From: Candidatus Saccharimonadota bacterium | Lineage (GTDB): Bacteria; Patescibacteriota; Saccharimonadia; Saccharimonadales; Saccharimonadaceae | DNA: 32,000 bases | NCBI RefSeq assembly: GCF_025273655.1 | Contig: NZ_CP045921.1 | Location: 930,001 to 962,000 of the forward strand | Direction of reading: 5' to 3' | Part shown: positions 1 to 32,000 of the stretch, piece by piece | Layout of the letters: each line of letters begins with the position of its first letter | Position numbering within the stretch: the first letter of the stretch is position 1 | Notes under the pieces: generated by a model | Databases searched by the model: none | Seen by the model: the letters and a program-made list of their open reading frames with translations, nothing else | What the model was told of the DNA's origin: nothing | Position numbers and translations under genes: made by a program

Positions 1-38
1 AACTGGTACGGCTCTTACATACAGGGATATACACCATA

Positions 39-632
39 ATGTTCATGCCGCACACCGCCAGCATGACAGTTATCGACCCGCTCAAATTCAACGATACACT
101 CGACAGTCTCAGCAACTTTACAGCCACAAGCTCTGGGTCGGGGGTCAATATTAGCAGTAGCATCTTGCAATGGGCGGGCACAACCGACGGTCAGGCAATC
201 ATAAAGTACAATTCACAGCCGCGCACCACCAATCAATATGGTGCCGCCATCACTAGCACTATGACTGGAAATGGCTCGGGCATTATCTTACACTGCGACT
301 CAAGCAACACCGGCTATTACGGTGCGGTGTTCTATAACAGCACAATCAAACTCGTGCGCACATCCGGGCGTTGGACACAGAACACTATCACGCAACTTGC
401 CACCTATAGCATTACAATAAATAGTGGTGATCTAATCGAATTCTGGAACATTGGCAATGTATTCAATATTGCAGTCAATGGCACAACCTACATTAGTCAG
501 TCCATCAGCAGCCCTGTTATAGGGCCGCTAAATATGTTTCAAGGTATAGGGCTTTACCGTTTGTCGTTCACCAACTCTACCTCTATTACTGAGTGGCGTG
601 GTGGTGACGCAGGTGCTTACGGCAAGCTCTAA
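39..632 (+). CDS. Hypothetical protein with a beta-sandwich (LamG/concanavalin-like lectin-type) module; possibly 5'-truncated by the window edge
   Basis: 197-aa ORF. The frame is open from nt 3 to the ATG at 39, so the gene may start upstream of the window. It has a Ser/Thr/Asn/Gly-rich beta-strand pattern (YYGAVFYNSTIKLVR, FNIAVNGTTY, GIGLYRLSF) with the same layout as the C-terminal ~190 aa of the 19476..21344 protein. Confidence 0.5.
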   Translation: MFMPHTASMTVIDPLKFNDTLDSLSNFTATSSGSGVNISSSILQWAGTTDGQAIIKYNSQPRTTNQYGAAITSTMTGNGSGIILHCDSSNTGYYGAVFYNSTIKLVRTSGRWTQNTITQLATYSITINSGDLIEFWNIGNVFNIAVNGTTYISQSISSPVIGPLNMFQGIGLYRLSFTNSTSITEWRGGDAGAYGKL

Positions 633-643
633 ATGTTGAGCAT

Positions 644-671
644 TTGCAAAACCAGCTGACTCTGCTATGAT
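644..671 (+). promoter_or_regulatory. Sigma70-like promoter for the esterase gene
   Basis: -35 TTGCAA (644..649), 16-nt spacer, extended -10 TGC-TATGAT (663..671). Confidence 0.4.
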
Positions 672-674
672 GAG

Positions 675-686
675 TAGCATAAGCGT
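675..686 (-). repeat. Copy 1 of the exact 12-mer ACGCTTATGCTA (inverted orientation)
   Basis: The plus strand reads TAGCATAAGCGT. It lies between the -10 at 666..671 and the ATG at 705. Confidence 0.8.
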
Positions 687-704
687 AAAAAACAGAAATA
701 TATA

Positions 705-2459
705 ATGAACAAAAAACTATCTTTTACACAATTATTTTCTCGCACTTCTCTCATCACCTACATCGTCTCCTTCGTATTTATTTCGTCAGTCATAGCAATC
801 GCACTAGGCAACCAAGCACATGCGGCTGCTGGGGCAGCGTGCAGTTACTCGGCAGACGGCAAGACATACTCTGGCACGACCGTCGAGACAGATGGTGTCA
901 GCTTTTGTAACGCCACAACATCCGTACTCAATGCCGCAATTGCCGCCACAGCTGCTGCGGGCGGCACCACGTCGACTGCATCAACTACCTGTAAACGCAA
1001 TGCCTCAACAGGCACAGATCTCAATTCTTACATAGATAACTGTGGTGGAAATCAAGAAATTCGTGTCACAAAAACCACAGCCAAACAAGACAAGGGCGCC
1101 AAACCACCCGCTATCATCTTTGTACACGGTGGCGGTTGGTTCAGTGATGACGGCAATTTCAATCCATCGTTTCAAAAACGAGCCGCCAAATGGGGCTTCA
1201 CTTCATTCCGCATTAAATATCGGCTGATGCCGGGCGGTGTCGATGAGCAGCTGCAAGATGTGCTACGCGCCGTCAAACACGTGCGCGACAATGCCGACAA
1301 GTATGGAATCGACAAAAACCGCATCGCTATCTGGGGCGACTCAGCCGGGGGCAGTCTAGCTGTACGCGCTGCCGCAACTGGTAGGTCTGGCGTCAAGGCG
1401 GCTATCGGCTGGTCTGCGCCAACCAATGCATTCCGCGACATCTTCAATTCGTACGATGGTTGGGTAGCCGGCCTATACCACTCGCGCTGCTTCGGCAGCG
1501 AAATCCCTGCCTCCGTTAACGACATCATCAATGCGTTTGTGTCGGGTGACCCGACAGCCCTGGCCCAGAAAGTCGCCTCCGGCCAAGTATTAACACCGGC
1601 AGAAAGTGCCAGACTCCTCAATCTTGCGCTCAATATCGCCCATGTTGGCCTGGTAGATCTACCTACCGCAGCCGGCAAACTCCAGACAGCGTCCAATTCG
1701 CTTGGCTACACTACCACAAGTACCACAGACACCTCGGCTCCTTCCCTCTCGAACGACCAGATCAAATCACAACTTTCAGAGCTTACACCAACCGAACTTG
1801 CCGCTATCGGTGTCGCACTCTATCAGTTCAGTCGCACCGCGCAGGGTATCCCCAACGATGACCCTACAACAACTGATACTGTGAGCATTATCACGTCATC
1901 TGCCAACTTGCTCACACAACTCCAGAAAGAGTCACAACAAGAGAAGGCTGCCAGTGGAACCCAGAGCACAACGAATTCGACCACTTCATCAACAGCCAAT
2001 GCTAGCGCAGTAGCAGCTATCTTCTCAGCCTCAAATATTACTGATGCTGCCAATCTCATCAATTCTGACAGCCTCATCGGGTCTACTAACTCGCTGATCA
2101 GCCTAGCAGACAATACCTCTACCGCACTTGGGGTCAATCCTCAGCAGATCCCTGCCAAAAAAATTGCCGAATGCATGGCAGATTTCATCGAACTATCGCC
2201 CGCCCTCTTCGCCAGCCCGCGCTCACCTCGTATGTATCTCTTGAGTGGCGCCCAGGAGCGATGGGTTAACCCCCTCGACTCTTATCAGATGCGCGACAAA
2301 CTCCGCAGCATGGGTATCAGTTCGCAGGCACTCGTGCTACCACAGACAACAAAGAAGATTACTCGATCAAATGCCGACGGCCACATGGGATACGATCAGC
2401 GCGCAGAAGTACCGTCGTTCCAATACTTACACGACCTACTTAAGTCAAAGATAGAGTAA
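705..2459 (+). CDS. Secreted alpha/beta-hydrolase (fold-3, hormone-sensitive-lipase-type carboxylesterase) with a long Ser/Thr-rich insertion
   Basis: 584 aa. N-terminal signal/TM segment (FVFISSVIAIALGNQAHA). HGGG oxyanion motif (IIFVHGGGWF), nucleophile elbow GDSAGG and a C-terminal DGHMGY candidate His. About 200 aa of S/T/N-rich low complexity lie between the nucleophile and the His. The mature N-terminus has four Cys. Confidence 0.75.
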   Translation: MNKKLSFTQLFSRTSLITYIVSFVFISSVIAIALGNQAHAAAGAACSYSADGKTYSGTTVETDGVSFCNATTSVLNAAIAATAAAGGTTSTASTTCKRNASTGTDLNSYIDNCGGNQEIRVTKTTAKQDKGAKPPAIIFVHGGGWFSDDGNFNPSFQKRAAKWGFTSFRIKYRLMPGGVDEQLQDVLRAVKHVRDNADKYGIDKNRIAIWGDSAGGSLAVRAAATGRSGVKAAIGWSAPTNAFRDIFNSYDGWVAGLYHSRCFGSEIPASVNDIINAFVSGDPTALAQKVASGQVLTPAESARLLNLALNIAHVGLVDLPTAAGKLQTASNSLGYTTTSTTDTSAPSLSNDQIKSQLSELTPTELAAIGVALYQFSRTAQGIPNDDPTTTDTVSIITSSANLLTQLQKESQQEKAASGTQSTTNSTTSSTANASAVAAIFSASNITDAANLINSDSLIGSTNSLISLADNTSTALGVNPQQIPAKKIAECMADFIELSPALFASPRSPRMYLLSGAQERWVNPLDSYQMRDKLRSMGISSQALVLPQTTKKITRSNADGHMGYDQRAEVPSFQYLHDLLKSKIE

Positions 2460-2473
2460 TAGCTATCAACTAC

Positions 2474-2511
2474 AACATAAAACAGCCGCGAAGTAGCGGC
2501 TGTTTTATGTT
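2474..2511. terminator. Bidirectional rho-independent terminator between convergent genes
   Basis: Perfect 16-bp inverted repeat AACATAAAACAGCCGC / GCGGCTGTTTTATGTT with a 6-nt loop. GC core flanked by an A-run and a T-run. Confidence 0.8.
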
Positions 2512-2529
2512 GTCCCTAAATCCCTATAA

Positions 2530-3012
2530 CTAGCGTCGTGTTACTCGCACCATAGCCGTACGAATTGGACTACCATCTAGGAGATATCCGGCTTGCAGCT
2601 CTTCGGCAATCACTTCATGCTCACCCTCGGCCTCTTCGTCAAACTGGATTGCCTCATGGAGCGTCGGGTCAAATGCGGTGCCGTCGCTCGCATCAATGCG
2701 CTCCACCCCCAATGTACCCAATGCACCCGCCAACGTCTTCGGTAGCTTCGCTACACCTTGCGCCCACGCATCGTCTACAAGGGTCTCTGGTAGGTGTCCT
2801 ACGCCTCGCTCAATTGTGTCGACGATAGGCAGCAGCTTCTTGATAGCATCCGCACGTCCAGCTTGACGCATGGCCGCCTTTTCCGCATCAACACGTTTAC
2901 GATAGTTTTCGAAATCAGCTCGAGTACGCTGTACGTCTGTCGTCAGCTCTTCCAGCTGCGCCTCAAGCGCCGCTACTACTTCATCATCAACTGGCTGGAT
3001 TTGCTCTGCCAT
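2530..3012 (-). CDS. grpE: Nucleotide exchange factor GrpE
   Basis: 160 aa. GrpE signature region RADFENYRKRVDAEK. AGGAGG Shine-Dalgarno (SD) site just upstream. Starts 15 nt after the hrcA stop. Confidence 0.9.
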   Translation of the reverse strand: MAEQIQPVDDEVVAALEAQLEELTTDVQRTRADFENYRKRVDAEKAAMRQAGRADAIKKLLPIVDTIERGVGHLPETLVDDAWAQGVAKLPKTLAGALGTLGVERIDASDGTAFDPTLHEAIQFDEEAEGEHEVIAEELQAGYLLDGSPIRTAMVRVTRR

Positions 3013-3027
3013 ATTTCCTCCTATAAA

Positions 3028-3738
3028 TTATAATGTCTCTTCGAGCATCTCGGCGGTCTGGCTGACTAATCGAATAACCCGAGCGTAGCTCTGACGTGTA
3101 GAGCCAAGGACACCGATGTAGCTTGCATCGCTGTATGGTGATCGAAATCGACTAATCACAAGACTTGCGCCACTTGCCTTGCCGATCGGGTTTTCTTCAC
3201 CGATATATACACTGAGCGGTTCGGTAGGAGCTGTCTCGCGCAGCCATGGCTCGAGATTATCCAGTAGACGCGCTACCGCTTGTGGCGCTGAACCACCATT
3301 CATAAATTCTGGCTGACTAAACAAATTACCGATACCACTCATGTACAGCTGTCCATCTATCGTCGCGATACCAAGATTATGTGTCAGTTCCACAAGACTA
3401 TCAACAGCACTACGAATAGCCTGATCAGCTCGATTACTGCTTGTAACGCGTGCTTCGATGGCTCTCGCACTGCGATCGAAGGCTGGGAGTTGTGGCACAT
3501 ACTGCTGCTCGGTGATCTGGTTTACATAGAACCGATAACCCTTGTCCGTCGGGATACGCCCTGCACTGGTATGTGGCTGAGTAATCAGACCAGCCTGCTC
3601 AAGACGAGCCATCTCGCTACGAATTGTCGCACTCGAGACGCCAAACAGTTTAGCAAGCGTAACACTACCAACAGGCGATGCGACTTCGGCGTATTGCTCC
3701 ACTATCGCGATAAGAATCTGCAATTGGCGATCGGTCAT
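3028..3738 (-). CDS. hrcA: Heat-inducible transcription repressor HrcA (short form, 236 aa)
   Basis: N-terminal winged-helix typical of HrcA (LTDRQ..IL..IV..Y....PVGS..L......SSATIR.EM..LE..GL...PHTSAGRIPT..GYR.YV). CIRCE operator immediately upstream. Confidence 0.9.
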   Translation of the reverse strand: MTDRQLQILIAIVEQYAEVASPVGSVTLAKLFGVSSATIRSEMARLEQAGLITQPHTSAGRIPTDKGYRFYVNQITEQQYVPQLPAFDRSARAIEARVTSSNRADQAIRSAVDSLVELTHNLGIATIDGQLYMSGIGNLFSQPEFMNGGSAPQAVARLLDNLEPWLRETAPTEPLSVYIGEENPIGKASGASLVISRFRSPYSDASYIGVLGSTRQSYARVIRLVSQTAEMLEETL

Positions 3739-3744
3739 ACTTAC

Positions 3745-3772
3745 ATTGTAGCACTTTTTGGCACTCAGGCAA
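3745..3772 (-). promoter_or_regulatory. hrcA promoter; leaderless geometry
   Basis: Minus strand reads TTGCCT (-35, inside the CIRCE spacer), 16 nt, TGC-TACAAT, then exactly 6 nt (gtaagt) to the ATG at 3738. Confidence 0.5.
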
Positions 3773-3784
3773 ATAGAGTGCTAG
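3758..3784. promoter_or_regulatory. CIRCE operator (HrcA binding site)
   Basis: TTGGCACTC-N9-GAGTGCTAG versus the consensus TTAGCACTC-N9-GAGTGCTAA (one mismatch per arm). An extra half-site TAGCACT lies at 3750..3756. Confidence 0.85.
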
Positions 3785-3787
3785 CAT

Positions 3788-3816
3788 TTGCATGATGTGC
3801 AGCTCAGTACTATACT
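3788..3816 (+). promoter_or_regulatory. Promoter for the 3825 gene
   Basis: -35 TTGCAT (3788..3793) abuts CIRCE. 17-nt spacer, -10 TATACT (3811..3816), then 8 nt to the ATG with no SD. Confidence 0.45.
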
Positions 3817-3824
3817 AGAGTTAT

Positions 3825-4049
3825 ATGAGTTTTTTGAGCGATTTAGGAAGCTTCCTTAGCGACGCACAGCAGTTTAATAACGAGCTGTCGGGAGTAAAAG
3901 ACGATCTGGTTAATCAGGCAATGACTGCAGCTTCACAAGTAAGTGATCAGATGGACGAAGTGTCCCAAGAGCTGAGCCAGACAAAAGACACTGCAGTCGA
4001 CACTTTGCAACAGACAAAAGACAGTTTCAGCTCAAGTCTCAACAACTAG
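3825..4049 (+). CDS. Small acidic Ser/Gln-rich coiled-coil-like hypothetical protein
   Basis: 74-aa ORF divergent from hrcA. Its promoter-like element is directly adjacent to CIRCE. No recognisable family motif. Confidence 0.5.
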   Translation: MSFLSDLGSFLSDAQQFNNELSGVKDDLVNQAMTAASQVSDQMDEVSQELSQTKDTAVDTLQQTKDSFSSSLNN

Positions 4050-4139
4050 GCTAGTTGTCTATGTCGCGGCTTGGCATCACGAGCCGAGCCACCATGACAG
4101 CCATAAATGCGATTGCAATGACAAGCAAGTAGTATTTCA

Positions 4140-4358
4140 TCAGCTTGTTTTCTTTTCGGCACCACCATAGGCGGCTGCGCCATATCCCTGCGGTACAGCC
4201 GAAACACGCTGATTAGTATCAGCCGGCCTAGGAGCAAACGTGCGCAAAACTGTTGTCACACCTGTCACTGCCACAAGTCCGATTGCTACATTCCTCAAGA
4301 AATCTTTGCGATCCATCTTCTGGCTCAAAATCGCGGCGAAATCTGTTTTTACTGACAT
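4140..4358 (-). CDS. Small protein with a Tat-like (RK variant) signal peptide
   Basis: 72 aa. MDRKDFLRNVAIGLVAVTGVTTVL resembles (S/T)RRxFLK plus an h-region. AAGGA SD upstream. Lies immediately downstream of tatC on the same strand. Confidence 0.5.
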   Translation of the reverse strand: MSVKTDFAAILSQKMDRKDFLRNVAIGLVAVTGVTTVLRTFAPRPADTNQRVSAVPQGYGAAAYGGAEKKTS

Positions 4359-4436
4359 AAAATTCCTTTTTTATTTTAGTGCTACTTATACACTTACTAT
4401 ACCACGAAAACGCATATGCCTATAGCCGTACGCCCA

Positions 4437-5579
4437 CTATACGAGGGATAGACCATCAATAGAGCGTGACGGACGACGCTGAGACTCCTGGGCAACTTGC
4501 CGCGCAGGAATCGTAGTTGGTCGTCGCGTAAATCCGTCGAGACTTCGTCTCATAGCAGTAGGGCGAGCGATGTCACCCGCACGTGTAACGGGCCGTGGTA
4601 ATGACAATGCTGCTTGCGTGCTCGATTGCAGTGCCGGCGCTTTTGCTGGTGCGTCAGCCTGAACAGCTGGAGGAGATACTTCTTGTATTTGCTCTTGCGC
4701 CCGCTCAGCTGCTTCGACCGGTAGAGTATGCTCAGGCTCCAGTAGTGCCACTGGGTCTTCTGCGGTCTCTTCGGGCTGCGTCACTGCGCGCGCTGCCCGT
4801 CTGCGCCCCGCAGTGCGACGCACGTAGACTGCAATAGCCCCTAACTGATAAATCAAGATGATAGGTAGCGCTACAATCATCTGATTCACGATATCTGGTG
4901 TCGGCGTAATGAGTGCCGCGGCAATGACAGCGCCTACGATGACGAAGCGTTGCGACGATAGTAGCGTGCCGGGAGGAAACGGCCGTACGTGATCAAACAT
5001 ATAGAGCAATAGTGGCAGCTGAAACAGCGCAGCGAGGCCTAACATATACGCCACTATGAAGCCGAGATATGACTCAGCCGTCAGGTTTGGCGTGACAGCA
5101 TCGCCAGCAAATGTTGTTAGGAACTGAATAGCCGCCGGTACTGCAATATAGTACCCAAATGCCGCCCCACTCAGTGCAAGCAATGCCGAAAGCAGTAAGA
5201 TCGCTGCGACAAGTCGGCGGGATGTTCGTCCAAGCACTGGCTGCAAGAAACGATAGATGTGATACACGACCACGGGTATTGTGACAAAAGCACCAAAATA
5301 CAAACACACGGTAAATATAAAGCTAAATCCACCCCCTGGAGTTAGGTAGACAAGCTTCTCCCCGTGCAGTGGAGCCATGACAAAGCTCACTAACGTGTCT
5401 TTATACTGGAAGCCGATTGCCGATGTCACAATCAACGAAGCAGTTATCCAAAACAACCGCGAACGGAGCTCGTATAGATGTTCGAGAAAGGTCTGCTGAT
5501 CCTCAGCAGAACTAGACTGACTTTTTAGCGTCGTCTGATTCTGTTTTGGTGTCTTTTTTCTTCGCCGTTGTGTCATCAT
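4437..5579 (-). CDS. tatC: Sec-independent translocase TatC with a ~125-aa Pro/Ala/Arg-rich C-terminal extension
   Basis: 380 aa. FLEHLYELRSRLF motif and a six-TM core in the first ~255 aa. AAGGGA SD 4 nt upstream of the ATGATG start, which lies inside tatA. Confidence 0.85.
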   Translation of the reverse strand: MMTQRRRKKTPKQNQTTLKSQSSSAEDQQTFLEHLYELRSRLFWITASLIVTSAIGFQYKDTLVSFVMAPLHGEKLVYLTPGGGFSFIFTVCLYFGAFVTIPVVVYHIYRFLQPVLGRTSRRLVAAILLLSALLALSGAAFGYYIAVPAAIQFLTTFAGDAVTPNLTAESYLGFIVAYMLGLAALFQLPLLLYMFDHVRPFPPGTLLSSQRFVIVGAVIAAALITPTPDIVNQMIVALPIILIYQLGAIAVYVRRTAGRRRAARAVTQPEETAEDPVALLEPEHTLPVEAAERAQEQIQEVSPPAVQADAPAKAPALQSSTQAALSLPRPVTRAGDIARPTAMRRSLDGFTRRPTTIPARQVAQESQRRPSRSIDGLSLV

Positions 5580-5709
5580 TCATTCCCTTACGAAGTTCTT
5601 TCATAGAGTCACCAACACTGCGGGCGAGTTCTGGCAGCTTGCGGCCTCCGAAAAGCAGCAGGATAACTAAGAAGATGATGATTAATTCTGGTGTACCGAG
5701 TCCGAACAT
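5512..5709 (-). CDS. tatA: Sec-independent translocase TatA/E
   Basis: 65 aa. MFGLGTPELIIIFLVILLLFGGRKLPELARSVG is a canonical TatA N-terminus. GAGGAAAA SD upstream. Confidence 0.9.
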   Translation of the reverse strand: MFGLGTPELIIIFLVILLLFGGRKLPELARSVGDSMKELRKGMNDDTTAKKKDTKTESDDAKKSV

Positions 5710-5801
5710 GTTTTCCTCACTTACTACTAAACTGCTTTTATAATATAGCGATTATGGTAAGATAGCAATAGATTCAGGGCTAAGAGGGTTGTAAAAAAGG
5801 T

Positions 5802-6059
5802 ATGGACACAAATCAAACAGGTAACTATAACTGTCAAAATGTCGACCAAAATGCATACGGTGCGGGCAATTATGGCACCTGTGCTGCTACCGCTGCTCAG
5901 TCTAGCACCACCCAACCTGGCACACCAGATACAGGCTCGTTTCTAGGATTCGTCACATCTGGCTCGTTTAGCATCATTTTGCCGCTCATCGTCGCAATTG
6001 TCGTAGTGCTCGCAGCGACTCTCGCCGTTACACGCGCAAAACACGCTAACCGCAAGTAG
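5802..6059 (+). CDS. Small Cys-containing protein with a C-terminal sorting-signal-like tail (TPDTG + TM + basic tail)
   Basis: 85 aa. C-terminus QPGTPDTGSF-[hydrophobic 25 aa]-RAKHANRK. In-frame TAA at 5781 blocks any N-terminal extension. No N-terminal signal peptide. Confidence 0.45.
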   Translation: MDTNQTGNYNCQNVDQNAYGAGNYGTCAATAAQSSTTQPGTPDTGSFLGFVTSGSFSIILPLIVAIVVVLAATLAVTRAKHANRK

Positions 6060-6065
6060 CGCAAC

Positions 6066-6095
6066 TTGTTCAAAAGACCAGCATTTTGCTATACT
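6066..6095 (+). promoter_or_regulatory. Promoter for the kinase gene
   Basis: -35 TTGTTC, 18 nt, extended -10 TGC-TATACT (6087..6095), then 10 nt to the ATG. TTTTGCTATACT is identical to the rdgB promoter. Confidence 0.45.
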
Positions 6096-6105
6096 ATCTA
6101 TAGTA

Positions 6106-6735
6106 ATGCAATCCTCTTTATCAGAAAACCAGCTCGCAACTGTCAAGCAGTGGCTCGGAAGCGGGAGTATCAACATCTTTGGCTTGCCCTTTGCCGGCAA
6201 AGATACACATGGACATCAACTAGCCCAGCTATTCGGTGGCGTGACGCTCAGTGGGGGCCAAATTCTCCGTGGTAGTCCACGCACACCAGAGCAGATTGCT
6301 ATCCAAGAATCTGGCGGACTATTTCCCACCGATGAATATATGCGTATTGTTACTCCTTACCTTTCGCGCAAAGAATTTGCCGGTCGGCCGCTTATCCTCA
6401 GCTCTGTTGGGCGCTGGATCGGCGAGGAACAAGGTGTACTTGCAGCCACGGAGGCGAGTGACCATCCGACAAAAGCCGTACTCTACCTGACGATCGATGA
6501 AGAAACGATCTATCGCCGGCTCGACGCCTCCAAAGAAATTGGCGACCGTGAACTGCGTGCCGATGACTCACATGAGGTTCTCGGCAATCGCATTCAAGAA
6601 TTTACCGGCAAAACCCTCCCAGTTATCGAAGAATACCGCAAACTTGGCCTCTTGATTGAGATCAATAGCGATGCCTCGCGCGAAGAAGTCTTCGACACGA
6701 TCCTAAGTCGCCTGTTACAGCGCGCCACTTCTTAA
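6106..6735 (+). CDS. Adenylate kinase-like nucleoside monophosphate kinase
   Basis: 209 aa. P-loop GLPFAGKDT (compare the Adk motif GxPGxGKGT), followed by LSGGQILR and RADD..E....R motifs. Short LID region. Confidence 0.6.
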   Translation: MQSSLSENQLATVKQWLGSGSINIFGLPFAGKDTHGHQLAQLFGGVTLSGGQILRGSPRTPEQIAIQESGGLFPTDEYMRIVTPYLSRKEFAGRPLILSSVGRWIGEEQGVLAATEASDHPTKAVLYLTIDEETIYRRLDASKEIGDRELRADDSHEVLGNRIQEFTGKTLPVIEEYRKLGLLIEINSDASREEVFDTILSRLLQRATS

Positions 6736-6758
6736 TTTTAATCTTTCAAAAGGTGCGG

Positions 6759-8537
6759 CTAGTCCCGCTTGAGCATGACAGTGAACGCTTCGGACGGGAT
6801 ATCAACCTTACCAAACCGCTTCATCCGCTGCTTTCCTTTAGCCTGCTTCTGAAGTAACTTCTTACGACGCGATACGTCTCCACCATAAAGCTTGGCTGTC
6901 ACATCTTTGCGATAGGCAGATATGTCTTCGCGGGCGATGAATTTGCCCCCAATACCCGCTTGCAGGCTCACCTGGAAACTCTGGCGCGGTACCACATCTT
7001 TTAATTTCTTCACTATTTCTCGCCCAAGCCCTTGGCTTTCGCTTCGGTGAGCCATCACACTGAGTGCATCCACCATCTCGCCCGCCACATAGAAATCAAC
7101 TCGCACTAAATCTTCAGGCTTGTAGCCGCTTAGTTCGTAGTTGAAACTGCCGTAGCCGCTTGTCACACTTTTGAGTTGATCATAGAAGTCAGTCAGCAGA
7201 TTCGCGAGTGGCGCTTCAAAACTGATCAGCGCCCGCTCATCGATATAGCTCAGGTTTTTTTGCAAACCGCGTTTGCTCACGATCAGCTGGATCACCGCGC
7301 CGATATACTCGCTTGGCACCACGATTTCGCCATTTATCCATGGCTCGCGGATTTCTGCGATTTTCGTGACGACGGGCAGTTCGGAGGCTGATTTGATATC
7401 AATCTCTTCGCCGCTATTTAATGTCACCTGATAGTCGGTACTGGGATTGGTGACGACAAGGTCTAGATTGTATTCACGCTCCAGCCGCTCGCGAACAATA
7501 TCCATATGGAGCAGGCCTAGAAAACCGATGCGTACGCCGAAACCGAGCACCGGCGAATTCTCGGGCTCGAACTGCAAAGCACTATCGCTGAGACTGAGTT
7601 TTTCGACGGCGTCTTTGAGATCGTTATACTCTTCGTTGCTCACCGGGAAGAAGCCCGCATAGACAAACGGCTTTACGTGCTGATAACCAGGTAGTGGGCT
7701 ATCGGCGTGCGCTCGCTTGACGGTAATCGTATCGCCTACGCGTGCGTCTCTGGTAGTCTTGAGATTTGTGACAATATAGCCAATTTCTCCAGTACCAATA
7801 TCTGATTCTGATTTCATAATTGGACTCAGCGCACCTACTTCCAGCGCCAAGCCATCGGCACCGGTTGCAATCATTTGGATCGTATCACCTTTTCGAATTG
7901 TGCCGTCCACTACCCGAGCATACAAGATGACGCCGCGATAGTCGTCGTAGTAGCTGTCGAAAATCAATGCTCTCGTGGGTGCGGCCATATCACCAAGTGG
8001 CGGCTTGACACGCTCCACTACCGCATCGAGTACATCTGGCACACCTTCACCAGTTTTCGCACTAATCTTGAGGATATCAGATTCATCACAGCCAAGCAGA
8101 TTGATGACCTCCTTGCTGACACGCGGCACGTCAGCTGCTGGCAAATCGACTTTGTTTAGCACTGGTATGATAGTCAAGTTAGCCTCGAGCGCCAAGTAAA
8201 CGTTCGCCAGCGTCTGGGCTTGTATTCCCTGACTGGCATCGACAACCAGGATCGCTCCTTCGCAGGCCTGAAGACTACGCGACACCTCGTAGCTGAAATC
8301 GACATGTCCTGGTGTATCGATAAGATTGAGATCATTACCCTTGTACTGCATGCGAACCGGTGCGAGTTTAATCGTAATACCTTTTTCGCGTTCCAGCTCC
8401 ATACTGTCGAGCAGCTGGCTTTTCATATCGCGTTTCTGGACCGTCCCCGTCATCTCCATCATGCGATCCGCCAAGGTACTTTTGCCGTGGTCGATATGCG
8501 CGATGATGCAGAAATTTCGTATGCGTGACTGATCCAT
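6759..8537 (-). CDS. lepA: Translation elongation factor 4 (LepA)
   Basis: 592 aa. IRNFCIIAHIDHGKSTLADR, DTPGHVDF and NKVD GTPase motifs. Characteristic LepA C-terminal domain. Confidence 0.95.
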   Translation of the reverse strand: MDQSRIRNFCIIAHIDHGKSTLADRMMEMTGTVQKRDMKSQLLDSMELEREKGITIKLAPVRMQYKGNDLNLIDTPGHVDFSYEVSRSLQACEGAILVVDASQGIQAQTLANVYLALEANLTIIPVLNKVDLPAADVPRVSKEVINLLGCDESDILKISAKTGEGVPDVLDAVVERVKPPLGDMAAPTRALIFDSYYDDYRGVILYARVVDGTIRKGDTIQMIATGADGLALEVGALSPIMKSESDIGTGEIGYIVTNLKTTRDARVGDTITVKRAHADSPLPGYQHVKPFVYAGFFPVSNEEYNDLKDAVEKLSLSDSALQFEPENSPVLGFGVRIGFLGLLHMDIVRERLEREYNLDLVVTNPSTDYQVTLNSGEEIDIKSASELPVVTKIAEIREPWINGEIVVPSEYIGAVIQLIVSKRGLQKNLSYIDERALISFEAPLANLLTDFYDQLKSVTSGYGSFNYELSGYKPEDLVRVDFYVAGEMVDALSVMAHRSESQGLGREIVKKLKDVVPRQSFQVSLQAGIGGKFIAREDISAYRKDVTAKLYGGDVSRRKKLLQKQAKGKQRMKRFGKVDIPSEAFTVMLKRD

Positions 8538-8551
8538 AATTATATGGTGTT

Positions 8552-8560
8552 ATTATAGCA
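8552..8560 (-). promoter_or_regulatory. Extended -10 for lepA
   Basis: Minus strand reads TGCTATAAT, 14 nt upstream of the ATG, inside the 40-nt murJ-lepA gap. Confidence 0.45.
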
Positions 8561-8577
8561 TTTTATAGGGGTAAATG

Positions 8578-10197
8578 CTAGCGAGTACGACCAAAGAAGA
8601 CCCGTTTGACACGCCTAACGACAGGACGTGCTTCTTGGAGCGACATCAACTGACTTAGCATGACATAGGCCACCAGGCTTACCGCGACAATGAGGCAGAA
8701 TTTCGGAAAACTCGCAAGAAAACTATTGTCCCCCGCACCAAGTGGAAACGACGTTACCATAAAATAAGTAACAAGTGACATAAGCCCTGTGGCACTTGCC
8801 ATACGCAGTACTGCACTCCAAAAACCATTACCAAACAGGCCCGGTATTCTCCGTGACATCACCATGAAAAGTATTACCACCTCGACCACTGCTACAATCG
8901 ACTGCGCGGCCGCAAGCCCTGCCGCGCCGAGCTCCAGTGTAAACGTAAACCAAATCGCAAGGATGATGTTAAGAGAGATTGCTACAATTGAAATATAGAG
9001 TGGCGTCCTGGTGTCTTGCTGTGCGTAAAAACTACGAGCCGCGATATGATAAATCGAACGAAAGAGAATTGCTACCACAAGAATACCCAACAGCATCGAC
9101 ATCAGCGCATCACCACCATTGTTGATGAAATTAACCAGATAGCCACGCGTGAAAAAAGTAATCAACGATACTGGCAGTGCAATCCATATAATCACTCGTA
9201 GCACGCCCTGCAGCTCATCCCGAAAGAGGTCTGGTCGACCTTGTCCAAGTCGCTCGGTCATCTTGGGGAAAGCAGCCGTACTAATAGCCACGCCGATGAG
9301 ATTGATCGGTACCAAGTGTAGTGTCGTCGCCTGCTGAAATGCGCGCAACGTCCCCTCGGTCATGCGACTCGCCAGGTTCATCTCTACCAGACTTACCGCG
9401 TAGTCCATTCCCTGATCAAACGAACGTGGAGGCAAGAGCTTCAATACCTGGCGAAAACCTTTGTTTTTCCAATAAATCTTGAATTCGTAGTCAAATCCAA
9501 GCCCAATCAGACCAATCGAGCTGACGATGAGTTGCAATATCGACCCAAGTACCACGCCCAGCGCAACACCCATGATACCACCCTCAAATATCTGGACACC
9601 AAAGATAGTGATACCGCTCGTAAAGAACAACGCTCCGATGATAATACCGATGTTATAAATCGTCGGTGCCAGCGCCAAGAATGCGAAGCGCCCCACTGCT
9701 TGCTGCATACTTGCGATTACTGTCGCGATCGCGAACAAGAACGGGTTGACTGCAATCACGCGCATCATACTCACCGCCAGCGCCATACCAGACTCGCTCA
9801 GTCCTGGCGCGATGATATAACGCAGGATAGGATCGGCAAAAATGATAATGAGTACGCTCGCAATCAGCGTAATCAGTGCCATGAAGTTTATCAAACTTGA
9901 GCTGAGCTGCCAGGCAGACTTCTTGTTGCCTGTCGCGAGGCGCTGATTGAGTACGGGTATAAACGTGACACTCAGCGCACCTGACACCAGTATGAAAAAC
10001 ATGAAATCTGGCACCGTAAATGCAGCCGTATAGGCATCGATACCCACTTTATATGTATCATAATACATACCATTCAACAGACGATCGCGAAACAACCCAA
10101 GCGCGCTTGATAGCAAGGTGGCACTCGCCAAAAGCGCAGCGGCTAGCTGAATGCTAAGCCGCTTGTTCATGCGTAGTACTGCTGCTCGAACTCCCAT
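8578..10197 (-). CDS. murJ: Lipid II flippase MurJ (MviN family)
   Basis: 539 aa and about 14 TM segments. N-terminal LGLFRDRLL motif. AAAGG SD overlaps the ftsH stop. Confidence 0.85.
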   Translation of the reverse strand: MGVRAAVLRMNKRLSIQLAAALLASATLLSSALGLFRDRLLNGMYYDTYKVGIDAYTAAFTVPDFMFFILVSGALSVTFIPVLNQRLATGNKKSAWQLSSSLINFMALITLIASVLIIIFADPILRYIIAPGLSESGMALAVSMMRVIAVNPFLFAIATVIASMQQAVGRFAFLALAPTIYNIGIIIGALFFTSGITIFGVQIFEGGIMGVALGVVLGSILQLIVSSIGLIGLGFDYEFKIYWKNKGFRQVLKLLPPRSFDQGMDYAVSLVEMNLASRMTEGTLRAFQQATTLHLVPINLIGVAISTAAFPKMTERLGQGRPDLFRDELQGVLRVIIWIALPVSLITFFTRGYLVNFINNGGDALMSMLLGILVVAILFRSIYHIAARSFYAQQDTRTPLYISIVAISLNIILAIWFTFTLELGAAGLAAAQSIVAVVEVVILFMVMSRRIPGLFGNGFWSAVLRMASATGLMSLVTYFMVTSFPLGAGDNSFLASFPKFCLIVAVSLVAYVMLSQLMSLQEARPVVRRVKRVFFGRTR

Positions 10198-10209
10198 TTT
10201 GATGTACCT

Positions 10210-12093
10210 TTAGGCGTGCAGCTTAGCCTCTTTTGGTAGTGTGGCATCTTTGAGCGCTTCGTCGACAGCTGTTTCTTCGAGTGTCTCTTCTTTGAGTAGC
10301 GCCTTGGCGAGCGTATCAAGACTCTTACGATTCTGCGTAATCACCAACTCAGCGCGATGAGCAGCTTCTTTGATGAGACCCTCGACCTCTTCGTCGATTA
10401 GCTTGGCAGTCGCGTCACTGTATGGGCGCTCGTGGGTAATTTTGTCGAATACCATGCCGCCATTATCTTCGTGGAATACTTGGTCGCGCAGTTTAGTACC
10501 CATACCCTGCTCAATCACCATGTCTCGCGCAATCTCGGTCGCCTTACGCAGGTCGCTACCGGCGCCAGTTGTAATACCATCGTCGCCGTAGAGAATCTTT
10601 TCGGCTACTCGACCGCCCATCGCACGTGCCAGGATATCTTTGAACTCATAGACACTGGTATAGCTCTTGTCTTCTGGCGGTAGGAACCATGTTACACCAC
10701 CCGTGCCACCACGCGGGATGATCGTGACTTTGTGGACTGGGTCACTGTCTGGCAATACATGCCCAACAATGGCGTGGCCGGCTTCATGGTAAGCTGTGAG
10801 CTCTTTTTCTTTGTCGCCCATCACCTTGGCTTTGCGTTCTGGACCGATGGCGACTTTTTCGAACGCTTCGGTAAGATCCGCATTGCTAATCTTCTTGCTG
10901 TTACGGCGCGCAGCGATGATCGCAGCCTCGTTGGCGATGTTTGCCAAGTCTGCACCAGATGAACCTGCGGTCTTGGCAGCCAGTTTGTCGAGATTCACAC
11001 CATCTTCGGTAGGCTTGTTTTTGAAATGCACTTTCAGGATAGCTTCACGGTCTTTACGCTCTGGAAGCATAATATTTGTACGGCGATCGAAACGACCCGG
11101 ACGCAGCAGTGCTGGGTCGAGCACATCTGCACGGTTAGTTGCAGCAAGTACAATCACATTTGTGCCAGTTTCGAAGCCATCCATCTCGACCAGGATTTGG
11201 TTGAGCGTCTGTTCACGCTCATCGTGACCACCGCCCATGCCACTGCCGCGCTTACGGCCGACAGCATCGATTTCATCGATGAAGATAATTGCCGGAGCAT
11301 TCTTCTTGGCTTTTTGGAACAAATCTCGCACACGAGAAGCCCCGACACCCACAAACATTTCGACGAATTCAGAACCAGAAATAGAGAAGAACGGCACGTT
11401 CGCTTCGCCCGCCACCGCACGTGCCAGCATGGTTTTACCAGTACCCGGATTACCCACCAGCAGCACACCTTTTGGAATTTTGGCGCCAAGTTGCTCGTAC
11501 TTCTTCGGACTCTTCAGAAAATCTACGACCTCTTCGAGATCTTGCTTGGCAGCATCATTGCCAGCGATATCGGCGAATACAACTTTTTCTTTGTCGAGAC
11601 CATACAGCTTAGCTTTGCTCTTACCGAAGCCCATTGCCTGATTGTTTTGACCCTGGGCTTGGCGCATCATAAACATGAAGAAACCGATAATCACGATGGT
11701 TGGAATCAAGATAATCGCCATATTCCAGATGATATCGCTAGTATTTGATGGCGCTTTGTCATCAATAACGGTTGCCTTGGCTTGCTCGGTCAGCGTGTCG
11801 TCGCGCAGTAATGTACCAATACCACCCTGGATATAGGTTGTCTCGGTCGGCTTATCTTGGCCTTTCGGCGTAATCTTCAGATCTCCGCCCTGGCCTTCGA
11901 TGCGTGCAATCTCGCCCTTGTTGGCACGTTGAACCACATCAGAGATCGGGACTTCTTTAAGCTGCTCTGGTGGCGAGAAGATAGCTACCAGCGACAAGGC
12001 GATCACGATCACAATAGCCCAGAACAGTGACAAACGTAGGTAGTTTGTCATATTAGAATTTTTTTTCGGATTTGGACGTTTTTTCGCCGCCAT
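10210..12093 (-). CDS. ftsH: ATP-dependent zinc metalloprotease FtsH
   Basis: 627 aa. Walker A GNPGTGKT, Walker B IIFIDEID, second region of homology, and HEAGH zinc site. Confidence 0.95.
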
Positions 12094-12160
12094 AAAATCA
12101 GCCGTGATTCCTTTCTGGTTTTCTAAGAGTACAAATTATAATCCCACTAGTACTAGTATA

Positions 12161-13009
12161 TCATTTTTTGCGAACCTCGATACGAAACTCGTCGGTCGTA
12201 AAACACAAACAATACCGCTTCGTAAGATGGTACTCGCCGCCAGACTTCGCAGTCTTGATCGCTAGCAGCGCACGATGAAGCTGCGGCCGGGTAAGTGCTA
12301 TACCGAGCGTATGTGCTAGCACCTCTATGGCAGCCGCTGGCGGCATCATAATATATGGGTAGCGCCGAAAACTCGCATGCTGGTGCGATTCATGCAGTAT
12401 GTCACGCTTCAGCTCATGCTGGCGTCGCCAAAGCGCTAGTAGTTCTAGCCGCGTGTCGAGCGGCAAGTGCTGCGCTTGCTTACGTAGACGATTACGCAGG
12501 TACTTGTCACTGGCATTCGTACTGTCTTCACGCCACTCTAAGTTATGTCGCTTAGCATAGTCGACAACTTCGTGCTTAAACCATACTGTCATAGGCCGAT
12601 AGATATCGTCGGCGCCAAATACCGCCAGCCCACGCCAGCCCGTACCACGTAGTAGATTAATCGCGACCGTCTCCACGACATCATCTGCATGATGGGCCGT
12701 TACGATCACGCCGCCGTAGCGCTCGGCTACCTGGCGCAAAAACGCATAGCGCTCACGTCGCGCCACATCCTCACCTGCCCCCTCACCAAGGGCAAGGCGC
12801 GTCATTTCAAATGGCACTCCATACCGCTTCGCAAGACTGCGGACAAACTGTGCATCTTTACCACTATCTGGACGAATCCCATGATCTACATGCGCGACCA
12901 CTACGTCCGAGCTGTGATGCGTGAGCAATGCATGGAGCAGCACGACCGAATCCACGCCGCCACTTACCGCGACAACATACCGTGGTCGGTTCGTAAGCTG
13001 ATTAGTCAC
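12161..13009 (-). CDS. tilS: tRNA(Ile)-lysidine synthetase TilS
   Basis: PP-loop VAVSGGVDS. Conserved tilS-ftsH adjacency. The ORF track extends to 13132, but I prefer the GTG at 13009 (VTNQLTNRPRYVVAVSGG), which overlaps the upstream small gene by only 8 nt. The start is uncertain. Confidence 0.8.
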   Translation of the reverse strand: MTNQLTNRPRYVVAVSGGVDSVVLLHALLTHHSSDVVVAHVDHGIRPDSGKDAQFVRSLAKRYGVPFEMTRLALGEGAGEDVARRERYAFLRQVAERYGGVIVTAHHADDVVETVAINLLRGTGWRGLAVFGADDIYRPMTVWFKHEVVDYAKRHNLEWREDSTNASDKYLRNRLRKQAQHLPLDTRLELLALWRRQHELKRDILHESHQHASFRRYPYIMMPPAAAIEVLAHTLGIALTRPQLHRALLAIKTAKSGGEYHLTKRYCLCFTTDEFRIEVRKK

Positions 13010-13178
13010 CGAATCTTTTGCCCGCCCAAACACCGAGCATGATACAGACGATACCACCCACGAGGCCGCCCAGCACCGACCATGCATCAAACGAATTATA
13101 ATCACCAAAAAGCATCGGAACGACAGATCCAACCGTCATACCAAGTACAGCGAAAAATCCAATTGTTTTTTTGTTCAT
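13002..13178 (-). CDS. Small two-TM glycine-rich membrane protein
   Basis: 58 aa from the internal ATG of ORF 13002..13373 (MNKKTIGFFAVLGMTVG...GGLVGGIVCIMLGVWAGKRFGD). TATACT lies exactly 6 nt upstream of the ATG. Confidence 0.5.
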   Translation of the reverse strand: MNKKTIGFFAVLGMTVGSVVPMLFGDYNSFDAWSVLGGLVGGIVCIMLGVWAGKRFGD

Positions 13179-13184
13179 AGCTCT

Positions 13185-13190
13185 AGTATA
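13185..13190 (-). promoter_or_regulatory. -10 hexamer with leaderless geometry
   Basis: Minus strand reads TATACT-agagct-ATG (6-nt spacing). Confidence 0.35.
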
Positions 13191-13265
13191 CGCCGAAATG
13201 CTTGCGCTTCCGATACAATTGCGTGATACTCTGGAAGTGTGCACCAGACTACACGTAGAAAAACT

Positions 13266-14228
13266 ATGACATATATACTTATCACCCTCATGGGCTTGGT
13301 AGGCCTTGCCCTTGCCGCATTCCTCATCTTGTATTTTATCCCTCACCGCAGCAGCAACCTTCAGCAAGTTCATACCGAAAAGCTATCATACGAGACGGCT
13401 ATCGCTCGTATCATCACCCAGCAAAAAACCGACTCATCTCAGACAAATTTCGAACAAGGCTGCGAGTCACGAAGTTATGTCCATGACAAAAAAGTCGCTC
13501 GCAGTGTAGTCATGTTCCACGGTATCACCTCCTGCCCTTCTCAGTACTCCGAGCTTGCCAAGACATTTTACGACGCAGGCTACAATGTCTACGTTCCGCT
13601 CGCACCGCAGCATGGCACCACTAAAAATCCCGAAGCAACAAGCGACGTCACACTAGCAGAACTCACGAAGTACGTAGGCGACAGCTACTCGATTGCCAGT
13701 GGCCTCGGCGATTCGATTGGTTTTGTTGGCATATCTGGTGGCGCCGATCTTGCTACATGGGGTGCGCAGTATATCGATGACGTCTCCCGCCTGCTCGTAC
13801 TTTCACCATTTTATGAGATTGCCCCCGGTGCCTCACCGCGCTGGCAAAAACCGATTCTCCTCACACTCTATGGCATGAACCTGGCACCAGATCGTATTAC
13901 TCAAGGTTTTTCAGTACGCGCGCTTGCCAAGTACCTCACACTTGTCGAAAACTACCGCTCAGATTTGACAACCACTCACCTCAAGCATGTTGCCGTCGTG
14001 ACTTCAGAAAAAGACACACAAATCGATCTCAACGAAGCTCACCGCATTGCACAAAGCCTTGCAAAAAACAGCAAAGCCTCATTCCGCCAGACTCGCCTCG
14101 CAGCCGACATGGGCATCGGCCATGACATACTCAATCCCACCGACGCTGCTGTCGCCAAACACCAAGCCCAGCTAAACGATCTCTACCTCAGCTTCTACGA
14201 AAATCGTGACCCCGCCAAAGAACTATAA
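13266..14228 (+). CDS. Membrane-anchored alpha/beta hydrolase
   Basis: N-terminal TM (ILITLMGLVGLALAAFLILYF), HG oxyanion motif (VVMFHGITS), nucleophile GISGG, C-terminal GHD. ATG at 13266 is preferred over the GTG at 13239. Confidence 0.7.
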   Translation: MTYILITLMGLVGLALAAFLILYFIPHRSSNLQQVHTEKLSYETAIARIITQQKTDSSQTNFEQGCESRSYVHDKKVARSVVMFHGITSCPSQYSELAKTFYDAGYNVYVPLAPQHGTTKNPEATSDVTLAELTKYVGDSYSIASGLGDSIGFVGISGGADLATWGAQYIDDVSRLLVLSPFYEIAPGASPRWQKPILLTLYGMNLAPDRITQGFSVRALAKYLTLVENYRSDLTTTHLKHVAVVTSEKDTQIDLNEAHRIAQSLAKNSKASFRQTRLAADMGIGHDILNPTDAAVAKHQAQLNDLYLSFYENRDPAKEL

Positions 14229-15512
14229 ATACCTCGTACTACCAAAAGGGATCTTCTCGTCAATCGCCTGATACATACCCAGCGTATCGGCGCTATGAAT
14301 CACGTGTTTGCCGTAGCGACTGTTAATCTCGTCTACCGCGCCCACTAGCGCATGCTCGCGCGCCAGCTCATCGCCAAACAAGCTCAGCTGCGGATCTTCG
14401 TCATCGCTCAGCTCATACAGCGTCACGCCGATTGTGCGGATCAGCGGTGGTGCACCGACAAACAGTTGCCTGGCTTGCTCATAAATAGCCTGATCAGAGA
14501 AAAACGGCATAGTGCTCATGTGCCGCGCATGCCAGTAGCGACTACCCGTTCGCTGCTCCCAGCCGCCGCTTGCTGCCTCAGGAGAGCCTTTTTCTCGGTG
14601 CGTCGTCGCCCACACCTGCACACCGCGCGCGACTTTGCCCTGACTGCGAATCTTCTTGCCGGTCGCTTCACACAAGTGGTGCAGACGCTTCAGTATCTGC
14701 TCGTATGGCATATTATACGCATCCAACACAAACTGTCGCCCAGCCGTTTTCATGGCGTAGTCTACATCATCCACCTCCCAACCGCGCAGGCGCTGGTACC
14801 ACTGCGAGCCATTGATACTTTTGAACACCATAGTGCGCAGCAGCTGCTCGTCGGCATCCAGAAACTCCAGCGGCGTGGTGATACCTACCGCACTCAGCCT
14901 TGCTTCGTTGCGCGCGGCAATACCCGTAAGCTCGGTCAGCTCGAGACCTGCGTATATCTCACGCAAGTTCTGCGCCGTTATTACATCTAGACCATCCGGT
15001 TTGTGCAAGCTCGCCGCCGTCTTAGCCAGGAAACGATTGGTTGCAATTCCGACATTACACCGCATCGCTCGCCCTATCTCATCGCATAGCCGCTGCTTGA
15101 TTTCGTAACCAATCTCTTCAATCCCCCTTTCCCGTATCGCCCTGGGTGCCTGCGAAAAATCTATTACACCTTCGTCGATACTTTTCATGCGCACATGTGC
15201 CGAATAGTCGTTCATGATGTCAAGAAGTCGATGATATACATAGCGATATTTGGGTGGATCACTCTCCACCCCTACAAGTTCCGGACATAGCTTCTTGGCA
15301 TCCTTTAGCTTCATGCCGAGCATCACACCGGCCCTCTTAGCCTCGTAACTGGCCGTCACGATCATGGTGTGCTCGGTGCGGCGATTTACTACTGCCACCG
15401 GCCTATCTCTCAGCATAGGCCGTGCCTGCTGCTCTACCGTAGCAAAGCAACTATTGAGATCGATATGCATCACAAGTGGCTGCGCGGGATTGTAGTGCTC
15501 GTATATATTCAT
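14223..15512 (-). CDS. Y-family DNA polymerase (DinB/UmuC-like)
   Basis: 429 aa. HIDLNSCFATVEQ and SIDEGVIDF catalytic motifs. The ATG overlaps the stop of the upstream small ORF (ATGA). Confidence 0.9.
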   Translation of the reverse strand: MNIYEHYNPAQPLVMHIDLNSCFATVEQQARPMLRDRPVAVVNRRTEHTMIVTASYEAKRAGVMLGMKLKDAKKLCPELVGVESDPPKYRYVYHRLLDIMNDYSAHVRMKSIDEGVIDFSQAPRAIRERGIEEIGYEIKQRLCDEIGRAMRCNVGIATNRFLAKTAASLHKPDGLDVITAQNLREIYAGLELTELTGIAARNEARLSAVGITTPLEFLDADEQLLRTMVFKSINGSQWYQRLRGWEVDDVDYAMKTAGRQFVLDAYNMPYEQILKRLHHLCEATGKKIRSQGKVARGVQVWATTHREKGSPEAASGGWEQRTGSRYWHARHMSTMPFFSDQAIYEQARQLFVGAPPLIRTIGVTLYELSDDEDPQLSLFGDELAREHALVGAVDEINSRYGKHVIHSADTLGMYQAIDEKIPFGSTRYL

Positions 15513-15772
15513 GGCCTATCTCCTTCGCGCGTCAATCTCCACGTGAGCCGCTCCGTGTCAAACTCCAGCCGATAATCTGCTGCACCGTCCGTTACGTCGA
15601 ACGCATGGATTGTACGTCTCCCCTTCATCGTGGGATGCCTGAGGCCAATCTCCTCCACAGTAACCTCGCGGCCATTCGCACGCCGAAACCGTACCGGTAC
15701 ACAGGGATTCAGCCCTACGCCAAACGTCGCCACCACATCTATTCGTTCATTGAGGAAAAGCTCATCATTCAT
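15509..15772 (-). CDS. Small accessory ORF translationally coupled to the Y-family polymerase
   Basis: 87 aa from the ATG at 15772 (the ORF-track start at 15778 is TTG), with GGAG 10 nt upstream. Beta-rich pattern PVRFRRANGREVTVEEI...HAFDVTDGAADYRLEFDTERLTWRL. 4-nt ATGA overlap with the polymerase. Confidence 0.6.
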   Translation of the reverse strand: MNDELFLNERIDVVATFGVGLNPCVPVRFRRANGREVTVEEIGLRHPTMKGRRTIHAFDVTDGAADYRLEFDTERLTWRLTREGDRP

Positions 15773-15964
15773 AATCAAAAATCTCCAAATTACAGTTTAG
15801 AGAAACGATTCTGATTGTTCGCCCGTCCTACTCGCCCGTTTCTAGCCAGAGTCCGAAGACGATGAATGATGCTACCGGAGGGACGCTTTGCTCTGGGAAA
15901 AGCTAGTGTGTATCGCGGTGCTATGTAACTATTATACCACCCAAGTACGACGATCTACAGCCCC

Positions 15965-16999
15965 CTACGATGCTTGCTCGTCGTCTCCCGACACTAATTT
16001 GTAATGCTCATAGAGTGAGGCAATCAGCCCTACAGTAAGACACTTTGCCGTATCGTCGTCCATAGACCGTGAAGCGGGCGACTGCTCCATCTTGCGACGC
16101 ACAATTTCCACGACCGAGGACTTACGACTATCAGTGGGGTTTGTCAGGCTTTTTACTAAATCATCGAAGCGCACAGCCTGATGATCATTCAAAACAAGGC
16201 GCTCCAAATGTATACCAGCGCTGCGTACAACCGCGTGCCATTTACGCAGCTCACCGAGCGCGAGATTCGCCTTTTTACTCCGATCTGCGCCATCGAAGAT
16301 ATGGGCGGCGAGTGCGCTGGCCTGGCCGTCTTTCAGTTCGGCAGCAAGTTCACCAGCAAAAAACAGCTTGGCTGAGCTCTGCCAGCCTTTATGTTTTTGC
16401 TGCTCAAGCCCATGGCTAATATATTCCTCTGCGCTTAAGCGGGGGATATTGTCGTATTCTTGCGATACAGAAACAGGTATGATATCAACAGAATCGACAA
16501 CACTCGCAGGTGTAGAAGCGGCGGACTCCTCTGTTATATCCGGCACAACATGTAGATGCGGAGTATAGTCATTAGGTGCAGCTTCCTGATCGAGCTCTTC
16601 GACACTGGCATGAGTATCAGTCCCCGTGGCTACAGGCCTCTCGTAACGTAGCAATGGATGGACTGCTCGCGCAACCAAACCCGGCATCACACGGTGGATC
16701 CGGGCTATTTCTTTTGCTCTTACACCAAATATATATGGAAGCGCTTGTCGATCGGTACCTCGTAAATCTTCGAGATAAGCGCTAAACAGTGCGTGTTGGT
16801 ACGTATCGTTAAGCGCATCGCTGTTAGCGCTGAAATATGCAGTAGCCAGCACGTCACCCACTGCTTGGGCAGAGAGAGCCGAGAAGCGCTCATGATATCC
16901 CGAGTCTACCTCATCAAGCAACTCCTTAAAATCACCCAAATCATATACGTTTGCTTCGTCCTGAGTTGGCCCGTGCTCATAGCGGATCTGGATTCCCAT
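15965..16999 (-). CDS. Hypothetical protein (344 aa) with an acidic central linker
   Basis: Long ORF with an AAGGGAG SD 7 nt upstream. Candidate promoter TTGCTG-17-TACATT in the 101-nt gap upstream. No family motif recognised. Confidence 0.6.
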   Translation of the reverse strand: MGIQIRYEHGPTQDEANVYDLGDFKELLDEVDSGYHERFSALSAQAVGDVLATAYFSANSDALNDTYQHALFSAYLEDLRGTDRQALPYIFGVRAKEIARIHRVMPGLVARAVHPLLRYERPVATGTDTHASVEELDQEAAPNDYTPHLHVVPDITEESAASTPASVVDSVDIIPVSVSQEYDNIPRLSAEEYISHGLEQQKHKGWQSSAKLFFAGELAAELKDGQASALAAHIFDGADRSKKANLALGELRKWHAVVRSAGIHLERLVLNDHQAVRFDDLVKSLTNPTDSRKSSVVEIVRRKMEQSPASRSMDDDTAKCLTVGLIASLYEHYKLVSGDDEQAS

Positions 17000-17100
17000 C
17001 GCTGACTCCCTTACTTTTTGTCAATGTAGCAACATATCTTGCAGACAGCAAGTTTTTAGGCAAATTTTACATCAATATTTCATCACGTAAGTATCGAGCA

Positions 17101-17415
17101 TCAAAAAAGTGAAATAGCCGACTCGGTATCGGCAGCAATCGCCCGAGTTGCAAGTATATTTTGAAGCTTCGTACGGTTTTCGTTGTTCAACTCATCCTGT
17201 GTCTCGAGCATCTGCAAAAACTCTATCGCCCTTGCCGCCGCTTGATTCACACCTTTCGCACGACGAGTGCTGGCAGGCTCCTGAACAACAAAGAATAACT
17301 CTCCTTGAGCCCCACCCATTTGCGTATATACCGAATCTAGTGCAGCACTCAGTATGGTATCGAGCTTTTTGACGGGATCCCCATCAAACCGATGTTTTGT
17401 AAGCCGATTGGCCAT
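17101..17415 (-). CDS. Hypothetical helical protein (~104 aa)
   Basis: ORF 17101..17424 starts at TTG; the first ATG is at 17415 (MANRLTKHRF). Lies 38-47 nt downstream of the ParB-like gene. No motif recognised. Confidence 0.5.
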   Translation of the reverse strand: MANRLTKHRFDGDPVKKLDTILSAALDSVYTQMGGAQGELFFVVQEPASTRRAKGVNQAAARAIEFLQMLETQDELNNENRTKLQNILATRAIAADTESAISLF

Positions 17416-17462
17416 GACAAGCAACTCATTCTTTACATAGTCTTCCTGCGTCTCGCCATGGG

Positions 17463-18248
17463 CTACTTTTGTTGAGTAGAGCGAAGTGTATGCTTCGGAT
17501 AATTGCCGAAATCTGCTACGAGATTAAATGGTAGTATGTCGCGCTCTGCATATATCCGCACCTCATCTGGCAATGAGGCAAAGGCAAGTGCACGAGACAC
17601 CACCTTTTCATCCACGCAGTAAAAATTTGCCACCGATTTGTAAGTAGGCTTTTGTCCTGCTCGAACTTTTTGTCGATAATACCGAGCAATCGAATTCGCC
17701 TCGTCGATACGCGGTGGGCGTTCCGAGATATTTTCGCGAAATTGCTTACCAAGCATCTCTTCAAACGACAGATTACAGTACACAGCCGACTGTACATATA
17801 TACGATCCGAATCAAACCCGTACTGCTTGGCAATATGAAGTAGTGCACGACGACGGCGATGACCGCTACCGCTCACATCAACAGTGTCAGACTCCGCGTC
17901 AAACAAGATCTGCTCTGGAACTGTATCATAGTGCGCTGCATGATCGTTCAAAAATGCATCAATATGGGCACGCTCGATCCGGTTCACAATCAGAGGCGTC
18001 CCTAGATCGAGTGCCTCAGTCACCATCTGGTAATCATCCAATTCAACGCCAGACACGAGGTTATCGTGGTCTCTTATCATAGATCGCGCCAACTCCTCGA
18101 TACCCCCCTGATCATACTCTGCGCGATACTGCGCTACTTCGTGGATACTATTGAGCTGCACAAGTTCGATGTTCGTCGGACCCACCTCTACACGGTCGTA
18201 CGGCAATTCATCTTGCACGGCAACTTGACCAAATATTTCCCTGCTCAT
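17463..18248 (-). CDS. Divergent ParB/Noc/Srx-like (ParB N-terminal domain + HTH) protein
   Basis: 261 aa. IEELARSM...PLIVNR (ParB box I-like), GSGHRRRRAL (GxxRxxA arginine patch), FRENISERPPRIDEANSIARYY, then an HTH-like TYKSVANFYCVDEKVVSRALAFASLPDEV. A ~35-aa insertion precedes the Arg patch. Confidence 0.6.
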   Translation of the reverse strand: MSREIFGQVAVQDELPYDRVEVGPTNIELVQLNSIHEVAQYRAEYDQGGIEELARSMIRDHDNLVSGVELDDYQMVTEALDLGTPLIVNRIERAHIDAFLNDHAAHYDTVPEQILFDAESDTVDVSGSGHRRRRALLHIAKQYGFDSDRIYVQSAVYCNLSFEEMLGKQFRENISERPPRIDEANSIARYYRQKVRAGQKPTYKSVANFYCVDEKVVSRALAFASLPDEVRIYAERDILPFNLVADFGNYPKHTLRSTQQK

Positions 18249-18257
18249 ACTGACATC

Positions 18258-18266
18258 ATCATATCA
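18258..18266 (-). promoter_or_regulatory. Extended -10 for the ParB-like gene
   Basis: Minus strand reads TGA-TATGAT, 9 nt upstream of the ATG. The TGA is the stop codon of the PAP2 gene. Confidence 0.35.
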
Positions 18267-18935
18267 TGTGATGCTGGATGCATGACCGCTCATCGTCTTT
18301 CGCTTCGTATGACCATAGAGAATTCCATATAGTGTCGATACCCACAAGAGGCTTACGAGCCAACCCGCCAATATATCACTTGGGTAGTGTACACCGAGAT
18401 ACATACGCGACACGCCGACAAGCAGAACAAATATACTACCGCCACATACAAGCCACCAGCGCCAGCGTGTGCGCCACGCTAGAAACACACAGACAAGTAG
18501 AAGTGCAGAAGATCCCATCGCATGTCCACTTGGAAATGAATAGCTCGTTTCGTATACCAAATGCTGCCAGAAATCTGGCCGTGTTCGCTCAAACAGCAGT
18601 TTGAGCCACACATTGAGTACACCCGCCCCAGCAATGCTTAGCACAGCAAACCATGCTCTCCCGTAGCTACGTCGATATACCAACCAACCTGTGAGGACAG
18701 CCGTCATCACTGCCACTCCGACACCACCACCAATGCGTGTTGCCAATGTCAATACGCTAGTTACTCCCTGTGAACTCTGTGCATGGATCCAGTACATCAG
18801 CGGTTCATCAAACCACAACAATTGCCCGGCCTGGACTGTCCGAGCCAGCCAAACTAGGCAGCTTACTACCATCACAAACACCAAAAAAGCGCCAGCTACG
18901 AGCCACAGTCGCCTTGGGATCACCTTCATGCTCAT
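18264..18935 (-). CDS. PAP2-family phosphatase (phosphatidic acid / undecaprenyl-diphosphate phosphatase type)
   Basis: The three PAP2 motifs KLLFERTRP, PSGH and SRMYLGVHYPSD, in a multi-TM protein. I prefer the ATG at 18935, which lies 6 nt downstream of TATACT; the ORF-track start at 18965 is GTG. Confidence 0.8.
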   Translation of the reverse strand: MSMKVIPRRLWLVAGAFLVFVMVVSCLVWLARTVQAGQLLWFDEPLMYWIHAQSSQGVTSVLTLATRIGGGVGVAVMTAVLTGWLVYRRSYGRAWFAVLSIAGAGVLNVWLKLLFERTRPDFWQHLVYETSYSFPSGHAMGSSALLLVCVFLAWRTRWRWWLVCGGSIFVLLVGVSRMYLGVHYPSDILAGWLVSLLWVSTLYGILYGHTKRKTMSGHASSIT

Positions 18936-18941
18936 GTATCT

Positions 18942-18947
18942 AGTATA
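18942..18947 (-). promoter_or_regulatory. -10 hexamer with leaderless geometry for the PAP2 gene
   Basis: Minus strand reads TATACT-agatac-ATG (6-nt spacing). Confidence 0.35.
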
Positions 18948-18976
18948 CCTCCATGACAAATGCACTCATATGTGGT

Positions 18977-18988
18977 ACGCTTATGCTA
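18977..18988 (+). repeat. Copy 2 of the exact 12-mer ACGCTTATGCTA
   Basis: Exact match in the PAP2/YggT-like divergent region. Confidence 0.8.
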
Positions 18989-18991
18989 ACT

Positions 18992-19345
18992 ATGAACACA
19001 CCCGCACAAACACCCATGCCAGAACCACGGGGCAGCTACAAGCCCAAAAAACCCGTCGTCAAAACAAATCGTGTCATCATGACGCGCGCCATCTGGTACA
19101 TTTTTGGCGTTATCGCTTCTCTTCTCGCCCTCCGTATCGTCCTCCTCATGCTCAGCGCCAATCCAGAGACGCCATTTGTTAGTTTCGTCTACGACCTCAG
19201 TGGGATCTTCGTCGTACCGTTTTACGGTATTTTCGACCAACCAGACTATACTCGCTTCTATGTCGATACTAGCAGCATCGTCGCTATCGTCGTGTATTGG
19301 CTCCTGGCTGTCGGTCTCACCAAACTCGTCAACATAACGCGCTAA
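18992..19345 (+). CDS. YggT-family-like small membrane protein
   Basis: IWYIFGVIASLLALRIVLLMLSANPETPFVSFVYDLSGIFVVPFYGIF, plus a second C-terminal TM. The start is uncertain: ATGs occur at 18953, 18992, 19016 and 19079. Confidence 0.55.
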   Translation: MNTPAQTPMPEPRGSYKPKKPVVKTNRVIMTRAIWYIFGVIASLLALRIVLLMLSANPETPFVSFVYDLSGIFVVPFYGIFDQPDYTRFYVDTSSIVAIVVYWLLAVGLTKLVNITR

Positions 19346-19362
19346 TTCCACAGAAACCAAAC

Positions 19363-19381
19363 GACCACCTCGTAGGTGGCC
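19363..19381. terminator. Hairpin between convergent genes
   Basis: CCACC(T)..(A)GGTGG stem. On the minus strand it is followed by GTTTGGTTTCT. A second hairpin TAGCTGCA-tct-TGCAGCTA lies at 19413..19431. Confidence 0.4.
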
Positions 19382-19475
19382 ATATTTGGTGGGTATGTAG
19401 GTGGAGATGAGGTAGCTGCATCTTGCAGCTATATGTAGTGTAGCGAGCTTGTTTGAGAAAAAGCTGAAAAGAGCG

Positions 19476-21344
19476 CTAGTGTGTATATGTCTGCAATGGA
19501 CGAACAACGAGATAGTCAAATTCAGCACCCGCCGTCCAAGTACCGATACCGAACGCGCTACCGGTTTTGCCTGTTACCCAAGTACCAACCGGTTGCCACA
19601 CGGGAGAGCTATCTGGCGCCCAGTATGCAGTCACAGTAGCTCCAACCACTTTAAACGCAAGCTTCACCCATACGTTGGTAAGGTTGCGGCCACCGCCTAT
19701 AGTTCTGATAAAGACTTCGTCGAAATCATCCCGTGCTCGTATTACCCAGTTATTTTGGCCAAACCTTACTAGTTGCACGTGTATAGCCGAGCCGAAATAT
19801 GGATCGGGTGAGTTGCCTTGAGCTATCAATGACACTTCTTGGCCATCATGTGTCGCATCCGTAATTCTCACTCGTGTCTCCACCCAGTAATTTGTTGGTA
19901 GTACCGCGTTCTTCCGCGCAATACGCACATCCTGCCCACTACTTGAGCCATCGTATGCAACTGTAATCGTCGAACCTGTCGCCTGGCCCTGCGTCACACC
20001 ACCAACCTGATTCCATTTGGCAGTATCAAGCGAACCTGCAGTGTCAGTAAACTGGTCGTTTAGGAGTGTCGTAGACGTATCTACCGCTAGGTAGTTCACA
20101 TTACCCGCCGTATTAGACCACACCCCCGCAAACCCGGAGAGGCCAAATGTACTTGAAGTGATTGTACCTTGGTTTGGCTGACCAGCATGAATCAAGACCT
20201 TGAGATGCGAGCTAAAGAAGATAGGGTCATCTACAAAGAACCTGTAGTACGTCATCGCGAGTCCGCTCTGAGCACTGTCGCCCGCCCGACCAGCAGGGTA
20301 CCCGCCAACAGGCACATTATACCAACCGCCATTGAACGCATCTTCCGTACCGGATGAGCGCCACGAAGGATATGTTTCTCCATCTACATATACTTCGACA
20401 TTACCCTCGAGAATACCAGTATCACCACTTGCAGCATTGACTGCAATCCAGAGTGACTCCACCTGTCCGCTACCGTTGATGTCAACTACGGTTAGCTCGT
20501 CGTATGGCGAAGCTGCAGCAGCTTCAACACTATACATCTTGTAAGCAAGCTGCTGAGAACCGAGTCCCGCAAAATCATTTACAAGCGTGTAGTCAGCCGA
20601 GCCGAAGAATACAATATCTGTTGCAGTAGTGTTTTCTACTTCGACACGGAGATATTTCTGAAACGGCATATGCAGGTAGCGATAGGCGGACGACTCGCCA
20701 TTGCTGGTATTGCGCTTCGTGCGGCCAATACGCCGAGTTGCGTATTCTCCACCCTGAGATGCATACGCAAAGAAATCGTTGAGCGATAAATCCACGACAG
20801 CCGTCGTATCGTCATCTATATATATCCTGATTTTACCACCGTTTTCAGAAAAATCGCCCACACCGCCACCGCCAGAACTCGCCACCCAGATATGTTTTAG
20901 AACACCGGCAGTACCCCACGACTCAGCTAACAACACCTTTTTGGCACCAGTAGGGTTCGCGACTGGCGTGTGTGCTTTGCCCAGCTCGATAGGATACGAT
21001 ACTTGCTTTTCACCCGCAAGTCGCAGGGGAAATCCAGATAGGGTAGCTACGCCTGCCGAAGGCGGTACTGACTGTAGGGCAGTGTCGGCTTTGTCGAGGC
21101 TTGCTTGCACACTTGCGGAGAGATCAGTTTTCGGAATGCCCGCGCCTGGCTTAGTATACTTCGCCGACAAGTCAGTCGTCAGATTTTGGATTTTTGCCTG
21201 CGGCAATGCGCCGTCTACAACCTGTGTGGCACCTATCGCTCCAGCCTTTATATTTCCCTGCTCGTCATGAGCAACACGCAAATAGTCATTGAGGATATTT
21301 CCCCAATTTCCCATATCACCGCCCGGTTGTGGCAATCGTGCCAT
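19476..21344 (-). CDS. Three-module protein: phage tail-fibre-like N-terminus, DUF2961/GH172-like double jelly-roll, LamG/lectin-like C-terminal domain
   Basis: 622 aa. N-terminus MARLPQPGGDMGNWGNILNDYL followed by GAIGATQVVDGALPQAKIQNL. DUF2961-like motifs GGKIRIYIDDDTTAVVDLSLNDFFA, YRYLHMPFQKYLRVEVEN, VYVDGETYPSWRSSGTEDAFNGGW and YYRFFVDDPIFF. AAGGGGAG SD upstream. No signal peptide. Confidence 0.7.
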   Translation of the reverse strand: MARLPQPGGDMGNWGNILNDYLRVAHDEQGNIKAGAIGATQVVDGALPQAKIQNLTTDLSAKYTKPGAGIPKTDLSASVQASLDKADTALQSVPPSAGVATLSGFPLRLAGEKQVSYPIELGKAHTPVANPTGAKKVLLAESWGTAGVLKHIWVASSGGGGVGDFSENGGKIRIYIDDDTTAVVDLSLNDFFAYASQGGEYATRRIGRTKRNTSNGESSAYRYLHMPFQKYLRVEVENTTATDIVFFGSADYTLVNDFAGLGSQQLAYKMYSVEAAAASPYDELTVVDINGSGQVESLWIAVNAASGDTGILEGNVEVYVDGETYPSWRSSGTEDAFNGGWYNVPVGGYPAGRAGDSAQSGLAMTYYRFFVDDPIFFSSHLKVLIHAGQPNQGTITSSTFGLSGFAGVWSNTAGNVNYLAVDTSTTLLNDQFTDTAGSLDTAKWNQVGGVTQGQATGSTITVAYDGSSSGQDVRIARKNAVLPTNYWVETRVRITDATHDGQEVSLIAQGNSPDPYFGSAIHVQLVRFGQNNWVIRARDDFDEVFIRTIGGGRNLTNVWVKLAFKVVGATVTAYWAPDSSPVWQPVGTWVTGKTGSAFGIGTWTAGAEFDYLVVRPLQTYTH

Positions 21345-21370
21345 GTACTCCCCTTCTTCTAGTTACAACT

Positions 21371-21384
21371 ATCATAGCATAAGC
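21371..21384 (-). promoter_or_regulatory. Extended -10 for the GH172-like gene, including a 10-mer copy of the recurrent motif
   Basis: Minus strand reads GCTTATGCTATGAT. TGCTATGAT is identical to the element at 663..671. GCTTATGCTA forms a perfect inverted repeat with 21417..21426. Confidence 0.45.
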
Positions 21385-21414
21385 ATCTCTCCTATAGCTC
21401 AAATTGAAAATACT

Positions 21415-21426
21415 ACGCTTATGCTA
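21415..21426 (+). repeat. Copy 3 of the exact 12-mer ACGCTTATGCTA
   Basis: Exact match, 110 nt upstream of the ATG at 21537. Confidence 0.8.
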
Positions 21427-21536
21427 GACATCTACGCGCCATAGGTCTATGCTGAGGTCACCACTAGGTAGGGTGGGATTCCCAGCGGTATTCATAACCA
21501 ATTAATTCCCTATGCGAGGGAGAGGAATTAACCACT

Positions 21537-22277
21537 ATGGTTGAATCAAACGCCTACCAGGCACAACGCCAACAACTTTTACTTACAGGGGCAACAGTGT
21601 TTAGCGCAATCGTCGCCGCTGTGATCGTATCGACCATCGTCGTATCACAAATCATCCAGGGTCAGCTTGCAAGCGCCTTGTCTTCACAAGTTACTACGGG
21701 TGCGCCAACCACTACCGTCGCTGGTACATGTGTAGACACGAGCGCGCCAGCAGTAGCTGGTGAAGAAGCTGGTGCAAGCACTGTTGCCACAGTTGGTCAC
21801 TCTGCGGGCGCAGGATACTTGGTCAAGCCAATCAACGGTGCATGGGGAATCAAGGATTCATTCAACAGCAATACGACCGTGAACAACAGTACAACAACTA
21901 CCACAAACAACAACGAGACCCACACGACTCGTATCAATACTACTATCCGCGACAGCTTCAACAGCGGCTCTTACAACGATAACCGCGACCAAAGCGACAA
22001 TCGTGATCAGAGCGTTAGCGTTGATGGCAACACTCTCAATCTCAACTCTGGAAATACAAACCAGCAGAGCTGGACAAACAACCAGGCATGGAACACCACC
22101 AATAACACAACCACGAACACTACAACTAATACCGATAACAGCAACCATAGCGTCAACAACTCTGGTAACACCACCAGCCCAGTTACCAACACAACTACGA
22201 ACACTACAAATGTAGCAAATTCATACAATACAGCGAATCTACTCAGCGGTAATACTACAGCCGTAATCCTGCCATAA
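21537..22277 (+). CDS. Membrane-anchored Asn/Thr-rich low-complexity protein
   Basis: 246 aa. GAGGGAGAGG SD upstream. One N-terminal TM (LLLTGATVFSAIVAAVIVSTIVV). The C-terminal ~140 aa are mostly N/T/S, with a repeated DSFNS motif. Confidence 0.6.
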   Translation: MVESNAYQAQRQQLLLTGATVFSAIVAAVIVSTIVVSQIIQGQLASALSSQVTTGAPTTTVAGTCVDTSAPAVAGEEAGASTVATVGHSAGAGYLVKPINGAWGIKDSFNSNTTVNNSTTTTTNNNETHTTRINTTIRDSFNSGSYNDNRDQSDNRDQSVSVDGNTLNLNSGNTNQQSWTNNQAWNTTNNTTTNTTTNTDNSNHSVNNSGNTTSPVTNTTTNTTNVANSYNTANLLSGNTTAVILP

Positions 22278-22293
22278 CTCAGGACGCGGCACT

Positions 22294-22324
22294 AAATCAC
22301 CCGGTTGTTCAGGCCGGGTGATTT
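22294..22324 (+). terminator. Rho-independent terminator
   Basis: AAATCACCCGG-9 nt-CCGGGTGATTT perfect 11-bp stem, followed by TATTCTT. Confidence 0.75.
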
Positions 22325-22548
22325 TATTCTTCACAAGAGAATCGATGCCGCCTTCTATGAAAGCCGGGCAATAGGCCCGAGATCGAAAAGGTCTCTTTCC
22401 GCTCTTCCGCATGTACGCCAGGGGTATACATCGTATAAAAAGTGAAGATGGCCGTTGCAGCCACGCGATGACGGATGATCCGCTCTTGGGATACCTCCGG
22501 AAATGTTTCGCGCATCATATGCTCAAAAGTCTTATCACCTCTCTCCAT
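22324..22548 (-). CDS. Doubtful small ORF (74 aa), possibly a gene remnant
   Basis: It is the only ORF in a 327-nt gap. There is no convincing SD, and its 3' end runs into the terminator hairpin. Confidence 0.2.
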   Translation of the reverse strand: MERGDKTFEHMMRETFPEVSQERIIRHRVAATAIFTFYTMYTPGVHAEERKETFSISGLLPGFHRRRHRFSCEE

Positions 22549-22604
22549 AGAGATATCATACTCTCAACTTCCTACCATTCAAGCGTGACCTTCTTGAAGC
22601 AAAC

Positions 22605-24302
22605 TTATCCCCCAAAAGTTAGCGTGTTCAGCTGAATCCCCTCGTGCACCTGGAGCTCCACCGTAGAATCTTTTTCATATTTGCTAAATCCGATTAGACG
22701 GTACAACCGTGCGTCAGTTACTATCACACGGGAGTCATTTACATCCGTACCGGCGTTTTTCGTCTGGGAAATCGGCCTGCCGTTGAGTAGTACTCCTACT
22801 TCACCAGTCGCTTCCGTGCCTGTAACCATGTACATTTCTTTGGCTGCTACCCTCACCCTAAGTGTCGCGTCCCGTATCGCACGTATACCCTCGCTATCAA
22901 CTTGCCATTCTCCACCAAGTGTCCAGTTATTTACTTTTGGCAGCTGAGCTTGCGTAAATACATGCCGACCACGAATTAATCGCTGTGTTCCTACGTAATC
23001 GCTCGCCCGACGCGTACCCAAGTATGTTTCAGGTGTCTGCCCCTCCCTCGTTGGTGTCTCCTGAGAGACCTGATCACTAGACTGCGCAGGCACCGTCTTA
23101 CCACCCTCGCGAAGCAACTGGCGGATAGCCTCCTCGGTTTCTCTGTAGCCGCCCTCACCTTCATGCACACGACGCACATTGCCCTCGGCATCTATCAAAT
23201 ACGACGCGGGCCAGTACTGGTTTTTGTACGCGTTCCATGTCGCGAAGTCATTGTCGAGCGCCACCGGATACGTCAACCCGGCTTTTGTCACGGCGCTTGC
23301 GACATTTGCTCGCGACCGTTCGAAGGCAAATTCTGGTGCATGCACGCCTATAATCTCAAATCCGCTATCTTTGTACTGTGCATACCACGACTTGAGATAC
23401 GGCTGCGTACGTATGCAGTTGATGCAGCTATACGTCCAGAAATCCACGAGTACAACTTTGCCTTTTTGGTCGGCAATACGTATCGGTTTGCTGTTGATCC
23501 AGCTGTCGACATCTGTGATTTCTGGTGCCTTATACGGCTTGACGTTGAGGACACCGTTTTCTGCTTCACGACCAGTATCGGCAGGAATAAGCTTCGCCGA
23601 CAACCCGTCAAAATTAAACGGCGTATGTTGCGACACAAACGTCTGGAACTGTTTGTCGTAGCCGCTAATAATAAGTATACCGACTATGATAAATATAACC
23701 GCCACACTGCGCTGAAACCAACCGCGCGGATTTGCAGCAAACCTGATCTTTCGTATCAACTTCTGACCTATATAGCCCACGAGTAGCAACATCAAGCTCA
23801 GTCCTGCCACATACGCCGTGATGTAGAGCATCGCCAGACCAAAATTTACCGGCAGTACAGTCGCAAGCAAATATGCATACACAGGGCTGCAGCTACTAAA
23901 CACAGGCCCGAGTGCCGCACCCGTAATAATCGCACCGATCACCGCGCCTTTGCCCGATCCTCTGCCTAGCAGCTGCTGTGATTTTGCCTGTAGGTTAAAC
24001 GTCAAAATCAGCCGCTCATACAGCTCAGGAAACAGTGTCACCACACCAACTCCGACTATAATACCGCCAGAAATATAGGTAATCACCTGCGGCGACACAT
24101 CGATAAACAGCGTCGTCGCTTTGAGTAGCACCGTAAAGACAATCAGCGACACCGCCAAACTTGCCGCGATAATGACGGGACGACGCTTGTCGGCCACATT
24201 GCCACTTATCGAACCGCCTACAATGACAGGCAATAGGGCAAACACACACGGTGCGAGCACTGTAATCATACCTGCAAAAAACGCTCCGAGAAGTAGTAAC
24301 AT
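22605..24302 (-). CDS. DipZ-like thiol:disulfide oxidoreductase (CcdA/DsbD membrane domain + TlpA/ResA-like thioredoxin + C-terminal beta domain)
   Basis: CcdA cysteines (VLAPCVFALLP and FSSCSPVYAY). Thioredoxin motif VVLVDFWTYSCINCIRT. ATG at 24302 is preceded by AAAGGA; the ORF-track start at 24365 adds a non-hydrophobic leader. Confidence 0.8.
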   Translation of the reverse strand: MLLLLGAFFAGMITVLAPCVFALLPVIVGGSISGNVADKRRPVIIAASLAVSLIVFTVLLKATTLFIDVSPQVITYISGGIIVGVGVVTLFPELYERLILTFNLQAKSQQLLGRGSGKGAVIGAIITGAALGPVFSSCSPVYAYLLATVLPVNFGLAMLYITAYVAGLSLMLLLVGYIGQKLIRKIRFAANPRGWFQRSVAVIFIIVGILIISGYDKQFQTFVSQHTPFNFDGLSAKLIPADTGREAENGVLNVKPYKAPEITDVDSWINSKPIRIADQKGKVVLVDFWTYSCINCIRTQPYLKSWYAQYKDSGFEIIGVHAPEFAFERSRANVASAVTKAGLTYPVALDNDFATWNAYKNQYWPASYLIDAEGNVRRVHEGEGGYRETEEAIRQLLREGGKTVPAQSSDQVSQETPTREGQTPETYLGTRRASDYVGTQRLIRGRHVFTQAQLPKVNNWTLGGEWQVDSEGIRAIRDATLRVRVAAKEMYMVTGTEATGEVGVLLNGRPISQTKNAGTDVNDSRVIVTDARLYRLIGFSKYEKDSTVELQVHEGIQLNTLTFGG

Positions 24303-24376
24303 ATTGTTCCTTTCTGTAGTAACTATGGTGCGCCAGCACAAAAAAGGGGATTTGTGCTGGCGCAAAAATGGTCTCG

Positions 24377-25009
24377 TTAGGAGTTAGGCATCAGTACAGC
24401 GTTGACCACGTGCGTCACGCCGTTGCTACTAATCACATCGGCAGTCTCAATACTCACTTTGTTACCTTTGGCATCTTGGATCTTAAGCTCGCCGCCGTCC
24501 ATGACAGGCGTCAGCATTTCACCCTCTACACTCGTGAGCATCTCCCCTTTCGCCGCCATCGCCTTCAGGTCGGCCGATGTATAGGTGCCAGATACGACAT
24601 GGTAGGTCAATATTTTGGCAAGCATATCTTTGTTCTCTGGCTTTTGGAGCGACTCAACTGTTGCCTTGTCAAGTTTGGCAAACGCGTCGTTATTCGGACC
24701 GAAGACCGTAAACGGACCCTCACCCTTGAGCGTGTCTACTAGATCTGCTTTTTTAACCAGGCTCACGAGTGTCGTGACGTTTTTTGCCTGCGCGGCATTG
24801 TCCACAATATCTTTGTCGCGCACCATCTTGGCTCCGCCTACGGTGACGCCGTCACCACCCTCAGAATTTGCGCTGCTCATCTGCGTAGTGGTGGAGTTCT
24901 TGTTCGAGTCCATCTTCATGCCACCAAGCATATAGCCACCGAACGCGCCGACCACAATACCAATTACTGCTGCAATCATTATTCCTACTACATTATTTCC
25001 CGAATCCAT
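24377..25009 (-). CDS. Membrane-anchored fasciclin (FAS1) domain protein
   Basis: 210 aa. N-terminal TM. FAS1 motifs GPFTVFGPNNDAFAKL, ILTYHVVSG and VTHVVNAVLMP. AGGAGG SD 7 nt upstream. Confidence 0.85.
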   Translation of the reverse strand: MDSGNNVVGIMIAAVIGIVVGAFGGYMLGGMKMDSNKNSTTTQMSSANSEGGDGVTVGGAKMVRDKDIVDNAAQAKNVTTLVSLVKKADLVDTLKGEGPFTVFGPNNDAFAKLDKATVESLQKPENKDMLAKILTYHVVSGTYTSADLKAMAAKGEMLTSVEGEMLTPVMDGGELKIQDAKGNKVSIETADVISSNGVTHVVNAVLMPNS

Positions 25010-25076
25010 ACCAGATCCTCCTGTATTAATTATTGCCCTATAGTCAAGTTATTTCGTAGACTTAATTAGTTTACTT

Positions 25077-25103
25077 AGTTAACTTAACTTGTTACTATAG
25101 TAA
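25077..25103. promoter_or_regulatory. Palindromes in the FAS1/marR divergent region (candidate MarR operator)
   Basis: 12-bp perfect palindrome TTACTATAGTAA (25092..25103), followed by a TATAGTA repeat. 8-bp palindrome AGTTAACT (25077..25084). Confidence 0.35.
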
Positions 25104-25141
25104 TATAGTACGAAAGGTATTGTCAACAACTCACGAATCAC

Positions 25142-25597
25142 ATGAACGAAGATATTTCTCAAATCACCACCTATGAAAGCGGCATCATGCAGTCAGCGGC
25201 TCACCGTATTCTCGGCCGCATCGAATCCGAATATCTCGCACAGTACAACCTCACTTCTATGCAGTGGTTTGCCGTCGGCATAGTGCGCGATGCAGGTGAA
25301 CGAGGCATCGGCTTGAGCGATCTCATGAGAACACTTGATACTACCATGCCCTATATCACTACACTCGTTGCCACACTCGAAGCAAAAGGCATCCTGCACA
25401 AAATCAGTGACACCAGCGACAGCCGCGTCAAACTTGCCGTCCTCAATCCCAAATATCGCAAAACCGTCGACAAAATCGAACTGGGCCTAAGGGATGAGCT
25501 CAGGCTCAAACTCTATCGCGAAGATCACATCACTCGCGAAGAGCTCTCTAGCTATATCGCGGTACTTTATAAAATTGTACAAGCAAGCAAACTGTAG
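25142..25597 (+). CDS. MarR-family transcriptional regulator
   Basis: 151 aa. Winged-helix pattern LTSMQWFAVGIV...GIGLSDLMRTLDTTMPYITTLVATLEAKGILHKISDTSDSRVKLAVL. Confidence 0.85.
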   Translation: MNEDISQITTYESGIMQSAAHRILGRIESEYLAQYNLTSMQWFAVGIVRDAGERGIGLSDLMRTLDTTMPYITTLVATLEAKGILHKISDTSDSRVKLAVLNPKYRKTVDKIELGLRDELRLKLYREDHITREELSSYIAVLYKIVQASKL

Positions 25598-25612
25598 TAC
25601 AGTTACAGTTTG
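25588..25612. terminator. Hairpin spanning both stop codons of convergent genes
   Basis: CAAACTGTA-gtacagt-TACAGTTTG, a 9-bp perfect stem. It contains the marR TAG (25595..25597) and the hydrolase TAA (25603..25605). Confidence 0.35.
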
Positions 25613-26181
25613 TTCACCCGGTGCACAATCAACGGCGCATAGATAGTCAACATAGCAAATATCGAGAATAGGTGACCTACAGCCGGCAGTGTCATCTTCT
25701 GGCAGCCGGGTAGTAACGTCTGGGCAACAGGAACCGTCGGGTCATACCACGGTACCACCGATACGAACCTTCGCCGATCAGCCCTAGACAATCCGATTGC
25801 GACGACCTCCGCCCTGTGCATCGAATCTTGAAACGCCGGGTTTCGCCTATAGAGGTACGATGACACGTTGTCAGAACGAGTGTTTTTGCCACACAATGTC
25901 ACGAGGCCCACCAGTGTGTTTACGTGCTCGGCATAAAGCGTCAGTGCCATGCTACCACCTGCGCTTTCGCCCATCAATACGATCTTTTCGTCTGAGCTCT
26001 TATGTATAATCTCTTCTACCCGGGCACGTTTATCACCGTACGCTTCGTCGCTCATCCATCGCATCGGCACCATGGTTACCCGTACGCCGTACATCCGCCA
26101 CACACTCAAGCAGGCTCGTCGAATAGGGTCGTACCGATCACCCAGTCCAGGAGTATAGATAATATGGACGCGTCGCTTCAT
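25603..26181 (-). CDS. Small alpha/beta hydrolase
   Basis: 192 aa. Nucleophile elbow GESAGGS and C-terminal GH. No signal peptide. Confidence 0.65.
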   Translation of the reverse strand: MKRRVHIIYTPGLGDRYDPIRRACLSVWRMYGVRVTMVPMRWMSDEAYGDKRARVEEIIHKSSDEKIVLMGESAGGSMALTLYAEHVNTLVGLVTLCGKNTRSDNVSSYLYRRNPAFQDSMHRAEVVAIGLSRADRRRFVSVVPWYDPTVPVAQTLLPGCQKMTLPAVGHLFSIFAMLTIYAPLIVHRVNKL

Positions 26182-26215
26182 ATCTCTTCAGACTAAACCC
26201 TACACCCCCTGCTAT

Positions 26216-26246
26216 GCGAGCCGCCGGCGTAGTACCGGCGGCTCGC
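26216..26246. terminator. GC-rich hairpin downstream of csbD (no U-tract)
   Basis: GCGAGCCGCCGG-7 nt-CCGGCGGCTCGC, a perfect 12-bp stem. Confidence 0.35.
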
Positions 26247-26265
26247 GAGCGCGGTGGAGATGAGA

Positions 26266-26484
26266 CTATTTTGGTTCGTCCTTGTCGTCTCCATTTAGTC
26301 TATCGCGTACGTTGTCGAGACCTTCGTTTACAGCATCACCGACTTTGTCTTTGGTCTCATCGGCTTTATCTTTGAGATCACCTGCAATCTGCTGTGCCTT
26401 GCCCTTGGCTTCCAGCTCTTGATCACCCGTCACCTTGCCAGTTACCTCCTTCGCCTTACCCGAGATGTCGTCTACCAGACTCAT
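26266..26484 (-). CDS. CsbD-family general stress protein
   Basis: 72 aa. GKAKEVTGKVTGDQELEAKGKAQQIAGDLKDKADE is a typical CsbD repeat. AAAGGAG SD upstream. Confidence 0.85.
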   Translation of the reverse strand: MSLVDDISGKAKEVTGKVTGDQELEAKGKAQQIAGDLKDKADETKDKVGDAVNEGLDNVRDRLNGDDKDEPK

Positions 26485-26519
26485 ATCTGCTCCTTTCGCT
26501 TAGTTGGTCATGTCTTTTT

Positions 26520-26528
26520 ATTATACCA
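26520..26528 (-). promoter_or_regulatory. Extended -10 for csbD
   Basis: Minus strand reads TGGTATAAT. A partial motif copy GCTTATGC lies 21 nt further upstream. Confidence 0.35.
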
Positions 26529-26553
26529 TCTGATAGCTATCAAAGTGCATAAG

Positions 26554-26760
26554 CTACTTGTGTTTCGTCTTTTTTGGCTTCTTTTCTTCGTCGAGGGCTA
26601 TACCTATAGCCACACCTACAGCCAAGCCAACTCCCATGCCAAGCCCTACATTATCAAACACAGTCAGACCAAGCACCGTACCCACCGCTAACCCAATACC
26701 TATTCCTATTGTGAGATACTGGTTTGAATCATCAGCCTTATTGCGTGATTTCTTTGCCAA
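26554..26760 (-). CDS. Small glycine-zipper membrane protein
   Basis: 68 aa. TTG start with a GAAAGGG SD inside the end of rdgB. GIGIGLAVGTVLGL...GLGMGVGLAVGVAIGIAL. Confidence 0.5.
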   Translation of the reverse strand: MAKKSRNKADDSNQYLTIGIGIGLAVGTVLGLTVFDNVGLGMGVGLAVGVAIGIALDEEKKPKKTKHK

Positions 26761-26765
26761 CTTAT

Positions 26766-27314
26766 TTACCCTTTCCCTTCCAGCTTATTTAGTAGCATCC
26801 GTATCGCCTGCGCGCGGTGGCTCAGCGAATTCTTCTTCTCCGCAGCCATCTCGGCAAAAGTCTCAGTCTCACTGTCCGGCACAAACGTGATATCAAAGCC
26901 AAAGCCCTCACGCGTCCGCGGCTCGACTACTTTGCCTGGCACATCTGCGCGCACCACTAGCATGTCTTTGCCGTCAAAGTAGGCGATGCTTGCCGATACG
27001 ATTGCGCGAGCTTCTTCGTTGCCTGCAAGTTTGTACAGCGCATCACCACCCAGTCGCTTGTTAAAAAACTTGATAAAAGGCCCTGGTAGGCCGTCTAGCT
27101 TTTCTAGCCCTGCAGACACATCTTCTACTACGACAGGCTTACCGACTACTTCGTATGCCCGGCGCGCTTTGTCCCTCACAATTTCTTCTGTATCGTCACT
27201 CTGAATTTCCGGTAAATCAACATCCGCGATATCCATGGCAATATCTGCAGGTATGATCTGCTGCCATTCTTTGAGCTTGTGCGGATTGCCAGTGACAAGG
27301 TAGAGGTGTTTCAT
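26766..27314 (-). CDS. rdgB: Non-canonical purine NTP pyrophosphatase (RdgB/HAM1 family)
   Basis: MKHLYLVTGNPHKLKE, FGFDITFVP and SHRAQA motifs. The ATG at 27314 lies 6 nt downstream of TGCTATACT. The ORF-track start at 27416 adds an implausible leader. Confidence 0.85.
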   Translation of the reverse strand: MKHLYLVTGNPHKLKEWQQIIPADIAMDIADVDLPEIQSDDTEEIVRDKARRAYEVVGKPVVVEDVSAGLEKLDGLPGPFIKFFNKRLGGDALYKLAGNEEARAIVSASIAYFDGKDMLVVRADVPGKVVEPRTREGFGFDITFVPDSETETFAEMAAEKKNSLSHRAQAIRMLLNKLEGKG

Positions 27315-27320
27315 AATTTC

Positions 27321-27329
27321 AGTATAGCA
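27321..27329 (-). promoter_or_regulatory. Extended -10 with leaderless geometry for rdgB
   Basis: Minus strand reads TGCTATACT-gaaatt-ATG (6-nt spacing). Confidence 0.45.
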
Positions 27330-27427
27330 AAACGTATAAAATCCCGTCCTCTCAGGAAAATACCAGGTATAAGGGATATATTGTAGTAGATAGTGGCTTG
27401 GTCCACAGTCGCCCAAAGGAGGTCAAT

Positions 27428-27973
27428 ATGCAACTAGGTGGAAAACATATCGCGCTAATCGCGACAGATGAATTCGAAGATAGCGAACTTACCCAGCCTC
27501 TCGATGCGCTTCGCGAGACGGGTGCAGAAGTTACTGTGGTATCTATCAAGCCAGATACGATCACTGGCAAGAACGGCACCGAAATACATGTTGATGCGCT
27601 CGTAGATGATGCAGATAGCAGTGAATATCACGGCCTAGTGATACCTGGTGGCGTGGGCAATCCAGATAAACTGCGCACCGACGAAGGCGCTGTGTCATTC
27701 GTACGAGATTTCTTCGAACAACATAAACCTGTCGGCGCTATTTGCCACGGCCCATGGCTACTCGTGGAGGCAGACGTGGTAGATGGCCGCACGGTCACCT
27801 CGTGGCCAAGCCTCAAGACAGACCTAGTCAATGCCGGCGCAAACTGGGTCGATGAAGAAGTCGTCGTAGACGAAGGCCTCGTGACAAGCCGTAATCCAGA
27901 TGATTTACCTGCGTTTTGCAGCAAGATTATAGAAGAATTCGCCGAAGGCAAGCACGAAGAGCAGACTGTATAG
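27428..27973 (+). CDS. DJ-1/PfpI-family protein (type 1 glutamine amidotransferase-like)
   Basis: AICHGPWLL nucleophile elbow. AAGGAGG SD 6 nt upstream of the ATG at 27428. Confidence 0.85.
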   Translation: MQLGGKHIALIATDEFEDSELTQPLDALRETGAEVTVVSIKPDTITGKNGTEIHVDALVDDADSSEYHGLVIPGGVGNPDKLRTDEGAVSFVRDFFEQHKPVGAICHGPWLLVEADVVDGRTVTSWPSLKTDLVNAGANWVDEEVVVDEGLVTSRNPDDLPAFCSKIIEEFAEGKHEEQTV

Positions 27974-27986
27974 TCTGCTCTAGCCG

Positions 27987-29357
27987 CTACGCATATGGAG
28001 TGACGTTACCAGAATTCTTGCGCAGGTACGCACGGAGTATTTTGTACGTATCGATATCAAATCCGTTCGACAGGCGCTCTAGCGTCGGCTCGAACTCATG
28101 ATGCATGATACCCTCTATCACCCACTGATCCACGATGAGTGATTTGAGCTCGCTGATCTTCACAGCGATTTTAGTCTTGAACGGCCACACTTCGATACGT
28201 GAACGACCGAGCGCGAACTCTGCCCGTTCATTGTACCCCGACGGCAGTTCTTCGCCGCCACATGCACCCTTACACAGCCCTAGTTGATAGCGGAAACAGT
28301 AGCTTTTTGCCTTCTCGAGCCCCATGAGCTTCGGACATAGCTGATACGTACGCGTCAGACTCTCGAGTGCCGCCTTTGCTTTTGCGCGGCTGGTGTAGAC
28401 GCCATAGACTTTGTCGAGGTCGGTCACATCAGATAAGTCGCGGTTTTCTATGGCGATGGTCAGGTAGCCATGATCGTCGTACTTCTTCAGCAATACAGAC
28501 TGAGTGGTTTTGCGGCGGAGCAGGCGATTGAATGTCGGCTGAAGTTCTTTTACCTTGGCAGATTCGAGCAGCAGCGCTTCTATCTCCGTATCCGTCTGCT
28601 CATACGACACATTGAAGCTACGCTGGGAGATCTTCATTTCTTTTGCCACCTTGGTATCATTTGCGAAGTGCGACATCACCCTGCTGCGGATATTGACACT
28701 TTTGCCGACGTACAGCGGCGTACCCTCTTCATCTTCAAATATGTAGATACCTGGAGCAGTAGGGAGGTGCGCGAACTTGGTCTCGTCGAGATTGGGCGGT
28801 AGCGTCTTGGTCTTCATCTGCAGGGCGACGTTTGCGAGGAACGCGTCACGGCCCTTCTCAGATATGGCTAATCTGGTGAATTCGTAAATCGCCCGCGCGT
28901 CGTCGTATGCCCTATGCCTATCCTCTACCACTATGCCGTGCCGATTGATAATCTTCTCGAGACTGTGGCCTTTGTGCTCTGGATACATGCCTCGTGACAT
29001 ACGGACCGTGCAAAAAAGCTTTGGCTTGTAATCATGGCCAAGTGCGGCAAAATGCGAGCGAAAAAACGAATAATCGAACCGTACGTTGTGCGCCACGAAT
29101 ATCGCTCCGTCGAGTATCTCCCGTAGCTCACTAGCAATATCTTCGAAGTAAGGAGCATGAGTGAGGTCGCTGTTCTTGATACCCGTCAGCCGTTCGATCC
29201 AGACAGGTACGCCAGTGCCGGGATTGACCAGGCTTTTGTACTCACGTACCACCTGACCCTCTTCGACCCGAATCAAGCCGACTTCAATAATCCGTCCCGA
29301 CGGGCCGTTTCCTCCATTTGTTTCTATGTCTACGAAGACTGTGGGTTCGGAGAACAT
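27987..29357 (-). CDS. DnaQ-type 3'-5' exonuclease fused to a GIY-YIG/UvrC-N-terminal (Cho-like) nuclease
   Basis: 456 aa. DEDDh motifs FVDIETNG, AHNVRFDYSF and HRAYDDA. GIY-YIG region PGIYIFEDEEGTPLYVGKSVNIRSR. UvrC-like Cys motif CFRYQLGLCKGAC. Confidence 0.85.
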   Translation of the reverse strand: MFSEPTVFVDIETNGGNGPSGRIIEVGLIRVEEGQVVREYKSLVNPGTGVPVWIERLTGIKNSDLTHAPYFEDIASELREILDGAIFVAHNVRFDYSFFRSHFAALGHDYKPKLFCTVRMSRGMYPEHKGHSLEKIINRHGIVVEDRHRAYDDARAIYEFTRLAISEKGRDAFLANVALQMKTKTLPPNLDETKFAHLPTAPGIYIFEDEEGTPLYVGKSVNIRSRVMSHFANDTKVAKEMKISQRSFNVSYEQTDTEIEALLLESAKVKELQPTFNRLLRRKTTQSVLLKKYDDHGYLTIAIENRDLSDVTDLDKVYGVYTSRAKAKAALESLTRTYQLCPKLMGLEKAKSYCFRYQLGLCKGACGGEELPSGYNERAEFALGRSRIEVWPFKTKIAVKISELKSLIVDQWVIEGIMHHEFEPTLERLSNGFDIDTYKILRAYLRKNSGNVTPYA

Positions 29358-29365
29358 GTATTATT

Positions 29366-29374
29366 ATTTTACCA
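29366..29374 (-). promoter_or_regulatory. Extended -10 for the exonuclease/Cho gene
   Basis: Minus strand reads TGGTAAAAT, 8 nt upstream of the ATG, with no SD. Confidence 0.35.
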
Positions 29375-29400
29375 AGAATTGCTGAGAGTCTCCTGGCAAG

Positions 29401-29431
29401 AAAAAACGACCACGCAAGGTGATCGGTTTTT
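29401..29431 (-). terminator. Rho-independent terminator after the tRNA
   Basis: Stem CGATCAC/GTGGTCG (one mismatch) flanked by A- and T-runs. On the minus strand it is followed by TTTTTT. Confidence 0.6.
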
Positions 29432-29433
29432 CT

Positions 29434-29510
29434 TGGTAGCACCGACAAGAATTGAACTTGTGACCTCAGGCTTATGAGTCCTGCGCTCTAACCAACTGAG
29501 CTACGGTGCC
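29434..29510 (-). tRNA. tRNA with anticodon CAU (elongator Met, or Ile2 if lysidine-modified)
   Basis: 77-nt cloverleaf on the minus strand: GGCACCG-TA-GCTC-AGTTGGTTA-GAGC-G-CAGGA-CTCATAA-GCCTG-AGGTC-ACAAG-TTCAATT-CTTGT-CGGTGCT-A-CCA. The CCA end is encoded. Confidence 0.9.
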
Positions 29511-29525
29511 GCAAATACAGACGTT

Positions 29526-29534
29526 ATTGTAACA
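29526..29534 (-). promoter_or_regulatory. Extended -10 for the tRNA
   Basis: Minus strand reads TGTTACAAT, 15 nt upstream of the mature 5' end. Confidence 0.35.
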
Positions 29535-29556
29535 GATATACTGTACTTTTTCTACC

Positions 29557-30105
29557 CTAGGCCCGTTGATACAGTTTCCAGAAAATCAGCGCTGCACCAG
29601 CTATGAGCGCCAATGTGCCGATAGCGACACCGAGGCCTTGCGTAATCCCGCCGAGGATCGTATCAGCGGGCAACCACCCCAGCTGGCCGAAGATGTAGTT
29701 CCAGTCATGCTGCACCGTCTCGCCCGGCCCTATGAGCGTTAGGGCTTGGGTACGGGCATCTGCCATATAGCGGCCTACACTTCGAAGTGCCAGCATGAGC
29801 CAAAGCGCTGCAAAGACCGCAGCGAAATACGATCTATACCGCAGACATGCCCACAGAAGCAGCACGGTAAACGCAATCTCGCCCACTGACCCCGCCATCG
29901 CTACCAGCAGACTCGGCAGAAACATCACGACTAGATGCGACGCCTCGTGCACACCAAACTGTACAAAATACATACCGCCCACCAATATGTTGGTATTTGT
30001 TGCTACGTCGAACTGGAGTATCTGCCACCACAAGTACGCAAACAAAACCCACCCGACAACGTACAGCCAGGTGGGCAAGGGGAGAAGGCTACTCGCGGAT
30101 TTCAT
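29557..30105 (-). CDS. Polytopic membrane protein with an HExxH motif (putative intramembrane metalloprotease-like)
   Basis: 182 aa and about 5 TM segments. FGVHEASHLVV lies at a membrane boundary. No other family motif recognised. Confidence 0.5.
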   Translation of the reverse strand: MKSASSLLPLPTWLYVVGWVLFAYLWWQILQFDVATNTNILVGGMYFVQFGVHEASHLVVMFLPSLLVAMAGSVGEIAFTVLLLWACLRYRSYFAAVFAALWLMLALRSVGRYMADARTQALTLIGPGETVQHDWNYIFGQLGWLPADTILGGITQGLGVAIGTLALIAGAALIFWKLYQRA

Positions 30106-30127
30106 AGCCTCTACTGTAGCATAAGTG

Positions 30128-30319
30128 TTATGCGGCTAGGTCGAGATCGCTCTGAGCAAGTTCGTCGAAGCCCTCGCCTAGCGTCACGTCTTGCATAGCA
30201 CTGCTACCGAGTTTTGCCGTCACGAAGTCTAGCCGACGACGAGTTTCTACCCTATCAATATCTACTGTTTCCTGCGCCGGGGTATCAATAGCAATACCTC
30301 GCTGTTCGAATTCGAGCAT
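30128..30319 (-). CDS. Small acidic hypothetical protein
   Basis: 63 aa. AAAGGAAC SD and a good promoter upstream. Its stop is 22 nt before the HExxH gene. Confidence 0.45.
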   Translation of the reverse strand: MLEFEQRGIAIDTPAQETVDIDRVETRRRLDFVTAKLGSSAMQDVTLGEGFDELAQSDLDLAA

Positions 30320-30361
30320 GTAGCGTTGTTCCTTTTGTTTGTGTTATGTTCTAATATGCTT

Positions 30362-30390
30362 ATATTAGCATAAACATCATAAAATTGCAA
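30362..30390 (-). promoter_or_regulatory. Promoter for the small acidic / HExxH gene pair
   Basis: Minus strand reads TTGCAA, 17 nt, TGC-TAATAT. Preceded by GTTTATGCTA, a 9/10 match to the recurrent motif. Overlaps the palindrome CTAATAT-gctt-ATATTAG (30351..30368). Confidence 0.45.
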
Positions 30391-30408
30391 TACCTTTCGA
30401 CCACATTT

Positions 30409-30446
30409 TTGACTACTGTTGCACGCTTATGCTATAAATAAGCGTG
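30409..30446 (+). promoter_or_regulatory. Promoter for the 6-TM / ATP-cone operon, with copy 4 of the 12-mer and an inverted repeat
   Basis: -35 TTGACT (30409..30414), 18 nt, TGC-TATAAA (30431..30438). ACGCTTATGCTA at 30423..30434. Inverted repeat CACGCTTAT-gctataa-ATAAGCGTG at 30422..30446. Confidence 0.45.
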
Positions 30447-30469
30447 AGGATTACTCAAAACAGACATAT

Positions 30470-31198
30470 ATGACAGACATCACCGCGCTTTCGATCGTGT
30501 GCCTCGCCGCATTGATCCATGCCAGTTTCCAGCTCAGCATCAGCACGCTCACGCTTATGAGTGGCCATGCGCTTGGTAGCGGACGCTCACACACTCGCCT
30601 CGTCAGCTTACTTGGTGGCTTCACGGCGGGCGCTGCCACCATGACGACATTGCTCATCTGTACGCTTGGTTTCTTGCTCGGCTACTTACTTAGCGGCGAA
30701 CATGTACCTCAGGTACTCTGGGCTGCAGCTTGCGGGCTGCTGTTCGGTGTTGGCGTAGCCGTGTGGCTATTCTATTATCGGCGCGGCAAAGGGACTATAC
30801 TATGGCTTCCCCGTCAGACCGCCGAATTCTTAGCCGAACGCAGTAAGAAGACGCACAATGCCGGCGAAGCGTTTGCACTCGGCCTCGCCAGTGTATTCGG
30901 CGAACTGCTGTTTATCTCGGCACCGCTGCTTGTATCTGTCCTCGTGCTCCTACCGCTATCACCCGACATGCAGCTGCTTGGTATCGTCCTCTATGTCGTC
31001 ATCTCCATGCTCTCGCTTCTCACTGTGGCGGTACTCGTGAGTGGCGGACACAAACTCAGCACTATCCAACGCTGGCGTGAAACCAACAAAACATTCCTGC
31101 AGTTTGCCGCTGGCACTGCGCTCTTCATCCTTGGTTTTTATCTCTATGTCAACGAAGTGCTCGTGACGCCCGTCATGACGAGTGGTGGCATCTCATGA
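30470..31198 (+). CDS. Six-TM membrane protein of unknown function
   Basis: ATG at 30470 (MTDITALSIVCLAALIHASF) is preferred over the TTG at 30419. The stop overlaps the next gene's ATG (ATGA). Confidence 0.6.
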   Translation: MTDITALSIVCLAALIHASFQLSISTLTLMSGHALGSGRSHTRLVSLLGGFTAGAATMTTLLICTLGFLLGYLLSGEHVPQVLWAAACGLLFGVGVAVWLFYYRRGKGTILWLPRQTAEFLAERSKKTHNAGEAFALGLASVFGELLFISAPLLVSVLVLLPLSPDMQLLGIVLYVVISMLSLLTVAVLVSGGHKLSTIQRWRETNKTFLQFAAGTALFILGFYLYVNEVLVTPVMTSGGIS

Positions 31199-31488
31199 GC
31201 GGTAGCGGTAAGGCCATCGATATCGTCAAACGTAGTGGCAAGCGCCCTACCGAAGCGTTCGACCGCGGCAAGCTCCATGCAAGCGTCAAAGCCGCCTGCC
31301 TAAGTGTGCGCGATCACGATGGCGCCGCCACCGATACTGCAGACAAGGTCTGCGATGCCGTGCTCATCTGGCTCGACATTCGTCCAGAAGTAACGAGTCA
31401 TGACATCCGTCGCGTCGCCAGCAAGCACTTGATTCGCTACCATCCAGAGGCCGCCTACATCTACGAGCATCATAGGTATACAATATAA
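31195..31488 (+). CDS. Stand-alone ATP-cone domain protein
   Basis: 97 aa. VKRSGKRPTEAFDRGKLHASVKAA...EVTSHDIRRVASKHL...AAYIYEHH fits the ATP-cone pattern found at the NrdR and class I/III RNR N-termini. Confidence 0.75.
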   Translation: MSGSGKAIDIVKRSGKRPTEAFDRGKLHASVKAACLSVRDHDGAATDTADKVCDAVLIWLDIRPEVTSHDIRRVASKHLIRYHPEAAYIYEHHRYTI

Positions 31489-31504
31489 ACAGGGGACCAC
31501 TGAT

Positions 31505-32000
31505 ATGGCCAAAAAACCAAAATTTGATTTCGATCTCATCGTCATAGGCACTGGCGCCGGCGGCAGTGCGGCCGCGACTATTGCAGCCCGCGAAGGCCTG
31601 CGCGTAGCCGTAGTGGAGGCAGATACATTCGGTGGTGACTCACCCAACTGGAGTGACGTGCCTACCAAGGCGCTTCTCCATGCCGCCCAGCTCTACGACG
31701 AGGCTCGCCACGGCGCTCGCTTCGGTCTGCGCTCGAGCGCTATGAGCTACAATTATCCTAGCATTCGTGCCTGGAAAGAACTTGCAGTGCGCCGCACCGG
31801 CGCCGGCGGCAACCGTAAGTACTATGAAAACGAAGGTATCGCCACCTTCCATGGTCAAGCACATTTCCTCTCACCCAACGAGATTAGCGTGAGCCGTCGC
31901 CACATTTCCGCCGAGCACTTCTTGGTGGCTACCGGCTCCGAGTGGACACTACCAGATATCCAGGGCCTCGACCTCGTCAATTACCTGACACCCCGCACTA
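31505..32000 (+). CDS. FAD-dependent pyridine nucleotide-disulfide oxidoreductase homologue (Lpd/MerA-like), 3'-truncated by the window, lacking the redox CxxxxC
   Basis: Translated manually; it is absent from the ORF track because no stop lies in the window. MAKKPKFDFDLIVIGTGAGGSAAATIAAREGLRVAVVE (FAD dinucleotide fold), then FGGDSPNWSDVPTKALLH where the family has GGTCLNVGCIPSKALL. Confidence 0.8.
   Translation, partial: MAKKPKFDFDLIVIGTGAGGSAAATIAAREGLRVAVVEADTFGGDSPNWSDVPTKALLHAAQLYDEARHGARFGLRSSAMSYNYPSIRAWKELAVRRTGAGGNRKYYENEGIATFHGQAHFLSPNEISVSRRHISAEHFLVATGSEWTLPDIQGLDLVNYLTPRT

Follow-up and report, generated by a model that had tools for sequence, protein, structure and literature searches.

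What is the role of a 12-nucleotide word, ACGCTTATGCTA, that is repeated exactly at four places of a 32,000-nucleotide stretch of a Saccharimonadales genome (hereafter, the window)? A preliminary description of this DNA took it for a shared operator, or a specialised promoter, that defines an envelope/surface regulon. Our analyses suggest instead that the 12-mer is probably the top-scoring form of the housekeeping, single-sigma-A promoter core, and not a separate regulatory site.

Occurrence of the 12-mer in the window and the genome

The four exact copies (Table 1) all lie outside credible coding sequences, as previously described. Dinucleotide shuffles of the window contained a mean of 0.02 copies, and none of 100 shuffles reached four. 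We also located the secondary minus-strand copies proposed at 21375 and 30366, which are 11/12 and 10/12 matches, respectively, and the inverted ATAAGCGT at 30438–30445, together with an additional 11/12 copy at 30117; these are likewise outside credible coding sequences. When up to two mismatches are allowed, the window contains 7 sites versus 3.2 expected, which is not above chance.

The whole 1.08-Mb genome contains six exact copies. The concentration of four of them inside 30 kb is unusual (label-shuffle p = 0.0026; 0.03 without the yggT copy) and counts against a general promoter word, but the cluster was chosen post hoc out of a very large scan. A duplicated promoter cassette or mobile promoter was rejected, because the flanks of the four copies show no similarity beyond the 12-mer. 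Likewise, ACGCTTAT does not behave as an independent half-site: once the 12-mers are excluded, 6 of its 48 copies are intergenic, which is no enrichment. We attribute the co-occurrence of the four copies to chance and to the abundance of TTATGCTA promoters in the window, which has 7 of the 55 in the genome.

Relation of the 12-mer to the general promoter

The preliminary description assigned the TGCTA at the end of the 12-mer to a general extended -10, and the genome agrees. The consensus of its 219 intergenic TGnTAnnnT sites is TTG(-35)...T-R-TG-C-TAtAAT, and 65% of the TTATGCTA sites are intergenic, in a genome that is 10% intergenic. These sites are followed by nnnT in 37 of 55 cases, with the TG at -15/-14 one base before TAnnnT. 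TTATGCTA is the general sigma-A extended -10 of this genome, comprising TRTGn plus the TA of the hexamer. The 99.9%-complete genome yields a single match to Sigma70_r2 (PF04542; C1:111330-111536) and, since this is its only sigma-70 family gene, a specialised promoter class served by an alternative sigma was rejected.

In the promoter-core reading, TTATGC would correspond to the Gram-positive-type '-16 region' TRTG plus n, the final TA of the 12-mer to the first bases of the -10 hexamer, and ACGC to spacer positions -22 to -19. Transcription would usually begin 6–7 nt past the hexamer, right on the ATG, yielding a leaderless mRNA, and we infer that it does begin at these predicted starts. The host is a tiny parasitic bacterium that, under this reading, has an unusually long extended -10 and mRNAs predicted to start often right at the start codon.

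Two features of the window run counter to a promoter role. In all four copies, the hexamer that follows TGC lacks the T at -7 (TACTCA, TAACTA, TAGACA and TATAAA, in order of position), and, with respect to the promoters that have the best support, each of the four copies has a placement or orientation of its own, which is the look expected of an operator overlapping core promoters. A -35 exists at 30423, and is absent or poor in the same register at 675, 18977 and 21415; an extended -10 promoter may do without one.

Contexts of the four copies

The four copies are a heterogeneous set that includes a canonical promoter, a shifted-register promoter, a copy abutting a conserved promoter and an inverted copy (Table 1).

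Table 1. Copies of the 12-mer and associated features in the window
Feature	Position	Strand	Description
Exact 12-mer	675..686	-	Inverted to the esterase gene; at ~+1 of the esterase promoter
Inferred esterase promoter	644..671	+	TTGCAA 644-649, 16 bp, TGC-TATGAT 663-671; read from sequence
Exact 12-mer, shifted register	18977..18988	+	ACGCT ends the -10 hexamer TACGCT; TATGCTA = discriminator + TSS
Inferred yggT promoter	18953..18981	+	ATGACA 18953-18958, 17-bp spacer, TGG-TACGCT 18973-18981
11/12 copy, ATGCTTATGCTA	21375..21386	-	Followed by TGAT, hexamer TATGAT; promoter of the DUF2961 gene
Exact 12-mer	21415..21426	+	Upstream of the 246-aa membrane protein gene; final TA opens the P2 -35, TAGACA
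Candidate promoter P2	21425..21453	+	TAGACA, 17 bp, TATGCT; predicted TSS ~21460, at the start of the conserved leader
11/12 copy, ACACTTATGCTA	30117..30128	-	Followed by CAGT, hexamer TACAGT; promoter of the 182-aa gene
10/12 copy, ATGTTTATGCTA	30366..30377	-	Followed by ATAT, hexamer TAATAT; TTGCAA -35 at 17 bp; promoter of the 63-aa gene
Exact 12-mer	30423..30434	+	ACGC = spacer -22..-19, TTATGC = TRTGn extended -10, TA = start of the hexamer
6-TM/ATP-cone operon promoter		+	TTGACT 30409-30414, 18-bp spacer, TGC-TATAAA 30430-30438
Candidate leaderless mini-ORF	30444..30473	+	GTG AGG ... TGA, 9 codons; stop overlaps the main ATG 30470 (ATGA)

Copy 30423 is a canonical promoter, with the 12-mer exact in genus members G003 and G001, replaced by GTGCTTGTGCTA in G002, and preceded by an invariant -35. 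Conservation places the true start of the downstream gene at ATG 30470, within the listed TTG-start ORF 30419-31198. The candidate mini-ORF begins 9 nt past the 12-mer, at the predicted TSS, and has counterparts of 6–10 codons opening with ATG AGG in the same three genus members; it would be translated without a leader. The dyad ACGCTTAT-N7-ATAAGCGT was found at this copy only, and a palindromic operator spanning 30423-30445 was rejected because its right arm reads ctagtcat, atatacat and ctaagcat in G003, G001 and G002, respectively.

The yggT copy occupies a different register. The start codon at ATG 18992 is the sole start common to five genus genomes, all of which read (A/C)TGACA, a 17-bp variable spacer, TGn-TACGCT, W-ATGCTA, N2-3 and ATG, a pattern that retains the -35, the TGn and the hexamer and leaves the spacer unconstrained. 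The other four genus members contain ACGCTAATGCTA, an 11/12 match, and the copy in the window became exact through a single substitution from the genus form.

Copy 21415 can be read in two ways, as a weak promoter in its own right (TGC-TAGACA) or as sequence flanking P2, which is a conserved promoter. At its position G003 contains AAGCTTATGCTC, a 10/12 match with which A-11 of the hexamer is lost. Both genomes retain P2: in G003 the aligned sequence is TCGACT, 17 bp and TATGAT, and the leader after it, CACCACTAGGTAGGGTGGGATTCCCAGCGGTA, is near-identical. A structured RNA or riboswitch in this conserved leader was rejected (no Rfam match at E <= 1; fold z = 0.14). The only genuine CIRCE-like dyads that we observed precede the 246-aa gene orthologues of two other genera. 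More distant orthologues of this gene and of the 6-TM gene are too diverged, or operon-internal, and hence uninformative about the promoter.

Copy 675 has no gene in its own direction, pointing into the 3' end of ORF 3-632. It is absent from G003 and lacks a -35 on the minus strand, and is possibly a cryptic or antisense promoter. The gene to which it is inverted is identified as an esterase by BD-FAE/Abhydrolase_3 matches. Among the inexact copies, that of the DUF2961 gene precedes a leader with a Shine-Dalgarno, and that of the 182-aa gene is followed by ATG 11 nt later, in a leaderless-type promoter.

In all, conservation upstream of orthologues is partial: exact at the 6-TM operon only, 11/12 and in another functional register at yggT, 10/12 at the 246-aa gene, and absent at the esterase gene. 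Pairs of copies do face each other as inverted repeats, as had been pointed out, an arrangement that simply amounts to divergent promoters placed back to back.

Register of the 12-mer in the genome and in relatives

The preliminary description was right that the copies sit on core-promoter elements. Throughout the genome, 18 of the 20 sites with at most one mismatch share one register with the -10 and a leaderless ATG. In 40 relatives we found 40 exact 12-mers, versus 4 for the reversed control (ca. 10-fold), about 36 of which read as a -35, 17–18 bp and ACGCTTATGC-TAnAAT, with a hexamer that is mostly TATAAT and an ATG most commonly 10 nt past the word, in a leaderless arrangement. The word is co-oriented with the downstream gene, at a distance fitting a TSS 6–8 nt past the hexamer, with the exception of copy 675. 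This fixed register with the hexamer and the leaderless ATG indicates the behaviour of a promoter core and not of an operator.

The 12-mer might also represent stacked promoters, with tandem -10-like hexamers, (T)ACGCT, TATGCT and TAnnnN, in two or three registers 5–6 bp apart that are used differently in each copy, some of them divergent or antisense. TGn-TACGCT is clearly used by yggT, TATGCT is the hexamer of P2, the YGCT at -21..-18 echoes the TGCT at -15..-12, and the inverted copy 675 adjoins the esterase -10 face to face. Nevertheless, we regard this arrangement as quite improbable: T precedes ACGC in only about one third of the copies of the relatives, so TACGCT is usually absent; the 6-TM promoter of G002 has TGTGCTA instead of TATGCT, which favours TRTG over a TATGCT hexamer; and the distance to the ATG matches the downstream hexamer.

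A position-specific GC in the spacer

The preliminary description also proposed that only some promoters carry the 5' part of the 12-mer. This is so, and the part is non-random, with a G-20/C-19 that is position-specific and conserved. Across the order, GC immediately precedes TTATGCTATAAT in 30 of 118 sites, compared with 1, 6 and 3 at neighbouring offsets, and the most frequent words of three and four letters at this place are its extensions CGC (12 times, ca. 3-fold above independence) and ACGC (6 times). GC is also raised ahead of TTRTG[AGT]TATAAT (21 of 150 sites). In the genome of the window, GC precedes 27% of the TTATGCTA sites versus 4–10% for other extended -10 forms, and this specific tie implies that the word acts here as a unit and not as independent positions; like the excess of CGC over independence, it counts against the promoter-core reading. 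Promoters of pilM from 19 families contain G-20 in 17, C-19 in all 19 and T-18 in 18, with variable bases at -23..-30. This near-invariance is a modestly new point and indicates purifying selection at G-20/C-19 in orthologous promoters; like the position-specific preference shared by unrelated promoters, it is what a basal spacer element would show. We found no support for a GC that compensates for a missing -35, as TTATGCTA sites with and without the GC do not differ in their -35 scores (Mann-Whitney p = 0.49).

An ACGC half without any function, inherited or drifted beside a strong -10 and with four coincidental copies in the window, appears to us very doubtful. It would fit a chance expectation, computed from 4^12, of ca. 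5 sites with at most one mismatch in the 1.08-Mb genome, the single substitution behind the exact yggT copy and the post hoc choice of the cluster, but not the restriction of GC to one offset, its near invariance in pilM promoters next to variable spacer bases, or the 10-fold excess of the 12-mer over the reversed control in 40 genomes.

Within the promoter-core reading, G-20/C-19 would be a promoter determinant that acts at a fixed position throughout the lineage, accompanied by weaker preferences for Y-21 and A-22, and we infer that the GC is read by RNA polymerase itself and not by an accessory factor. More tentatively, G-20/C-19 (in full ACGC, -22..-19) might constitute a previously undescribed basal element of the Saccharimonadales, read by the sigma-A holoenzyme or by a small adjacent global factor, that determines how strong some leaderless promoters are, notably that of pilM, which retains it in at least 19 families.

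Downstream genes and the proposed regulon

A dedicated repressor or activator that binds (A)CGCTTATGCTA over core promoters, controlling a regulon enriched in envelope or type IV pilus genes, is in our opinion unlikely. Such a factor would accommodate that four promoters are overlapped by the window copies at different places (-22..-11, -11..+1, the -35 flank and, for the inverted copy, +1), as well as the unitary behaviour of the word, the near-invariant GC of pilM promoters across families, the presence of pilM or pilin-like genes after 12 of ca. 38 intergenic copies in relatives, and the retention in G003 of GCTTATGCT upstream of the 246-aa gene despite the destroyed hexamer. Against it, neither a dyad nor a direct-repeat partner is conserved; most sites, in the own genome and in the relatives alike, stand at a constant spacing from the -10 and a leaderless ATG; the preference is graded (GC > CGC > ACGC), with no discrete site; and GC is enriched ahead of other extended -10 variants too.

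The downstream genes point in the same direction, being diverse and not one functional set: besides PilM, pilins, a CHAP hydrolase and DUF3048, they include those for LDH, ribosomal protein L19, an FAD oxidase, NUDIX-RNase H and a ComM-like protein. A type IV pilus regulon was specifically rejected because only 1 of the 17 pilin-like genes of the own genome has the word, and the excess of pilus genes in relatives derives largely from orthologous pilM and major-pilin promoters. An N-terminal hydrophobic segment is predicted in 22 of 43 (51%) scanned downstream ORFs versus a genome baseline of 32%, an excess that counts against the promoter-core reading but is uncorrected for orthology or for promoter-proximal genes. 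Additionally, the promoter of the MarR gene at 25142, the sole nearby regulator whose upstream region was examined, contains no copy. With a single sigma-70, a fixed register, an unconserved dyad and diverse genes, the proposal of an envelope/surface regulon is unsupported, and its outcome is deflationary.

Significance and comparison with known systems

A full-text literature search retrieved no account of the motif or of promoter architecture in Saccharibacteria/CPR, which appears to be essentially undescribed. The promoter model deduced here (-35, (A)CGC, TTATGC, TATAAT, leaderless ATG) would, if reliable, improve the calling of gene starts in such genomes, provide the few Saccharibacteria that are amenable to genetics with native promoters that are strong and ready for use, and draw attention to a conserved point of control over the type IV pilus genes, on which these episymbionts depend.

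The HrcA regulon is defined by the CIRCE operator, TTAGCACTC-N9-GAGTGCTAA; hrcA is encoded in the window. In both cases a short word is found repeatedly in 5' regions, where it overlaps core promoters but, unlike CIRCE, the 12-mer has no dyad or conserved partner arm, stands in constant register with the -10 and precedes a diverse gene set.

Sigma-A promoters reportedly possess an extended -10 (TGn) and, in Gram-positive bacteria, a '-16 region' TRTG. The promoters described here share with these T-17 R-16 T-15 G-14 n-13 directly before TAnnnT, an often weak or dispensable -35 and one primary sigma, and differ in that the conserved block extends beyond the described TRTG or TGn, up to G-20/C-19 (with Y-21 and A-22), and C is strongly preferred at -13. 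Within the spacer, R451 of sigma70 is said to contact DNA near -18, and the beta' zipper to recognise a 'Z-element'. These resemble the GC in being factor-independent, position-specific preferences between -35 and -10, just 5' of the extended -10; the likeness is functional only, and the preferred bases (GC at -20/-19) and the lineage (Saccharimonadales) are different.

Leaderless-mRNA promoters are found in Actinobacteria and Deinococcus, as in the TSS map of M. tuberculosis (PMC3898074). As in those, the -10 lies ca. 6–7 nt ahead of an ATG/GTG that is both TSS (here predicted) and start codon, without Shine-Dalgarno; the promoters described here differ in that a long extended -10, which includes TRTGC, and the GC element come with it.

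A repeated word on the -10 element

The window contains four exact copies of the 12-mer ACGCTTATGCTA (the word; see table), as the preliminary description had reported, and the repeat is real: dinucleotide-preserving shuffles of the window gave a mean of 0.02 copies, with four or more in 0 of 100. The weaker copies listed there were also recovered, along with an additional one matching at 11 of 12 positions. Just six exact copies occur in the whole genome, a single contig of 1.08 Mb with 50% G+C on which the window spans C1:930001-962000. The right-hand part of the word, TTATGCTA, occurs at 55 genomic sites, seven of them in the window; when the six labels for the left-hand part, ACGC, were shuffled among these sites, 0.26% of trials placed at least four of them within 32 kb, a figure that rises to 3% once the yggT copy is left out. 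The clustering of the exact copies is unusual, though the window was picked for it from a scan of very many windows. No signs of duplication were seen in the flanks of the four copies.

Location of the word, its variants and associated features (window coordinates; C1, genome coordinates)
Feature	Position	Strand	Details
Word, esterase	675-686	-	exact
Word, yggT	18977-18988	+	exact
Word, 246-aa membrane protein	21415-21426	+	exact
Word, 6-TM operon	30423-30434	+	exact
Weaker copy	21375	-	
Weaker copy	30366	-	
Weaker copy	30438-30445		inverted ATAAGCGT
Additional copy	30117	-	11/12
Dyad	30423-30445		ACGCTTAT-N7-ATAAGCGT
6-TM operon promoter	-35 at 30409-30414	+	TTGACT, 18 bp, TGC-TATAAA
Mini-ORF	30444-30473	+	9 codons, GTG start; TGA overlaps main ATG (ATGA)
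Esterase promoter (inferred)		+	TTGCAA, 16 bp, TGC-TATGAT; word at ca. +1
Face-to-face extended -10s	663-681	+/-	TGCTATGAT (+), TGCTACTCAT (-)
246-aa gene 5' leader	21459-21536	+	
tRNA gene	29437-29510	-	sole Rfam match in the window at gathering threshold
Sigma-70-family gene	C1:111330-111536		
pilM promoter	C1:168100-168154		CGCTTATG-TATAAT
Exact copy outside the window	C1:189950-190089	-	MANTKVTKQTHKP...
Second word family	C1:52453, 257961, 356087, 127862		tATTGACTTTTAAtcatacTTATGCTAATATG

The word had been described as sitting on -10 elements, which proved correct. Alignment of 219 intergenic TGnTAnnnT sites from this genome yields TTG at -35, T-17, R-16, TG and then TAtAAT, with C strongly preferred at -13, which is the standard sigma-70 architecture. 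The intergenic share reaches 65% for TTATGCTA and 86% for CTTATGCTA, versus ca. 10% of the genome; most of the 55 TTATGCTA sites are textbook promoters (e.g. ATTGACTTTT-N-TTATGCTAATAT), often with a start codon 9-16 nt downstream. Therefore, TTATGCTA combines a TRTGn extended -10 of the Gram-positive type with the two leading hexamer bases; numbering TG as -15/-14 places the 12-mer at -22 to -11. The genome also contains a second family of near-identical promoter words, with an AT-rich spacer, whose similarity spans more than 30 nt and which lie upstream of unrelated genes.

A position-specific element in the spacer

The left half of the word does mark a subset, as the preliminary description held. 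ACGC is absent from the consensus of the 219 intergenic sites, and it is the commonest 4-mer before TTATGCTA in this genome (6/55; runner-up, 2). A count over 40 relatives from the same order gave 40 exact copies of the 12-mer and four of the reversed control. Two of the exact copies are inside a conserved coding sequence, and nearly all the others conform to -35/17-18 bp/ACGC-TTATGC-TAnAAT, with the ATG most often exactly 10 nt past the word and its A 7 nt past the hexamer, a spacing that predicts leaderless mRNAs. The same register is found in 18 of the 20 sites with at most one mismatch in the own genome.

In an order-wide sample of W-N5-TTATGCTATAAT (n = 118 sites), G at -20 and C at -19 each reach 42%; GC occupies -20/-19 in 30 sites and the neighbouring offsets in 1, 6 and 3, CGC is found in 12 (ca. 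3-fold above independence) and ACGC, the top 4-mer, in six. Enrichment of GC extends to sites preceding other extended -10 variants (21/150), and in the own genome GC is tied more tightly to TTATGCTA (27%, versus 4-10% for other extended -10 forms). The quality of the -35 shows no difference whether or not a TTATGCTA promoter is of the GC type; GC therefore does not obviously make up for an absent -35.

Conservation of the pilM promoter, recovered from 19 families of the order (loci L078-L105), is the strongest sign that these two bases matter: C-19 is present in 19/19, T-18 in 18/19, G-20 in 17/19, Y-21 in 16/19 and A-22 in 12/19, while positions -23 to -30 vary freely. Together with the position-specific enrichment, this indicates that, across the order, G-20/C-19 is a spacer determinant that is both functional and position-specific, with the 12-mer as its fullest form, and makes it highly improbable that the left half of the word is functionless. 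The pilM core, GCTTATG(n)TAtAAT, is kept across at least 19 families, with the ATG 6-11 nt past the hexamer; the own-genome promoter is a form shorter by 1 nt.

The four copies in the window are not alike

The copy at the 6-TM operon is a canonical promoter. G003 and G001, two genomes of the same genus, have the exact word, and a third, G002, has GTGCTTGTGCTA, keeping TRTGCTA and not ACGC. Nine nt past the word, at the predicted transcription start, begins a mini-ORF with ATG-AGG counterparts of 6-10 codons in all three genomes; in three of the four genomes its end overlaps the main ATG. One possible role is that of a leaderless uORF bringing ribosomes to the SD-less main gene.

At yggT the letters are the same and the register differs. 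Five members of the genus have in common (A/C)TGACA, a freely varying spacer of 17 bp, TGn-TACGCT, W-ATGCTA, 2-3 bases and ATG, a pattern that places ACGCT within the -10 hexamer and TATGCTA in the discriminator and predicted start. ACGCTAATGCTA is found in the other four genomes, the exact word here being one substitution off the genus form.

The role of the copy at the 246-aa gene is ambiguous. The G003 sequence is AAGCTTATGCTC, in which the hexamer expected after TGC is lost; both genomes keep T(A/C)GAC(A/T), 17 bp and TATG(C/A)T, with transcription predicted to start on the opening base of a near-identical leader. The word thus flanks and overlaps the -35 of this conserved candidate promoter, and could act as a weak second promoter as well. 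The leader itself is almost identical to that of G003, with adjoining intergenic DNA only ca. 50% identical, and has conserved blocks CACCACTAGGTAGGGTGGGATTCCCAGCGGTA and TTAATTCCCTATGCGAGGGAGAGGAATTAACCA, the latter able to form an 8-bp hairpin around the SD; neither an Rfam match nor an unusual folding energy was found for it. In two other genera (L074 and L075), the divergent region holds a CIRCE-like dyad, TTAGCACTTGAGTG-TCTAGAGTGCTAG, ca. 110-140 nt upstream of the orthologues; the own genome and G003 lack it at this gene.

The fourth copy runs opposite to the esterase gene; neither a -35 nor a gene is present in its own direction, and G003 has no counterpart of it. The face-to-face extended -10s here, whose hexamers overlap by 1 nt at 671, may be a divergent or antisense promoter pair at this gene.

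In all four window copies, the hexamer following TGC lacks T at -7.

Housekeeping promoter or dedicated operator

The proposal of a shared operator or specialised promoter for an envelope regulon was not upheld, given the single sigma gene, the lost dyad arm and the mixed downstream genes. A search of the complete genome detected a single sigma-70-family gene, so one holoenzyme should read all promoters and a specialised sigma-specific class is excluded. All three genus members in which the promoter is kept (G003, G001 and G002) have lost the right arm of the sole dyad. Genes following exact copies are heterogeneous, including PilM, several pilins, a CHAP hydrolase, DUF3048 and membrane proteins, but also L-lactate dehydrogenase, ribosomal protein L19, an FAD-linked oxidase and a NUDIX-RNase H fusion and, in the own genome, a ComM-like ATPase and FtsE. 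Among the downstream ORFs, 22/43 have an N-terminal hydrophobic segment, a modest excess over the genome baseline of 32% (orthologous repeats and promoter-proximal gene make-up uncorrected), and the word is present at just one of 17 pilin-like genes in the own genome. Of the two exact copies beyond the window, one precedes a predicted leaderless 38-codon ORF; the same spot in G002 has a leaderless ATG (MAQVNEIK...), and the long ORF that comes next in G002 resembles NrdR by eye, from its N-terminal zinc-ribbon cysteines.

The main point for a dedicated operator, which we consider unlikely, is the heterogeneity of the four window copies; however, this is equally expected of a canonical promoter, a look-alike in a different register and two marginal sites of RNA polymerase binding that carry the organism's favourite promoter word by coincidence. 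Stacked promoter registers are a very unlikely explanation of the word. Our literature searches found no account of Saccharibacteria promoters or of this motif. The best explanation, and a probable one, is that the word represents a long form of the housekeeping promoter core, extended by a lineage-specific GC spacer element and usually serving leaderless genes.

Follow-up and report, generated by a model that had tools for sequence, protein, structure and literature searches.

An arabinan-active GH172 enzyme of Candidatus Mycosynbacter amalyticus that appears to be built like a phage tail fibre and has relatives in phage tail modules

The protein encoded on the minus strand at 19476..21344 of the window (the whole 32-kb stretch of DNA analysed here) is MycGH172 (GII36_05205) of Candidatus Mycosynbacter amalyticus, as judged by its size and an almost exact mass match. 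Comparisons of its sequence and of its predicted structure show the same architecture as in phage fibres of the receptor-binding or depolymerase type, with a head, a repeat stalk, a trimeric enzymatic body and a distal ConA-like sandwich. Given that the protein and its activity have been published, the basic finding is not new; the apparent novelty lies in the phage-tail-fibre build and in the occurrence of the closest relatives outside the lineage in phage tail clusters.

The ORF list of the window gives one ATG-start reading frame of 622 amino acids, and its translation includes MARLPQPGGDMGNWGNILNDYL, GAIGATQVVDGALPQAKIQNL, KIRIYIDDDTTAVVDLSLNDFF, YLHMPFQKYLRVEVEN, VYVDGETYPSWRSSGTEDAFNGGW and YRFFVDDPIFF; all of the motifs quoted in an earlier sequence-only reading of this DNA are present. 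The ATG is backed by orthologs that are conserved from residue 1. A ribosome-binding site read from the sequence (GAAGGGGAG, 21348..21356, minus strand) lies 3 nt upstream of the ATG at 21344, and a terminator-like hairpin with a 10-pair stem, a pattern match only, lies approximately 90 nt after the stop (19361..19383, minus strand); on the strength of these two signals the gene looks monocistronic. Upstream of the gene, we infer a putative promoter from an extended -10-like element read from the sequence (TGCTATGAT, 21371..21379, minus strand), since a consensus scan of this region gave no full sigma-70 match. The GC content of the gene (0.50) is the same as that of the remainder of the window, and its base composition is without anomaly.

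The translation is identical to QHN43218.1 / WP_260763179.1 of Ca. M. amalyticus, the sole DUF2961 protein named for this organism. The trimer mass computed for three copies of M-G-(residues 2-622)-LEHHHHHH is 202,112.5 Da, within 3 Da of the published 202,115 Da. No match to GII36_05205, QHN43218 or WP_260763179 was found in the searched supplements, and therefore the link between the locus tag and QHN43218.1 depends on the mass match, together with the mention in the paper of a single DUF2961 homolog in the genome. The label of orphan that the sequence-only reading had given to this protein was wrong, as the GH172 block is covered by 57 homologs and NCBI has a named protein of exactly this sequence; its supposition that the DNA came from a Saccharibacteria parasite of an actinobacterium was right, the pair being Ca. 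M. amalyticus and Gordonia.

MycGH172 has been expressed and reported to be a trimer by SEC-LS and an exo-alpha-D-arabinofuranosidase (Al-Jourani et al., 2023, Nat Commun 14:2233; PMC10115798), with pNP-alpha-D-Araf, mycobacterial arabinogalactan (AG) and LAM as substrates; activity was lower on LAM and weak on Pseudomonas pilin arabinan. It is a retaining enzyme with active sites at the protomer interfaces, and it removes terminal alpha-D-arabinofuranose from the AG and LAM D-arabinan of mycolic-acid bacteria. The same authors discussed a role on the Gordonia cell wall, predicted the protein to be non-secreted and favoured cytoplasmic cleavage of imported oligosaccharides. Since the trimer and the activity on AG and LAM had been shown earlier, the core of the sequence-only idea, a trimeric GH172 glycosidase that attacks cell-wall arabinan, is correct but already published. 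That the combination had not been described holds in part: an arabinan-active trimeric GH172 was on record, whereas the fibre-like architecture and the phage-tail relatives are absent from the searched literature. The searchable portions of the text and supplements of PMC10115798 contain no mention of the fibre-like N-terminus, the C-terminal sandwich or the phage-tail relatives, and searches of the searchable literature pairing Saccharibacteria with GH172, Saccharibacteria with tail fiber, and GH172 with phage and tail returned nothing relevant.

The GH172 (DUF2961) double jelly-roll catalytic domain occupies residues ~103-412 (20109..21038, minus strand). Its proposed identity as DUF2961/GH172 is borne out by a match to Pfam PF11175 over residues 172-392 (E=2.6e-34; score 119.2 bits, cut-off 27), a profile score that places the assignment far beyond chance, and by the precomputed labels GH172_1st and GH172_2nd of newer Pfam; an NCBIfam scan of the 622-aa protein gave no match. 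The AF2 monomer model has a pLDDT of 87.8 overall and >90 in the GH172 core, and its best seven Foldseek matches are all GH172 enzymes (7V1V, 8AH3, 4KQ7, 8IC8; E 7e-17 to 5e-14), with a TM to target of 0.55-0.65 for the core against the solved structures. MycGH172 thus has its double jelly-roll core in common with alphaFFase1 (7V1V), DgGH172c/Dg79 (8AH3), BACUNI_00161 (4KQ7) and ExoMA1 (8IC8), at 18-22% sequence identity to the characterised enzymes. These share the acid/base Glu, the nucleophile Glu, the Asp, the Trp298 equivalent, the Ca-ligand Asn and the trimer as basic unit, which is also the minimal catalytic unit of GH172 enzymes. They differ from MycGH172 in being ~370-460 aa long with a C-terminal helix and in forming hexamers or dodecamers, whereas MycGH172 is a trimer only, carries an additional 100-aa fibre N-terminus and 200-aa beta-sandwich, and lacks the Trp267 platform.

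In the HMMER alignment to 7V1V, with residue roles in alphaFFase1 taken from PMC8605356, Glu313 of the LEGN motif (20406..20408, minus strand) corresponds to the acid/base Glu270, and Glu334-Asp335 of the GTED motif (20340..20345, minus strand) correspond to the nucleophile Glu291 and Asp292. Asn315, also in LEGN, aligns with the Ca-ligand Asn272 and Trp341 with Trp298, while F247 stands at the position of the neighbour-subunit Tyr187 and is Y in most orthologs. The catalytic acidic residues, whose comparison with characterised GH172 enzymes the sequence-only reading had proposed, are therefore kept; Glu313, Glu334 and Asp335 are invariant in 48/48 family members and in the phage copies, and N315 and W341 are invariant as well. 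The aromatic platform Trp267 of alphaFFase1 is not conserved and aligns to T309/G310 in the segment T309-G310-I311-L312. Because MycGH172 is reported active without Trp267, this platform is not family-defining. The missing platform, the occurrence of alpha-D-fructofuranosidases in GH172 and the weak activity on pilin arabinan, with lower activity on LAM, are what could be said for a physiological substrate other than host arabinan, be it another alpha-furanoside (a fructan, or a difructose anhydride as for alphaFFase1) or an arabinosylated pilin. We regard this as highly improbable, given the published activity on AG and pNP-alpha-D-Araf, the fact that the host and the hosts of all the phage relatives are high-GC Actinobacteria, and the finding of no fructan-utilisation genes near the gene.

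Residues 425-622 (19479..20072, minus strand) form a ConA-like beta-sandwich according to the predicted fold, with a putative role in carbohydrate binding or in shaping the active site. Modelled alone, the module reaches a pLDDT of 94 and a pTM of 0.90, and Foldseek matches it to the GH43 beta-xylosidase C-terminal domain, legume lectins, GH16 and ERGIC-53/VIP36 (TMq 0.5-0.65, E down to 3e-8). W444, T495, W533, D539, F541 and W589 are invariant in the module. The suggestion of a LamG/concanavalin-type C-terminus thus stands at the level of the fold but finds no sequence-profile match: Pfam gave nothing outside DUF2961 at E<=1, a profile of the module retrieved no PDB sequence at E<=10, and sequence profiles placed it in no curated lectin, LamG or CBM family. 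Carbohydrate binding by the sandwich is putative; the modelled fold points to it, as do, indirectly, the invariant W444, W533, W589, D539 and F541. In a profile-profile comparison the module was unrelated to a phrog_2804-like ORF at window 39-632 (probability 0.1%).

The N-terminus is where the sequence-only reading had proposed a resemblance to phage fibres. Residues 1-36 (21237..21344, minus strand) constitute a conserved head, a candidate fibre adaptor, of the form MARLPQPGGDxGxWGxILNDYLxxxHxxDGxLK, supported by conservation and phage fibre homology, in which M1, R3, L4, P5, D10, W14, G15, L18, N19, L22 and G30 are invariant across proteins with unrelated bodies. A word-indexed search with the head profile gave mostly fragments of <=105 aa and was uninformative; the exhaustive search used instead yielded 5,005 clusters at E<=1e-10. 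This 36-residue family is absent from the Pfam releases examined. The distal modules are diverse, with at least 56 unrelated ones in a set of 92 long head proteins. In Saccharibacteria the same head is joined to tailspike-like (phrog_27786, E=3e-45) and SGNH/GDSL bodies, and it is also found on pectate-lyase-like ones; some genes with the head on other bodies adjoin the GH172 gene. A head protein labelled Mycobacteroides abscessus was considered as a prophage tailspike, which proved unsupported, the locus resembling a conjugative element. The head is followed by a short stalk (residues 37-100; 21045..21236, minus strand) that contains, by repeat homology, one ~35-aa fibre repeat (YTKPGAGIPKTDLSASVQASLDKADTALQ). 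This repeat is present 2-3 times in many other proteins, and stalk length differs by 0-200 aa between orthologs. Modelled as a monomer, head and stalk have low pLDDT.

A tblastn search of the N-terminus against phages returned 21 records. The collagen-like fibre of Streptomyces phage BRock matches residues 1-103 (E=7e-12), and Gordonia and Curtobacterium phages have minor tail proteins that match the stalk repeat at 58-66% identity, which upholds the tail-fibre-like N-terminus that had been read from the sequence. PHROG tail families match the N-terminal repeat weakly (E=4e-4). Fold searches gave a similar picture, with actinophage minor tail proteins, including those of four Gordonia phages, dominating the BFVD matches and the central fibre of mycobacteriophage Douge matched in the PDB (E~1e-9). 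By sequence similarity, head and stalk thus have homologs among the fibre and minor tail proteins of actinophages.

Relatives of the block formed by the GH172 domain and the sandwich point in the same direction. A 559-aa homolog in a prophage of Mycolicibacterium palauense CECT 8779, 43% identical over residues 96-612, is flanked by the tape measure gene on one side and five minor tail genes on the other, and contigs of 60-68% GC carry four further homologs (P0050, P0053, P0055 and P0056) within phage structural modules; by sequence, this prophage tail module and the four phage-like contigs hold the nearest relatives of the block outside Saccharibacteria. The hosts of the phage relatives are all high-GC Actinobacteria, including Mycolicibacterium, and the N-terminus of the L015 protein matches the phage family phrog_6813. 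A tblastn search of 50,697 phage genomes found no close homolog of the block, its four weak matches (24-29% identity) being in unannotated gut "Bacteriophage sp." contigs, and IMG/VR scanned with the family alignment gave no relative. A rough neighbour-joining tree without support values, in which the sequences are interleaved, suggests transfer from phages to Saccharibacteria. The block is shown here to be in circulation among phage and prophage tail modules of high-GC Actinobacteria, and to be carried by Saccharimonadia as a vertically inherited chromosomal gene, fused to the conserved head of their own lineage. Krupovic, Makarova and Koonin (2022) described DUF2961 with the words "not viruses" and "not associated with proviruses"; the presence of a DUF2961 subfamily in prophage and phage tail modules goes against that statement. 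Fusions of DUF2961 to ConA, LamG or CBM modules had already been catalogued in the same survey, from which the subfamily studied here differs in its tail-module location.

The gene itself has a different setting. Its neighbours encode PAP2, YggT, DinB, TilS, FtsH and a CcdA-thioredoxin protein, and synteny with DinB, TilS, FtsH, MurJ and LepA is kept across Saccharibacteria orthologs of 47-72% identity. This housekeeping context and the synteny conserved between species rule out a location within a prophage, in agreement with the sequence-only reading, and a place within a phage or prophage structural module was found only for homologs (the L016 tail module and the contigs P0050, P0053, P0055 and P0056). 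The further claim that there was no other phage gene on either side is true for approximately 15 kb each way but fails at the edge of the window, where the ORF at 39-632 matches the phage virion/tail family phrog_2804 (E=6e-20). This ORF is the last gene of an island situated just upstream of the window, in which eight fibre-like genes are strung together 19-28 kb from the GH172 gene; two carry head variants, and others match tail-fibre PHROGs and Phage_tail_C.

The island raises the idea that MycGH172 is one of several fibre genes of an M. amalyticus prophage or of a phage-derived particle, such as a tailocin, a gene-transfer-agent-like particle or the 8.6 nm conduit that cryo-ET has revealed, and that it is released or assembled without classical secretion. 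Such an origin would account for the missing signal peptide, and it is consistent with the reported tube-like conduit between parasite and host and with a "tail fibre-like protein" conserved beside the Pam pilus operon. We nevertheless consider it improbable, as inspection of the 32-kb window and 9 kb upstream revealed no gene for a tube, sheath, tape measure, baseplate hub, capsid, portal or terminase, and housekeeping genes set the GH172 gene, itself syntenic between species, apart from the island.

The protein has no signal peptide, as had been noted from the sequence, and no membrane segment (maximum Kyte-Doolittle 19-residue mean 1.16); its N-terminal 40 residues are hydrophilic and it contains no cysteines. 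These features and the published non-secretion prediction (PMC10115798) speak against an extracellular enzyme, as does the cytoplasmic location of several characterised GH172 enzymes. They are equally what one would expect of a cytoplasmic exo-arabinofuranosidase, the model preferred by Al-Jourani et al. (PMC10115798), in which a surface GH183 endo-arabinanase frees Gordonia arabino-oligosaccharides that are imported and cut to arabinose by MycGH172. The N-terminus would then be no more than a trimerisation stalk kept by inheritance, and the sandwich would have the active-site-shaping role that it has in GH43 xylosidases. ExoMA1 and alphaFFase1, which lack signal sequences and act intracellularly, offer precedents, and it is to GH43 C-terminal domains rather than to lectins that the C-terminal module is closest in fold. 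This model is possible but in our view rather doubtful, because thousands of proteins with depolymerase-type bodies, among them tailspikes and SGNH esterases without obvious cytoplasmic substrates, keep the head from Met1 onwards, and because the enzymatic block has its nearest relatives in proteins of virion tail modules, whose action comes from outside the cell. Moreover, MycGH172 is a plain trimer active on polymeric AG and LAM, whereas the cytoplasmic ExoMA1 is a dodecamer that is inactive on intact LAM.

On balance we lean slightly towards MycGH172 being a domesticated arabinofuranosidase of phage-fibre build that is used outside the cytoplasm at the zone of contact with Gordonia. The parasite would deploy the fibre where Gordonia is contacted, with the head docking onto a parasite structure, the distal sandwich holding arabinan and the GH172 trimer trimming alpha-linked termini; such trimming may aid attachment or penetration and release arabinose. 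In favour of this, on the host side, one parasite-resistant Gordonia mutant maps to aftB, the terminal arabinan transferase.

Two phage systems bear comparison with a fibre of this kind. Depolymerase-bearing tail fibres and tailspikes also combine a conserved N-terminal adaptor with exchangeable distal modules and lack a signal peptide, and by analogy and sequence their enzymatic body, a trimer directed at a glycan of the host surface, may be likened to MycGH172, which differs in having a GH172 double jelly roll instead of a beta-helix and in being a stable gene of a bacterial chromosome. The GH183 (DUF4185) endo-D-arabinanase of Gordonia phage GMA6 is likewise a phage-encoded attack on the D-arabinan of Mycobacteriales, but it belongs to another family and fold, is endo-acting and lies in the lysis cassette, not among tail genes.

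More broadly, it can be speculated that Saccharimonadia parasitic on Actinobacteria captured the receptor-binding and depolymerase fibres of their hosts' phages and mounted them on the common head as exchangeable, enzyme-armed recognition devices, and that GH172 enzymes are tail depolymerases of mycobacteriophages; we hold this joint reading tentatively, at somewhat less than even confidence. The epibiont surface, or a phage-derived conduit, would be where head-borne fibres act; within the family MycGH172 would be the one specific for arabinan, and the phage GH172 enzymes would be tail-associated depolymerases that had gone unrecognised.

Phage-fibre-like enzymes with a common head are testable candidates for the means by which Saccharibacteria recognise their hosts and breach them, and the head itself is a handle for finding their docking partner. 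In a Mycolicibacterium prophage, GH172 has the tape measure on one side and minor tail genes on the other, an arrangement suggesting that phages infecting mycolic-acid bacteria may carry arabinan-trimming tail enzymes; this would be relevant to phage receptor biology and to phage therapy in mycobacteria. Double-jelly-roll capsid proteins have GH172 as their proposed cellular sister, and an absence of GH172 from viruses had been reported; the occurrence of GH172 in tailed-phage structural modules qualifies that report.

[quoted passage not shown] Its single long open reading frame (ORF), minus-strand 19476-21344, encodes 622 aa, and every motif quoted in the sequence-only reading is present in the translation. 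An exact look-up identified the product as QHN43218.1 / WP_260763179.1, 'DUF2961 domain-containing protein [Candidatus Mycosynbacter amalyticus]', and a large protein database holds 57 homologs spanning the GH172 block, so that the protein cannot be called an orphan, as it had been. Al-Jourani et al. (2023) identified 'a DUF2961 homolog' in the genome of this organism, GII36_05205 or MycGH172, and expressed it; it acted as an exo-alpha-D-arabinofuranosidase on pNP-alpha-D-Araf and arabinogalactan, and less on LAM, and their measurements showed a trimer, whose theoretical mass is 202,115 Da (PMC10115798). Given that three copies of M-G-(residues 2-622)-LEHHHHHH have a computed mass of 202,112.5 Da, we infer that the published MycGH172 is the full-length window protein, the mass match providing the link to GII36_05205. 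The protein and its function are thus already known: the literature on the same protein demonstrates a trimeric, retaining GH172 exo-alpha-D-arabinofuranosidase acting on arabinogalactan and LAM, and action on a different substrate is very improbable. The central idea of the sequence-only reading, a glycosidase directed at host arabinan, was correct but not novel, being already in print (PMC10115798).

The gene has a ribosome-binding site, GAAGGGGAG, read from the sequence 3 nt upstream of its ATG, and a terminator-like hairpin, found by pattern match, ~90 nt past its stop, both on the minus strand. Given these signals and its flanking genes, YggT convergent and an N/T-rich membrane protein divergent, it looks monocistronic. 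Its GC content (0.50) is the same as that of the remainder of the window. The divergent gene (21537-22277, plus strand) encodes a 246-aa protein that has a membrane segment at its N-terminus and ends in a tail extremely rich in Asn and Thr; a search for a family match found none, and a homolog, 84% identical in its best tblastn segment, lies near the GH172 ortholog in another Saccharibacteria genome (L012). On the convergent side, public Logan contig gene calls annotate a minus-strand ORF (18986-19528) over the plus-strand one (18953-19345), but this call is probably spurious, since it is the plus-strand ORF that matches YggT and that the related genome conserves.

The GH172 assignment of the core rests on a significant Pfam match (DUF2961, residues 172-392, E=2.6e-34) and on PDB sequence matches to 4KQ7, alphaFFase1 (7V1V) and 8AH3. 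An AlphaFold2 model built from an alignment of 48 homologs reached a mean pLDDT of 87.8 (>90 from residue 110 on), and GH172 enzymes account for all seven of its best PDB fold matches, ExoMA1, an exo-alpha-D-arabinofuranosidase, among them. The active site of alphaFFase1 comprises the acid/base Glu270, the nucleophile Glu291, Asp292, Trp298 and the Ca ligand Asn272 (PMC8605356), which align with E313, E334, D335, W341 and N315 of MycGH172, all invariant or nearly so across the family; the catalytic residues are therefore kept, whereas Trp267 of alphaFFase1 is not conserved. The C-terminus gave no sequence-level match in Pfam or PDB. Modeled alone, residues 410-622 (pLDDT 94) adopt a predicted ConA-like sandwich resembling the C-terminal domain of GH43 beta-xylosidase, legume lectins, GH16 and ERGIC-53/VIP36, in agreement with the proposed lectin-like module, and it has several invariant Trp, Asp and Phe residues.

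PHROG tail families match the N-terminus weakly. A tblastn search with residues 1-131 against 50,697 phage genomes returned 21 records, actinophages nearly throughout; residues 1-103 align with a collagen-like fibre from Streptomyces phage BRock (E=7e-12), and the repeat at residues 59-104 shares 58-66% identity with minor tail proteins encoded by Gordonia and Curtobacterium phages. This homology bears out the tail-fibre-like N-terminus and, with it, the three-part description of the protein. In BRock, the annotated start of this fibre (gp186, L087 7791-8738) overlaps a tRNA-Lys gene, and the conserved head starts 70 codons downstream at locus position 8001, probably the true start.

Segment mapping resolves MycGH172 into three evolutionary units: a head (residues 1-36), a stalk, and residues ~100-621. 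The head consensus, MARLPQPGGDxGxWGxILNDYLxxxHxxDGxLK, is near-invariant among Saccharibacteria orthologs with an overall identity of just ~50%, and the stalk between head and GH172 block varies from ~60 to ~280 aa. The head of MycGH172 recurs on pectate-lyase-like, SGNH/GDSL and PTR/DUF5907 proteins, and an exhaustive profile search yielded 8,890 clusters at E<=1e-3 (5,005 at E<=1e-10). Among the 145 best matches, 107 start with 'MARLP', and the 92 long proteins carry at least 56 unrelated distal modules, the same pattern as in phage receptor-binding proteins, where a conserved N-terminal adaptor bears exchangeable bodies. By strict pattern only six IMG/VR contigs contain the head (GC 34 to 70%). 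Named members belong to Saccharibacteria, plus one Mycobacteroides abscessus protein from a conjugative-element-like locus. That locus (L092, assembly labelled M. abscessus; 62% GC) encodes a 985-aa head-bearing pectate-lyase-like protein (10001-12958), and its relaxase, TrwB-like coupling protein, sortase and pilin-like gene suggest that the head is also present on an actinobacterial conjugative element.

GH172 and sandwich (residues ~100-621) are conserved as a single unit in 57/57 homologs. With one genome per GTDB species, the full block occurs in ~12 Saccharibacteria and two Mycolicibacterium species, and all other phyla match the GH172 core only (25-33% identity). The M. palauense homolog (559 aa, 43% identity) begins 10 nt past a 2,414-aa tape measure gene, with tail terminator and tail assembly chaperone genes before and five minor tail genes after. 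This prophage tape measure (L016 2633-9877) also has endolysin-like segments, and its residues 1876-2061 match an ADP-ribosyltransferase exoenzyme toxin family (phrog_3895). In Mycolicibacterium sp. S2-37 the homolog has the phage-only family phrog_6813 as its N-terminus (E=4e-22) and a phage Ku-like gene nearby. Four more distant homologs, on contigs of 60-68% GC, have phage structural surroundings: Sipho_Gp37, an LGFP-type lysin and a pectate-lyase tailspike (P0050); Phage_cement_3, HNH, PTR + Phage_tail_C and a GDSL esterase (P0053); a nearby PhageMin_Tail tape measure (P0055); and Baseplate_J_C, a holin, an M15 lysin and a repressor (P0056). All copies retain the catalytic set. No close relative of the block was found in the 50,697 deposited phage genomes or in IMG/VR contigs, Krupovic et al. 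(2022) describe DUF2961 as in 'not viruses' and 'not associated with proviruses', and a literature search for GH172, phage and tail together found no paper. In a rough neighbor-joining tree (without support values) the phage and prophage sequences are basal and interleaved with those of Saccharibacteria, a topology that would fit capture from phages of the hosts followed by exchange, but that does not fix the direction of transfer.

In M. amalyticus itself the gene appears cellular: no complete prophage, which would have counted against the sequence-only reading, surrounds it in the window and the 9 kb upstream. The window encodes GrpE, HrcA, TatC, Adk, LepA, MurJ, FtsH, TilS, DinB, PAP2 and YggT, together with CcdA-thioredoxin and fasciclin proteins, MarR, Ham1, DJ-1 and DnaQ-GIY-YIG; Saccharibacteria orthologs (47-72% identity) adjoin the same housekeeping genes, and the unassigned neighbors gave no PHROG match. 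The earlier statement that no phage gene lies on either side holds for these near neighbors but not for the first ORF of the window (39-632, plus strand; phrog_2804, E=6e-20). This ORF closes a series of eight co-directional phage-fibre-like genes, an island that otherwise lies in the 9 kb just upstream of the window (L091 1238-9928). They include a 709-aa protein (tail fiber and minor tail PHROGs, Phage_tail_C), which like a 421-aa protein has an N-terminal head variant (QRLPIVNSDDGTWGDLLRQYL / VADQRLPIVNSDDGTWGDLLRQYL), two phrog_2804 'virion structural protein' paralogs and a 183-aa tail-fibre-like protein. Capsid, portal, terminase, tube and tape measure genes are absent from the window and the 9 kb upstream, and membership of MycGH172 in a phage-derived particle is unlikely. 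Directly after the island, a 584-aa protein (705-2459, plus strand) combines a hydrophobic, signal/anchor-like segment at its N-terminus with an esterase domain (BD-FAE / Abhydrolase_3) and may be an acyl or mycolyl esterase acting on the host envelope. Between DinB and PAP2 (15965-18248, minus strand), three ORFs of 344, 107 and 261 aa, with no Pfam or PHROG match and no counterpart in nine syntenic Saccharibacteria loci, look like a lineage-specific insertion. Two other Saccharibacteria have head-bearing paralogs directly upstream of the GH172 ortholog (L005 6104-8410, 768 aa; L010 7685-9910, 741 aa), one with a tailspike-like body (phrog_27786, E=3e-45) and the other with weaker phage tail-protein PHROG matches only. 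In CPR genomes a 'tail fibre-like protein' is reported to co-localise consistently with the Pam pilus operon (bioRxiv 10.64898/2026.03.03.709456); by accession order, this operon lies ~100 genes from the GH172 locus.

As the sequence-only reading noted, MycGH172 has no signal peptide; it has no hydrophobic segment (maximum KD19 1.16) and no cysteines. The lack of any secretion signal and the prediction by Al-Jourani et al. (2023) that it is not secreted favor their proposal that imported oligosaccharides are cleaved in the cytoplasm of the parasite, local remodelling of the Gordonia wall being their alternative (PMC10115798). Both points weigh against a surface fibre, and we hold the cytoplasmic account to be possible yet rather doubtful. 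MycGH172 is shown here to have conserved catalytic residues, a fibre-like architecture and phage tail relatives. We lean slightly towards its being a domesticated phage depolymerase fibre, because head paralogs carry enzyme types sensible only outside the cell, phage homologs must act from outside, and resistance to the parasite in one Gordonia mutant maps to aftB, whose action falls at the terminal step of arabinan synthesis. MycGH172 is moreover a plain trimer working on polymer, unlike ExoMA1, a cytoplasmic dodecamer inactive on intact LAM. Such a fibre would act at the parasite-host interface, its distal sandwich binding or positioning arabinan and its head docking it to a partner. What remains new is the fibre-like build of the protein, the family of heads and the first settings of GH172 among phage tail genes, which we consider moderately interesting.
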